Positions 1 through 64,000 of a stretch of DNA of 64,000 nt are shown here, piece by piece. The first letter of the stretch is position 1, and the number at the start of each line of letters is the position of its first letter. Made by a program: the position numbers and the translations under genes. Origin of the DNA: Pelagomonas calceolata (lineage: Eukaryota); the NCBI GenBank assembly GCA_918797485.1, contig CAKKNE010000004.1, positions 4,588,001 to 4,652,000 of the forward strand, read 5' to 3'. The notes beneath the pieces were generated by a model. It was not told the DNA's origin. It worked only from the letters and a program-made list of their open reading frames with translations, and ran no database searches.

Positions 1-11079: not shown

Positions 11080-11820
11080 ATGCCGCTCGCCCCACCCACA
11101 CCAAAGGTCGCCCGCTCCTTCAGCGAGTCCGGCCGCGTGCCCGAGGAGGCGCTCCGCGTGCCGCGCGAGCGCGAGGTCCATTTCGAGGTGGACGGCCCGC
11201 ACCAGGACGCGCCGCAGAAGCCACGACGGCGGCGCTACGGCCTGCTCTTCTTATCAATGGCAGTAGTAGCCTACTTCTGGCCGCTGCAGAGCGCGCCGCC
11301 GGTGAAGCGGATGCGACTGCGCCTGAAATCCCCGAAGATCCCCCAGAAGCTTCAGATCCTCACCGCGCGGCCGACGCGCTTCCGATGGCGGAGAAATGGT
11401 GCCATCGAGCTCGAGGCGAACGTGATCATGCGCATGTGGAACGACCACCCCGTTCCCCTCAAAATCCGCGCGCTGAACACGACGATACTCTTGCGATCGT
11501 TATTTTCCGAGGAGCGCTACGCCGTCGGGTACAAGACGGCGACGCGCATCAAGGTGCCGCCGAAAGGGCACGCGGACGTGCCCGCGCAACTTGTTATTTA
11601 CGGGCTGCGGTTGTTCATGTTTCCCGCAATCTTCGTGGACGTCCTATCGGAAATCTTCTACGCTTTCCGCGCGGGCCGGCGGCCGGTGCTGAACGTGCCG
11701 TTGGAGGGCTTCATCAAGCCCTGGCCCGCGGGACGAGTGGATGTCGCCTGCACGCTGAACCAGCCGTTGGACGCCGTCGGCGTGCCGGTCACCAATATCT
11801 GCCGGGCTAAGTTATTATAA
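11080..11820 (+). CDS. Type II membrane protein with LEA_2/WHy-like beta domain
   Basis: Single TM YGLLFLSMAVVAYFW, then MRMWNDHPVPLKIRALN...IKVPPKGHADVP, resembling LEA_2. Confidence 0.6.
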   Translation: MPLAPPTPKVARSFSESGRVPEEALRVPREREVHFEVDGPHQDAPQKPRRRRYGLLFLSMAVVAYFWPLQSAPPVKRMRLRLKSPKIPQKLQILTARPTRFRWRRNGAIELEANVIMRMWNDHPVPLKIRALNTTILLRSLFSEERYAVGYKTATRIKVPPKGHADVPAQLVIYGLRLFMFPAIFVDVLSEIFYAFRAGRRPVLNVPLEGFIKPWPAGRVDVACTLNQPLDAVGVPVTNICRAKLL

Positions 11821-11826
11821 GTTAAG

Positions 11827-12479
11827 TTACTCGGCGAGGTCGTCGAACCCCAACTCGTAGAGCTCCGAGATCCCCTCCTGGAGCGCGACGACATCGTCGC
11901 AGCCGAGCGCCTCCAGGGCCGCCTTCGCCGGGTGGACGCGGATGCCGGCCGCGCAGTGCAGGTAGAGCCGCTTCGTCGCGTCGAGGGCCTCCTTTGGGCA
12001 GGCGCCCTGCTGCAGCGCCGAGAGCGGCGCGGAGGTCGCCTGCGTGCGGTATTCGGTCACGTCGCGAGGAGTCGGGGGGGCGGTGAGTGATGAAGTCGCA
12101 TCGATGGCGCATGAACTCTTCAAGTGCTGGGACAGACGTGTTCTCGTGGATAGCGTACGCCCAACACGCCATCGCCGCGACACTCGCAAGTGAAAGAGTT
12201 GCAGCAGACGAGATGCGCCCACCCGATGGCAGCGACATCGCTTGCAACTTTGATTGCGGCACTGAAAGTCGCGGACGCGAAGTGGGCGGCGGCCCACTCG
12301 TGGGGCTCGCGCACGTCGAGCAGGAGCGCGTCGCCGCCGGCCACGTCGGCCTTGACCGTCTCGAGGTGCGGCGGCAGCACCCGCGCGGCGAGGCCTCGGC
12401 GAGCGGTTCGTGTTGCACTCTGGAGAAACGCATTGCTCGACCGCGCCACGATGGCTGCGATGAGTACGCGTACCATCAT
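11827..12479 (-). CDS. Rhodanese-domain protein, probably plastid-targeted, two exons
   Basis: Exons 12479-12273 and 12039-11827. LLLDVREPHEWAAAHFAS|ATSAPLSAL...LYLHCAAGIR carries the active-site Cys. Signal peptide followed by ...SNAF (ASAF-like). Confidence 0.85.
12040..12272 (-). mobile_element. Degenerate introner: predicted 233-nt GC-AG intron
   Basis: Starts GCGACTTT (6/8 to downstream exon GCGACCTC), immediately followed by CAGTGCCGCAATCAAA (12/16 to TIR CTGTGTGGAAATCAAA). Contains GTCGCGGCGATGGCGTG and ends CACGCAG. Removal joins the two rhodanese frames. Confidence 0.8.
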
Positions 12480-12848
12480 GTGCTCTCTGAGTGGAGTGGT
12501 TGCTGATGAGTGGTTCCTGATGCCCAACGGCGCTCGCGTGAAATCGCTGGGAGTATGAGACGTAAAAACTGCTACAGAAACGTGAGATACGTCCTGTGTA
12601 GTGCTAGTCAGGCTGCACAAGTTCGACGGCTTTGGGTTGTTTCCTAGTATGTCGATACGCTAGCTCTCATTTTGCGCCCACTAGTCCTAGCACCGTAACA
12701 ACATGAAGTCACATCACGATAAATGAGAAAAAACAAGGAAATGCAGTTAAGGACTAAAAGGGTGTGATGGGGGTCGGAGCTAAATTCCCGAATGAAACGG
12801 GTCGTGGCTAGGCGGCCTAGCCCTAAGCAAAGCAAACGAACCAGAATG

Positions 12849-13493
12849 TCAAATCAGATTTTCATACGTTGCTATGCTACGGATGGAGCTGTGTTTGAGT
12901 AAAAGTGCCTTCGTAAAACCGTTAACCCGAAACCTTTCTAAATCAATCCGAGATCGCAGGCGCTCCCTCGGGAGTTCTTCTCGTTTACCCCGCCTGTCGC
13001 AGTCCGGCCCGTGCTCAGTAAACAAGACTTTGTATCCCGTTTCCGTCACCTCTTCGACGACGCAGCCTTCGTAATCGGCGTAGCCCCCGCGGTACGGGGC
13101 ATCGGAGGCGAGCAGCTCGGCTCCGACCGCGAATTCGTCGGGGTCCTGCTGGGCTTTGCCGTAGTTGAATATTTTTATGATCATGGGTTCTTCCAACATG
13201 TCATTCAGCCGATCACCCCTCGCGCCCGTCCACCAACCTTCATACCCAAAACCCTGCTCGTATAGCGACCTGGCAAAATCCTCGTCGCATTGGATTTTTG
13301 AGTGGTCGAACGTAAACACGTGCGGATTCCGCTCGCGTTCCGCCCGCGCCTCCTCCGCCCGGCGCTCCGCTTCCTCCTCCCGCCGGTCCCGTTCCTCCAG
13401 GGCAGCCTTCCGGTTCTGCGCGGCGTCCGCCTTGAGCTTGCTCGCCCCTTCCTTCGCACGCTTGGACCCCTTTGGCGTCTTCGCGCGCGGCAT
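12849..13493 (-). CDS. Hypothetical protein with coiled coil and possible Tudor/Agenet-like domain
   Basis: MPRAKTPK start; FAVGAELLA...YEGCVVEEVTETGYKVLF...EELPRERLR resembles a Tudor-like fold. Confidence 0.6.
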   Translation of the reverse strand: MPRAKTPKGSKRAKEGASKLKADAAQNRKAALEERDRREEEAERRAEEARAERERNPHVFTFDHSKIQCDEDFARSLYEQGFGYEGWWTGARGDRLNDMLEEPMIIKIFNYGKAQQDPDEFAVGAELLASDAPYRGGYADYEGCVVEEVTETGYKVLFTEHGPDCDRRGKREELPRERLRSRIDLERFRVNGFTKALLLKHSSIRSIATYENLI

Positions 13494-13749
13494 TCCGTAC
13501 CGTCTGTGGTTGCTTGTCTGCTGTGGCTGCTTGCCTGGGCCGCAGCGATTGCGCGGGCTGCTCGGGCCTTGGCACCGAGTGTGTTGATCTTGTTGGAAGA
13601 GTCTCTTCGCCGTACGCGCGGGCTGCCTTATGCAGGTGCCCAAGCTATGCAAAGCGCTCTCTGTGGCAGCCAAGGCCCAAGCGCTTCGGAGACCGGGACT
13701 CTTCCTACTAGAGCCCAGCGGTTCCTAAGTAAAACACAGGGATTTTCAG

Positions 13750-14175
13750 TTACACACTCTTGGCCGTCACTCGTCCGCTAGCAAGCTTCGCCTTGTCCCA
13801 CGCGCCCACACTCAACCAGACGTTGAGCGGGTACGCGGGGTCCGGGTTGAGCGTCGCCGACGGGTCCGTCCACTCTATCAAAACGCGGCCGCCCGACGCC
13901 ATCCGGACCGTCGCCTGGAGGGGCACCGGGGGCTTGTCCGGTTTGGCACTTTTGGAGAAGTCGACGGTGGCCGTCGACGTCGTCGCGTCGAGCTCCGTGG
14001 TCAAGTGCCAGCGCGGCGTTTCCTGCGAGAGCGTCAGGTACCATTTGCCGTCCTTCGTCGAGATGCTCACGTCCTTCGCGTCGCCGTCGTGCATGTCGGC
14101 GAATCTGGTTTTGGGCATGACACCGGCGTTGACCGTCTGCAGCGCGCAGGCCGCGAGGAGGACTCGCGACAGCAT
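13750..14175 (-). CDS. Small secreted protein, 141 aa
   Basis: Signal peptide MLSRVLLAACALQTVNA; beta-rich mature region; coding-like codons. Confidence 0.7.
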   Translation of the reverse strand: MLSRVLLAACALQTVNAGVMPKTRFADMHDGDAKDVSISTKDGKWYLTLSQETPRWHLTTELDATTSTATVDFSKSAKPDKPPVPLQATVRMASGGRVLIEWTDPSATLNPDPAYPLNVWLSVGAWDKAKLASGRVTAKSV

Positions 14176-14580
14176 CTCTGAGAGGGTTGATACAGTAATC
14201 GGCTTGCTTACTGCGCGTTGAGCAGCACAGTGTCAGAGGCTGATTCAGCCAAAGCAGTGCAGCGCGTCGTGCGGTGTTGCTGTGCTTGCGCTATGAGCTT
14301 GTGAGAGGTTGGAAAGCAAACTGCCGCGCCTGATCACACCTGTCACCACGCAGAGCGGCGGGAACTCGGTGGGAGGCAGAGCTGGCTAGCTAGCGTACCG
14401 AAAGCCTCTAGAAAAAGCACAATCCGCAGCTTGGAATCGCGCGAACAAGGGCATTCCAGCAGTAGTTGCAGTGCGCGAGTGACAATAGCACTCCCAGCAC
14501 GCAGCGCTAGCGGTCACAGCACTCAGCACGAACGACAGAGCAGTAGCAGCTCCGTAAGCAGTGAGAGCCACCAAGCGATC

Positions 14581-17274
14581 ATGAGCGCACGCGCCTCCGA
14601 CGCAGCGATAGATGAGCGCAGCAGCACCCTAGCACTCGTGGGTGCCGCGGGCGGCGGCGCGCCGAAACCGCCAAAGGCTCCCAAGGCGCCGAAAGCCGCG
14701 GCCCCGCCGAAACCGCCTGCCGCCGCGAAAAAGGGCAAGGGCAAGAAGAAGGAAAAAGTGGACATAGCCATGGAGCCGGCCCTGCCCCTGGCCGACCTGC
14801 TCGGCTCGACGAACTTCCCGCAGACTGAGGGAGAGTACTACGTGACGACGGCGATCAATTATGCTAATGGTGCCCCGCACATGGGCCACGCCTACGAAGC
14901 TTTAGTTACTGATGTGGTCGCGCGCTACCACCGCTTGAGCGGAAAAAAGCTGTGTGGAAATCAAACAGTGAGTTTCGAGCAGTTACGGGGACGACGACGT
15001 CGCGGCGATGGCGTGGGGCGTCCAAAACTTGATTTTCACACAGGCAAGAAGACCTTCATGCTCACGGGCGCGGACGAGCACGGCCAAAAGATCGCGAACA
15101 CCGCTGCTGCACAAAATATAACACCGCAAGAGTTGGTAGATACGTGCGTGGCTCGCTTCAAGGCCTTGGACGAGCGGCTCGACGTCGCTTACGACGACTA
15201 CTTACGAACGACCAGTGAAAGGCACAAGGCGTGCTGCCGGGAGCTGTGGCGGCGGTGCGCTAGCAAGGGTGATGTCTTTTTAGAGAGATATGATGGCTGG
15301 TACGACGAGCGGGCCGAACAGTTCGTAAAAGCAAGCGACGCGAAGCTCCAGAACTACAAGGACGCCGACGGCATTCCTCTGAAGCGGACGACGGAGGAGT
15401 GCTACTTTTTTAGGTTAGGTAAATATGCCCCGGCCGTGCGGAAGCACATCGAGGCGAACCCGGAGTTCGTCCAGCCCGAGGCGCGAAGAAAAGATGTGTT
15501 GAAGATGTTGGATGATGCCGAGGAGATCGAGAAGTTATCTATATCTCGCACAACCTTCGACTGGGGCGTGGGCCTGCCCGAGGGCTTCGACGAGGGGCAC
15601 GTGCGCGTGCAGTGTCTGTCTTTGCGCGGCGATGGCGTCGACGCGACGCGCGCGACCGGGGCGCCTCCGACGCGACGACGGCGTCAAGGCGCCATCACCG
15701 CGGGGGATCGACGCGCGCGAGGAAGCCGCCGCGAACGGGGCACCTCCGTTCGCCGTCGCCGCGTCGATGGCGCCTCGCATGACGCCGTCGACGCGACGCG
15801 ACACCGAACGCAGGTCATGTACGTCTGGATCGACGCGCTGACGAACTATGTTACTGGTGCGGGCGGGTTGGGCGAGCATAATGGCAAGGACTTCACGAAG
15901 GGAGGCGGAAGGTGGCCCGCGGATTGTCATATTATAGGCAAAGACATTGTTAGATTTCATGCGATCTACTGGCCGGCGTTTCTCATGAGTGCGGAGCTAC
16001 CTCTACCTAAGTCGGTATTTTGCCATGGATTTGTGCTTGACAGTGTCGGTGCGAAGATGTCCAAGACCTTAGGGAACGTCGTGGATCCCAATGCGCTGCT
16101 AGATGACGGCGTACAACCGGATAGCTTCAGGTACTTTTGTGTGAAAGATGCGTCGCCGGGTGCGGATGTGAAGTTCTCCAGACCAGCATTAGTCCTAGCC
16201 CACAACACGGAGCTCGCGGACGCGTTCGGCAACTTGCTTCATCGCGCGACGGCGTTAGCCTCCTCAAAATGTAATGGACAAGTTCCTGCCCCTGTCAAGG
16301 TAGAGGTAGGTAAACCTTTTGATCTGGCATCGTTACGAAACGACTCAGTCAAAGCCATGGCTTCGTTAGACGTCGGTGCGTATGCGAAACGGGTGATGGC
16401 GTGCTGCAGAGACGCGAACAAGTGGGTCGCCGACCTGGAGCCCTGGAAGATGAAGGACGATGCTGCGGACAAGAGGCAGGAGGTCTTGCGGTTGCTACTC
16501 GAAGCGTGCTACGCTCTCTCGTTGTTCCTGGCGCCGCTCGCGCCTCGCGCGGCGACGTTCGCGTTGCGCCGAGTCGGCGGTCAACCCATGGCAACGTCAA
16601 AACTCAAAGCGGACTTCTCGAACCTGCAGACGGGAGCTCGTGTCACGCCCGGCGCGCCGTTATTTGCGCAAATTGAAGTCGACGGCGGCGCGTCGGCGGC
16701 TCTCGCAAAGGAGAAAAAGAAGAAGGTCGTGTCGAAGAAGCCCGAGGCCTTCGTCGACTATACGGATGCCGACGACACGGCCGCGTCGCGGTTGGCGCTC
16801 GTCGTGGGGAAGATCGTGGAGGTGTGGCCGCATCCTGATAGTGACAAACTGTTCTGCGAGAAGATCGACTGTGGGGAGGCGTTCGGCGGCGTGCGGGAGG
16901 TCGCGTCGGGCCTGCAGAAGCACTACAAGGTCGACGACTTGAAAGATCGGGTGGTACTCGTCGCGGCGAACCTCAAGGCCAAGAAGCTCGCCGGCTTCCC
17001 GTCGCACGGCATGGTGCTCTGCGCGACGGCGCCGGACGGCTCGCTGTCCTGCGTCGACCCTCCAAAATCCGCCAAGCCGGGCGACGTCGTCGCGCTCGCG
17101 GGCCTCAAGAACCCGCCCGCGTCGGAGTCCCAGGTCGACAAGAAGAAGCTCTTCGCCAAGGCGCAGCCGCACTTCGTCGTCCGCGGGAACGTGTGCTACT
17201 ACAAGGACAAGCCGTTTGATATAAACGGGGCGCCGTGCACGGCGGCGGTCGCGGACGGGGCGTCGATTAACTAG
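14581..17274 (+). CDS. MARS: Methionyl-tRNA synthetase with C-terminal tRNA-binding (EMAP-II/Trbp111-like) domain, three exons
   Basis: YVTTAINYANGAPHMGHAYE (HIGH), TGADEHG, YVWIDA, IGKDIVRFH, KMSKT (KMSKS), C-terminal HPDSDKL...SHGMVLCA. Predicted introns 14942-15043 and 15601-15813. Start codon uncertain. Confidence 0.95.
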   Translation: MSARASDAAIDERSSTLALVGAAGGGAPKPPKAPKAPKAAAPPKPPAAAKKGKGKKKEKVDIAMEPALPLADLLGSTNFPQTEGEYYVTTAINYANGAPHMGHAYEALVTDVVARYHRLSGKKLCGNQTVSFEQLRGRRRRGDGVGRPKLDFHTGKKTFMLTGADEHGQKIANTAAAQNITPQELVDTCVARFKALDERLDVAYDDYLRTTSERHKACCRELWRRCASKGDVFLERYDGWYDERAEQFVKASDAKLQNYKDADGIPLKRTTEECYFFRLGKYAPAVRKHIEANPEFVQPEARRKDVLKMLDDAEEIEKLSISRTTFDWGVGLPEGFDEGHVRVQCLSLRGDGVDATRATGAPPTRRRRQGAITAGDRRARGSRRERGTSVRRRRVDGASHDAVDATRHRTQVMYVWIDALTNYVTGAGGLGEHNGKDFTKGGGRWPADCHIIGKDIVRFHAIYWPAFLMSAELPLPKSVFCHGFVLDSVGAKMSKTLGNVVDPNALLDDGVQPDSFRYFCVKDASPGADVKFSRPALVLAHNTELADAFGNLLHRATALASSKCNGQVPAPVKVEVGKPFDLASLRNDSVKAMASLDVGAYAKRVMACCRDANKWVADLEPWKMKDDAADKRQEVLRLLLEACYALSLFLAPLAPRAATFALRRVGGQPMATSKLKADFSNLQTGARVTPGAPLFAQIEVDGGASAALAKEKKKKVVSKKPEAFVDYTDADDTAASRLALVVGKIVEVWPHPDSDKLFCEKIDCGEAFGGVREVASGLQKHYKVDDLKDRVVLVAANLKAKKLAGFPSHGMVLCATAPDGSLSCVDPPKSAKPGDVVALAGLKNPPASESQVDKKKLFAKAQPHFVVRGNVCYYKDKPFDINGAPCTAAVADGASIN
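14950..15043 (+). mobile_element. Introner element (TIR MITE) in MetRS; predicted intron 14942-15043
   Basis: CTGTGTGGAAATCAA at 14950 and TTGATTTTCACACAG ending 15043 (14/15 inverted repeat). Flanks GAAAAAAG / GCAAGAAG (6/8). Removal restores RYHRLSGKKTFMLTGADEHG. Confidence 0.88.
15601..15813 (+). other. Predicted 213-nt in-frame GT-AG intron in MetRS (old introner-like)
   Basis: GTGCGC...AACGCAG. Removal restores DEGH|VMYVWIDA. Contains GCGGCGATGGCGT and CGCGTCGATGGCG motifs shared with the introners. Confidence 0.88.
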
Positions 17275-17355
17275 TCGTTTCTATATACTTAGGGCAGCGT
17301 TGCAGTCCGGGATAGGACAAAAGGGGATCCGCTGCAGAGCTTGTTGTTGGAGTGT

Positions 17356-18293
17356 CTACCACACGCGAGGATCACCGTCTTCCGTCACGGGGTAGAACTC
17401 CTTCTCGTCATACCTCAAGTCGGTCAGTTGGCCGTCCGGCCCCCACTGCCGGAGATTGAGAACGAGCTTGTAATCATTCGGGTCTCCGTTATTCCCGGTA
17501 TCCTCAAAGTAGCCATAGTAGTAGTTAAGGAACGGAGGGTCGGGATGAAGAGCGCGGACTGCGGCGCCGAGTAGCAATCATCATTTCCCCAGTCGTCCCA
17601 CCAGCACGGGGACTTGTCGTCCTTGCTGTTTTTACCGGTAATGAAGATATTAGATATCTGCGCGTTCGAGATAGACTTCGTCTTATCGGCGCTGAGGACG
17701 TAGTCGTTACCATGTCCGCCTTCGCCGCAATCCGACGCCGTGCAGCCCGGCGCCTCGAATACGGCACCGCCGCAGAGCCCCGTCGTCGAAGCGTCCATAA
17801 CAAGCCGGTTATTGTCCAACGAGACGTACGTGAAGTCCTGGAAGTTAGTGTTGTCGCCGAGGATGAACCCGATCTTCTTCGACTTGTCCATGCTCAAACA
17901 GTTTGTCTCTTCATTGACAGGACCGTAGGCCGTGATGACGGTGTTAGCCACGCCCGACCCGACGATGGACATGCCGCTGGGGACCGCGTACTGCGGGGGG
18001 CCTAAGGCGAAATCGCCCGACCCGAGCTTCACCGTCGCGTAGCCGGCGCAGCCGTCGAGGCACGTTCTGAGGTCCTTGTAATTAGGAGCCGCCCCGCCGT
18101 CGCAGTTGCACGTGCCTCCTTTCGAGAGGTTGACGACCTCCTTGGCGGGCGTCATCTGCGTCGCCGTCGCGGCGACAGCCCCGAGCGCGAACGCGGCGAT
18201 AGCGGCGACGGCGACGAGGCCCTTGATCTTGTTGTTTTTCTTCGGCGCGAGGAGCGTCGACTCCTCGGCGGGCACCGTGTTGTAAAGCGCCAT
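17356..18293 (-). CDS. Type II membrane-anchored protein with pectin-lyase-like beta-helix start; apparently frameshifted or truncated near 17537
   Basis: MALYNTVPAEESTLL + TM; ATVKLGSGDF...VPSGMSIVGSGVANTVIT. After SALFIPT the natural-looking sequence continues in another frame to a stop at 17356; the unshifted stop is at 17424. Confidence 0.6.
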
Positions 18294-18298
18294 CCTTC

Positions 18299-18457
18299 CT
18301 GCGCGGAGGTTAGCCGTGAACAGGTCGAGACCGCGGCGCGAGCGGCGAGCGCGACCGAGCGACCGCTGCGGCGGCGCTCGCGGTCCGCGGGCGCTGTCGC
18401 GTTGCGGCGAGGGCTTATCGCGGCGCCGCGGGCGGCCTGGCGAGGCGCGGCCCGCAC
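18299..18457 (-). other. Predicted 159-nt canonical 5'-UTR intron
   Basis: Minus strand GTGCGG donor, GGCTAAC branch-point-like motif, GCGCAG acceptor 5 nt before the ATG at 18293. Confidence 0.6.
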
Positions 18458-18693
18458 TGGTCAAGATGCATTGAAGCAGAGGGAATTTGTGAGAAAAAAA
18501 ACGCGGCAACGCGCCGGCTTGTAGAGTGTATGGGTCTTGTCAGTAATGTAGTGGTCTTTACGCGCTATATCTCTAGTCTGAGACACAGCACGCGCAACGC
18601 AGGAATCGGTGGCTGCAAAAGCTAATTCCGGAGAAAAACCCGCCACTCGCCGATGAGGAGGTCAAAGGAACCATGTTATGATCGCTACGAAGC

Positions 18694-20004
18694 CTAAGCC
18701 GCCAGCCGCACGCTCGGCGAAAACGGCTCCGCCGACGCCTCGCGCGCGGACCGCACCATGCCGTCCAACCTTCGATCGAGCGCCGTCATGTTGTGCTCGT
18801 AGCCCTCTCCCCTGTTCGAGAACCAGTCGACGAACTTCAGCGCAATGTCCAGCTCCGCGCGCGCTTTAGCGGAAGTCTCCTCGAGGCGCGCCACGCGGCC
18901 GCGGCACTCGGCGACGGCGCCGTGCGGCGCCGCGAGCAGGTCGCGCACCGCACCGTCGACCAATCGCCGCGCGAGCGCCGCCGCGGCCTCGGCGCCGCGC
19001 CGCGCCGCCGCGCGGTCCTCGCTGCTCTGCGAACTCGCCCTAGATTCTTCGGCGGCGAGGTCGGCCGACACGCGCGCGAAGCCCTGCTCGACCTCGCGCT
19101 TGAGCTGCTGGAGCTGCTCGAGCGTCGACGCGTGGTGCGCCACGTGCTGGGCGTGCGCGTCGCGGTGCGTCGTGTTCGCCAGGGCCTCGTCGAGGGCCTG
19201 GTCCCTTTCTTCCCGCTTCACCGCTTCTTCCCCAACCACGGCGACGATCGCGTCGACCTCGCGCTGCAGCGCCGCCGTGACCACGGAGGAGGCCTCCAGC
19301 TGCTCATGAATATGCGACCGTTCATCCGACGCCTTGGAGGCACGCTCCTCCAACGCTTTTACAGTAGCGTTCGTCCGGTCGATGAACGAATCGACGTCCC
19401 GCAACCGAATGCACGTCGCGCGGAAGGCCGCCTCGTCCACTCCATCGACCTTAGTAGCGACGACGGCGTCCGTGGCATCTAAACGACGCCCGAACGCCGC
19501 GAGCTCGTCCTCCAGCGCGAGCGCGTGGTCCTTCGCGGCCCCGCGCAACTCGAGCGCGTCGAGGCGCTCCGTGAGCGTTCTATGGGATTCCAATGCGTGG
19601 TCGTGGCGCCCGGAGTGCTCCGCGTGCCGGCCATCAATCAAGTCAGCTAGGCGCGCGATGGCGGCCGCATTCTCGGCGACCTGGCGGTTCAGGGGCACGT
19701 GGTGGTGGTGCTGGTGCGGCTGCTGTTGTGTCGCCGCCGTCGCCGACGGCGCCGTCGACGGCGCCTCGGACGCCGTCTCGTTGATCGACTCCGCGTCGAG
19801 CGACGTCGCGGCCTCGAGCCGCGCGAGCTGCGCCTCGAGGCCGGCGCAGCGCGCCTCGAGCGTCGCGTTGTGGCGCGCGGCCGTCTGGAGCGCGGCGATC
19901 TCCGTCTCCTGGTGCGCGAGGCGCGCCATGAGCTGGCCGAAGAGCTGCTCGAGGCGCGGCAGGTTCAGGATGCCCTGGAGGGGCGTGGGGCCGGCGGCGG
20001 CCAT
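18694..20004 (-). CDS. Coiled-coil protein, 436 aa
   Basis: ATG-initiated long ORF, heptad-rich, ends LDIALKFVDWFSNRGEGYEHN. Confidence 0.75.
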   Translation of the reverse strand: MAAAGPTPLQGILNLPRLEQLFGQLMARLAHQETEIAALQTAARHNATLEARCAGLEAQLARLEAATSLDAESINETASEAPSTAPSATAATQQQPHQHHHHVPLNRQVAENAAAIARLADLIDGRHAEHSGRHDHALESHRTLTERLDALELRGAAKDHALALEDELAAFGRRLDATDAVVATKVDGVDEAAFRATCIRLRDVDSFIDRTNATVKALEERASKASDERSHIHEQLEASSVVTAALQREVDAIVAVVGEEAVKREERDQALDEALANTTHRDAHAQHVAHHASTLEQLQQLKREVEQGFARVSADLAAEESRASSQSSEDRAAARRGAEAAAALARRLVDGAVRDLLAAPHGAVAECRGRVARLEETSAKARAELDIALKFVDWFSNRGEGYEHNMTALDRRLDGMVRSAREASAEPFSPSVRLAA

Positions 20005-20413
20005 GGTTGTTCACAGCGTTCACAGCGGCGGCGGCGTCAAGCGCTGGGCACACACCTCTGGCTTGGCTGTCTATCTCGGCTGCGCGACGGTGGCGCGGCG
20101 TTTTCTTGGCAGCGTTTCGTGTCGAGACTGTCGCCGGCCTACTGCACAGCTTGGTTTTTGAATCGCGTTCGTTTGCGTGTCGGCGTTTTGAAAAAGCTCT
20201 GTTTGGCACAGCTTGTCAAACGGTGCGAGCTGGCGCGACCAACCACAGACCCGTCTCTCTGGCACGCGACGCGTCGGGAAAGACCATCTGACTACCGCGG
20301 CGGGGGGCCAGAGCGTGCGGGGTTGGAACTGGGCTGGACCTCATGGAGGCTGCAAGCTGCCCGCGGGAGGAGTGCGATACGAGTGCCGTAGCACCAGGAA
20401 AAACCCATCAAGC

Positions 20414-21472
20414 ATGGGCTGCTCCGCGTCCGCCGAGGCGGCTCCTGATCTCCCGCCGCCCCCGGCAGGAACCAATGTTGGAGACGGCACGAAGGTCCTG
20501 CTGGCGTGCATGACGCAACATTGGAGACGACGCAGGGACAACTGGCTCGGCTTCGACGAAAGCAACTGCATGCGCGCGATGAAGATTCGCGAGCGCGCCG
20601 TCGCGTTCACGCTGCACGCGGTGAACGCGCGGCAGCAGCACACCTACACGCTCGAGAGCGAGGGCGGCTGGCTCGGGCGAGTGGATAGCGAGAGCATACA
20701 AATGATGGCCAACCAGCCGCGGGAGCGCGCCGCGCGCGTGCGCGTCAACCTGCGGCGCTTCCGGCAGACGGGGCGGGTGACGCTCCTGTGCGTCGACAAC
20801 AATAGGTACATTTCCCACCGGAACCATGGCTGGATGGTCGCCGACTACGGCAACGCCGAGACCGCCGGGAAGCGCATCGACTACTACATGGCGGTTGTTT
20901 CCGGCCGAGGCGCGGCCCGGCTCGTGCCCCCGGGCCACGTCTCGGGCGCCGAGGCCGCGCGGATGGCGGCGCGGGCGCCGCCGGCGCCGGCGCCGCAGCG
21001 GCCGAGCGCCCGGCCGCCGCAGCCGCAGCCGCGGCGCGCGCGCGCCGAGGACTACGACGAGTTCATGGCCTTCACGGGCGTCGACCGCGCGACGGCGGAG
21101 CGCTTCGTCGACGGCGCGCTCGGCCGCGGCCTGAGCCTCCGCGACGCGATCCGCGCCTTCTTCGAGGGCCAGGGCTCGCCGAAGCCGCCGCCGCCGCCGC
21201 CGCTCGAGGTCTCGTTCCGCACGAACGGCGGCCAGACCTTTTCCGCGGGCGACCTCGGGGCCGAGGTCACGGAGGCGAGCGCCGTCGGGGAGCTGCGGGC
21301 GCTCGTGGCGAAGCACTACGACAGCGAGCCGAAGCGCATCCGGCTCGTGAGCCGCGGGAATATTCTGCGCGACGACGCGCAGACGCTGGGCGCCGCGGGC
21401 GTCCGCCCGAAGGACAAGCTCATGGTCGTCGTCATGAAGGGCGCGACGCGGTTCTCCAAAGGGCGGAAGTGA
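20414..21472 (+). CDS. Putatively N-acylated protein with UBA-like and C-terminal ubiquitin-like domains
   Basis: MGCSAS (myristoylation/palmitoylation-type); DEFMAFTGVDRATAERFV...LRDAIRAFF (UBA-like); IRLVSRGNILRDDAQTLGAAGV (UBL). Confidence 0.78.
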   Translation: MGCSASAEAAPDLPPPPAGTNVGDGTKVLLACMTQHWRRRRDNWLGFDESNCMRAMKIRERAVAFTLHAVNARQQHTYTLESEGGWLGRVDSESIQMMANQPRERAARVRVNLRRFRQTGRVTLLCVDNNRYISHRNHGWMVADYGNAETAGKRIDYYMAVVSGRGAARLVPPGHVSGAEAARMAARAPPAPAPQRPSARPPQPQPRRARAEDYDEFMAFTGVDRATAERFVDGALGRGLSLRDAIRAFFEGQGSPKPPPPPPLEVSFRTNGGQTFSAGDLGAEVTEASAVGELRALVAKHYDSEPKRIRLVSRGNILRDDAQTLGAAGVRPKDKLMVVVMKGATRFSKGRK

Positions 21473-21517
21473 CGTAATTCTATAAGGTATATTTGTTGCG
21501 ATCCTCATGTTACGGTG

Positions 21518-23533
21518 CTAGACGGGCCCCGCGAGGCGACCACACCGCCCCGATACCAGGTCGCCGAGGTCGCGCGCGAGCTCCCCCGCGGCCGGCCTCT
21601 TCTCCCAGCGCGGGTCCAGCATCGCCGCCAGCAACGCCCGTTCCCGCGCCGCCGGCAGCGCTTTTTCCCGCGCCTGCCTGGCGAGGAGCCGGCACTGCGC
21701 GGCGGGATTTCGTATCGCCGGGGGCGCCGCGCGGAGGAGCCCGCCGAAGCTCGTCGCGTTCCAGGCTTTGATCGGTACGGCCGTCGTGTCGCGACCGCCG
21801 AGCCGTTTTCTCGTGGCGCCGTACTCTTCATTTAACCGCAGCAACCACTCGCGAAGAGCTCTTCGATCTCCCCAATCGCCACCGCACCGCAAGAGCAGGA
21901 ACACGAACCCGGCGCTCCAGACGTCGCTCGCCGGCGTCTTCCGCACGTGGCCCGCCTCGGGTGCTAGCACTCGCGAGCCCGCCACGTGCGGACACCGTCC
22001 CGCGCCGACGACGCACGCCCGCCCAAAGTCCGAGATTTTCCACCGCATGGCCGGCCCCGCGCCCGCGAACAGCAGATTGCCGGCGTGGACGTCCTGGTTG
22101 ACGATGCCGGCGGCGTGCGCCGCCGCCAGGCCCCGCAGCAGGTCGTGCGCCGCGCGCAGCGCAAAGCACGACCGGTAGCGGCGGCGCGGCACGTACTGGC
22201 GGAGCGGGCCGGTGTCGTTCGCGACGAGGAGCTGCAGCAGATTGCCGTCCATTTTTCCGTAGGCGGCGACGCGGTCGCGCGCGCCGCGGCGAAAGCACGC
22301 CTCCGCCGTCAGCACGTGCTCGCCGGAGACGTTCAGCAGCGCCGGCAGGAGGTCGCCGGCCAGATGATCCGCGAAGGTCGCGCCCGCCTTCAGGACCACG
22401 CGTCGCCGCGTGCGCGTGTCCGTGGCGGCGTCGACGGTCAAGACGACGCCCGTGCGGGGCCCCAGGGGCGACAACCGCGCGCGATCGACGAAGCGCGCCT
22501 CGTCGAAGGGCGCGTCGCAGAAGCGGTCGAGGCGCTCGTCGCTTGCGACGGCGGCGGCCAGGAGTGTGCGCCGCACGCGATGCGACGCGGCGGCAAGGTC
22601 GAGGACCTCGACGCGCGCGCCCGGCCCGCGGGCGCGGAGGACGAGCGCCGCGCGGTGCGGGCGCGCGACGATCACGTCGCCGCGCACGACGACGGGCCGC
22701 CGTCTTACGACGCCGTCGCAGCCGCACGCATCGTCCACGTAACTCGCGTTAACGACGGCCGCGGCGAGCAGGCCGAACGCGCGGGGCGTCGTGGCGTCCT
22801 CGACCGCGCCCGCTTCGACCGCTTTGCGGAAGGAGTCCTCGTACGCGTCAGCGCCGCGGGCGGCCGGGGACGAGCCGAGGGGCACGGGCGCGGCGCAGCG
22901 CGGCGCGTGGGCGGGGCACGGCACGCGCAGCGAGCCGACGTTCACGACCGCGGCGCGCCCGGCCGCGAACCACGGTGCGCCGGCCGGGAGCGCGTAGGAG
23001 GCCCGCGGGGGCTGCCCCGTCATGTTCAGCACGTCGTCGGCGTCCTCCGCGTCGTCCGTGACGTGTACGATGAAGTTCGCGCCGCAGCGCGCGAGGTCCT
23101 TCGACACAGGCGGGTCGTACCGCGACCGGAGCGCATGCTTGACGGCGTGCATGGACGTCGAGCCGGCGGGGGCGTAGGCGGTGAGCACGTACGCCTTGCG
23201 GTAGTCGAGCGCTTCCAGGTGCGCAGCTTTGACGCGCATGCACTCCACGAATTTTCCCGGATTCGTGTTGGGCAGCTTTCGGTACACGCGCCGGGCGAAC
23301 TCGGTCACGTTGCGCATCGCGAAGGGCTCGACGCGCAGCACGTGGACGCCCGCGCCGCGGAAGGCGTCCAGCGCGGCCTCGACGTGCCGCATGCCGTGCT
23401 GCCAAATGATGGACGCGTGCCAGAGGCCGCGGGCCCTGCGGCAGGGCCGCGATCCGGCACTCCATTCGGGCGGGAACGCGGGCGCGAGCGGCTGCGCGGC
23501 GGCGAGGCAGGCGAGCGCCGCGATCCGGCGCAT
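21518..23533 (-). CDS. Signal-peptide protein with C-terminal protein kinase-like domain
   Basis: MRRIAALACLAAAQP signal; VVLKA, IVNQDVHAGNLL, KISDFG, LAPE, SDVWSAG, AMLDPRWEKRP kinase subdomains. Confidence 0.8.
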   Translation of the reverse strand: MRRIAALACLAAAQPLAPAFPPEWSAGSRPCRRARGLWHASIIWQHGMRHVEAALDAFRGAGVHVLRVEPFAMRNVTEFARRVYRKLPNTNPGKFVECMRVKAAHLEALDYRKAYVLTAYAPAGSTSMHAVKHALRSRYDPPVSKDLARCGANFIVHVTDDAEDADDVLNMTGQPPRASYALPAGAPWFAAGRAAVVNVGSLRVPCPAHAPRCAAPVPLGSSPAARGADAYEDSFRKAVEAGAVEDATTPRAFGLLAAAVVNASYVDDACGCDGVVRRRPVVVRGDVIVARPHRAALVLRARGPGARVEVLDLAAASHRVRRTLLAAAVASDERLDRFCDAPFDEARFVDRARLSPLGPRTGVVLTVDAATDTRTRRRVVLKAGATFADHLAGDLLPALLNVSGEHVLTAEACFRRGARDRVAAYGKMDGNLLQLLVANDTGPLRQYVPRRRYRSCFALRAAHDLLRGLAAAHAAGIVNQDVHAGNLLFAGAGPAMRWKISDFGRACVVGAGRCPHVAGSRVLAPEAGHVRKTPASDVWSAGFVFLLLRCGGDWGDRRALREWLLRLNEEYGATRKRLGGRDTTAVPIKAWNATSFGGLLRAAPPAIRNPAAQCRLLARQAREKALPAARERALLAAMLDPRWEKRPAAGELARDLGDLVSGRCGRLAGPV

Positions 23534-23715
23534 CCGCACTCACGCCGAGTTCCGGGCCGCGTCGACACACTCTGCAGAGCCTCTGCAGAGCCTCTCAGGC
23601 ATTCTCTCAATCATGCATTCGCACGACGCGATGCGCATGCGAAGGCTGCCCAGTTCGACGGCATCGCACAGGCTGCCCGGCAGAGCACGGCTGCTCTCGG
23701 AGGGGAACGCGCGTC

Positions 23716-23739
23716 GCCAGCGGCCGGTAAGACACTAGT
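23716..23739 (-). promoter_or_regulatory. 24-bp motif copy
   Basis: Reverse complement ACTAGTGTCTTACCGGCCGCTGGC between divergent genes. Confidence 0.5.
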
Positions 23740-23998
23740 TGGCGCTCTCCTTGGGGCTTTGAGGGGCAGCAAGTCTCGTTTTTTGCAACCGCTAGGCGAG
23801 GGGGGCTATAACAACATACATACTAGCATGAGATTTGAAGACACGCCTGGCATGGGCAGGGAGGGAAAGCTTATGCTAAGGACTAGGCATTGCAGCACTG
23901 AGAATTGTGCCTTGCGACGTCTGCTCGCTGCCCGGGCAGCGAGCGACAGCGTGCCGGCTGAATCAATCAACTAGTGAGCCAGGACCTGCCAAACCCTT

Positions 23999-26900
23999 AT
24001 GGCGCAGCACGACGGAGGGGGCAGCGTGAAAGCCATCGTGAAAGCGGAGCCCGTTGGAGGGCTCTCGTCCCTGCTGCTGGACGAGGCGATGGCTGCCGAG
24101 GCGCCCTACCCTTGCGGCCGCTGCGGAGCGTTCCACGGCAACGAGAGCGGCTACTGCTCGGCCTGCTCCGCCGGCTGGTTCAACTATTCCCTCGTCGCGA
24201 AGACCGGTCGGCTCCAGCGGCGATCGTACCTCGCGCTCGTGACGCTCGTGATGAGCTACTTCGAGACCAGCGACCGGCTCGTACTCTCGGTGTTCGTCGG
24301 CTCGACGGGGCTCATCGTGTTCTTCTGGTTCCTCACCAAGAGTATCGCCACCGCGGCGCCGGCCTGGATCGCCGCGCTCGTGCTCTACGTCGTCGCGGTG
24401 CTCTACTTGATCCCGACGATCCGCGGCACCGTGGTCACGATCGAGGACGTCGACAAGATCAGCGCGCTATTCGACGCGGCCACCAAAACGTGCCTCGATG
24501 GTGTGGCGGAAACTGACGCGGGGCCGGAGCCTCACAAATGTGAAGGCGAACAACTTGTGCAGCCGACTTCCGAGCTGCGGCGCCTCTACGTCCTGGCGCG
24601 CGCGCGGCTCGCGGGCTTCGAGGTGGAAGTCGTCGAGTGCCTGGCGCGCGCGGACCGCGAGCCGACGGAGCCGCGCGAGACCAAGGCGGCGCAGCTCAAA
24701 CAATTGTTCCGCGCGCGGGAGAAGGTCGCCGTGGATTACGGCGGCAGAGGGGAGCGCCTGCGCGACGTGTTGCGGGCTTCGATCGTGTGCGAGACGGTGG
24801 GCGAGTTACAGACGCTCGGGGACGCGCTGAGGGCTCTCGAAGCGGCCGGAACCGTGCGCGTGCTGCAGATAAAGAACCGGTTTCGGGGGCATCCGACGCC
24901 GTCGGGGTATCGCGACGTCAACGTCAGCCTCCTCTACCACGGCTTCATCGCCGAGCTGCAGATTCACCTCCGGGCGATCATGTCCATCGCGGAAAGGCAG
25001 CACGTCGCCTATGAGTACGCTCGAGAGATGGACTTGATGGGCGTGCTCGAGAAGCCGGTCGAAGACACAAACTGCATGGCCTCGGTGCGCCGCCAGGGCA
25101 TCACCTACCTCGTCGCGAGGATGGTGCCCGCGACGCTGAGCGTCGTGATCGGCTGGCTCTACGTCGACGCCTTCTGCCTCAGGGGCGCCAATCTCATCGT
25201 CAAGCGGGCGGATCTGTTACCGACGCGCAAATCCAGTCCACCCTACGTCTTGCTGCGAGTGTACGGCCTCATCTTGGCCGCGCCGTACTGGGCGAACGCC
25301 TTTCTACTGTGTCGCGCCGCCGGTTTCTTTGGCGAAAAGGCGCGGCAGCAGCGGCACGAGAAGACGCGCGTCGCGATGCTCTACGAGCGCTACTTTGGCT
25401 ACGACGGCACGCTGTTTGTCTGGAAGATCTTCTGCTTCCAAATCTGCGAGGTGGCCCTGCAGTCCTTCGGGAAACTACCGCTATTCCTCATTTGGTCGTC
25501 GCCCTTCGACTGCCTGCGTGCGACCTGTAGAAATAGGATAAAATCGAAAAGCTTCGGGAAGGCCATGAGCGAGGGCCGGAGCGCCTCCTTCCTACACGCG
25601 TTCGTGATATTTTTCTTCGCGGCGCTCCTGGTCAACGTCCTCTATCCGACCTTCCTTCTGCGGACGCGGCACGTCTTCTATCAGCGGAACTTCTCCTTTA
25701 TTGCTGACACGGTGCTCGACGTCATATACGCCCTCGTGCCCTTTATTTTTCTCGGGCTCGGAGTGCGCTCCCAGCCGATGATCATCCCCCACGACCCAAT
25801 AGAATACACTTCCAACCTGTTTCCCATGCTTCACGCTCATTTTGTGATATCAGTCCTGGAGAGAGCGGCGGAAGAGCGGCGGGCGCTGCGAAAAGAAGCC
25901 GTCGTGACGGCGTCGGGCGTGTCGGATAAGTTGAGTGGCGGTGACGATGAGGAAGGCGCGACCGCGGCGCCGGGCGCGGCCGGCGACGGGGCCGTATCAA
26001 CCAGCAAATACGCGCCGCAGCTGTATGTGGCGCTCGTCGTCGCATGCGTCGCCTCGTGGTGCGTCGCTTTCTGCGCGATTGGCCTCGAGCTGCAGATCAC
26101 TACTACCGCGTTCTTCTTTGTGACAAGTCTAGCGCTTCCACTGGCCGCGCGCGCCGCCGGGCGGCCGTCGTTCTCGACGTGGATGCCGGCGCTCGGCCTC
26201 GGTCCGGTTTACATAGCGATATTCTGGGCCCGCGCCAGCCCCGTGTTCTTGTGCTGGGCTCTCGTCGCGCACGGAGCCCTAGTCCTTTTCTCGGCGCCGG
26301 AGACGGATACTGGGCCGCAAACGCGCGCGTCCATGGCGGCCGGGCAGGGCCGCCTGCCGCGCTGGGGCGCTGCCGCGTACTTTCTCATTACGGCCGGAAG
26401 CGTCGTCACCGCGACAATGCTCTACCTTTCCGGTAACGCTGTATACTCGACGTGTCAGCCGTGTGAATGCGATGCGAAAGGCGTCCTCCTCAATTGCGAC
26501 GTGTTCGCCGAGGCGGAGTCGTTGACGTTGGTGAAAGGACTGAACGTGAATGCGTTCGTCAAAGAACTCTACCTTACTAACAAGGGCATCACCGAAATCC
26601 GCCCGGGCGCGTTCAAAGGGCTCCCGAACCTTGAAAAGCTCGTTCTGAAGAACAATAAGATCGACGGACTCGAGCCTCGGACCTTCGAGGGCCTCCACTC
26701 GATCCATCGCATCGAGCTCCAGCGAAACGACATCACATCAAAAGCAAAAGTAAAGTGCGGCGCGCTCGACGGTGCCCGCCGCGACGATGCTGGCATCAAC
26801 GTGAGGGTTGACCGAGACGAACTCTTCTGCAGCGAATATCGACACATCTCCCACATCACGCCGTGTTCGTGCTATGACATCCCGGACCAATGCACAACGG

Positions 26901-29900
26901 CCACCCAGGAACAGCTGGATTCGTACTACGTCCCCAAGCTTTCCGATGATTCGTTCATCGCGCTCTCGTGGAGAGATGCGGAGCGGTACTGCGAGAGCCC
27001 GTGGGTGATGGCGTCCGGCAGCGCGCACCTAGTGACCATTAGATCTGAGGCGGACCTGGACGCGATGAACGAACTCATGGGGTGTCGAGACTTCTGGATT
27101 GGCTACGACAGGCAGGGAAATGACACGTCCTGGAAGTGGACCTCCGGCGACGCGAGCACGTTCGAGGAGTGGGGCGGACGCGGGCCGGGCGCCTCTCGGG
27201 GCGGTTTCGATTGCGCCACCCAGTCCAACCTCGGGGAATGGTACCCCATGTTGTGCGAGCTACCAGTCCGGTATCCCTTCGTCTGCGAGCTGGCCGAGGG
27301 CTCCGCCTGGACGTGGCCTACGGCAGCGCCGACAACGATCGCGCCCTCTGTTTCGCCAAAGCCGACCATGGACCTGGACCTGCCCCTAGCTCTGGCAATC
27401 GATGGCACGAAAGACACTTTCTACTACGATGCGCCGCTCTGGACAAACGATGAGCTTTTGGACGAGGGCGGAGAGTCGAAGACAGACGAATTCTTCACGC
27501 CCTCGACCACGTTTACGGTCGTGATGCGGACGGGGTCTGAGGATAGGACGCTTATCATCGAGCTCAGTCACCCGAAGAGCCTGAAAGAATTATTTAGCGG
27601 TGGCTACACGAAAACGTCGGCCAGTTTAGACGAGTGGCGCGGCCTCGTGCCGAACGCGGGGTACCAAGAAAACTGCAACCACCAGGGCTTCAACGTGGCC
27701 GCGGACAACTGCTATGTTGACGACTTTTCGGACTGGAAGTGTAGACTGCGCCTCGGGATCTGGTTCAACGAGCAAAACGACTGTCGGTCATCAGATAGCT
27801 TCGTAGGCCTCGGCGCGACCGAGTGGTCGTCGGGGTCGGTCTGCGAAGAGGCGGACGAGGGCCAATGCCTCAACGTGCCTTCGTTTACGCGCATCTATGT
27901 AGGCGGTGTAACGGCACCGCCGACCTTCTCGCCAGAGCCGTCCCGAGCCCCGACCACCGCCGTTCCGACGTCGTCGCTGGCCCCGACGTCGTCACTTCCT
28001 GTCCCGACTATCGCGTGCGGAGAGACTCGGACTGGTTCCACGGTCAACGAAGCGCATTGGCTGTCAGGCAACGACGCGCCCGACCACTTCTATTTGATCA
28101 CGCCTTCCGAGACTGCGTACTATCACTTCTCGACCTGCGGATCGAGTTTTGACACGACGCTATACCTATATCATGTGCAGAATTCCAGTAGCTTTGACAG
28201 CTGCCTCCGGGAACCGGCACCGCACGCGGGCTTTGTGGAGAATATCGAGAAGAATATGGACGATGAAGGATGGCAAAACTGCGTCTTCAAAATGCCAAGT
28301 TCGTCTAGGGATGACCTTGAGGATTTCTGGACCAAGCAGGAGTTAGAGGCCGGCGAGACGTATGTACTGCAGGTCACCGGACATGCGGACCAAGAGTGCT
28401 GGGAGGACAACGAGCGCGATGCGTCGGCCGCCGGGGATTACGTCCTGTCGGTCGAGTGCGCCGATGAACCCGTCGACACTTGGTGTCTCGGTTTTGAGTG
28501 GTGCACGGATAAACAATTAGGGGAGGACGGAACTGGATTTTGCAACGAGGTGCGAAATGACTTGGACGGCTACTGCGTGACCGACGCGGACTGTGAGGCA
28601 AAATCGAGCTGCTACGCGGACTGCGCGGCTACACCGGGCTGCGACCAGCCTTTCCTTATGTGTGACGAGGGCGTCTGCCACTCATACATTTTAGACGAAC
28701 GGTGCGACGGTCAAGATGACGACTTTGACCTAGGTGATGGTTATTCGTGTTGGTCGGATGATGAGGGCACCGGTTGGCGCGAGGCCCATTGCTCCATGTT
28801 TGCGCGGATGGATCCTCCAGATTACTCCTCCCTGGACCTAGCCTTCCGGGCAAGAGATTGCTATGAGTACACGGAGGGCCCGCAGGTGGAGTACCGGACA
28901 ACAATGTTCCTGCCTGCTATCACACCCCAGGACTGCCTCGATCAGTGCGCGGACGAGGAGTGGTCAACGGCCGCCATCATATCGGCCGACGGCAGTCTTT
29001 GCGAATGCGTCGGCGGAGAAGTGCTAAAGTGTTATCTCCGGGCAGCTGGCACGCCAGATACGAGTACGATTGACGCGCTCGCTGGAAAAAAACGTGTGTG
29101 TCACACGAGAGACGTTGACCTCGGCGGCGCCGAGTACAAAGACGTTTGTAGCTACGACTACCCGTGCGAGGGCAGGTGTCATAGCAGCTACACTACGATG
29201 CAGTGCGACGGAAACGGACATATCTGGCAGGGGGAACAGTGCGACTCCTGCGACTCCTCAGGCTGTGAGCCATACGACCTGACGGCGCAGTGGGGAGGCT
29301 GGGTGGTATGTGATCCGGCCACAAATGCGTGGGGCTTTGACAATGATTTCAACGGTGTGCTCGACTGGGTGTCCGGTTATATTATGCCATGCTCGTATGA
29401 TGAATGGTGCGAACGGGCGGAATGCGAGCCCTCTGGCGACGTCACTTCCTCTCCTAGCGGCACGACGAACCGCGGCACCGGGAACGGGTATTGCTCCGGC
29501 GGCCTGGAAGAATGGATGGGCTGCGCCAAATCGCCGGCGGATTGCTGGGAACTGTGCGTGAGCGACCACCTCGACGACCTCGTGGCCATCAACTGGGAGA
29601 AGGACGACGACTCGTGCTACTGCCAGACCGGCTGCCAGTGCATGAAGGACATCGGCGACGACGAACTCTACCTCATCACGCGCGACTCGGCGGTCGCGCA
29701 GCTGCCGGATATGTGCGACGACGACGACGACGACGACGACGAGGAATGTTACATCGAGACGTCCGACGACCTCAGCTCCTCTCCGAGCGGCACCACGAAC
29801 CACGGCGCCGGGAATGGATGGTGCTACAGCGAACTGGACGACTTATTGGGCTGCGCGGCGTCGCCGGGCGATTGCTTTAGTATGTGTGAGGACTCTTTCG

Positions 29901-31420
29901 GCGACGATCTCGTGGCCATTGACTGGGGGGACGAAGGCGACTGCTACTGCCAACACGACTGCGAGTGCATGGAGGACGTTGGTGACTCGGAGGATACCTA
30001 CCTCATCACGCGCGACTCAGCCGTCGCCGCGCTGCCGCACGAGTGTGGCCCCGGCGAAGGTGAAAACGCGGATGAGGACGAGGACGGCGACGAAGACGAG
30101 GAGTGCTGCGTCCATCACACTTACTGGGCCGACGGCTCGTTGGCCGGGACTACGTGCCCTCAATGCTGTTCGCCATTCGACGCCTCTACGATGAGCAGCA
30201 TCGGAAATGCGGGCTGTACGGGCTATTCCGATGCCGGTGAGGTGGCACCACCCTTCCTCGATTGCAGGCAGGAGGCGATCGACGCGGGGAGCTGCGGAAC
30301 GGGGCACATCTGCGCGACGTGCGCCGACTATGGCGTTCCCACGGGCCAGTACTGGTCGTTTGTCGGCTACGCATCGTGCCCCGACTGGGTGGTGGACGCC
30401 CTCTACGAGGATGCCGAAGACGGCGGCAATTGCGAGTCACATTTGGACGAGGATGGCGACGAGGACGATTGGACCGACGGCCCAGCTGGCTATTGCGATG
30501 GCGATCAAGAGGTCGAGCTAGGCGAGACGGCCTCGCGCGAGGAGTGCATCGACGCCTGCGAAGAGGCAGGATACGAAGCCATGGCGTGGGACACAATCGG
30601 GGGGGAGTGCTACTGCTTCATAGAGGAGTGGTGCGACTGCGTCGAGGAGTACGCCGTGGACTACGAGGACTGCTGGTGCGGCGAGACCGACGACGGGTTC
30701 GACCCCGAAGGCATGTCCGAGAGCGAGTGCGCCGCGGCGGGATGTGACCACTATTCTGAATTAGGGGGGGCCTGGTGCGAATGTGAGGAAGCCATGTGCG
30801 CGTCGGCCGGGGGGCAGTGGCAGTGCGAGGCCTTTGGGCCGATGGCTTTCAAGGGCTTTACGCGAGGGGTGTGTGACGACGAGGACGGCGACGAGGACGG
30901 GGACGAGGACGACATGGTTTGCGACTACGACTATACTCACTCGTACGGTGGTAACTCCTGCCGAGGTCCTTCCGCTTGCGGCTGCGGAGAGGACTCCTTC
31001 TGTAATTTCGTCGACGGAGACAGCGGGGGATGCGAGGCATGCTCCGACTTCGACAGCGTGTCGGAGTGCTACTACGGCAACGACATGCCGAGAGACGGCA
31101 AGGTCGATTGTTCTTCGTGTTGTTTCCCCCGGGAAAACCCCGGCAGCTACGTAAATCCGTTCGACGAGTCGGACCTTGCTCAATGCTTCGAGTGCGTGAG
31201 CGAAGAATGCGAGGAAGACGCGACGTACGAGACTATATGCAGCGGCTGCCTCGGCGAGGAGTGCAATGCGTGCAAGTTAGCCTTTGGCGCGGACGACCTC
31301 GAGGCCTTCGTGAGCGGCGGCTGCGACTACTTCGATGACGACTCGGACTCGGACATCGGCAGATGGTTTTGGTTCGAGGGCTGCGGGCTCCTGCGGGGGT
31401 GTGCGTACAGCTGCTCGTAG
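23999..31420 (+). CDS. Giant multi-pass membrane protein: Zn-finger + RelA/SpoT-like domain + TMs + LRR + C-type lectin + Cys/Asp-rich ectodomain
   Basis: Uninterrupted 2473-aa ORF. Motifs: LKQLFRAREK, LRDVLRASIV, IKNRF..PTPSGYRDVN, AELQIH; LYLTNKGITEIRPGAFKGL (LRR); SWRDAERYC...FWIG...WYPMLC...FVCE (CTL). Confidence 0.88.
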   Translation: MAQHDGGGSVKAIVKAEPVGGLSSLLLDEAMAAEAPYPCGRCGAFHGNESGYCSACSAGWFNYSLVAKTGRLQRRSYLALVTLVMSYFETSDRLVLSVFVGSTGLIVFFWFLTKSIATAAPAWIAALVLYVVAVLYLIPTIRGTVVTIEDVDKISALFDAATKTCLDGVAETDAGPEPHKCEGEQLVQPTSELRRLYVLARARLAGFEVEVVECLARADREPTEPRETKAAQLKQLFRAREKVAVDYGGRGERLRDVLRASIVCETVGELQTLGDALRALEAAGTVRVLQIKNRFRGHPTPSGYRDVNVSLLYHGFIAELQIHLRAIMSIAERQHVAYEYAREMDLMGVLEKPVEDTNCMASVRRQGITYLVARMVPATLSVVIGWLYVDAFCLRGANLIVKRADLLPTRKSSPPYVLLRVYGLILAAPYWANAFLLCRAAGFFGEKARQQRHEKTRVAMLYERYFGYDGTLFVWKIFCFQICEVALQSFGKLPLFLIWSSPFDCLRATCRNRIKSKSFGKAMSEGRSASFLHAFVIFFFAALLVNVLYPTFLLRTRHVFYQRNFSFIADTVLDVIYALVPFIFLGLGVRSQPMIIPHDPIEYTSNLFPMLHAHFVISVLERAAEERRALRKEAVVTASGVSDKLSGGDDEEGATAAPGAAGDGAVSTSKYAPQLYVALVVACVASWCVAFCAIGLELQITTTAFFFVTSLALPLAARAAGRPSFSTWMPALGLGPVYIAIFWARASPVFLCWALVAHGALVLFSAPETDTGPQTRASMAAGQGRLPRWGAAAYFLITAGSVVTATMLYLSGNAVYSTCQPCECDAKGVLLNCDVFAEAESLTLVKGLNVNAFVKELYLTNKGITEIRPGAFKGLPNLEKLVLKNNKIDGLEPRTFEGLHSIHRIELQRNDITSKAKVKCGALDGARRDDAGINVRVDRDELFCSEYRHISHITPCSCYDIPDQCTTATQEQLDSYYVPKLSDDSFIALSWRDAERYCESPWVMASGSAHLVTIRSEADLDAMNELMGCRDFWIGYDRQGNDTSWKWTSGDASTFEEWGGRGPGASRGGFDCATQSNLGEWYPMLCELPVRYPFVCELAEGSAWTWPTAAPTTIAPSVSPKPTMDLDLPLALAIDGTKDTFYYDAPLWTNDELLDEGGESKTDEFFTPSTTFTVVMRTGSEDRTLIIELSHPKSLKELFSGGYTKTSASLDEWRGLVPNAGYQENCNHQGFNVAADNCYVDDFSDWKCRLRLGIWFNEQNDCRSSDSFVGLGATEWSSGSVCEEADEGQCLNVPSFTRIYVGGVTAPPTFSPEPSRAPTTAVPTSSLAPTSSLPVPTIACGETRTGSTVNEAHWLSGNDAPDHFYLITPSETAYYHFSTCGSSFDTTLYLYHVQNSSSFDSCLREPAPHAGFVENIEKNMDDEGWQNCVFKMPSSSRDDLEDFWTKQELEAGETYVLQVTGHADQECWEDNERDASAAGDYVLSVECADEPVDTWCLGFEWCTDKQLGEDGTGFCNEVRNDLDGYCVTDADCEAKSSCYADCAATPGCDQPFLMCDEGVCHSYILDERCDGQDDDFDLGDGYSCWSDDEGTGWREAHCSMFARMDPPDYSSLDLAFRARDCYEYTEGPQVEYRTTMFLPAITPQDCLDQCADEEWSTAAIISADGSLCECVGGEVLKCYLRAAGTPDTSTIDALAGKKRVCHTRDVDLGGAEYKDVCSYDYPCEGRCHSSYTTMQCDGNGHIWQGEQCDSCDSSGCEPYDLTAQWGGWVVCDPATNAWGFDNDFNGVLDWVSGYIMPCSYDEWCERAECEPSGDVTSSPSGTTNRGTGNGYCSGGLEEWMGCAKSPADCWELCVSDHLDDLVAINWEKDDDSCYCQTGCQCMKDIGDDELYLITRDSAVAQLPDMCDDDDDDDDEECYIETSDDLSSSPSGTTNHGAGNGWCYSELDDLLGCAASPGDCFSMCEDSFGDDLVAIDWGDEGDCYCQHDCECMEDVGDSEDTYLITRDSAVAALPHECGPGEGENADEDEDGDEDEECCVHHTYWADGSLAGTTCPQCCSPFDASTMSSIGNAGCTGYSDAGEVAPPFLDCRQEAIDAGSCGTGHICATCADYGVPTGQYWSFVGYASCPDWVVDALYEDAEDGGNCESHLDEDGDEDDWTDGPAGYCDGDQEVELGETASREECIDACEEAGYEAMAWDTIGGECYCFIEEWCDCVEEYAVDYEDCWCGETDDGFDPEGMSESECAAAGCDHYSELGGAWCECEEAMCASAGGQWQCEAFGPMAFKGFTRGVCDDEDGDEDGDEDDMVCDYDYTHSYGGNSCRGPSACGCGEDSFCNFVDGDSGGCEACSDFDSVSECYYGNDMPRDGKVDCSSCCFPRENPGSYVNPFDESDLAQCFECVSEECEEDATYETICSGCLGEECNACKLAFGADDLEAFVSGGCDYFDDDSDSDIGRWFWFEGCGLLRGCAYSCS
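29447..30046 (+). repeat. Intragenic duplication of a ~270-bp Cys-rich module
   Basis: SSPSGTTN.G.GNG.C...DLVAI.W...CYCQ..C.CM.D.GD...YLITRDSAVA.LP..C occurs at ~29447-29716 and ~29777-30046. Confidence 0.9.
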
Positions 31421-31561
31421 CTTTCCGAAGCGCCTCTTCTACCTTCTTTGCGAGAGCTTTTTGCTGTTTCCTTCCCGAACTCAGATAGGGACTCGAATAA
31501 CAATATACATCCTAAATAAAGCGCGCGCCTGGTCCAGCAGATATTAGAACCACTTACGCTC

Positions 31562-32929
31562 CTAGACCGCCTGCGCGCGCCGCTCGGCCTCGTTCGCGCG
31601 CTCGAGCTTGACGACCTCGGCCTCGATCTTCGACGCCTGGGCCGAGAGGTAGGCGAGGGACTGGTGATGCGCGTTCACGATCTTCATAATATCTCTGGAT
31701 TTCTCGTCGCCATTCTCGTCGTGCGACAGGTTCAACTTCGTCACGACGTCCTTGAGCTGGTCGAGCATGCCCCCGAGCTGCGTCTCGAGGCGCACGCTCA
31801 AATCATAAGCGTGCTCCCGCTCGACGTCGGCGTCGAGCGGCGGCCGCACGGCACTTCTCGCGAACAGGTCGTCGACGTGGCGCTCCATCGCATCTAAATC
31901 CCCGTCCAGGTCGTCCTGGTAGGCCCGCACCTCGTCCAGCACTTTCTCCGTGCGCTGCTGCGCGACCACCAGCTTCTCCGCGTACGCCGACACCTCGACG
32001 ATTTCCCGCTGCGACGCCCGGATCTCGTTCTCCCACTCCCGTAGCTGCTCCGTCTGCTTCGTGAACTCCGCCACGTCGGCCTCCAAACTCGCCTTCCAGC
32101 CCTGGACGATCTCCTCTACCGACTTGTTGCGCACGTCGGCGGGCGGCGCCGGCACGGCGGCGAGCGGTTGCTGTTGCTGTTGCGGCGCGGCGGCGCCGAA
32201 GGAGAGTGTGGGTGCTGTTGTGGCAGGGGCTGGTGCGGCGGCACCGAATGACAGCGCGGCGGCGGGCGCGGGTGCCGGTGCGCCGAACGACAGCGTCGGC
32301 GCGGCGGCGGCCGGCGCGGGCGCCGCGGCGGCCCCGAAGAGCCCTCCGGCGGCAGCTGCGGGCGCCGGCGCGGCGGCGGGAGTTGCACCGAACAGCGGCG
32401 CGGGCGCGGCGGCGGCCGGCGCTCCAAAGGAGAACCCTCCTGCCGCCGCGGGCGCCGGAGCCGCAGCGGGTGTGGCCGCCGCGGGCGCCCCAAACAGGCC
32501 GCCCGCAGCAGCGGGAGCGGGCGCCGCGGCGGCGCCGAAGGCCGCGGGCGTCGCGGACGCCGGCGCGCCGAAGGAGAAGCCGCCCGCGGCGGCCGGTGCG
32601 GGCGCCGCCGCGGCTGGCGTGGCCGCAGAAGGTGCGCCAAATAACCCCCCAGCGGGGGCCGCCGCGGGCGGGGCGGCCGGAGCGCCGAATGAAAAACCAC
32701 CGCCAGCCGCCGCGGCGGGTGCGGGCGCGGCGGCGGCCGGAGCGCCAAATGCTGGCGCCGTCGTGCCACCAGCTGGCGCTCCAAAGCTAAATCCGCCCGC
32801 GGGCGCAGGCGTCGCCGCTGGCGCGCCAAAGGCTGGAGCGGCACCTCCCGCAGGGGCGCCAAAGGAGAAGGTCGCCGCCGCCGGCGCAGGGGCCCCGGCG
32901 GGTGCGGGCGCGCCGAATGAAAAAGCCAT
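31562..32929 (-). CDS. NUP62: FG nucleoporin Nup62/Nsp1
   Basis: Many FSFG/GLFG repeats, then NKSVEEIVQGWKASLE...F..Q...LREWE...EREHAYDLS (Nsp1 C-terminal coiled coil). Confidence 0.88.
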   Translation of the reverse strand: MAFSFGAPAPAGAPAPAAATFSFGAPAGGAAPAFGAPAATPAPAGGFSFGAPAGGTTAPAFGAPAAAAPAPAAAAGGGFSFGAPAAPPAAAPAGGLFGAPSAATPAAAAPAPAAAGGFSFGAPASATPAAFGAAAAPAPAAAGGLFGAPAAATPAAAPAPAAAGGFSFGAPAAAAPAPLFGATPAAAPAPAAAAGGLFGAAAAPAPAAAAPTLSFGAPAPAPAAALSFGAAAPAPATTAPTLSFGAAAPQQQQQPLAAVPAPPADVRNKSVEEIVQGWKASLEADVAEFTKQTEQLREWENEIRASQREIVEVSAYAEKLVVAQQRTEKVLDEVRAYQDDLDGDLDAMERHVDDLFARSAVRPPLDADVEREHAYDLSVRLETQLGGMLDQLKDVVTKLNLSHDENGDEKSRDIMKIVNAHHQSLAYLSAQASKIEAEVVKLERANEAERRAQAV

Positions 32930-32981
32930 GCAAGAAGAGTAGTACGAGCACCACAACGACGCGCGGCCGCGAGTCGAGCTT

Positions 32982-33005
32982 GCTAGCGGTATGTAACACA
33001 CTAGT
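32982..33005 (-). promoter_or_regulatory. 24-bp motif copy
   Basis: Reverse complement ACTAGTGTGTTACATACCGCTAGC between divergent NUP62/PAM18. Confidence 0.5.
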
Positions 33006-33186
33006 CAAACTCGACGCTTGTCTCAGCGGAGGCCTTATCACGTTGGAGCCATCGCTGTATTAGCGTATCATAACGCATCGCTGATTCGATACGGTTCTGC
33101 CTCGCGAACGAAATTGGAACCGGCACGCCGTGCCAATCTCAGGAGCCACACCTGCACGTCAATCAGCGCACGCCGCAAGAGCAACC

Positions 33187-33738
33187 ATGTCCTCGCTCCT
33201 CCTACGCACAGCGAGGCGCGCCGCGGGCCCGCACGCGCTAGCGAGAGCAGCGGGCCCGCGCGCGACGCTCCGGAGGAGACCACTCCCCACACCACCCACG
33301 CGGCACGACAGCACGACGGCCCTGGTGGTAGCGGGCATCGCCGTCGGGGCCGGCGGCATTGCGTACAAGGCGGCCGTGCACCTCTCAGGCCAAGCCGAGG
33401 AGTCCCTAAAGGCCGCGCGCGAAGCAGCACAAAAGGCAGCCGAGGAGCGCAAGCAGAACCCCGAACCTAAAAAGAAGGATGGCGAGAAGTCGAGCTTCGC
33501 GACGTGGTTCGACAGCGCGGGCCGGCGCCACTACGAGGGCCCCTTCGAGTCGCCTATGACGCGGCGCGAGGCGGCGCTCATCCTCGGCGTGCGCGAGACG
33601 GCCACCGCGAAACGGATCAAGGACGCGCACCGGCGCATGACGCGCATCAACCACCCCGATTTGGGGGGCTCGGCCTTCCTGACCGCGAAGGTCAACGAGG
33701 CGAAGGAGATGCTCATGAAGGGGAAGGGCGACGATTAA
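33187..33738 (+). CDS. PAM18: Mitochondrial import motor J-protein PAM18/TIM14
   Basis: YEGPFESPMTRREAALILG...AHRRMTRINHPDLGGSAFLTAKVNEAKEML; presequence and one TM. Confidence 0.92.
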   Translation: MSSLLLRTARRAAGPHALARAAGPRATLRRRPLPTPPTRHDSTTALVVAGIAVGAGGIAYKAAVHLSGQAEESLKAAREAAQKAAEERKQNPEPKKKDGEKSSFATWFDSAGRRHYEGPFESPMTRREAALILGVRETATAKRIKDAHRRMTRINHPDLGGSAFLTAKVNEAKEMLMKGKGDD

Positions 33739-34019
33739 CTTTGAATGTGTTTTTATTTGCGTCGACGGCGTGTTGTTGCCCAGGGACCAGTTTCCGCGTG
33801 TCGTCGGGAACAGTGGCCGCCACCTCCTGAGGCCTTGCAAGCGAGTCGAGGGACCTTCCGCAGCAGCGAGGGACTCTTGATCCCTGTAGCAGCACGTGCA
33901 TCCCCCACTCCCATCGGCACCGCAATCTACCGTTCCCCTCCGTCCACCTCCTCGCTGCTGAGGTCCATTGGCGGAGGAGTCAGAACGCCAACGACGCAAC
34001 CAAAAAATGGAGAAAATAC

Positions 34020-35321
34020 TTAGTCCCAGAGCGCCAAAGCCTCATCCAGGGACGACACCGCCGCGTCGAGCTGCGCCTCGTCGATCACGAGAGGAGGCGC
34101 GAGACGAATGATGTTGCCGTGCGTCGGCTTGGCCAACACCCCGCGGTCGCGCATGGCCAGGCAGACGTCGTAGGCCAATTCCCCGGGCTTCTGGGCGTCG
34201 TCGATAATTAACGCCCGGAGTAAGCCCCGTCCGCGCGTGTCGAGGGCGATCTTCCGCTTACTGACCAACCTCTTGAGCTCCCCGTCCAATATATCACCCA
34301 TCCGCTGGGCGTTCTCGACCATGCCCTCGTCGATCAACGCGTTGAGGGCGGCCATCGCGACGCGCGCGGCGACGGGGTTCCCGCCGTAGGTGGAACCGTG
34401 CTCGCCCGGTCTCACGTTGAGCATGATCTCGGAATCGCACAAGACCGCTGACACGGGATAGGCGCCACCGCTCAGAGCCTTGCCCAGCACGAGGATGTCC
34501 GGTCTGACATTAACGTGGTCGACCGCGAGTAATTTACCAGTACGTCCAATGCCCGTCTGGACCTCGTCGGCCACCATCAGACAATTGTACTTCTCGCACA
34601 GAGCTTTCACGCCGGGCAAGTAGTCGTCGGGCGGCACCACTACCCCCGCCTCGCCCTGGATCGGCTCGAGCATCACCGCGGCCACGTTCGCACCGTGCTT
34701 CTTCAATGCAGCTTCCAGCTTAGCAAGGTCTTCGTAGGGCACCAAGTCGAAGCCCGGCGCGTACGGACCGAAGCCCTCCTTGCACGTCGGGTCCGAGGAC
34801 GACGACAGAGCCGCGATGCTTCTACCCCAAAAATTGTTCTCCGCCATGATGACGACGGCGTCGCCTTTCACGCCCTTGACGTCGTAGGCCCACCTTCGTG
34901 CGAGTTTGACTGCCGTTTCCGAGCCTTCTACTCCACTGTTCATGGGCAGCAAGCGCTCGTAGCCAAACAATGACGTCATGAACTCGCAGTACTCCCCGAG
35001 CACATCATTGTAGAAAGCTCGCGACGTCAAGCCGAGCGTGCCCGCCTGGTCCGACAGAGCCTGGACGATTTTTGGGTGGCAGTGGCCTTGGTTGACGGCA
35101 CTATAAGCTGATAAAAAATCCAGGTACTCCTCTCCATCAGCATCCCAGACGCGGCAGCCGTCGCCCTTCGCTAGCACTACCGGTAATGGGGCATAATTTT
35201 CAGCTCCTACCTTGCTTTCTCTGGCTACTAACGAGGCGGACTTCGGTCCTAGTGGTTGGGGCGCGAAGGCGGACAAGGTTCTTGCCTGTCTGCGTGCGAT
35301 CGTCGTCGCGGCGCGCATCAT
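34020..35321 (-). CDS. OAT: Ornithine aminotransferase (class III PLP enzyme), mitochondrial
   Basis: YLDFLSAYSAVNQGHCHP, EPIQGEAG, DEVQTGIGRTG, LGKALSGG, GEHGSTYGGNP, LAKPTHGNIIRLAPPL. Confidence 0.95.
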   Translation of the reverse strand: MMRAATTIARRQARTLSAFAPQPLGPKSASLVARESKVGAENYAPLPVVLAKGDGCRVWDADGEEYLDFLSAYSAVNQGHCHPKIVQALSDQAGTLGLTSRAFYNDVLGEYCEFMTSLFGYERLLPMNSGVEGSETAVKLARRWAYDVKGVKGDAVVIMAENNFWGRSIAALSSSSDPTCKEGFGPYAPGFDLVPYEDLAKLEAALKKHGANVAAVMLEPIQGEAGVVVPPDDYLPGVKALCEKYNCLMVADEVQTGIGRTGKLLAVDHVNVRPDILVLGKALSGGAYPVSAVLCDSEIMLNVRPGEHGSTYGGNPVAARVAMAALNALIDEGMVENAQRMGDILDGELKRLVSKRKIALDTRGRGLLRALIIDDAQKPGELAYDVCLAMRDRGVLAKPTHGNIIRLAPPLVIDEAQLDAAVSSLDEALALWD

Positions 35322-35872
35322 TCTTTGTGTACTGTCGCGGCGATGGCGTGTGTGTGATTTGGGTTTGCAGCCTGCCAGTGATTGCAGTGCTTGTTTTTTT
35401 GTGGCCCTGCGAAGCGATTGCAAGCTCTGCAGGTTGTAAGGTGCGGAATGTAATGTCGAATGCTACCGTGTCGTGTACGGCTGCTGCGAGCGTGCACGCC
35501 AGTGGCTAAATCGCTGGCTCGAGCAAGCTCTGCGACCTGCGGACTGCGACTTGATCGCCCGGCCACCGCTCCACTAGGTCTTTCAGCAGCCTTCAGACCA
35601 CGTGCCCAATGCACATGCGGGGAGCTTTCGCGCTACTCTAGGCCCACTAGGGGCTGCCCATCCACAGCGCAAAGCGCAACGACGCTGCGCCCAGACGCAA
35701 GCCCCGTCGAGGCGAGCGACACGGCGGTGCAGTCTGGAACACATCGCACGAGTGGCGTCCAACGCGAGGACGCGAGGACGCGCGCGCAGCCGACGGGGCA
35801 GCCCTAAGGCTCAGTGCTTGGGCGCCACCGATACGCTGCTGCCGGCGCGGAGCCACAAAACAACCAAGAAAG

Positions 35873-38800
35873 ATGGTCGCCACGCTCCAGGGCCACCGCG
35901 ACGCCGTCAAGGACCCGGCCCACCGCGCGAGATTGTGGGCCCGGCCCGCCACGAGCGACGAGCCGCAGCAGGTCGACGCGCTGCTGACCTGGGTCGAGAA
36001 TTTATGGAGGGAGCTCAAGATCAAGGAGGAAGATAGATCGTTATTCCTCGAAGCGAACAACCTACCTTCCAGAAATTTAGTGGATAGGCTCCAGCGCACC
36101 GTTTATGCGGAGCTGGTGTCTGAACCGACAAAGCGGCCGAAGTCCGCGTCTTCTTCCAGACCCAAAACGGCGCCCTTCCCCGATGCAAGGCGCCAGAAGG
36201 ACGTCGACCAACGGTGCGCGCCGCTCGCCGCGCACGCGAGGTTGCTACTACGCTTCCGGAGGGCTACGCTACGCGCGTTGCGGGAGATCGAGTCCCGAGA
36301 GAAGCTCGTCAAACGAGTCAAGGACTGCTTTCGAAGGTATCGGGGCGCACCACCTGTCCCAAGAAGGAAGAAGCGCACGTCGACGATTTACGACGACGAC
36401 GACGAGGCCCAGCCGCCCTCATCCGAAACGCAGATCAAGGAGGCGCTGGCCGACCTGAAAGCGACCTTGCGACCGTTGAACGAAGCCACGGCGCGCGTCG
36501 TCGCCGCCGTCGCGGCGTGGCGCTGCTACCAGTGGCGGCCCGAGCCCTTCCTCTGGAAGGGCCGGGACTACCTCGAGAAATGTACGACGGATCTCCATTT
36601 TCTCGGCGAGTGCGCCGCGCCCGAGGGCGTGCGGAAACCCGATAGAAGACTAGCTGCCGCGTTAGGGCCCTGGGCGTCGCATCCGGCCACGAACTGCGTC
36701 TGGTGGCACGAGCGGACCAAGTCCGAATCCGCGCGCGAGGCGCAGAAAAACGCGGAGTTACGGGGCCGGGACTCGCTGAGGAGGTGGATCCGCCACACGT
36801 TGGACGTTGCTGCGGCTTCTCGGGAGGAGGACCGGACTGCCGCTGCGGACGCTGCAGCTAGAGCGTGTCTGAAGTTGTACGCTCCTGGCAAAGGGGATCT
36901 CCCGGACCTAAGCTCAGCGAGAACTTTATTGCTGGACGAGCCGTGGCTGCGGAGCGGCGTCGAGAAGGAACGAGTCAGGATGGCTAGAGCCAAGGTGCCT
37001 TTGCCTTGTTTGAGGTGGCTGCCACCTTGTGTCGATGCTCCAGCAGTACTAGCGGCGGCCAACGTCTTCCACGGCGCCAAGTCGTACCAGCAGCTCCAGA
37101 CGGCCGAGCGGCAATTACGAGTACGCTGTGAGGGCGAATTTACGAGAAGACTCAAAGAACGGGCCGCGACCGACCCGGACGCCTTCAAGAAGAAGAAGCG
37201 CCGGCGCCGACGACGGAAATCCGTGGACGCGCCGGCCCCGGCGCCTCTGAAACAAGTGACGTTCCAAACGGCGCAACACGCGACGATGGCCGCGAACATC
37301 TTCGCGAAGAAGGACCAGTTGGGCTTGAGGAAGCTCCAGCTGTCCTTTAGACTTAGAAGAGATAAAAGATTGACGGAGATCGCGCACGCGAAAAAGGCCG
37401 CGCATGCGTTGAAGCGAAAACAACTGGCGCGGGGCGGTGCGGCTCTTACCTGCCTTGAATTTGATGATAACAAGCGCTTTTCGTCGCAGTTCAAGGTGGA
37501 AGATGACGTGGTCCGTCGACAGATAGACTACCTGGACCTGAGGCTCGACGAGCCCCAGAAGCACTTCGACCTCGAGTCTCTACCTGGTCGCGGTGATCGT
37601 GATGGTCGCGGGTGTGAGTTGAGAGAAAGGCTGCCGCCCTGTTCCGGCGTGGATGCTCCTAGGGATGAGATGCGGACCGAGCACTGGGAGAAAGGGCTCT
37701 TGTCGGGTGTCTATGCCTATGCGCGACCACCTTCTCTCACTCCAGCCGTCAAGGAACGGAAGAAGAAGCAGAAGGCGCGGTACAATCAAGGCTGGGGCTC
37801 TTCACCTTCAAAGAAGAAGGCGCCGCCGGAGGCCCGCGCGCCGCCGACGCCGCAAGCGGACGAACCTGATGATGTACAGGAGGAGTTGCGCGCGGCGACG
37901 TACCACCCGAGAGATGGGTATTTGGTCGACGGGTCCAAGGCGTCGTCTGAGGAGTTAGTGTGGTGCTTCCGCAAGGGTCAACGGTTGGCACTGGTCATGG
38001 GTCGCATGCCCCACGAGAAAGTGCGGGCCATGTGTACGGTCGTGGCGTATGCGAATGGTACCTATTCCTGTGTTTGTGACGACGGCGAGGGGATTACCCT
38101 GGACCCGACCGGGCATCGCACGAGGACTCTTGAGATTCCGCTAGACAAAAAACGGGAGGTCCGAGGTTTACAAAGAACGCATAGGATAGCGGAGGCGCCG
38201 GCGCCGGCGCCGTCCGCTTCAGAACCGTCCCTCGGCTTCGACATCGATGAATCCAGAGAAGTCGCGCGGGTGGATCCTGGCTCATGGGCGGAAGAACTGG
38301 GCATCGCCCACGGCTGGGTCCTGAAATCCGTGGACAAGAACCGCATCGCGGACCACCAGTCGTTCGTCGATGCGGCGCTGACCATCGCCAAGGTGAGGAG
38401 GAAAGGCTCGGTCCAATTGGACTTCGAGGTCCCGTCGTTCGAACTGTGTAAACCATCAGTTGAATATCATACCGGACAAAGACTAACGGTGCTGTACCAT
38501 GGGCGATGGCGCGACGCCATGACGCTGAAGAAGCCGTGGGAAGAGCATCCTCGAGTCGAGGAGCGGCACCGGCATCGCTTGAGGGTCTTCATGAACCAAT
38601 CACACGTAGAAACCTGCGTCCTCGGTTTGAATCATATGAACCACGCGATCCTGTTCGGGGAAGCGCCGGATAATGAAAATGCGTATCAGGCGTGGAAGGA
38701 AGAACGCCCAGAATGGGGCGACATGTTCGACGCCGTGCGCAGTAGATGCTTGTCAAGGGAGAAGCGGGGCAAACGGAGGCAGTCCTACCACGCTCTGGTC

Positions 38801-40267
38801 AATGGTCTAACGGGTCGGCCGAAGTGGGCCTCTGATAATTACGACGGCCCGAAGTATCAAGCGGAGTCGTTCTCGAAGACGGCGCCGCGCGTCTACACGT
38901 GGAAGCGGCCGTCGGGCTGGGGCTACACGGAAGCGGCGCCGTGTGCGACGGACGGGACGCTGTGGGAGTCTATAGCAGACCTCCCTTCCCTAGTCAAAGT
39001 TTTATTGTCGAGGAAAGGCGACGATCACAACCGGGGTTCGCAATCGCAGTGCCGCGTCCTACTCGTCAATGGGCCGCAGGAGGACACCGCGGCCCTCTCG
39101 AGGCAACGCCGCATGTTGTTAGAACAACGAGCCTCGTTCCGACGGAGCCAATCCTCCTTGACGCCTTCCCATACGCCCGTAACCTCGAAGCGAGGTTCAT
39201 TTGACCAGACGCCGCCCGCGACACCAAAACACAACTCGGGAACGACAACGCCCAAGGAACCGAGCTTCTTCGAGGAGCAGCAGCGGCGCGCAGCTCGCGC
39301 CGACGAGTTGATTGAGGCCATCCCCCTGAACGAGATCGGGGGCGTGGAAACCAAAAAGCTCATGGCCGAGATGGCCGTCAAGCAGGCCGTGCGCCAGCTC
39401 TGCGCGAACTGGCGCAAGCGCAGCATGCAGATGTATGCTGATGTAAGGACGTCAAAAGGCCATCTTAGGAGTTTGATGATGGCGTTGTCTGCGACGCGGC
39501 AGTTCGGCGACCCGTCGACGCATTTCATACCTTACCTCGTGAAGGCTGGTAGCTTGCATCGCGTGGCACGAAAATCAGGCAAAGGTAGTGTGTTAGAACA
39601 CTACTTCGAGACGTGCTACGGCCAGTCGTATCGACCTAGATATAGGTTTTTACTACAAGCCCTGCACACGAACCGGTTGGTGCTGTTGATCGACGCCACG
39701 GATCAGAAAGATAATAAACAGAAGGCCGTCGAAGCCTTTACGGAGACGAGTGCGAATTCCGTGGTGGACGATTTCCTCCTGCAAAGGGTCGTGGTCGAAG
39801 TGCCGCGCTGCGTCATCACGGGCGACTTCTCCGATACGACGCTCGAAAAACTAAGGCAACGCTTCGCGACCTTGGAAGTGCGGCAAGGGTTAAAAAGTGA
39901 CCACGACGACGGCCTGGACTGCTGGTACGCGGCCCAGAACGAGCACTTCTCCTTCGTGCCGTCCCAGAAGGAGGATAAGGAGGACGACGAGGCGTCTTTT
40001 GGATTGACGGCGGCGCCGTACCGCGGCACGGCTTTTGCTGAAGAAGAGGATCTTTCACCGATGAAGGTCTACGGGCCGGGCCGCATCTACGCGGAAACAA
40101 GCTATAGGTTGCTGCGGGGGTCGCAGGATGCTTCCGAGGAGAACAAGGAGGATCTGATTGAGTTGTTGAAAACAACGAAGCGGCAGCCGATCTTCGGCGG
40201 CAAAATTGAAGAAGCGGCGGCCGGGCCCGTGAAGCGGATGCCCGGGTCGCGGGCGAGCAGAGACTAA
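35873..40267 (+). CDS. Large hypothetical protein (1464 aa) with PDZ-like segment
   Basis: Uninterrupted ORF; SLGFDIDESREVARVDPGSWAEELGIAHGWVLKSVD resembles PDZ. Confidence 0.75.
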   Translation: MVATLQGHRDAVKDPAHRARLWARPATSDEPQQVDALLTWVENLWRELKIKEEDRSLFLEANNLPSRNLVDRLQRTVYAELVSEPTKRPKSASSSRPKTAPFPDARRQKDVDQRCAPLAAHARLLLRFRRATLRALREIESREKLVKRVKDCFRRYRGAPPVPRRKKRTSTIYDDDDEAQPPSSETQIKEALADLKATLRPLNEATARVVAAVAAWRCYQWRPEPFLWKGRDYLEKCTTDLHFLGECAAPEGVRKPDRRLAAALGPWASHPATNCVWWHERTKSESAREAQKNAELRGRDSLRRWIRHTLDVAAASREEDRTAAADAAARACLKLYAPGKGDLPDLSSARTLLLDEPWLRSGVEKERVRMARAKVPLPCLRWLPPCVDAPAVLAAANVFHGAKSYQQLQTAERQLRVRCEGEFTRRLKERAATDPDAFKKKKRRRRRRKSVDAPAPAPLKQVTFQTAQHATMAANIFAKKDQLGLRKLQLSFRLRRDKRLTEIAHAKKAAHALKRKQLARGGAALTCLEFDDNKRFSSQFKVEDDVVRRQIDYLDLRLDEPQKHFDLESLPGRGDRDGRGCELRERLPPCSGVDAPRDEMRTEHWEKGLLSGVYAYARPPSLTPAVKERKKKQKARYNQGWGSSPSKKKAPPEARAPPTPQADEPDDVQEELRAATYHPRDGYLVDGSKASSEELVWCFRKGQRLALVMGRMPHEKVRAMCTVVAYANGTYSCVCDDGEGITLDPTGHRTRTLEIPLDKKREVRGLQRTHRIAEAPAPAPSASEPSLGFDIDESREVARVDPGSWAEELGIAHGWVLKSVDKNRIADHQSFVDAALTIAKVRRKGSVQLDFEVPSFELCKPSVEYHTGQRLTVLYHGRWRDAMTLKKPWEEHPRVEERHRHRLRVFMNQSHVETCVLGLNHMNHAILFGEAPDNENAYQAWKEERPEWGDMFDAVRSRCLSREKRGKRRQSYHALVNGLTGRPKWASDNYDGPKYQAESFSKTAPRVYTWKRPSGWGYTEAAPCATDGTLWESIADLPSLVKVLLSRKGDDHNRGSQSQCRVLLVNGPQEDTAALSRQRRMLLEQRASFRRSQSSLTPSHTPVTSKRGSFDQTPPATPKHNSGTTTPKEPSFFEEQQRRAARADELIEAIPLNEIGGVETKKLMAEMAVKQAVRQLCANWRKRSMQMYADVRTSKGHLRSLMMALSATRQFGDPSTHFIPYLVKAGSLHRVARKSGKGSVLEHYFETCYGQSYRPRYRFLLQALHTNRLVLLIDATDQKDNKQKAVEAFTETSANSVVDDFLLQRVVVEVPRCVITGDFSDTTLEKLRQRFATLEVRQGLKSDHDDGLDCWYAAQNEHFSFVPSQKEDKEDDEASFGLTAAPYRGTAFAEEEDLSPMKVYGPGRIYAETSYRLLRGSQDASEENKEDLIELLKTTKRQPIFGGKIEEAAAGPVKRMPGSRASRD

Positions 40268-40358
40268 TGTGACAATTAACAGATAGGTAGACGTGGGCGG
40301 GGGGAAACAGACAAGGGGCCATGCGACGCTATCGCCGCGGCGGCGTACCGGTGGAGGC

Positions 40359-41261
40359 TCAAAGCTCGATGCACCCGCCGATGCCCTGGACCAGGCCCAA
40401 ATAACTGAGGTGGTCGACGACCGACGTGCAGCCGAGCGGGTAGCACGAATTGCTACAAGCGTCGTCTTCATGAGAGGCCGAGTCGGCGCAGTAGATCAGA
40501 TCGGGCTTGACTTCATCCTTCTGGTAGGCCTCGTGCGGCGTGTGTAGGTAGCCCAAATCCTCTTGGGGAAGGTGGGGCACGACGTCGTCCCGGTGCGTCA
40601 CGCGCCAGTTCTCCGCATCGCCCAACAGGGACGTGAACGCCTTGGCGAAACTTGCTGACCCGACGCGCGGGCAGCCGAACGTGTACGACCCTTTTAGTTG
40701 AGTACCGTTGTACACCGAGCCCCTCAATTGGTCAAACGCAGCAAGGACAGCCACGGCGCCGCCCGCCGAGTGGCCGTAGAACCTCACAGGGGTGAACAGA
40801 GTCGTAGGATCGAATTTCGCCTTCGCCTTCGTGAGTTGGTGGGCGACGTCCTCCTTGAGGAAGTTGTACCACCGCCAGAAACCCCGCTCGACGGCCACGT
40901 CCTTGTAATCGGCGTAGGGCCGTATCTTGACGAATTTCGCGTCTTGCCACCAGTTCCGGTCGTTCTCGGTGCCTCGGAACGAGACGAAGAGCGATCGGTC
41001 CGACGCGTCCCAGCCTATAACGGCGCGCGTGGCGTGGTTGTCCACCACCTTCGTGACGATGATGGTCTTCCTTAGTTCGGCCGGTAATAGGGGCTGGTCC
41101 TCGGTCGCGGTGCAGTACGAGGCTTCTGCGAGCAGGAGCGCTCTTGTCAGGTTGTACGTCGGCGGCGGCGATGGCGTGGGCTTGCCATCGATCGCGTCGA
41201 GACCATTGATGGCCGCAGCGGTGGCCACGTACAAGGCCAGCACCGCCCAAGGGCCCTGCAT
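40359..41261 (-). CDS. Secreted class 3 lipase
   Basis: Signal peptide; VSFRGT, FYGHSAGGA nucleophile elbow, YTFGCPRVG, RVTHRDDVVPHLP, DHLSYLG. Confidence 0.92.
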   Translation of the reverse strand: MQGPWAVLALYVATAAAINGLDAIDGKPTPSPPPTYNLTRALLLAEASYCTATEDQPLLPAELRKTIIVTKVVDNHATRAVIGWDASDRSLFVSFRGTENDRNWWQDAKFVKIRPYADYKDVAVERGFWRWYNFLKEDVAHQLTKAKAKFDPTTLFTPVRFYGHSAGGAVAVLAAFDQLRGSVYNGTQLKGSYTFGCPRVGSASFAKAFTSLLGDAENWRVTHRDDVVPHLPQEDLGYLHTPHEAYQKDEVKPDLIYCADSASHEDDACSNSCYPLGCTSVVDHLSYLGLVQGIGGCIEL

Positions 41262-41407
41262 GGCGTTTACTTATCCCCGGCGTCTCCGCGGGCGCTGACC
41301 GCTTCGAGGCACTTTTGCAGACTGTGGCGATCCCGTGACGCGCTGAGCCGGCCAGCGCGCGCCGCAGCGCCACGCACTGCTTGTTCTTTGCCCAAGCACC
41401 GTATGCA

Positions 41408-41431
41408 ACTAGCGTCGATAAAGACACTAGC
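41408..41431 (-). promoter_or_regulatory. 24-bp motif copy
   Basis: Reverse complement GCTAGTGTCTTTATCGACGCTAGT between divergent lipase/translin genes. Confidence 0.5.
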
Positions 41432-41689
41432 AAGCACGGACTCCAGCTTTTGACAGCCTGTTATCGCTGCAACACTGCACGTTGTACAGCTTACACGCTG
41501 AGAAAGTGTTGCACCAGCACGTAGCTGCTGCACTCAAGAACTGTGCATTTGTGCGTGCTTGACGGGCACAAAACACTCACCTCGCCAAAGCACTGCACAG
41601 CACCGCTGTGCAACCGCTCGCGGAAGGCAAAAGGTCACCGCGTAGCGCTGGCGCTGCTCCGCCGCCTCGCGCGACGCAGCATCAGCCTC

Positions 41690-43015
41690 ATGCCGAAACC
41701 CGCCCCGCCGACGCCGACGCCGCGGCACCGTTTACCTGACTGGGACGCGCTCGGCGTCAGGCAGGAGGAAGAACGACGACGCCACAAGGCCGCCGGCGAC
41801 GCGGCGAATGCCTCCGGTAGGTTAGCGAAGAAGGCGGCCTTAGAGCTGCAACTAGGAAGAACAAATGACGCGAAGGCATGTACAGAACAAGCTAGAAAAG
41901 CTCTAGACGGAGCTGGTGAAGACGGCTTCAACCAGGAGACGAAGCAGCGAGCTTACGCCTTGAAACCCATCGCCGAGCAGATCCAGACCGTGGAGTCGAC
42001 GCTGCACTTTTTAGAGACCGGTCGATTCCCGCCGCCGTCGGAAGGCCTCGACGACTCTGAGTACATACAAGGCTTATTGGGCGGTGCGGAGAATCTCGCG
42101 AAGTACGCCGTCGGCCGCGCCACGGCCGGCGATGCTTCCAGTATTGCTGTGTGTCGAGATGGCGTGAAGGCCTTGCAAGGTGCTTTGCTCGCGTTCGACT
42201 TCCGCAACGGGCCCCTACGAAGGAGGTTCGACGGTCTGAAATATCAGGTGAAACGGTTGGAAGACCTCCTGTACGAGCAGTCGTTGATTGGTAAAACTAT
42301 CGATAGTGTCACACAAGTCGACGAGGACGACCCCTGCCTGAAAGCACTGGCCGAGATCAAGATTAGGTTCGACGAGGCGGACCAAGCTAGGGAGAACGTC
42401 ATCAAGAAGTCGCGGGACGTCCAGAAGGCCTCGAAGCAGGCCATCTTCGCGTGCCATCGGGGGGATGCCGCGAAAGCTGCGAAACTACTGGAAACCGCAA
42501 AGACCGCCGCCGAGGCCATCCTTAATGATGAGACGTTGGTGAAGAAGTGGCCCGCGTTGCGTTTCGGTTCCTTAGCTGCCGCTCTCGAGGAGTACGCGGA
42601 AGCTGCATTATTTATGAAGTGGCTCGAGGCGAAGAAAGACCCTTCGGCGCCCTTGGTTGCGTCGCAGCACGCGCTGGGCCTACCCTTGTCGGACGAAGAG
42701 TATCTCGGTGGGGTGTGTGACTTGACGGGCGAGGTCGGCCGCGTCGCGGTCGCCGCGGCGACGGCTCGCGACCTTGGCACGGTGCGGCGCGTCTTCGAGA
42801 CGGACGTGGCCGTCATGGAGGCCGTCTCGGGTTTGAACTTGCCTCCCAAATTAGCGAAGAAGATCGGCCCCTTGGAAATGTGCGTGCGCAAGGTCGAGCA
42901 CCTGCTCTACGAGCTCGCGCTGGCGGCGGCGAATCCCCTGGCCGCGAAGCGCGCGGCGTCGTCGGCCGGCGAGGAGGAGCCCGCGGCGAAGAAGGCGCGG
43001 GACGACGAGGAGTAG
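41690..43015 (+). CDS. Tandem translin-family protein (translin-like + TRAX-like domains)
   Basis: Domain 1 ends PLRRRFDGLKYQVKRLEDLLYE. Domain 2 has RENVIKKSRDV, LEEYAEA and YLGGVCDLTGEVGR. Confidence 0.85.
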   Translation: MPKPAPPTPTPRHRLPDWDALGVRQEEERRRHKAAGDAANASGRLAKKAALELQLGRTNDAKACTEQARKALDGAGEDGFNQETKQRAYALKPIAEQIQTVESTLHFLETGRFPPPSEGLDDSEYIQGLLGGAENLAKYAVGRATAGDASSIAVCRDGVKALQGALLAFDFRNGPLRRRFDGLKYQVKRLEDLLYEQSLIGKTIDSVTQVDEDDPCLKALAEIKIRFDEADQARENVIKKSRDVQKASKQAIFACHRGDAAKAAKLLETAKTAAEAILNDETLVKKWPALRFGSLAAALEEYAEAALFMKWLEAKKDPSAPLVASQHALGLPLSDEEYLGGVCDLTGEVGRVAVAAATARDLGTVRRVFETDVAVMEAVSGLNLPPKLAKKIGPLEMCVRKVEHLLYELALAAANPLAAKRAASSAGEEEPAAKKARDDEE

Positions 43016-43106
43016 AAGTGACTAAGTAGTTAGTGTGGCTACTTACGCAGGTACATTAGTAGTTGGCGCGGGTCTCGCCTTGACGTTATAGGCGCGGGCT
43101 AGACTA

Positions 43107-43580
43107 CTAGTACGCATCTGGGCGACTAGCGGCCTCAATGGACACCATTAAGTCATAAGCCTCTGCATCTGCGTGACTAAATAATGCACCGGCGTTCGGG
43201 TGTCTAGTTGGCTTCGGCACCCAAGACGGTGGCTTCGTGACAATGCGGCAACCATCTTCGCCCATCTTGCACGGACGGACACCACGGGCGTCGCCGAATT
43301 CGACATAGTAGATGGTCTCGCCGCCTGACACTTCTTCTTTTACGACTGTGCCGTAGCTGACCTCGTCGTAGGGCTCGTCGGACTCGATCCGAGTGACGTG
43401 CTCTCCGGCGACGGCGACCGTGCCAACCCCATCACCTTCATCATCGATTGCTGCTTGCGCCACCACTTGTCCGTCGATGGTCTCGTGGCCAAATACGCGG
43501 AGAGCGTCGAAGGACCCGCAGCTCAAAGTTGTAGTCTGCTCCACGATTTTCTCGTTACCAGGCGTACCATTGGCGGCCAT
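43107..43580 (-). CDS. Hypothetical protein, 157 aa
   Basis: ATG ORF with acidic, natural-looking composition; no family recognised. Confidence 0.45.
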   Translation of the reverse strand: MAANGTPGNEKIVEQTTTLSCGSFDALRVFGHETIDGQVVAQAAIDDEGDGVGTVAVAGEHVTRIESDEPYDEVSYGTVVKEEVSGGETIYYVEFGDARGVRPCKMGEDGCRIVTKPPSWVPKPTRHPNAGALFSHADAEAYDLMVSIEAASRPDAY

Positions 43581-43827
43581 GGGGCTTATGCCAGCTGCGG
43601 GTCAATGTACAAAAATGAAGCCTTGTGGGCCTCACACACTACGCGTGCGCACGCGTCCCGAAGCCCCGTCCCTTAGGGCACCGGCGCACTTCTTGAGTCG
43701 CTGTAGCCACGGAGCGGCCGAGTGCGTCCGTAAGCCCGGCGCGCACAAGCCGTCCATCAAAGCAGGTTTTCATTATTGACACCTGGCTAGCCGGCTAGGT
43801 CACGCGGACCCGCGTCGGCCGCAAGCG

Positions 43828-44946
43828 ATGATCCTAACGACGTGCGCCGCCTGCGCCAAGTCAATCGACCACGACGCCCCCGCGCACTGTGTGAATTGTC
43901 AAACTAGATACTGCAGTGACCGGTGCGAGCGCTACGACCGGCGCCGCGGCGGGCACGGCAAAATATGCGGCGCGATCGCGAGCGGCGGCGGCGCCGAACA
44001 ACACCACGCTAACCAGAAATACGATGAGGCCGTCGCGGACGCTGTCGAGATATGTGCGTACGACACGGAAGGCCAGACTTGCTTTATTTGTATGGACGGC
44101 GATGCTGAGGAAGGTCTCGTTCGCGGCTGCGCGTGCCGTGGGGCGGCGGGTTTCGTGCACGTGTCGTGCTTGGCGCGGCAGGCGCAGGTTTTGGTCGCGG
44201 AGGCCGAGGAGAGGGATTTGGACGACGACGCGTTCAATGCGAGGTGGCGGCGGTGGGAGAAGTGCGGCCTGTGCGAGCAAAAATACCACGGCGTCGTGCG
44301 GTGCGCGCTCGGGTGGGCGTGCTGGAAGACGTACGTGGGCCGGCCAGAGGAAGACTGGGCCCGGCGCATGGCCATGAGCGTGGTAGGAAACGGTTTATAC
44401 CATGAAGGTCACTACGCGGACGCGTTAGTCGTGCAGGAGGCCGAGTTGTCTATGCTGCGGCGCCTTGACGATACAGACTTCGTCAATATTCTCGCAGTGC
44501 AGAACAATCTTGCGGGCACGTATCAATATCTCGGACAGTCCGAACAGGCCCTGCAGCTGAAGCGAGACGTATACTCTGGATATGTGAAGCTCAAGGGCGA
44601 GGAAAGTAGAAACACCATGGTGGCAGCCAACAACTACGCGAATGGCCTTCTCGTGCTACGGCGGTTCGAAGAAGCAAAGGCTCTGTTGCGCAAAATATTA
44701 CCCGTGGCGCGGCGTGTTCTCGGAGAGAGTGATACACTCAAGCTCACGATGAGGAAAATTTACGCGATGGTGCTCCACAAGGACGACGACGCGACGCTCG
44801 ACGATCTCCGTGAGGCCGTGAATACGCTCGAGGAGTTGGAACGGACCGCGCGGCGCGTGCTCGGTGACGTGCACCCAATCACAGAAGGGATGGAGGACGA
44901 ATTGCAAGACGCGCAAGACGCGCTCTACGCCCGCGGGTTACCCTGA
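43828..44946 (+). CDS. MYND-like Zn finger + RING-CH (RINGv) + TPR-repeat protein
   Basis: CAAC...CVNCQTRYCSDRC...HGKIC; CFIC...CACRGAAGFVHVSCL...CGLC; NNLAGTY/NNYANGL TPR-like repeats. Confidence 0.85.
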   Translation: MILTTCAACAKSIDHDAPAHCVNCQTRYCSDRCERYDRRRGGHGKICGAIASGGGAEQHHANQKYDEAVADAVEICAYDTEGQTCFICMDGDAEEGLVRGCACRGAAGFVHVSCLARQAQVLVAEAEERDLDDDAFNARWRRWEKCGLCEQKYHGVVRCALGWACWKTYVGRPEEDWARRMAMSVVGNGLYHEGHYADALVVQEAELSMLRRLDDTDFVNILAVQNNLAGTYQYLGQSEQALQLKRDVYSGYVKLKGEESRNTMVAANNYANGLLVLRRFEEAKALLRKILPVARRVLGESDTLKLTMRKIYAMVLHKDDDATLDDLREAVNTLEELERTARRVLGDVHPITEGMEDELQDAQDALYARGLP

Positions 44947-45002
44947 GGACTCCCAGGAGGTTTAATATATAGTTAGAAGGGGCATGTATGTGAACAGGGA
45001 AG

Positions 45003-46274
45003 TCAAGGCGCCGCCCCGACCGTGACCACCGCCCGGTCCGGGTCCTGGACGTCGTCGGGGTCCGGGCTCAGCGGCGCGGCGGCCGCGAGCGCGCCGGCGA
45101 CGGCGTGCAGCAATATAGGAGCGAGGAGGTCGCCGTTCGTGAGGGCGAAGGCCGACCCCGCCGAAGCAGCCCTTACCATGGCGCCGAGCGGCGGCAAGGC
45201 ACGACCCGATGAGGGGGGGTCCGGGAAGGCGTCGAGCCAGGCGAGGCAGATCGTGCGATGTAAAACCTCGGCGCCGTCGTCGGACTTCAGGGACGCGCGG
45301 ACCGCGGCGTTCTCCGCCCGCAAGACGTCGTCGTCGTTCGACGTTCTCAGCGTTTCCGCGGCGAACGCAAAGAGGGCCACGAGGGCAATTCCGGAAACGG
45401 CCGCGAGGCCCTCGCCCGTCGAATCGATCGGCGCGGGCTGGAGCGAGCGTGCTGTCTCGACAATTGCCACCTGCAGCCCACCATGTAAAGCAGCCACCCT
45501 AGGCCCCGACGCCGCGAACTCGAGCGCTTGCGCGACGCTCCGCCACTTCAGATCCGAGGCGCGCCACGCCCTTGGAGCCTTGGGGCCGAGCGCGCCGGCC
45601 GCGCCGTCGGCCGCCGTGGCCTCGAGCGCGCCCGCCACCCTACCAAACCACGGCGTCGCCGAGGCTCTGACATCAGCCGCGGCCCAGGTGAACAACAAAG
45701 CGCACGTCGCAAGTCCAAAGGAGCCGCCCGGCGCGTTGGACCACACCTCAAACCGGTCGACGAACGCGTCGCCCAGGACATCGTCCGAGCGGCACGCCGC
45801 CCACAACGCGACTTGCGCGGCCGCGAGCACGAGCGGGCCGATGACCGGTCGGAAGGCGAGCTCGCGGCCGAGCGACTCGAGGGCCTCCCGCGGCGATTTG
45901 TCCCCGGCTTCCGCCTCGGTGTCCGCTTCGCGCACGACCTCCTGGAGCTTCGAGGCGGCGTCCCGGGCCGCTTGCGCTTCCGTATCGGACGCCTCGTCGG
46001 CGATGCGCACCTCGAGGATGCGCGCGGACAGGGCCCTCGCGAGCGCCGGTCTTCTTCTAGGTCGGCCCCGCGGCGGCTTCGTCCACGAGCCCCGCTCCTC
46101 GTCATAGACGTAGCCCATCTTCTTCAGCATCTCGATGCGCTCCTCGGAGACCTCTCGTCCCAGGTTATCTTTGAACGCCGAGGCTCTTAAGGCGGGACGT
46201 GTCCTTTGTGGTGTGGGGGCGACGTAGGCGCAGACCGTGGCGCCGAGCAGCGCGGCGGCGACGACGGAACGCAT
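45003..46274 (-). CDS. Probable plastid-targeted membrane protein; C-terminus weakly CPBP/Abi-like
   Basis: Signal + CAY-transit-like N-terminus; several hydrophobic helices; TNGDLLAPILLHA. Confidence 0.65.
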   Translation of the reverse strand: MRSVVAAALLGATVCAYVAPTPQRTRPALRASAFKDNLGREVSEERIEMLKKMGYVYDEERGSWTKPPRGRPRRRPALARALSARILEVRIADEASDTEAQAARDAASKLQEVVREADTEAEAGDKSPREALESLGRELAFRPVIGPLVLAAAQVALWAACRSDDVLGDAFVDRFEVWSNAPGGSFGLATCALLFTWAAADVRASATPWFGRVAGALEATAADGAAGALGPKAPRAWRASDLKWRSVAQALEFAASGPRVAALHGGLQVAIVETARSLQPAPIDSTGEGLAAVSGIALVALFAFAAETLRTSNDDDVLRAENAAVRASLKSDDGAEVLHRTICLAWLDAFPDPPSSGRALPPLGAMVRAASAGSAFALTNGDLLAPILLHAVAGALAAAAPLSPDPDDVQDPDRAVVTVGAAP

Positions 46275-46277
46275 GGC

Positions 46278-46323
46278 TGCGAAGTTCTAGCCGGTGTTCT
46301 TGCGAAGTTCTAGCCGGTGTTCT
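46278..46323. repeat. Perfect 23-bp tandem duplication just upstream of the ATG at 46274
   Basis: TGCGAAGTTCTAGCCGGTGTTCT at 46278-46300 and 46301-46323. Confidence 0.9.
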
Positions 46324-46702
46324 CGCGAACGTTGTGCGGCTTCAGAGTCTTCTTTTTGGCTGGGTGCTCTCCTAGACCGCAGATCTCGCGCTAAGCTGCT
46401 GCAGCAAAGACGCAGCGACAACGTAGGAACGATTTGACTATGTCAATTCGCAGCGCACAGCGCCAGGTGGCGTATGCAGGCTTGGCTCCGAAGACTTTTA
46501 AGCACTCGATTTTGGGCTAGTACGTTGCTACGCTAGCCGGCGTTTTTCCTAGCTATCCGTACCAGGACTCCGTGGCTCTTATCTTTGGCAGCGTCGTGCT
46601 TGTAAGTGTAAGTTTAATTCGTCACTACTCAGCCAAACTGCGGCATCACCTGGGTGGCAGGGGGCGTTGGCGTAAAAGAAAGGAGCTCGGGGCAGCATTA
46701 TC

Positions 46703-49700
46703 ATGATCCGCACCGTCCTAGCCGCCGCCGTAGCGCGCGCGGCCCTGGCGGACCTCCACGCCCTCGCCCCAGCCACGAGAGAAGAGCACCGTCCCGCCGT
46801 CAAGCGCAGCGCGGAGAGGGCGGCCAAAGCGTCGCGGCTCCTCGCGGATCACGGCCACCTGCTCCCCCCGGCGCTGCGGCAGAAGGGCCAGGACATTCTG
46901 AACGAGCACGAGTTCCGTCTGCACGTGGCCCTCGACAGCGCGAACCCGGGCCTGGCGCTCGCGGCCATCGAGAAGAAGGAATCGGGGTACCTCAAGGCCT
47001 TTGCGAAGCTCGGAGGCGACAACGCGGTGTCGAAGGCCCGCAAGCTGCCGAAAGACGACGAGCGCACGAAGTTCCGCGCGACGCGCGTGGTGCTCCGAGA
47101 GGCGACGGGCATCGACGCCGAGGAACCGGTCTGGGGCGCGCCGTTCCGGGCGCTCGAAGCGCTGTTCGGCGATGGCCACGCGCCGATGGAGGCGCTCGGC
47201 GTTTCGGCCAAGTTCTTCGAAGATGGAAGGTCTCTGACGAAGCGGTACCACGTCGCGCTCCAGCCGCCGTGCGACTGCTGGACGTTTGGGCGCGCCGCTG
47301 TTGTTGAGCAAGCGAGAGGCGTCGCCGAATCCCTGAAAGCGCCGCCGCTCGTCGACACCTGGCTCGATGCCATCGCGGCCGACGACACCGGGAAGCTGCC
47401 GAGCATTGGGTTTGGCGTGAGCGCGGACGACGGCGCGTGCAAGCTCTACGTCCTGAATTTTGGCGGCCACGAGCTCCCTACCTTACCGCTCGTCGATTCG
47501 TTACCGCCGACCGCGCGCAAGCCGGACCGGGCCTCCTCGGTCATGGTCTCGGTCGAGTGGAAGTTCGGCGACGCGAAGACGCAGCTGCGCCAGTACGCCG
47601 TCGAGGCGTCCGCGGATGACGTCTCCGTCGCGCGCCACACGCAGGGCGAGCGCTTCGCCGGCGACGAGCTCGTGGCGGCGCTCGACCGCGCGTTCGGGGT
47701 CAAGCAGAGCGAGGACATCGCCGTGACGGCGCCGTTTCAATACGACAAGGCCACGACGCCGCCGGTCGCCGCCGCGCCGCTCGCGAAGTCGGGCCTCAAG
47801 CTGAAGAACGGCGGCGACCTCGACGCGAACGCGGATGCCGACGCAAAGCTGGCGGCCCTGCTGAACAACGCACCGGGCGCCGAAGCGTGGCTCGCCCGGT
47901 CGCGCGTCGTACGACATGCGGTCTCGAACGTCCAGTTCGGCGAGGGCTTTGTTACGTTGTACAGACACCCGACGGTGTTCGGCTTCGTGGACCCGTCCTC
48001 GTCGCCGCAACACCTCGCGCTGAGAAACGCGCTCGCCAAGAGGACGCGCGCGACACGGCGGCGGCTCGACGACATGACGGCGTGCGACCTGGCGGAGGAG
48101 ACCTTTATGGACAACATGATTTGGGGAGGGGAAAGCGAGTGCAAGGACGACAAGGAGGCGTTCCCCGGCATGTGTCCGGCGTCGTGCCAGGCCGACATCG
48201 AAGATCTCATCGCTGCGTGCGACGAGTGCGCCCTCACGGACGCCGTCTGCGACGCGACCGTGGACACCGACTTGTACCCCAGTCTGGCCGGGGAGCTGCG
48301 GTTCGAGTACAAGGCGCCCGTGGTCATGGCCGGCGGCGACATGGACGACGACTGTTATAAGTACCTAGACGAGAACGAGGACGAGGAAGGCCTCGAGGGC
48401 CAGCTCGAGGACGACATGCAGTGCCTCGACCGGGACGAGCCGGACTTCGACTGCTGGGTCGAAGACCACGAAAACGGCGACGGCACGGCCACGATCGGCT
48501 GCGAAGGCTGTTCGTCGGACGGGACACAATCCGGCTTCGAGGCTGCGATGGCGACGTTCTTCCAGAATCTCGTCGCGAGCACGGGCGGCCCGTGCAGCTT
48601 CGACGCCAGCGCGTCCCTGGTGGCGCTGGGCGGGGCGTCCGGCTCGCCCACGAATTCGAAGTACAGCGACCTCGACAGCGAATTAGTCCCGGACGACATG
48701 AAAGTGCGATTCCCCTACGGCGACAACGGACTGTTCGACGTGATGAGCCTCTGGGGCCCCGAGGGCTGCCGGTACCCGTACTACGGCTACCTGCCGGACG
48801 CGCCGCTCTGCGACGAGTGCTCGTCGATGTTCGAGGCCAAGGAGGACATCCTAAAGGGTCTGTGGGATGGCCCGTGCAACTCGGAAGACCCGCCGGGGGA
48901 CGACGACTCGCTGCCGCTGCCGCCGAACTACCCCGGCTGCGGCTGCGACTGCGCGGACTTTCTTCGGAGAGACCTCTCCACGTGCTCGTCCGACTCGTGC
49001 GTCAACGTCGCGCAGGAATACGCCTCTCCGAATACCGTCTGCAGCGGCTCCGACGTCAGTTGGGACACGACCTCGTCTGCGGATGGCTGCGCCGACACCT
49101 ACGGCGACGGGTCCTTCGCCTCAATCTGGGGCGACGCGTGCCTCGACGACGACGGCGAGGTCCAGGGCGCCTCCGAGCAGTGCTACGAGACACTGGACGA
49201 CCTTCAACCGACCTTCCGGCCTACGACGTTAATGCCCTGCCCCGACGAAGAGAGCGCTTACCTGACGTGCGTGAATGCGGCGGCCCAAAACGGGGTTGAC
49301 GCGTCGGCCGGCCTCGGATGGGGTTGCTGCGACCAGGACGCCGTCGACGGTGGATCCTTTCCGAGCACTTGCGTCGGCATGCAAACGTACTCCGAGTTCC
49401 AGGACGCGTGCGGCGATCCGGCCCCGGAGTGCGCGGCGGAATGGTCGACCTACATCGAGTGCGTGTACGCGGAAGTCGTCGACGTGATAAATGGGGATCT
49501 CACTGGGGCGGCTCCGCTGAACTGCGACCTCAGCTGCACGCTGGACCCGACACCAGCGCCAAGCCACCACCCGACCCCGCCGCCGTCGGTCAGACCGACG
49601 CCCCGCCCCACGCCGGTACCAAGCCGCCGCCCGACCCCGCGGCCGTCGGTCAGAGCGACGCCCCGCCCCACGCCGGTACCAAGCCGCCGCCCGACCCCGC

Positions 49701-51577
49701 GGCCGTCGGCAAGACCGACGCTGCGCCCCACGCCAGCGCCGAGCCCCCGACCTACGCCGCGGCCGTCGGCCAGACCGACGCTGCGCCCCACGCCAGCGCC
49801 GAGCCCCCGACCTACGCCGCGGCCTAGCGCGAGACCGACGCAGAGACCCACTCCTCGGCCGACGCCTATTCCCTCGCCACTACCGACATCGCGCCCGACG
49901 TTGCGTCCCACGCCCGGACCGACGCCGCTGCCGGGAAATCCTACTCAACGGCCTACCCCACAACCGACTCCCAGGCCTACGCCGCGCCCGACTCAGCGGC
50001 CGACGCAGCGCCCGACTCCCAGGCCCTCGCAGCCACCGAGTCCTAGGCCGTCGCCCGCGCCGACGCCGGCCCCCACGCCGTCGCCGTCGCCGGCCCAGAC
50101 GGTGGTCGAGGTCGCCTCGTCGGTCAGTCTCGAAGGCGTGGTGGCCGACGAATTTAATGCGGACGAGGACATGAAGGAGGCGTTCGCGCAGTCCATCATC
50201 GACAGTTCGGACGGTGTCTTCGACGAAGTGGTTGATGTGGAGGCCGTCGTCCGCCGGCGGCGCCTGCAGGCGGAGTATCCGCCTTCTCCGGCGCCAACGC
50301 GGGAGGCAGATCGTACTCTGGCGCCGACGCGGGCGGCCGCGGGCCTCGCGGACGTCTCTTACACGGGCGTCGCGCGCGTCGACGGCACCGAGGACGCCGA
50401 GGCCGTATCGACGGATTTATTGGAGAAGGCCGCGGCCGCCCTGACGACCGCGGTCGACGACGGGAGCTTTCTGACCAAGCTTCGGACCAACGCCGCGGAA
50501 CGCTCGCCCGAAGCCGCCGCCGCGTTCAACGCCATCACCCTCGACGAGACGGCGACGCGAGCTCACATCGGGCGAGCAAGCCGCGTGTTTGTCGTCACGA
50601 CACCGGAGCCGACCGCGGCGCCGACGCCAAAGCCATTGTCTCTGCCGACGCCAAAACCGACCCCAGCACCGACGCCGCGGCCGTCCCTCACGATGTCGCC
50701 CGTATCTTTGGTCTCAGGCGGCGGCTCTGGCTCCGGATCTGGCGCAGCGGGCCCGGACGCGGCGACGGCGGGCGGCGCGGCCGCCGGCGCGCTCGTGTTG
50801 CTCCTGGCCGCCGCCGGAGCCTTCTTCTTCTACCGTCGAAACACTGCTGCTAAGAAGTCGCAGGACGTTGAGGCCAACGCGAACGGGGTATGCGACGAGG
50901 CCGGCGGATTGGAGGCGCCACCTCAAACAGCCCTCATCACCTCCAAGGTCGACGAGCCGCCGCCGCCGCCCGCGCCGGGGCTGCTTGCCCGGGCCCTGAG
51001 TCGCCGCGGGAGCGACGCTGCCGCGGCCGCGCCCACCACTACCGTTCGCGGCAAGAAGAAGCGCGGACCGGTTAAGGGGGCGACAGCAAAGGCGGACAGC
51101 AAGATCCGCATGGTCTACGCGCCGATGCGGACGTGGTACGGAGCACCGGCGCGGCGCGCGCTGCGCCAGCGGCACGGAACGTACCCGGCGACGCCGGAGG
51201 CGCTCGCAAACTGGAAGTCGTTCGGCGCTGTGACGACGGCGTTCCTCGACGATCAGGACGTCGCGTCAACAGGCGCGCCCGCAGCGTCGGCCGCGGAGCC
51301 CCCGGCCGCGGCGCCGCCGGCCGCCGCGCCAGTGACGGCGCCCTGGGCGCCCCCCGCGCCGGAGGCGCGCGGCTGGTTCGGCTGGGGCGCGGGCGGCGAC
51401 CCCGCTTCTCCGTCGCCGCCGCTCGAAGGTGTCCTCGTCACACCGCCGACGGCAGTTCCCGTCACGGCATCGGTCGTCGCGTCATCGGCACCCCGAAACT
51501 TCTGCCCGACCTGCGGCAACCGGCTCGCGGACGGCGCGAACTTCTGCATGGCGTGCGGCCGTTCCGTTTCTTCCTGA
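46703..51577 (+). CDS. Large type I cell-surface protein with Cys-rich region, Pro/Thr stalk, TM and C-terminal zinc ribbon
   Basis: Signal peptide; RRRL motifs; PTPRP repeats; TM AAAGALVLLLAAAGAFFFY; FCPTCG...NFCMACG. Confidence 0.85.
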   Translation: MIRTVLAAAVARAALADLHALAPATREEHRPAVKRSAERAAKASRLLADHGHLLPPALRQKGQDILNEHEFRLHVALDSANPGLALAAIEKKESGYLKAFAKLGGDNAVSKARKLPKDDERTKFRATRVVLREATGIDAEEPVWGAPFRALEALFGDGHAPMEALGVSAKFFEDGRSLTKRYHVALQPPCDCWTFGRAAVVEQARGVAESLKAPPLVDTWLDAIAADDTGKLPSIGFGVSADDGACKLYVLNFGGHELPTLPLVDSLPPTARKPDRASSVMVSVEWKFGDAKTQLRQYAVEASADDVSVARHTQGERFAGDELVAALDRAFGVKQSEDIAVTAPFQYDKATTPPVAAAPLAKSGLKLKNGGDLDANADADAKLAALLNNAPGAEAWLARSRVVRHAVSNVQFGEGFVTLYRHPTVFGFVDPSSSPQHLALRNALAKRTRATRRRLDDMTACDLAEETFMDNMIWGGESECKDDKEAFPGMCPASCQADIEDLIAACDECALTDAVCDATVDTDLYPSLAGELRFEYKAPVVMAGGDMDDDCYKYLDENEDEEGLEGQLEDDMQCLDRDEPDFDCWVEDHENGDGTATIGCEGCSSDGTQSGFEAAMATFFQNLVASTGGPCSFDASASLVALGGASGSPTNSKYSDLDSELVPDDMKVRFPYGDNGLFDVMSLWGPEGCRYPYYGYLPDAPLCDECSSMFEAKEDILKGLWDGPCNSEDPPGDDDSLPLPPNYPGCGCDCADFLRRDLSTCSSDSCVNVAQEYASPNTVCSGSDVSWDTTSSADGCADTYGDGSFASIWGDACLDDDGEVQGASEQCYETLDDLQPTFRPTTLMPCPDEESAYLTCVNAAAQNGVDASAGLGWGCCDQDAVDGGSFPSTCVGMQTYSEFQDACGDPAPECAAEWSTYIECVYAEVVDVINGDLTGAAPLNCDLSCTLDPTPAPSHHPTPPPSVRPTPRPTPVPSRRPTPRPSVRATPRPTPVPSRRPTPRPSARPTLRPTPAPSPRPTPRPSARPTLRPTPAPSPRPTPRPSARPTQRPTPRPTPIPSPLPTSRPTLRPTPGPTPLPGNPTQRPTPQPTPRPTPRPTQRPTQRPTPRPSQPPSPRPSPAPTPAPTPSPSPAQTVVEVASSVSLEGVVADEFNADEDMKEAFAQSIIDSSDGVFDEVVDVEAVVRRRRLQAEYPPSPAPTREADRTLAPTRAAAGLADVSYTGVARVDGTEDAEAVSTDLLEKAAAALTTAVDDGSFLTKLRTNAAERSPEAAAAFNAITLDETATRAHIGRASRVFVVTTPEPTAAPTPKPLSLPTPKPTPAPTPRPSLTMSPVSLVSGGGSGSGSGAAGPDAATAGGAAAGALVLLLAAAGAFFFYRRNTAAKKSQDVEANANGVCDEAGGLEAPPQTALITSKVDEPPPPPAPGLLARALSRRGSDAAAAAPTTTVRGKKKRGPVKGATAKADSKIRMVYAPMRTWYGAPARRALRQRHGTYPATPEALANWKSFGAVTTAFLDDQDVASTGAPAASAAEPPAAAPPAAAPVTAPWAPPAPEARGWFGWGAGGDPASPSPPLEGVLVTPPTAVPVTASVVASSAPRNFCPTCGNRLADGANFCMACGRSVSS
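49551..49830 (+). repeat. 60-bp coding minisatellite (P-T-P-R-P-S repeats)
   Basis: Sequence lines starting 49561, 49621, 49681, 49741 and 49801 are near-identical at a 60-nt period. Confidence 0.9.
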
Positions 51578-51660
51578 TATCACCTCCCCCCCCTTTTTTT
51601 CCATCCGAGGGGTCCTCAGGCCCCGAGTAAGACGCTATGTACAAAAGTAATCGCGTGTGC

Positions 51661-51895
51661 CTACTCCGCCGCCGCCGCCAGCGCGCGCCGCTGCGCGGCG
51701 AAGATCTCGCCGATGATCGCGTCGAGGCCGTCGCCGTGCTTCACGGCGGAAGACGGTCGGCCCGGCGCCGCGCATCTTGAGCGCGTCGCGGCGCATCACG
51801 TCCAGGTCCGCGCCGACGGCCGGCGCGAGGTCGAACTTGTTGACCACGAGGACGTCGGCCTGCGTGATGCCCGGCCCGCCCTTGCGCGGCACCTT
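51661..51895 (-). pseudogene. ureG: Urease accessory protein UreG C-terminal fragment with frameshift
   Basis: [49 protein letters not shown], a frameshift near 51748, then [16 protein letters not shown]...stop 51661. The N-terminal P-loop half is absent upstream. Confidence 0.8.
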
Positions 51896-52632
51896 GAGCT
51901 GACGAGTCCGTAACAATGACACGAGGACGCGGAGGGGCGGCCGCGCGAGGCGCTCGAGGACGGCTTCCTCGTCGTCCTTCTGCGAGTCGTCGTCCGAGCT
52001 GAAGGGGTCGGCGGCCGCCTCGCCTGCGCGCGGGGGCCGCGGGTGTCGGCGCTTTGAATTTGGGCCGCTTTTTTATGCTATCTTCCAAACGGTCTCGCGC
52101 GGCGCGAGGGCGGCCTTTTTCGACGCGGCGCCGCGCCCGTCGCGGTCTGGGCCGTCTGATAGCTCTTGGGCCGCGGCATTTCTGGTCTCGGGGCCACTGC
52201 TGGCGGTGATTGGGGCAGTAAAAGGTCGAGCTCTGCCTTTGTTTGCTAAATGCCTCTCCCTAAACGGCAAAATTCGAGAAGGACGCACGACGCTTCCAAG
52301 AGACCCCCTTCCGCCTCCCAAACGAGATGGCCGAGCTTTTGCTGAAAGCAGCACGAACGTCGTCGACGACGCGCCCGCGGCTGGGAATATCTCCCTGCCC
52401 CACTACAATCGTGTCAGGAGGCGTCCAATACGCATTGATTTCACTGTCAATTGACTCCCCGCATGATCGAAAACCCGATTTGCAGACTGCAGGCTGCACT
52501 TTGCGTCGTCGCGCACGCAGCATCAACGGACGCTACTTACCTGTTGATGCTCGCATAGTTCGACACACCTCACAGACTCATCGCTCTCCTAGTTTCGTCA
52601 TCGCTGCTGCCGCAGCCATCAGAAGCACCACC

Positions 52633-54865
52633 ATGCACCTGCTTGCCCTCGTCGCAGCAGCAGCACTGCGCCGCACGAATGCCCTATCCGCACCAAACCT
52701 GCGCCCGCGCACCGTGCAACAACACCTGCGGCCGCGCACCGTGCAACTCGACACGGACTGGCACGCCACGATCTACGAACGCGACGACATCGCGGCCAGC
52801 GTCGAGGCCTGGATGGCGACCGACGATAACGTAGTTGACCCCTTCGGCGGCGTCGCCTGGCCGGGAGCTGTAGTAGCAGCAAGAAAACTGCGCAACCACG
52901 GCGTCGCGGGCAAGGTCGTGTGCTGCCTCGGCTGCGGAACCGGGGTTGAAGTGCTCGCCGCAGCATCGCTCAACGCGTCGCGAGTGATTGCCCTGGACTA
53001 TTCTGATGAAGCCCTCGAGCTTTGTGAGAAGGGCGCGGAGAACTACACCTGCGTCGAGACTTGTCATTTTGACGTGCGCCGCGATACCATACCAGCGTGC
53101 GACGTGTTGGTAGCGGCCGACGTCTTCTACAGCAAGGATTTATCAATAGCCTGCGGCCGGGCCTGCGGCGCTGCTTTACGTACAAATAAAAGGCCGGTCC
53201 TGATCAGCACGGACTCGCAGCGGTACGCGGGCCACACGGCCGCGTTCCTCCAAGCCTTAGACGTCGACTTGGCGAGGTTCGAACGAACGACGCTCCCGGA
53301 CTTCGTCGGGAGTGGACTCTTGGTGGAAGGGGACCAGACCTACGACGCGCACGTCGACGTTTTGATGCTTGACTTCGCTGGCGCGGACGACGAGGTCTTC
53401 ACGACGGCGCGCGTGCTGCCGGGCGGCTGTGTGGGGTTGTGGAGCCATCATAAGGAGCGGATCGGAGGGGGCGAGGTCGAGGCGCTCCTGGCCGCGTTCG
53501 GCCGCAGCGACGGCCTCGTCCGGCTCTCCAAAAAGTCGGACGGGAGCATCGTCGCAGCTTATAGGGAGCGGCGGACGTGCGAACGTATGGACCTCATCAC
53601 GCTGCCCTGCCCGCCGCGGCCGCCGGGCGTGCCGCCGGGCGTCAAGCACGGCGCGTGGGGCGGCTACCGGGCAGCGATCGCCGAGGCGATGGCGCACGGC
53701 GCCGACGCGGCGCTCTTGGTGGATGCCGACGGTTGCATCGTCGACGGCGACCGGGCTCTTCCAGTAATTCTCGGCGCCGACGGTATTATAAGGCACCCCG
53801 GGCCGGCGGACGGCGCCGTCGCGAGCGCGACGCTCGCCGCCGTGCTGAAAGAGGCGCCGCCGTGCGAGGTCCGCGAGGAACGCCTTTCAATGGAAATGAT
53901 CTTGAATGCGAGGGAGGTCGTGCTCCTCGGCAGCGGCGTCGGCTGCGTTGCCGTACAGAGCGTCGACGGCGTCGTGCTCGACACCTCCGGAGACGAGCTC
54001 GTGTCGACGTTCGCCGCGGCGCTGGACGCCGCGCATCAGAATGACGCGCTGCGGCCGAGCATAGAGCATCCTTTATTAAGACGCCTCGCGGTCGGCGAGG
54101 AGGTCGGGAACATAAGGCGCCTGTCATCCAAACCGTCGGCCTTCTACGTGCGGTCGCTGCTTAGCGAGAGGGACTGCGGCGCGATCAAAGCGATGGCGCA
54201 AGTGGCGAACATGACCCAAGCGAGGACCTATGGCGGCGGCACGACCGCGCGGACGAAATGCGAGGTCTCGTGGATCTCACCGCCCCCTGCTTTAACAGCC
54301 GACGTCGCCGTGATGTTCTTCAGCCCGGAAGCGCTCGAGCGGCCGGGCGGCGGCTGTGATGCGCCTGTGTGGAGAAAATATCGCGTCGATGGCGTGACAC
54401 GAGGTGCATACGGTCATCATACGCCCGCCGCTCGCGAAACGCCGCCGCGCCTGAAATTTGATTTCCACAGGCGAAGACCTCCAGGTGCTGCGGTACGCCG
54501 AGGGGGGTGGATATTCGATGCACCACGACGGGAACGCGCGCGCGTTGACCGTGCTCTACTACCTGAATGGCGTCGGTGAGACGTGGCTGCCCCTCGCCGA
54601 CGCGCCGCCACGGCCGAAGAACGGCGAGGACGCGATGGCCCGCGCCGCGAAGCTCGACCCGGATACAGACGGTGTCCGCGTCACGGCGCCGGCCGCGGGC
54701 GACGCACTAGCGTTCTTCTCGCTCGACGACAGCGACGGTTCCTACGACTGGTCCGCCGTGCATCGAGCTTTACCCTCGACCGGCGAGAAGTGGGTGGCGA
54801 ACCACTGGTTCCGCGTCGGAGGGCTCGGCCTGCCTACGCCTGATCCCCGGGAAGACATGTTGTAA
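52633..54865 (+). CDS. Triple fusion: SAM methyltransferase (family 16-like) + class IV aminotransferase/ADC-lyase-like + prolyl-4-hydroxylase-type 2OG-Fe(II) oxygenase; two exons
   Basis: Exons 52633-54355 and 54471-54865. DPFGGVAWPGA...LGCGTG...AADVFY; GVKHG...ALLVDADGCIVDG...EVVLLGSGVG; CEDLQVLRY...HHD...TVLYYLN...VHRALP...KWVANHW. Confidence 0.82.
54365..54470 (+). mobile_element. Introner element; predicted GT-AG intron 54356-54470
   Basis: CTGTGTGGAG... left end and ...TTTGATTTCCACAG right end; internal CGCGTCGATGGCGTG. Removal of 115 nt repairs the frame (GGGC|EDLQVLRY). Confidence 0.85.
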
Positions 54866-54885
54866 TGTGTAGAATATATCAACTT

Positions 54886-54909
54886 GCTAGTGTCTTACAG
54901 GCCGCTAGC
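54886..54909 (+). promoter_or_regulatory. 24-bp motif copy
   Basis: GCTAGTGTCTTACAGGCCGCTAGC, ~80 bp upstream of ATG 54987. Confidence 0.55.
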
Positions 54910-54986
54910 TTCGTCAGGGCAAACGGGGTTACGCCTCATTCAGTCGAGCGCGTGCGTGGATCGGCATCACAAAAAGAGCCTACATC

Positions 54987-55700
54987 ATGGGCCGGAAGCG
55001 TCTTCAAGGCAAACGGCGCCATTTCATTCGCAACTTTGCAAGAGAAGAGGGGCTAGCCCAGCAGGCTAGCATTGATACCAGAGACCCCGACAGAGATGTT
55101 GTGCTCACCGATATGAGAATCGGTGCTCGCTTCCGACATGCTGTGAGATTCGCTTCACAAATTTCGGATGCCGACCTCAGGCTCATTAAAGAGGAATCGA
55201 CGAGAGCTATCCTGATTGATAAAACTAAGCGATTGAAGAAAGAATGCCCCCCGGGTTACAATCAATGGGCTTACGCGATGACGATGATGCCAGACGATTC
55301 TGGTTACTTTGATGAATACTTGAACCTGGTGATTTATTTGCGGGCCGTTACCAAGGGCACGGACAGTGCAATAAAGGCTATGAATCGTTGGTATCGCATA
55401 AGGCCGCATTGGCTCCGCATCAGGCGGCGCATCTGTGATCATTGCTGTGCGAGAACCGATCTTTCCAAACCGCGATACCTCGTGTGCAGCGCGTGCGGCG
55501 TGGCGCGGTACTGTTCTAAGAAGTGCCAAATCAAGGATTGGGATCATCATCAGACTTGCTGCGCGATGTTGAATCGGGAGCTGGTATACAGCGAAATAAC
55601 TGTCGAGAAACATAGGAGCTATTCGGAAGAAGAAAGAGAGAGGTTTGAGAGAGAGAGCATAAGAGCGCGAGAGCGGTTCAGAGAGAAATATGGAAGATAG
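54987..55700 (+). CDS. MYND zinc-finger protein
   Basis: CDHC...CSACGVARYCSKKCQIKDWDHHQTCC; visibly more AT-rich than neighbours. Confidence 0.8.
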   Translation: MGRKRLQGKRRHFIRNFAREEGLAQQASIDTRDPDRDVVLTDMRIGARFRHAVRFASQISDADLRLIKEESTRAILIDKTKRLKKECPPGYNQWAYAMTMMPDDSGYFDEYLNLVIYLRAVTKGTDSAIKAMNRWYRIRPHWLRIRRRICDHCCARTDLSKPRYLVCSACGVARYCSKKCQIKDWDHHQTCCAMLNRELVYSEITVEKHRSYSEEERERFERESIRARERFREKYGR

Positions 55701-55746
55701 TTGTAGAATCTAACTGTATGTTTTAACAATAAACACCACAATAAGA

Positions 55747-58700
55747 TTACACTAGCGCCTGCGACGCCTGCTGCTCCACCTCAACCGCCACCTCCTGGAG
55801 CGTCGCGAGCCGCTCGGCCCCGAGCTGCGCGCATAGGGCCTCGAAGTCGCCCGCGCGCTTGCACGCGTGGAGCGCCCGGACAAAATGCTGGTTCGGGTCC
55901 TCGTCATCAAGAGGCGACTCGTACAGGTAGTTGTCCCCATCATCATCATCGTCGTCGTCGTGGAGCCACGCCTCGGCCGCGTCAAATTCAGCTAATCTTG
56001 CCCTAATTCCAGCGAGCTGCTGCGCGCCCATGCCGTTCTGGACGGCCTCCCGATCGTCGTCATCATCATCGTCCTCGTCGTCGTCGTCGTCGTCCTCGAC
56101 CCACTCGTCCTCGGCCGACGCGACGGCGTCGTCATCATCATCATCCTCCTTCCCGTAGATCTTGTCCTCCTTGTTCTTCCTCATGTTGGCGAGGACGTCG
56201 ACTAACGCCGAAAGCATCTGGGGTCTTGCTTGTTGTACTTTTGGCGGGCACGGCTCTACGGATAATACAGCAGACAATCCTAAAGCATATAGTTTACGAG
56301 AGAGCATGCCTTTTGCGTCTGGTGCTAATTCGAGCCACTTCGTCAGGAGCAGTTGCGTCTGAGCTGGTGTTACTTTGCCCTCATCTAATGCATGTAACGC
56401 TAATTGAGGGTTGTAGATCAGTAAGGAGTTCCACACATCTAGTAAAGCCGCACCTAACCGCGGCCGCCAGACGGCATCCGGCGACAGGCCAACCACACCG
56501 TCGGGCTTCGTGCCTATTTCATCTGCTCGAGGCGGGCCCAACGCTCGTTCCAAAGCGGCCGCGACCAAAGGCGTGCACCTTTGTCTGACATATTCATCGA
56601 CCCGACCTCGACAGTTGTGCAGCACCGACAGTAAAACATGAGTAGCCTTCCGGCAGTCTTCTTCCCCACCTCTCGTCTGGTTATCAGGCCACAAAAACCT
56701 CTCAGGAACACCCACCAAACTCTCCAACCGTGACGATGCCAAAAACTTCTCCGTGTCTCTCGACACAAAGTTGTCTAGAGACGGCACGAGCTCCGCGATG
56801 TAATCGCACCTGTGTGGAAATCAAAATTTTACGGCGCGTTCCACGCCATCGACGCGACGCCTGCTCGATGGCGTCCCGACACACTGATTTCCACACAGAA
56901 TCGCACGCGAACCCGTGGAACGCCCGGATCATCTGGTCGAACAAGCTCCACAACTCGTCCGAGAAGGGCGTCGAACCGTGGTACGTGAGATAAGATACCA
57001 CTTCGATGCCGTTCTCGAAGTACTCCAGAAACTCCCCCGACTCCTCAAAAACTCTGTGTAGTACGGGCCTCAGATACGGTTCGAGCTGCGCGTAGACGTT
57101 GTTCTCGTTATCATCTAGTGACGCAAGTACAGCGGCCATCGCTTCCACGCACTGGACCGCCGCCATGGACGCCTCCTCGTCGTCGTCTTCCCCCGCATAC
57201 GCGTGGAAGGCCTCGGCGAGTTTCTGGGCTAGCGCTACCGCGTAGGGGGCTATATCTTTGCCATACCTATCTACGACTATCTCCAGAGCTTGGACGACGT
57301 CATCAGAAGCCGCTTCTCGCATCACTCGGAAGCAGGCATCCAACAACGTGCCCAAATGTGGTCTGAGTAACTGATCGAATTGCCCGACGTCCGACGCGAG
57401 TAAACTTCTCACGAGACCAAACGCTTCGACGCGTACTGGTAGGTCCGGGTCGTCTAACGATCTCAATAAAGCAGCACATACCCTCTGATTTATTTCTGTC
57501 ACTGCAGTATGCTCCGAGAAGCGTTGTAGCGTTTCACACGCGCGACATCGCAAAATCCCGAACGGCGAGCCCTGTTCGAGGTCTGGTAACACATGCGTAG
57601 CTAGCAAGGCAGCAATCAAAGGCGCCCAGTTGTTTCGCGACTGCAACTCGTCCGCAATCGCACCTAAGGCACATAACGCGCCGTCCTTCTGTCTCGCCGT
57701 TTCTAGGGACGGTGCCTGCTGGTAGGCTTCCAGTACGGATGCGATTCTCTGCAATAACGGATCCAACACCACCTTGCCCTTGCACCGCACGAGATCACCG
57801 ACTAACGCCGTCGCCGCCGCTCGAGGTTCATAAAAGTCCTCGAGCGGGTCGTGGGCCCTCCTGACAAATTCTTGGGGATCCTCAGTAAAGCGTTTTATAT
57901 CCAAGGGCGTGGGACACATCGTCGGTAACGTGCACTCGAACAACACGAACTCCAAATGAGGTTTGAGTAATTTGTACAACGATCCGACTTCGACGGCTGA
58001 ACAGACGTAGGTGAAAGCTAGCTGTCTCACCCGTCGAGACACCCACCTACCACGAGCGGAAGCAGCTAACAACCCGAGCATACTATTCAAAAGTAGTGGA
58101 GCCACGTCGGCCGCGAACCTCCGCGCGAACTGCTTCGCGCCGTCTTCGGCGAACTTCGGCCTCCCATATCGCGTTAAGAATCTAGTGGCAATTTGCGCCG
58201 CCCACTTCTTGAGCTTCCAGGCCGGCTGCGTCTCCACGGCGTCGTCCTCCTCCGGGTGTTGGGCGGACGGCGCCGGCGCGTCCGACTCGAGGACCATCCG
58301 TACGTCCTCGAACCACCCTAGCACGACGGTGTCGTCGTTTAAGGCCACTCTCGGTAGCGCGAACTGCGTACAAGACCAGAAGATCTTGAGGATGAGTTTT
58401 GCTAATGATGCCGCGTCGGCGTGCTGGCCTGTTGACGGTAATACGGTCCTTAACAAATCTCGCAACAAAGGGAAGGCCTGCCTTACCAAATGTTCCAAAG
58501 GCCCTCTTGTGCTATTGTCGGCATCATCAGGAGAATTAGGATCGAAGGACTTGTACTCGTAGCGCTTGGCCACTTTTCTCAGAGCCAACAACGCGTTATG
58601 TACCGAAGTAGGATCGGGTTTGGCGTGGATCACTCTTAGTAGTGCAGGAAGGAGATCGGGCCACCGCTCCGGAAAGTCGCGCGTCGCCAATTCATTAACA

Positions 58701-59035
58701 GCTTCAGCGAGCTGGTCCCGCACCGGCCCGGTCACGTCGGGCCGCATGAGCGCGTCGAGCACCGCCGTCCGCGCTTGCGCGCGGTCCGGCTCGCTCCCAA
58801 AAATGTCGTCCTCGCCCCACTTTCTCTTAATTAGATTCTTGACGGTAATGGCCGCGGCCTGGCGCGCGTCCTCGCGGACCGGCGCCGCCGCGACCTGCAC
58901 GAGGAGGAATAGCGAACCGCGCATCGACGTGAGTTGTGCTATGCCTTCTTCTGCGGCCTTTCTGGTTGCGGCGTCTGCCGAAAACGTGTGGATTAGCGTG
59001 TTTATGACGGCTTCGGGGTTCGGTTGCTGCGCCAT
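55747..59035 (-). CDS. IPO7: Importin-7/8 family nuclear transport receptor, two exons
   Basis: Exons 59035-56907 and 56809-55747. IBN_N (RQAAAITVKN), DFPERWP, KLILKIFWS, WKLKKWA, FTEDPQEF, QKDGAL; junction GFACDYIAELVPSLDNFVSR; acidic C-terminal tract. Confidence 0.92.
56810..56898 (-). mobile_element. Introner element with perfect TIRs and perfect 8-bp TSD; predicted intron 56906-56810
   Basis: CTGTGTGGAAATCA (56810-56823) / TGATTTCCACACAG (56885-56898); AATCGCAC at 56802-56809 and 56899-56906. Removal of 97 nt repairs the importin frame. Confidence 0.95.
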
Positions 59036-59541
59036 GGTGTTGTGCAGCGTGCAGGCTGCAGCTCTCGCTAGTATGCGTTTGCTTGGTTATCTGATCGCAC
59101 GCGTGTGGTCCGGTTGCAGCAGCGTTGTCGCAACCTTTGCTGCCTCACTGACTGCGACAGGACCAGTGTTTCTGCAAATCGCCAAGCAAAATGCTTGTGA
59201 GCAGCATAATGACTAGCGTGCTCGCCCACTAGCCCATTCCCAGCTTTATCTTTGGCCAGTTCCTGTGGCTCTCGAGCGGCTCTGTCGACGCTAGACTCTG
59301 CGCGTAGGCTCGTGTCGCGCACAGGGGTCCCAGATCTCGAAATTCAGGCCTCGTCGTGCGTGAAACCCAAAATTTCTCGCCAGGCTGCGATCTGAGAAGG
59401 CAATCGCAGACGCGCGCGCACACCATCGCTCTCAAACACACTCGCCGACGGCGACGAAAAGGCCCGAGGTAAAAGAGGCGTCGACATCAGCACGGTTTGA
59501 CCACGCGCCGCGGGCGTCGAGAGTCGAGACGACATCGGATC

Positions 59542-60127
59542 ATGGCTCGCCGGCGCATCTGCGCCCTCCTTCTCGCCGCGGCCGCGACGGCGTCCGCCGA
59601 CGTGAACGAGACCGCCGCGAGCGAAAGCCGGGCCCGGGCCTTGGCGGCCCAGTCCTACGACTGGCTCGTGACGACGAAGAGCCAAATCGCAGCGCAATGC
59701 GGCGCGCACGCCCCGGCGGCGAAGGCCTTCGCGGCGCAGCACGGCCCAGGGTTCCTCGGCGGTGCCATCACGGCGTTGCTGTGCATGCTCCTCGGTGGTA
59801 AAAAGCCAAACAAGAAAGGCGCTCGCCGCGCCTCGATGGCGGAGGCTACACAGGTGCGCCGCCGGGCAGGTCTACTTCCAGCCGAACTACGCGATCGACG
59901 ATAGCATCGCGCGGGACGGCTTCTACCAGTTCTTCGGCCAGGATTCCGTGAGACGCGCCATCGACCAGCACTACCATTATGTCAATATGATGCCGACGAT
60001 GGAGAAGGCAAAAAAAGGCCTCGGGCTCGCGCCGCTCGCCCCCCGCCGCCCCGCGCCGGGGCCGCGCGTCCGCCACGGCGGCTCCGCGCCGCCGACCTCG
60101 GGCGCAGCGGTGGCGGCGGCGCCTTGA
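59542..60127 (+). CDS. Hypothetical signal-peptide protein needing one frame-correcting intron
   Basis: MARRRICALLLAAAA frame hands over to the VYFQPNYAIDDSIARDGFYQFFG frame near 59780-59870. Confidence 0.55.
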
Positions 60128-60275
60128 GGCATACAGAGGCGTCGAGAGGGCTCGGGGCGCGTCGCGACCGGTCGTTCGCCAACCCGCACAGTTCGAACTT
60201 CAGGAGAGCATTGCTCGACATTCAGCACTTCAGAACCATTTATATGCGCCTCGACGCCTCGAGGTCCACATATAG

Positions 60276-60817
60276 ATGGCCGCGTTACGCCGTCTCTCTT
60301 CCGCGAAGATCCCTGCGGGCGCCGCGCTGACGACGCGCCGCCTCTCAAGCAGTCAACTCTCAGACACTGCAGCTCGTCGCCTGTCAGTCGAGTCGTTGAG
60401 CCTCTCGCCGACGATACCGTATGAACGCAGACCGAGCGGGGGTCCTCTCACGCCCCGGCCCACGCTCACGCCAACTAACACGCCGGCGAACCTGAACGCG
60501 CTCCTCGCGCCGCCCGCGATGCCGCGCCGCGCGTCGACCTATCATGATACCGAGAAGGCGAATAGCGGCGAGTTGGACAACAGCGGCGGGTCTGCGAGCG
60601 GTGCCGATATCATCAGGAGAGAAAGAGGCGTATTCCCGCGGACGCCGTCGACGCCACGTCGAAGCGTCGCAACGCCGTCGTCGCTGTATCCGCTTCTGCT
60701 CGATGGCGTTCTTCGCGCAGGTCGACGGGCAAGAATAGGCCGCTCGGGCGAGAGCTCAAGCCGACGCTCCCTCGGGTCCTATCTCGCGCCAACGCCTCCG
60801 TGGTGGACGAGGAGTAG
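60276..60817 (+). CDS. Low-complexity Ser/Pro/Arg-rich hypothetical protein, predicted intron 60590-60720
   Basis: Splicing GT60590..AG60720 gives ...NSGG|STGKNRPLGRELKPTLPRVLSRANASVVDEE*. Start uncertain. Confidence 0.4.
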
Positions 60818-61282
60818 GGACGCGGGCCTTCTTGCGGAGTTTTGTTGTTGCAGTTTTGACTCCTTCCCCTTCCCTCCCCCCTGCTATTATCTTATAACAC
60901 ACTACCAACGTAGCCGCGCCTCCAGGGCGCGCGGGACGTTCGACGCGGGCTCGCGCTCCTGGGTCAGCCTCTCTCTCTCGGGTCCAGCGGTGGTCGCGGA
61001 CAGTCTCATACGGAGAGCCAGAGCCCTGGGGCGAAAAGCTGAAAAACCCGCACTCAGCCAATATCGCGCAGCCCAGCTCGACGCTACGGGTCCCCGCAAC
61101 CTGCAGGGGGCACTGACAGCGCATAAATACACTGCTCTCTTCGCGCTCCCAGCGAGCAGCGCAAGACTGGCCGGAACGAAGCTCTCAGATCCACACAGAG
61201 AGCGCTCTCTGCCAGGTGGCTGCGAGATAGCGCCCGCGAACACCGGTGTGAAGAACGCACACAGATAACGCACCGACACAAG

Positions 61283-62977
61283 ATGCTGCGCCTCCTCGCC
61301 GTCGCAGCGATGGCACGCGCCTTACCGCGCAACGACGGCAAGTCCGACGAAAAGCTCAGCCACGAGGCCCAGACCTACTACGACCCGGCCGCGCAGACGT
61401 TCGCATTATATACTCTGTTAGGAGTGCCGACAAATGCGACGTTGACCGAGATCGACCGGGCCTTCGTCAAGCACAAGAACGATTTAGAGAGGAACAGGAA
61501 AAACAAGAAGAACGTCCAGATCTATGGGCTGATCTACAAGTCCTTGGATGAGGACGAGGACGGCTTGTTGAGTGCAGAAGAAAGTGAGAGTCTCGTGGAG
61601 GCGTTGGGTCTACGATTCGATGAGGAGGACGATCATGTGCAAGAGTCCGTCGCCAAGTTCCGGAGGAGGACCTGCACGGACAAAGACGCTGTATTTAGTT
61701 CAAAGGAACACCTCATGATTGTGGCGACCTACGCCTCGCTGCGCACGGCGCGCGTGACGCTCGGTGATGCGGAGATGCGGACTAAGTATGATGAGCAGGA
61801 GCGCATCAAAGCGCGGGAGTATGCTGAAGACGTCGACGACGACAATACGTACCTGGGCGCCGCGAAGCGCAAAGTTTTTGGCGTCATCTACTACGGGATC
61901 TATGGCGGCATTGTAGTGTGGACAATTGTAGCGGTCATTGCGTGTCTGGCGTACGTGGCTTGCAAAGCGCTCGCGTCCATACCGAACGCGCCGCCTCTGT
62001 TCGGGCGGTGCGCCGACCGCTGCGGAAGCGTCTTGATTTGGATTAACCCAGGGTGGAGTACGGTGTGCACACTCGCGTTTTGCGCGCCGAGTACGGTCCT
62101 CGCGGCGATGTTGTCAGCTTTTGCGGTATTCTTGTTCCTCTTTAGTCTGCTCGCGAAGACGCCCGTCGTTCTTCAGAGGGGGCTTTGCGCCTTGATCATT
62201 GCCGCACTGCTCGCGTGGCTCGTACCGGCCTGTGTGGAAATCAACCAGTGCGTCGGGTGCTGCCACGCCATCGAGCAGGCGTCGCATCGATGGCGTGGAG
62301 GTCGACGCGGAACGCGCCGTAAAATTTTGATTTCCACACAGGTACCGGCCGTAAAAAATGTGCTGACGCGCCCACGGGAACATGTGAGACGCCTCGTCCA
62401 GGGCCTGCGCGGCCTCGGTAGAGAGGCCTGGGGCGTCGGGAAGGTTTTGGTGCCGGGTGCGGCCCTGGGACTGGTCTACTCGATGTTCGAGGTGGAGCTC
62501 GAGACGCACCTGCTCACGGCTTTAGCGGGAGGCGTCGTTGTCATCATGGCGGTGAAGCCGCTGCGGAGCCGCGCGTTCCGCTACCTCGGCCAGGCGCTGG
62601 CCGACACGGGCGTCACTCAGCCGCCGAGCGAGGCGCCGCGCATCCTCGAAGCCTTGCAGCGCCTCGCCACTTTACCCGTGGAACTATACGTTCCGATCAA
62701 CGTCCTGGACGACGCGCAAGTCAAGGCCAAGCTCGAACGAGCCGGCTTCTCGCGCCGCGACGGCGCCGCGACGCCGAGCCGCGCCGAGCTCGAGGCGGCC
62801 TACGACGACGCCTATGGCGCCTGCACCGTGTGCTTCGCTCAGTTTGAAGCCGGCGACGAGTGCGTGCGCCTCCTCTGCGGGCACGTCTTCCACCGCGACT
62901 GCGTGGTCCAGTGGGTGAACACGCGGACGGAGTCGGGCCGCGTGCCGACGTGCCCCCAGTGCACCTGTGACATGTGA
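61283..62977 (+). CDS. Signal peptide + split J-like domain/EF-hand + multi-TM + RING-H2 protein; two exons
   Basis: LYTLLGVPTNATLTEIDRAF...LGDAEMRTKYD; DEDEDGLLSAEE; CTVC...CGHVFHRDC...W...CPQC. Predicted intron 62222-62341. Confidence 0.85.
   Translation: MLRLLAVAAMARALPRNDGKSDEKLSHEAQTYYDPAAQTFALYTLLGVPTNATLTEIDRAFVKHKNDLERNRKNKKNVQIYGLIYKSLDEDEDGLLSAEESESLVEALGLRFDEEDDHVQESVAKFRRRTCTDKDAVFSSKEHLMIVATYASLRTARVTLGDAEMRTKYDEQERIKAREYAEDVDDDNTYLGAAKRKVFGVIYYGIYGGIVVWTIVAVIACLAYVACKALASIPNAPPLFGRCADRCGSVLIWINPGWSTVCTLAFCAPSTVLAAMLSAFAVFLFLFSLLAKTPVVLQRGLCALIIAALLAWLVPACVEINQCVGCCHAIEQASHRWRGGRRGTRRKILISTQVPAVKNVLTRPREHVRRLVQGLRGLGREAWGVGKVLVPGAALGLVYSMFEVELETHLLTALAGGVVVIMAVKPLRSRAFRYLGQALADTGVTQPPSEAPRILEALQRLATLPVELYVPINVLDDAQVKAKLERAGFSRRDGAATPSRAELEAAYDDAYGACTVCFAQFEAGDECVRLLCGHVFHRDCVVQWVNTRTESGRVPTCPQCTCDM
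62230..62341 (+). mobile_element. Introner element with perfect TIRs and perfect 8-bp TSD; predicted intron 62222-62341
   Basis: CTGTGTGGAAATCAA...TTGATTTCCACACAG; GTACCGGC at 62222-62229 and 62342-62349. Interior closely similar to the 56810 copy. Confidence 0.95.
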
Positions 62978-63434
62978 GTAAGATGAGTATAGATATCCTG
63001 CCAGTGGACCGCTCAGATAGGCTGTCGCGTCGCGCGGCGTATTCGGGTCTTTCTTTTACAAGCGCGGCGACGTCGTCGACGCGGTCCCTCCGTGCCCGGG
63101 CGCGTGCGATGGTGTCCCCTTAACTGCCAGAGCCCGCATTTCAGCGCAGCGAGGCGTACGCGAGCAGAATGGCACCTCACCACACTCGAACCTAGGGGTC
63201 CGCGCCGGTGCCTCGAGACGTCGCCGGCGCCCCGGGAGCGTCAACCAGAGCCTGGGGAGTCCTGTATCGTCGCGATGCAGGCTCAGATAGCCTAACTAAT
63301 GTAAGTCCGCCGCCACAGCGCGCTCGCATCGAGCGCCTCTGCCGCGCGGGAGAGGCAAGGCGAGGCAGCCCCCGGCGCTTTTTCGGTCGTATTAGCTTCC
63401 AAATAAACCGGGCGAGGCAGCCCCACCCCCAAAG

Positions 63435-64000
63435 ATGCCCAACGTCGAGGACGAGCAGCACATCGTGCTGCCGGGCGCGCCGCCGGCCCACCTCCTGAAG
63501 CGCACGATGATCAAGGACTGCATCGGGCGGTGCCGCGCGACGTCCTACGATTTGCCCAAGGACGTCATGCACGTCTACGGCTACATCCAGGAGAAGGACA
63601 AGGCCGACGCCCGCGAATGCATTGGGGGCTGGGACCAGTTCACGCCGTCGGCCTGCTCGTCGGCCCAGCGGAGCTTCGTGAAGACGAACCTCGAGGCCTT
63701 GAAGGCGGGGAACATCACGGCCAAAAGCCAGAGGGAGTACCAGATCGCGAACCCGAACATTTTCAGTGCGCAAGCCAAGCCCGGCCACAAGCCGGATCGG
63801 CACAACAAGCCGCCCTTCGACGGGCCCTACGGCTTCGTGCCGAAGACGGGCACCGAGCCTTTGACACATACCATCGAGGGCCGCTACATGGGCCAGGGCG
63901 ACGACGACGCCGACTACCCGGACATCATCTCCATCAAGAAGGCGAACAAGCTGCCCGGGCCCAAGCCGACCAAAGCGAGCCAGGGCCACGCCGTCAAGGC
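63435..64000 (+). CDS. CFAP77/DUF4483-like flagellar protein, runs off the window end (absent from ORF track)
   Basis: Own translation: MPNVEDEQH...IKDCIGRCRATSYDLPKDVMHVYG...ECIGGW...RSFVKTNLEALKAGNITAKSQREY, open to 64000. Confidence 0.7.
   Translation, partial: MPNVEDEQHIVLPGAPPAHLLKRTMIKDCIGRCRATSYDLPKDVMHVYGYIQEKDKADARECIGGWDQFTPSACSSAQRSFVKTNLEALKAGNITAKSQREYQIANPNIFSAQAKPGHKPDRHNKPPFDGPYGFVPKTGTEPLTHTIEGRYMGQGDDDADYPDIISIKKANKLPGPKPTKASQGHAVK

Follow-up and report, generated by a model that had tools for sequence, protein, structure and literature searches.

The window analyzed here is a stretch of 64,000 nucleotides (nt) for which 141 open reading frames (ORFs) of at least 150 residues are listed. 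Twenty selected ORFs were searched against Pfam, and their products include a methionyl-tRNA synthetase (MetRS), a kinase, an LRR/C-lectin protein, translin, a RINGv/TPR protein, a zinc ribbon protein, a methyltransferase-aminotransferase-2OG oxygenase fusion, an importin and a RING protein. The domain order of these products matches the run of genes from Pca_4p25050 to Pca_4p25270 in the supplementary table used for comparison (Guerin et al., 2022; PMC9481584), and the window is therefore Pelagomonas calceolata chromosome 4, or that of a very close strain.

Four of these genes are interrupted by short elements bounded by terminal inverted repeats (TIRs; Table 1). All four elements named in a preliminary description of this DNA are present at the coordinates given there, and the 14-nt TIR, CTGTGTGGAAATCA, is enriched in the window, with six matches at no more than two mismatches against 0.17 expected and none of 100 shuffles reaching six. 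E3 and E4 are flanked by perfect 8-bp target-site duplications, and the duplication of E1 agrees at 6/8 positions (GAAAAAAG versus GCAAGAAG; upstream copy 14942-14949, downstream copy 15044-15051). The upstream copy at E1, with its two mismatches to the other copy, begins with GA and so supplies a GA donor, a point absent from the preliminary description. At E2 the GT donor precedes the TIR by 9 nt instead of 8, and because the supposed duplicate agrees at only 5/9 positions, and at 1/8 with the 8-bp offset, no duplication can be claimed there; of the two perfect and two decayed duplications described before, that of E2 is unrecognizable. The interiors of E1 and E2 align with metagenome copies of a sister subfamily, recovered as by-catch, which have the same ends. 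Judged by these alignments, the copies in the window are reduced forms that belong to two subfamilies, so that what had been taken for four clear copies of one element comprises members of both, all of them shortened and one of them (E2) degenerate.

Table 1. Elements, introns and host genes in the window.
Feature	Positions	Strand	Description
E1 element	14950..15043	+	94 nt; sister subfamily; TIRs 13/14
E1 intron	14942..15043	+	GA..AG, 102 nt, multiple of three, stop-free; skipping RNA reads and contig
E1 host	14581..17274	+	MetRS with C-terminal tRNA-binding domain; matches Pca_4p25050
Second MetRS intron (control)	15601..15813	+	GT..AG, 213 nt; no TIR, two core-motif copies; efficiently spliced
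E2 element	54365..54470	+	106 nt; degenerate ends, 3' end of sister subfamily; TIR ends agree 9/14
E2 intron	54356..54470	+	GT..AG, 115 nt; contig 53901-54355 joined to 54471-54840
E2 host		+	Methyltransferase-aminotransferase-oxygenase fusion gene, intron in 2OG-Fe(II)/P4H part; matches Pca_4p25230
E3 element	56810..56898	-	89 nt; deletion derivative of 203-nt master; TIRs 14/14; 88/89 over aligned columns
E3 intron	56810..56906	-	GT..AG, 97 nt; perfect 8-bp duplication 56899-56906 / 56802-56809; RNA skip
E3 host		-	Importin-7
E4 element	62230..62341	+	112 nt; deletion derivative of 203-nt master; TIRs 14/14; 109/112 identical
E4 predicted intron	62222..62341	+	GT..AG, 120 nt, multiple of three, stop-free; perfect duplication 62222-62229 / 62342-62349; indirect RNA support for splicing
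E4 host		+	RING gene; matches Pca_4p25270

Splicing of the window copies

RNA runs X21, X4, X14 and X15 were examined at E2, E3 and E4, and runs X21, X22, X12 and X16 at E1. The 97-nt skip at E3 is present in 60 raw reads and in one X14 contig, and at E2 positions 54355 and 54471 are directly joined in an X14 contig. At E1 the 102-nt skip occurs in raw reads, 24 from X21 and 9 from X22, as well as in a contig of X12; three equivalent cuts account for this skip, and only the one at 14942-15043 (GA..AG) ends in AG. An internal GTGAGT of E1 was considered as an alternative donor and rejected, as it would give a 76-nt intron that is out of frame and no such joint is found among the matches listed. 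The junctions predicted earlier are thus seen in RNA at 14941/15044 (E1), 54355/54471 (E2) and 56907/56809 (E3), while that at 62221/62342 (E4) is supported indirectly: the E4 joint is not among the RNA matches listed for X21, X4, X14 and X15, and a piece of an X14 contig restarts exactly at 62342 (record position 353), as expected of spliced E4. It is likely that E4 is also spliced out as an intron. Thousands of reads from other copies pile up on E3 and E4, which indicates that the element family is abundant in the genome.

The proposal that the upstream duplicate supplies the donor and the TIR the CAG acceptor is supported by RNA at E1 and E3, indirectly at E4, and by all 53 strand-called wild copies described below; at E2 the offset is 9 and no clear duplicate exists. 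The removal of the element together with one duplicate has the same support, but clean restoration of the coding sequence at every site does not, as E1 seems about half unspliced in one sample (S5). In 116 of 120 MetRS relatives listed (212 found; the other four are not measurable) the HIGH-like and GxDxHG motifs are separated by 29-33 residues, against 63 in the unspliced window frame; at the protein level the E1 insert is accordingly absent from all 116 measurable relatives.

The element family in metagenomes

A metagenome scan with the 20-nt right end of the element returned at least 122 matches at no fewer than 120 loci. Among the matches listed, 91 have a left TIR within 400 nt and represent 89 distinct sites; the other 31 lack a left TIR, many owing to the end of the contig. 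With a nested pairing of 410 nt left out, along with four sites whose flanks were too short, 84 sites among the matches listed were used to measure the duplication, and 8 is the only length above background, with a mean match of 0.85 compared with 0.38 for shuffled flanks and 0.19-0.33 for other lengths; 43/84 duplications are perfect and 65/84 agree at seven or more of the eight positions. The commonest size among the matches listed is 203 nt (21 copies), which yields a 211-nt intron when one duplicate is added. The 89-112 bp previously given for the four elements is therefore not the size of the family, the master element being 203 nt. Many similar copies are thus found at unrelated gene positions, four in the window and 89 distinct sites among the matches listed, with the similarity ending at the element borders.

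The 21 full-length copies among the matches listed differ from their consensus by 2.5-10.3% and from one another by no less than 3.4%, and no two are identical. They appear to represent a young burst, and nothing in the copies sampled points to copying at present, so that the earlier description of the family as recently active is supported in part. Wild polymorphism inflates the distances between full-length copies. Searches with 83 junction queries against 121 loci, a comparison of low power, returned no convincing empty allele. Viral contigs gave no match to the 20-nt element end, and prokaryote genomes gave one, at the contig end of a single MAG (L121); we read this match as contamination or a chimera, and it offers no evidence of transfer.

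Orientation was assessed at the 65 sites among the matches listed whose duplications agree at 7/8 or better; four have short flanks and eight are uncallable, which leaves 53 with a host strand. The codon model used for these calls was right in 118/120 hold-out windows, and in 97/97 when confident. With respect to the host, 31 of the 53 strand-called copies among the matches listed are forward and 22 are reversed. The donor in the host direction is GT (38) or GC (15) in all 53 of these copies, and among the matches listed the strand call agrees with the GY donor at 21/21 forward-only and 13/13 reverse-only sites. Pfam searches of the called strand gave matches for 6/22 reverse loci among the matches listed, one of them weak, and at L064 a reverse-facing copy splits a single PALP domain (profile positions 5-86 and 90-286). 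The preliminary description noted correctly that all four window copies face the same way, an outcome with a chance probability of about 0.15; as a family rule, a fixed orientation was rejected (31 versus 22, p 0.27, among the matches listed). Element length does not differ with orientation (p 0.45, among the matches listed). Whichever strand is read, the inverted repeat finishes with CAG, and the element thus carries an acceptor in both orientations.

The duplications also display a target preference. Position 7 is A in 28/53 strand-called sites among the matches listed, against a 20% background (p 4e-8), and 15/53 end in AC (p 5e-7). The far end of the duplication is free of donor constraint, while at position 2 any preference is confounded with donor selection.

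Many copies have been shortened. Among the matches listed, 54/88 distinct copies have a deletion of at least 10 nt, and half of the deletions (36/72) begin between consensus positions 24 and 40, around the center of a perfect 16-bp palindrome at 23-38; these values refer to wild copies ascertained by an intact right end. The peak persists with each of six alignment settings (of 68-74 deletions among the matches listed, 27-36 have their start at positions 27-36), and E3 and E4 also break at the palindrome. End points are distinct in 65/72 deletions among the matches listed. The peak is seen in both orientations (10/17 forward and 12/16 reverse deleted copies among the matches listed), which favors a cause at the level of DNA over selection on splicing. 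Alleles at the same site differ in their deletions (174 versus 187 nt at L092/L119; 101 versus 109 nt at L020/L105), so at least some deletions arise in place. One candidate cause is hairpin-provoked slippage, another the aborted repair of a gap left by excision. Microhomology is not proposed as the mechanism, its signal being weak (mean 1.0 versus 0.70 for random draws, which reach at most 1.08 in 2000 draws). We also rejected a greater age for the deleted copies, as the proportion of perfect duplications shows no clear difference from full-length copies (24/42 versus 20/29, among the matches listed).

The transposase that mobilized these elements is probably hAT-like, judging from the 8-bp duplication, the 14-bp TIR and the A at position 7 among the matches listed. 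This makes the earlier assignment to hAT plausible, although no transposase was found in the 20 window ORFs searched with Pfam, nor in 41 ORFs from nine metagenome loci with an unpaired end among the matches listed. Fourteen long TIR pairs of 377-2788 nt among the matches listed were considered as a long element and rejected: at L016 and L114, and judging from by-catch copies, the pairs are neighboring short copies, and the rest have poor duplications. A hAT Pfam search in one prokaryote genome gave 0/1, with the controls silent too. The same introner mechanism could be driven by a non-hAT enzyme from another superfamily that makes 8-bp duplications, which also occur in P, Merlin, Novosib and some MULEs and are not unique to hAT. 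The ends begin with CTGTG and differ from the typical hAT end, (C/T)A(A/G)NG, a motif that is not strict. The published annotation table, followed as far as a point within chromosome 5, has no hAT term, and the only transposase in that part is the Tc1-like DDE gene Pca_3p03790; repeats were, however, masked before ab initio gene prediction according to the passage on annotation (Guerin et al., 2022; PMC9481584), and a transposase could thus be missing from the annotation. The short TIR, the strict 8-bp duplication and the A at position 7 fit hAT, and the published P. calceolata introner family fam2 is reported with a Repbase match to hATv-2N1_EHux in the part of that work compared (Gozashti et al., 2025; PMC12130899). 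We regard a non-hAT enzyme as unlikely.

The GA donor and the MetRS transcripts

Read counts in X21 and X22, two runs of one sample (S5), suggest that E1 is about half retained there, adding 34 residues to MetRS in frame. Sense reads with the window letter at 14965 and 15005 within E1 number 34 and 23 in X21, compared with 24 spliced reads, and 15 and 6 in X22, compared with 9. The second MetRS intron serves as a control; it has 75 and 55 spliced reads (X21, X22) and an inside depth of 1-6, and its spliced reads per flanking depth are 0.81 and 0.67, versus 0.41 and 0.22 for E1.

It is somewhat unlikely that this signal is an artefact of reads from other subfamily copies, or of unprocessed RNA, and that E1 is spliced normally. 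Loose ends at 14944-14950 and 14996 indicate that reads of other copies do align on E1, yet the counts within the intron were made after variant-bearing reads had been removed, and the ratio of spliced reads to flanking depth compares two introns of the same transcript and is not inflated by other copies. X21 and X22 represent a single sample, and X12, which comes from another study, gives a spliced contig only, its depth being fully explained without a retained contig (contigs drop variants).

The E1 reads could also be explained in another way, with E1 never spliced at GA, the seemingly spliced reads derived from an element-free second allele and the filled allele translated through. RNA alone cannot distinguish an empty allele from a spliced one at E1; the E1 intron (102 nt), like that of E4 (120 nt), has a length divisible by three and contains no stop codon in the frame of the host gene, and both duplicate differences at E1 are silent in frame. 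GA donors are rare, being found in 0/53 strand-called wild copies among the matches listed, and the 340 donors of fam2 are tabulated as gt 281, gc 42 and non-canonical 17, with no GA class in that row (Gozashti et al., 2025; PMC12130899). We nonetheless consider this second-allele reading very improbable. No linked variants divide two haplotypes over 3 kb in X21 and X22 (there is one 6% variant, at 16459), where an insertion old enough for 2/8 duplicate differences would be expected on a haplotype that has diverged; in X12 a single contig has both MetRS introns spliced out and shows 0 differences over 2462 nt, with no retained contig contributing depth; and GA donors are known in introners, at 0-40% by family in the data compared (PMC9860276).

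The reading we favor is a GA donor that seems to be used inefficiently. A divergent wild relative, recognized by a loose end at 15043, continues through identical downstream codons, which makes drift from GC to GA the simplest history, and the E1 donor is likely to have drifted in this way within the intronic duplicate. The GA donor probably weakened the splicing of E1, and the gene is likely to tolerate this, since the intron, at 102 nt, keeps the frame and contains no stop.

A model of intron gain and decay, and comparison with known introners

Our data suggest a model for the origin and fate of these introns that we consider very probable. The window copies are short forms of an element with 14-bp TIRs and 8-bp duplications, likely a non-autonomous cut-and-paste DNA transposon; three of them are spliced as introns and the fourth likely so. 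A putative hAT-like transposase with a weak preference for nTnnnnAn would often create GT by itself, and selection would remove exonic insertions that lack a usable donor. The upstream duplicate provides the donor with its two leading bases, and splicing takes out one duplicate together with the element, leaving the coding sequence as it was before insertion. Inserted copies would subsequently decay in place through deletions that open mostly at the 16-bp palindrome, which lies some 30 nt in from the left end; this accounts for the reduced length of E3 and E4. We tentatively extend this model, as a possibility we consider less likely than not, to a process in which the palindrome, as a break hotspot, trims new 211-nt introns of either orientation in place to unique shorter ones, with one trimmed, in-frame copy in the essential MetRS gene, its canonical donor lost, now yielding a second isoform longer by 34 residues, so that an intron derived from a transposon would be on the way to alternative coding sequence.

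The introners of Aureococcus anophagefferens described by Huff, Zilberman and Roy in 2016 reportedly have 8-bp duplications and an acceptor within the TIR, and are said to be targeted to nucleosome linkers. A review passage on them describes DNA transposons of pelagophytes that take over splice sites, and it credits Huff et al. (2016) with reporting both orientations; the species is different from ours. Resemblance to the hAT element Hermes extends to the 8-bp duplication, the short TIRs and the A at position 7, which recalls the Hermes target consensus nTnnnnAn; unlike Hermes, the elements here end in CTG...CAG and no transposase was found with them, and the passages on Hermes compared do not describe it as intron-making (PMC2803484).

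The TIR and 8-bp-duplication mechanism had been called known for pelagophyte introners, and introners have indeed been reported in P. calceolata itself. The sections of Guerin et al. (2022; PMC9481584) compared here give 956 putative introner elements with GT/GC donors, an AG acceptor and a conserved TIR, and an intron length peak of about 210 bp, which matches our 211-nt intron (203 + 8); their text mentions no families, target-site duplication or GA donor, and a figure may show the TIR. Eleven P. calceolata introner families are listed in the part of Gozashti et al. (2025; PMC12130899) compared. One of these, fam2 (Dataset S2), has 340 copies of 202 bp with a TIR of 13 and is classed as a hAT TIR DNA element that co-opts the 5' and carries the 3' splice site, its donor preceding the element start by about 7-8 nt and the duplication given as NA. 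The family of the window elements shares with fam2 the species (by gene order), the size of about 202 bp, the approximate TIR length, the donor offset, the mechanism and the GT/GC donors; it differs from the fam2 row in the 8-bp duplication measured here, the 203-nt length and the 14-bp TIR. The TIR string has no match in 14 supplement files of that study, which hold no fam2 consensus. On the strength of size, TIR length, offset and mechanism, the window element family is probably the published fam2, the main introner catalogued in P. calceolata, whose row is silent on orientation, deletions and retention.

A literature search, in which subscription journals are poorly covered and absence is thus weak evidence, found nothing on the deletion hotspot or on retained or GA introns in Pelagomonas among the papers listed. 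The published passages compared mention neither the 8-bp duplication measured here nor the hotspot of deletions, nor a leaky GA-AG copy that stays in frame, as in the essential gene for MetRS. P. calceolata is already listed with introners, so that confirming this way of gaining introns adds little, and the introner finding is already known for P. calceolata; what our analysis adds to it is the measured duplication, the occurrence of both orientations and the deletion hotspot. Both orientations, the hotspot and the leaky MetRS copy bear on the fate of new introns: how copies come to look unlike the rest of their family, and whether they turn into alternative coding sequence.

The core motif outside the introner copies

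The core motif of the introner, CGCG(T/G)CGATGGCG, occurs 10 times in the 64-kb window against an expectation of 0.03, and seven of these ten occurrences fall outside the four copies E1-E4. Some of the non-element sites lie approximately 20 nt past stop codons or close to gene starts, and two lie inside the second intron of the methionyl-tRNA synthetase (MetRS) gene, which carries no TIR. The motif may serve as a non-coding signal of a general kind, or be left over from older elements. This second MetRS intron is spliced efficiently and its length of 213 nt is near the 211 nt of an introner-derived intron; it is possibly an older or different introner. The 48-nt direct repeats at 9825-9977 lie within a GTP-binding elongation-factor-like gene, in its 5' part, and they likely represent another intron or repeat family.

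Additional features of the window
Feature	Position	Description
Host gene of introner copy E2	52264-54840	three-part fusion: methyltransferase, class IV aminotransferase-like, 2OG-Fe(II) oxygenase
Second MetRS intron	15601-15813	213 nt, 3n, stop-free, without TIR
Core motif, sites outside elements	1623, 3223, 9921, 12167, 15625, 15760, 35336	
Core motif, variant form	33760	
Direct repeats	9825-9977 (and 20068-20100)	three, 48 nt, containing core motif
Low-GC intergenic stretch	721-1504	84% identity to metagenome locus L003:1-784
Inverted repeat pair, GCTAG-bounded motif	182-208 / 2957-2983	27 nt, 96%
Inverted repeat pair, GCTAG-bounded motif	1513-1543 / 12633-12663	31 nt, 84%

A dispersed repeat

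The low-GC intergenic stretch is a dispersed repeat, since the matching stretch of L003 has a different neighbouring gene. A minus-strand frame of 111 codons is open in both stretches, and the two plus-strand ORFs tested matched no Pfam family. L003 also holds motifs related to the GCTAG-bounded inverted repeats of the window.

Family copies at other loci

The left end of the element is found in a proteobacterial MAG (L121:2653-2673), at the extreme end of the contig, and is likely the product of contamination or a chimera. Approximately 3900 poly(A) reads that belong to other loci enter the element (62229-62309, in E4) from one dominant flank, which means that at least one family copy elsewhere rides unspliced in an RNA that is abundant. 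Two of the metagenome loci matched by the right end of the element (L016:690-1100 and L114:255-700) each hold two family copies about 150 nt or less apart, with a separate duplication for each copy; this spacing is approximately that of one nucleosome.

What the first reader, a model, noticed from the sequence alone, without database searches (positions are those of the whole stretch)
23999..31420. Receptor-like RelA/SpoT synthetase: alarmone-type nucleotide domain wired to an LRR/C-type-lectin ectodomain in a eukaryote
Seen in one 2473-aa ORF, in order: an A20-like Zn finger (CGRCGAFHGNESGYCSAC); ~3 TMs; a soluble domain (~24570-25030) with LKQLFRAREK, LRDVLRASIV, IKNRF..PTPSGYRDVN, AELQIH and H.AYEY; ~10 more hydrophobic helices; then LRRs, a C-type lectin domain and ~1300 aa of further, largely Cys/Asp-rich modules. 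Established: the motif order matches RelA/SpoT synthetase motifs (RxK..S..K, D..G.R, GY.S.H, ExQ), and LRR/CTL are ligand- and glycan-sensing domains. Inference: a surface receptor that makes a nucleotide second messenger on binding a microbe, virus or glycan. The GYRDVN variant in place of GYxSxH hints at a product other than ppGpp. No plastid-targeting signal or hydrolase domain is visible, unlike ordinary algal RSHs.
Basis: partly seen in the sequence, partly recalled or inferred. Interest (0 to 1): 0.85.

Follow-up and report, generated by a model that had tools for sequence, protein, structure and literature searches.

The report
Algal surface receptor with alarmone synthetase
A marine alga carries a transcribed gene, one of a wide family, for a multi-pass membrane protein that joins a variable leucine-rich/lectin region, likely outside the cell, to a domain predicted to fold like bacterial alarmone synthetases, which would likely make a ppApp/ppGpp-type nucleotide inside the cell when the outer part binds something.

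Summary
The 2473-aa ORF and every quoted motif are real, and sense-strand polyA reads lie along it with no intron-type joint. Residues 186-345 model confidently (pLDDT 92) as a RelA/SpoT synthetase domain (best Z 14.8; pol-beta polymerases 8.0 or less). Its catalytic residues are kept in 33-36 of 36 aligned relatives. Its closest solved relative by sequence is the (p)ppApp toxin Tas1/Apk1, and the nearest phage relatives sit in toxin / small ORF / hydrolase operons. The protein belongs to a broad family: 20 of the best 150 clusters at 50% identity share the core membrane hairpin - synthetase - polar helix bundle, and 13 of those 20 also have an LRR hit. Outer modules are shuffled between paralogues. 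Loop charges in distant members place the enzyme in the cytosol and the LRR/lectin part outside (about 80%). Best reading: a ligand-gated receptor making (p)ppApp and/or (p)ppGpp in the cytosol, probably for defence. Product, ligand and gating are untested. The GYRDVN Asn does not fix the product, and the 'A20' label has no Pfam support. Fungal NLRs with a RelA_SpoT effector are a precedent; ten literature searches found no surface receptor of this kind.

The parts
23999..31420 (+). Single-exon ORF, 2473 aa (P0001), multi-pass receptor-like protein
   Evidence: sense-strand polyA reads in every bin of the ORF in run X21, no GT-AG joint listed
24113..24166 (+). C-x2-C-x10-C-x2-C motif (aa 39-56), likely a cytosolic zinc knuckle; optional in the family
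   Evidence: no zf-A20 hit
24224..24262 (+). Short hydrophobic helix h1 (aa 76-88) ending in conserved T82-M85-E89; likely re-entrant, not crossing
   Evidence: inference from loop charges
24278..24418 (+). Membrane hairpin TM2-TM3 (aa 94-140)
24554..25033 (+). RelA/SpoT-type synthetase (pyrophosphokinase) domain, aa 186-345; K234, R238, K242, Y247, D256, R259, K292, G303, Y304, D306, N308, E319, Q321, H335, Y338
   Evidence: model pLDDT 92.1, pTM 0.84; Foldseek and VIA; Tas1 E 2.5e-16 by profile; conservation
25100..25858 (+). Six-helix membrane block TM4-TM9 (aa 368-620) with a conserved polar core (K476, Q481, Q488, K492, N546, R563, D570, D574, P609, E621); no Pfam family
26018..26293 (+). 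Four extra helices TM10-TM13 (aa 674-765), absent in most distant members
26363..26428 (+). Last membrane helix TM14 (aa 789-810)
26453..26788 (+). Cys cap (CxPCxC) and leucine-rich repeats (aa 819-930)
   Evidence: Pfam LRR_8; cap conserved
26963..27289 (+). C-type lectin domain (aa 989-1097)
   Evidence: Pfam Lectin_C
27386..29398 (+). Unannotated outer modules M1-M4 (aa 1130-1800); M3 also occurs between TM10 and TM11 of other paralogues
   Evidence: no meaningful Pfam hit; no PDB hit for M1 or M2; module map
29426..30058 (+). Tandem pair of a Cys-rich module (M5, aa 1810-2020), shared with other paralogues
30092..31417 (+). Acidic, Cys-rich tail (M6-M10, aa 2032-2473), missing from the 82%-identical paralogue P0111; M6 sits in an outer loop of other paralogues; aa 2154-2287 is shared with other transcripts
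   Evidence: (loose ends at 30458, 30858)

Best explanation
This is a multi-pass membrane protein whose LRR, lectin and Cys-rich C-terminal part likely lies outside the cell, while a domain predicted to have the RelA/SpoT synthetase fold likely sits in the cytosol between TM3 and TM4 and would make (p)ppApp and/or (p)ppGpp when the outer part binds a ligand. Steps: (1) an outer module binds a microbe, virus or glycan (inferred from domain types and from shuffling among paralogues); (2) the change passes through the conserved polar helix bundle and the conserved linkers that tie the enzyme to the membrane on both sides (G175-P176 and Q188; R342, L346, G348) (inferred); (3) the enzyme moves pyrophosphate from ATP to the 3'-OH of a purine nucleotide (fold and residues shown by prediction and alignment; activity untested); (4) the product drains ATP/GTP or acts as a messenger, most likely as a defence or growth-arrest response, as toxic small alarmone synthetases do in bacteria (inferred, weakest step). 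My odds per step: fold 0.95, enzyme cytosolic 0.8, active on free purine nucleotides 0.7, gated from outside 0.6, defence role 0.45.
For: Fold: every listed Foldseek row (to rank 50) is an RSH synthetase; VIA ranks 1-26 are RSH, Z 14.8-9.0, against 8.0 or less for the next folds. Active site: D256 34 of 35, R259 35 of 36, Y304 36 of 36, N308 34 of 36, E319 and Q321 35 of 36, H335 34 of 36, Y338 36 of 36 non-gap rows, over members down to about 35% identity; R259, N308 and E319 align with Apk1 R330, N370 and E382 (alignment plus a 21-residue offset that I inferred from the numbers in PMC12691689). Kinship to toxic synthetases: Tas1 is the best PDB sequence hit of both profiles (E 0.001; E 2.5e-16); 6 of 11 phage loci read synthetase - 70-76-aa ORF - HD_4 hydrolase (2 of the other 5 end at the match), the Apk2-Tis1-Aph1 layout (PMC10083569). 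Family: 20 of the best 150 representatives have synthetase plus TM4-9, 13 of these 20 also an LRR hit; all 25 receptor-type domains lie on one side of a branch with SH-aLRT 98 in a 95-row tree. Topology in 27 distant members: net negative TM2-3 loop in 15 of 18; net positive after TM3 in 12 of 19 (0 negative) and before TM4 in 20 of 23; net negative after TM4 in 14 of 23; alternation continues to TM9; from there one helix (or five) leads to the Cys cap and LRRs; Cys-rich modules of this protein's tail sit between TM10 and TM11 in paralogues. The conserved N308 forms an N-x-S/T sequon in 9 of 34 rows, which would be a liability in the lumen. Ectodomains differ in number and order of modules; against paralogue P0111 the core is 89-94% identical and the outer modules 56-88%.
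Against: No activity, product or ligand data. The model of aa 30-930 is poor (pLDDT 56.4, pTM 0.36), so topology rests on charges and hydropathy. In the 9 near members the TM4-5 loop is net positive in 8 of 9 and h1 looks as hydrophobic as TM5 by my approximate scale, which by themselves would put the enzyme outside; the cytosolic reading needs h1 not to cross, and its C-side loop is acidic. By structure Tas1 (Z 11.9) does not beat the ppGpp enzymes SAS1/SAS2 (14.8, 13.5). The Asn is not fixed in the nearest bacterial/phage relatives (L, M or N). No immunity-like or hydrolase gene was found in the window and the genome could not be searched. RNA depth over the enzyme part is very low (0-2x; bin 24720-25003 covered in 1 of 4 runs) and all four runs are one sample. 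Nothing here links the gene to infection. LRR and C-type lectin domains also serve adhesion.
Confidence: 0.5

Rival explanations
1. Same receptor layout, but the acceptor is the 3' end of tRNA or another RNA, so that activation shuts down translation, as with CapRel and FaRel2.
For: CapRel is an RSH enzyme that is itself switched on by a phage protein (PMC11782079) and matches the model at Z 11.2-11.5 over 157 residues. A eukaryotic cytosol has no known use for ppGpp (own knowledge), whereas tRNA is a universal target.
Against: FaRel2 matches less well (Z 7.6); no tRNA-targeting enzyme is among the 12 PDB profile hits, where Tas1 leads; nearest phage relatives carry an HD_4 hydrolase next door, which fits a nucleotide product.
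Confidence: 0.12
2. The enzyme faces outward (or into a vacuole) on the same side as the LRRs: a surface-tethered exported alarmone synthetase that makes alarmones near bound bacteria.
For: Three hydrophobic helices precede it; h1 has a strongly basic N-flank and acidic C-flank; the TM4-5 loop is basic in 8 of 9 near members; exported alarmone synthetases exist in bacteria (PMC12691689) and SaEAS matches at Z 12.5.
Against: Distant members show basic junctions on both sides of the enzyme and acidic loops beyond TM2 and TM4; one has a Cys-containing acidic loop after TM4 (P0221); two or four helices, an even number, lie between the enzyme and the basic TM5-6 loop in the rows I inspected; sequon on the conserved Asn in 9 of 34; only one Cys of the domain is conserved (C264).
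Confidence: 0.13
3. The main function lies in the polar membrane bundle (channel, transporter or inside-out adhesion switch), and the RSH domain senses or turns over ATP/GTP to regulate it.
For: TM6-TM9 keep buried polar and charged residues as strictly as the enzyme keeps its active site (K476 25 of 30, Q481 28 of 30, Q488 29 of 31, D570 25 of 28, D574 24 of 28). One member (P0316) keeps the bundle and LRRs with a degenerate enzyme.
Against: Donor-site and acceptor-site residues are both kept, more than binding alone needs; no transporter or channel match in Pfam, the Atlas (first hit 0.85, unnamed) or Foldseek, though the model was weak there.
Confidence: 0.12
4. It is a receptor-synthetase, but for nutrients, mating or surface attachment, with a low-level messenger role and no link to defence.
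Against: Origin among conflict-system enzymes (PAAR, MuF, eCIS, VgrG-type fusions among the next hits) and strong ectodomain shuffling are typical of non-self recognition.
Confidence: 0.1
5. An ordinary plastid RSH for ppGpp signalling, fused by chance or misassembled.
For: Algae have nuclear RSH genes for the plastid (PMC6881373).
Against: No hydrolase, TGS or ACT domain, no hydrophobic leader before aa 76; the same fusion recurs in 20 clusters under 50% identity to each other and in two proteins whose sources label them complete transcripts (P0152, P0139).
Confidence: 0.03

Closest known systems
Tas1/Apk1 (PDB 6ox6) and Apk2, (p)ppApp-making toxic small alarmone synthetases
   Same: Best sequence match in the PDB (E 2.5e-16 by profile; 25% identity in the structural alignment, the highest of the 50 rows); K-x3-R-x3-K, DY.GD, D-x-x-R, GY-x3-N, E-x-Q, H-x-x-Y; nearest phage relatives have the Apk2-type operon.
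   Different: No PAAR or MuF delivery domain, no immunity gene or hydrolase in the window; the domain is inserted in a 14-helix membrane protein of a eukaryote.
Exported alarmone synthetase SaEAS (PDB 8vx3)
   Same: Same fold (Z 12.5), Asn at the same motif position, stand-alone synthetase without immunity gene.
   Different: SaEAS is a secreted single-domain bacterial enzyme; here the domain is most likely cytosolic and tied to a membrane bundle and ectodomain.
Small alarmone synthetases SAS1/RelQ and SAS2/RelP
   Same: Top structural matches (Z 14.8, 13.5).
   Different: They carry GYxSxH (seen for YwaC), make (p)ppGpp and are soluble oligomers.
Fungal NLRs with an N-terminal RelA_SpoT effector domain (Dyrka et al. 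2014, PMC4986451)
   Same: A eukaryotic non-plastid RelA/SpoT domain used as the output of a modular, shuffled non-self receptor (in silico only).
   Different: Those are intracellular NACHT proteins with WD/ANK/TPR sensors; this one has no NOD domain and senses across a membrane with LRR and lectin modules.
Plastid RSH enzymes of diatoms and plants (PtRSH1, PtRSH4a/b; PMC6881373)
   Same: Algal nuclear gene with a synthetase domain.
   Different: No plastid leader, no hydrolase domain; 'LRR' and 'transmembrane' do not occur in that paper's main text.
Enzyme-linked LRR receptors (plant LRR receptor kinases, Toll-like receptors, receptor cyclases) - recalled
   Same: Outer Cys-capped LRRs coupled to an inner signalling domain.
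   Different: Reverse order (enzyme N-terminal, sensor C-terminal), many membrane helices, and a pyrophosphokinase as output.

Membership tests
RelA/SpoT homologue (RSH) synthetase domain | SYNTH fold | tested here: met
   Z 14.8, rmsd 2.9 over 148 residues to 5ded
RelA/SpoT homologue (RSH) synthetase domain | Catalytic Asp, Glu-x-Gln, basic donor-site residues, G-loop Tyr | tested here: met
   D256, R259, Y304, E319, Q321, K234, R238, K242 kept
RelA/SpoT homologue (RSH) synthetase domain | Pfam PF04607 at its curated cut-off | tested here: not met
   no hit for P0001; receptor-type relatives reach 23-25.4 bits against 27
RelA/SpoT homologue (RSH) synthetase domain | Pyrophosphate transfer from ATP to a 3'-OH | not testable with these tools
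   needs an enzyme assay
Apk1/Apk2 (p)ppApp toxins | Closest sequence relative with Asn at the N370 position | tested here: met
Apk1/Apk2 (p)ppApp toxins | PAAR or MuF delivery domain | tested here: not met
   Pfam scan of P0001
Apk1/Apk2 (p)ppApp toxins | Adjacent immunity gene or alarmone hydrolase | tested here: not met
   six phage hydrolases give only 10-19-residue matches at E 0.26-0.48 in the window; rest of the genome not searchable
Apk1/Apk2 (p)ppApp toxins | Product is (p)ppApp | not testable with these tools
   motif is not diagnostic (PMC12691689)
Plastid long RSH | N-terminal HD hydrolase domain (intact or degraded) before the synthetase | tested here: not met
   membrane helices lie there
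Plastid long RSH | Bipartite plastid-targeting leader | tested here: not met
   no hydrophobic segment in the first 70 residues; no dedicated predictor was available
NLR with RelA_SpoT effector | NACHT or NB-ARC domain | tested here: not met
A20-type zinc finger | Pfam zf-A20 match | tested here: not met
   aa 30-74 scanned alone at E<=1; none among the 25 families shown for 32 members
Enzyme-linked surface receptor (functional class) | Sensor and enzyme on opposite membrane sides | tested here: inconclusive
   loop charges of distant members favour it, near members give one contrary loop; about 80%
Enzyme-linked surface receptor (functional class) | Ligand-dependent activity | not testable with these tools
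   needs experiment

The most novel reading that the evidence does not exclude
Marine microbial eukaryotes have a widespread, undescribed class of cell-surface pattern receptors whose output is an alarmone: a bacterial/phage toxin-type synthetase was domesticated, set into a multi-pass membrane core and fitted with exchangeable LRR, lectin and Cys-rich sensors, so that contact with a virus or microbe triggers (p)ppApp/(p)ppGpp synthesis in the cytosol and growth arrest or cell death.
Probability: 0.3. Interest if true: 0.92.

Novelty: new variant of a known kind. Interest (0 to 1): 0.76.

Why it matters
Alarmones are thought of as bacterial and plastid signals; the only eukaryotic non-plastid receptor link I found in print is the untested RelA_SpoT domain of fungal NLRs. 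If this family works as inferred, abundant marine algae turn surface recognition into alarmone chemistry in the cytosol, an immune-type second messenger system beside TIR and cGAS-like enzymes. It would give a handle on how single-celled phytoplankton detect viruses and bacteria, which is largely open. It is directly testable: a 160-residue domain, two obvious catalytic mutants, a cultured host with public RNA data, and at least three paralogues with different ectodomains.

Tried and rejected
No whole genome is held for the window, so paralogue number and the presence of an alarmone hydrolase elsewhere are open. The single-domain scan of viral contigs found nothing; the profile scan did. The genome-contig scan gave 1 locus, the plasmid search 1 record. 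The structure model of aa 30-930 was too weak to read topology or the fold of the bundle. The Atlas gave unnamed eukaryote-rich clusters for the enzyme (0.96-0.97; RelA_SpoT on 34% of one cluster at rank 11) and only leads under 0.9 for the membrane block. Modules M1 and M2 have no PDB sequence hit. Hydropathy with an approximate insertion scale (values recalled, my own weighting) and flank charges of near members did not settle topology; only distant members did. Rejected: plastid RSH, chance fusion or assembly error, A20 label, 'Asn means ppApp'. GC at third positions (0.66-0.89 along the ORF; 0.65-0.80 in six neighbours) shows no recent transfer. No complex prediction was run. Earlier-findings look-ups by sequence, by a long word list and by place returned nothing. 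The tree has 36 of 92 inner branches open and no outgroup, so it does not name a donor.
Full report
1. Observation. The window holds one ORF of 2473 aa at 23999-31420 (+) among ordinary eukaryotic genes (methionyl-tRNA synthetase, Nsp1 nucleoporin, aminotransferase, translin, importin-like; 24 of the ORFs were scanned). Pfam finds LRR_8 (aa 855-912) and Lectin_C (aa 989-1097) and nothing for the putative enzyme. Cluster-mates of close relatives are labelled Pelagomonas calceolata by their sources: P0111 (82% identical over aa 20-1906) and P0152 (49% over aa 39-691), the latter auto-named 'RelA/SpoT domain-containing protein'. The window is therefore most likely from this alga (inference), with at least three paralogues.

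2. Is it one gene? Four polyA runs of one sample, 6-12% of each read, were laid on 23300-31800. First mates lie on the minus strand from bin 23868 to 31535, as expected of a plus-strand RNA; bins with any depth were 30, 28, 25 and 29 of 30. None of the six joints listed is a GT-AG intron and all lie after 29570, among repeated modules. Depth is 0-2x over the enzyme and rises to 30-85x in the tail, where loose ends (30458, 30858; aa 2154 and 2287) show that other transcripts share these modules; 35-40% of laid reads are only 95-99% alike, so strain or paralogue reads are mixed in. This shows transcription but not a single molecule. Two relatives whose sources call them complete transcripts (P0152, 1398 aa; P0139, 1082 aa) contain enzyme, membrane block and LRRs together. 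Long-read support for this copy remains open.

3. The enzyme. A model of aa 183-354 from a 61-row alignment reached pLDDT 92.1 and pTM 0.84. All Foldseek rows listed are RSH synthetases. VIA ranks SAS1 (Z 14.8, rmsd 2.9, 148 residues), SAS2 (13.5), RelP (12.8), SaEAS (12.5), Tas1 (11.9, highest identity, 25%) and CapRel (11.5); non-RSH folds start at 8.0. By sequence Tas1 is first: E 0.001 with a profile of 19 family members alone, E 2.5e-16 with phage relatives added, against 3.6e-8 for YwaC. Adding 21 to the chain numbers reproduces the Apk1 residues named in PMC12691689 (R330, K353, N370, E382); R259, N308 and E319 align with R330, N370 and E382, while the counterpart of K292 is not settled. 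In 36 aligned receptor-type proteins the catalytic columns are kept in 33-36 rows; the main exception is P0316. The product cannot be read from the motif: SaEAS has the same Asn and prefers guanylate acceptors 20-30-fold, and the position is L, M or N in bacterial and phage relatives while it is N in 24 of 25 receptor-type domains.

4. Relatives. The domain search gave 33 proteins: 31 at 55-92% identity, which also match P0001 outside the domain, and 2 phage-type at 39%. The profile of the N-terminal region hit 3132 of 1.84 billion representatives at E<=0.001, 765 at 1e-10, 51 at 1e-30. Of the best 150, 86 have a full domain, 32 the TM4-9 block and 20 both; 13 of these 20 have an LRR hit, most others being fragments. 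In a quick ML tree of 95 domains (226 reduced at 72% identity) all 25 receptor-type rows lie with 15 other rows, mostly short fragments plus one globin fusion, on one side of a branch with SH-aLRT 98. The other side holds kinase, FYVE-TPR and tandem membrane fusions that look eukaryotic, and bacterial or phage conflict proteins with PAAR, MuF, eCIS or VgrG-type domains. Six of 11 phage loci read synthetase, 70-76-aa ORF, HD_4 hydrolase, as described for Apk2 (PMC10083569).

5. Architecture. The shared core is: optional Cys knuckle, short helix h1, hairpin TM2-3, a conserved linker (G175-P176, Q188), the enzyme, a second linker (R342, L346, G348), two or four helices, the polar block TM6-9, a basic linker, a last helix, a CxPCxC cap and LRRs. 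P0001 and near paralogues add four helices (TM10-13). Outer parts vary: P0170 has more LRRs, one M5 and a C-terminal lectin; P0023, P0102, P0104, P0108 and P0109 carry modules M3 and M6 of this protein's tail in the loop between TM10 and TM11; P0111 ends after one M5 (20 selected proteins). Against P0111 the core is 89-94% identical and the outer modules fall from 88 to 56%. M1 recalls a coral skeletal-matrix domain, M2 a bacterial pre-peptidase C-terminal domain, M4-M5 WSC/PAN-type modules, and TM6-9 plus LRR an oomycete membrane protein family; these four labels are from memory and no call supports them.

6. Topology. With the N-terminus inside (no leader; basic flank) and the Cys-capped LRRs outside, one of 14 helices cannot cross. 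Near members are ambiguous: the TM4-5 loop is basic. In 27 distant members net charge alternates as expected if the enzyme is cytosolic: TM2-3 negative in 15 of 18; after TM3 positive in 12 of 19, never negative; before TM4 positive in 20 of 23; after TM4 negative in 14 of 23; before TM6 positive in 20 of 22; TM6-7 negative in 10 of 21 (positive in 3); TM7-8 positive in 14 of 21; TM8-9 negative in 11 of 19; after TM9 positive in 10 of 17 (negative in 5). This makes h1 the non-crossing helix. Against: the short h1-TM2 loop is acidic in 25 of 27, which also fits a crossing h1. The conserved Asn is part of a glycosylation sequon in 9 of 34 rows. I put the cytosolic reading at about 80%.

7. Mechanism. 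Most likely: binding at the outer modules is relayed through the polar bundle and the two fixed linkers, releasing the synthetase, which makes (p)ppApp and/or (p)ppGpp from ATP in the cytosol; by analogy with toxic synthetases (PMC11782079, PMC12691689) this would drain nucleotide pools or signal arrest. Shown: sequence, transcription, family, shuffling, conservation. Predicted: fold, topology. Inferred: catalysis, gating, ligand, defence role. Such an enzyme has to be off at rest; no immunity gene or hydrolase lies in the window, so control by the membrane core itself is the simplest guess. Overall 0.5. Rivals: tRNA acceptor 0.12, outward-facing enzyme 0.13, regulatory domain of a channel or transporter 0.12, non-defence sensing 0.10, plastid RSH 0.03.

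8. Literature. Ten full-text searches returned no paper whose listing describes this receptor family; 'Pelagomonas calceolata' with 'RelA' gave 0 papers. The library lacks most subscription papers. Seen as passages: PMC6881373, PMC5512222, PMC3482391, PMC10083569, PMC4986451, PMC11782079, bioRxiv 10.1101/2022.07.19.500537; parts 1-2 of 11 plus passages: PMC12691689; listing only: bioRxiv 10.1101/2022.03.16.484565 and the other rows. No supplements were read; tables of RSH surveys may list these proteins. The nearest precedent is RelA_SpoT as an N-terminal effector of fungal NLRs, reported from sequence alone. Earlier notes of this scan describe other eukaryotic fusions of Tas1-like domains; they are unchecked leads and are not counted as support.

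9. Verdict. Observation confirmed; interpretation largely upheld but untested at its key steps. It works like an enzyme-linked receptor with a toxic-alarmone-synthetase output; it is not a member of the Apk toxins, plastid RSHs or NLRs. New variant of a known kind, close to a new class if alarmone output is shown. Interest 0.76.

Noticed in passing
P0267 (one search hit, 424 aa): Synthetase domain from inside the receptor clade fused to a C-terminal globin (Pfam E 5.7e-22), no membrane helices: a candidate oxygen- or NO-linked alarmone synthetase.
   Followed up: partly
P0316 (1598 aa): Receptor core with LRRs whose synthetase has lost its catalytic residues and which has gained about 550 N-terminal residues without a Pfam hit (HET/TIR-like by recall): possibly a swapped output domain.
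   Followed up: partly
P0312, P0331, P0296, P0100: The same GYRD-type domain fused to a protein kinase, to FYVE plus TPR, or to TPR in soluble, eukaryote-looking proteins.
   Followed up: partly
P0269, P0299, P0309, P0334: A separate clade of membrane proteins with two synthetase domains in tandem.
   Followed up: no
L001:3077-5339, L008, L009, L011, L012, L014: Phage head-gene region: portal, synthetase, 70-76-aa ORF, HD_4 hydrolase; the synthetase of Bordetella phage PHB04 is annotated only as hypothetical. In L015-L017 the domain lies in a 785-aa ORF just after a terminase-like gene.
   Followed up: partly
window 21518-23539 (-): Head-to-head neighbour, transcribed: a protein with a signal-peptide-like start and a C-terminal kinase domain (Pfam E 1.1e-9).
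   Followed up: no
window 46703-51577 (+): 1624-aa ORF with a leader, Cys/Asp-rich region, long Pro-Thr-Arg repeat stalk, one membrane helix and a C-terminal zinc ribbon: another surface protein.
   Followed up: no
window 52327-54579 (+): Methyltransferase domain fused to a class IV aminotransferase-like domain.
   Followed up: no
P0112-P0116: Five database proteins that are 86-93% identical to P0001 and 89-96% to P0111: mosaics of the two paralogues, either assembly chimeras or real gene conversion.
   Followed up: partly
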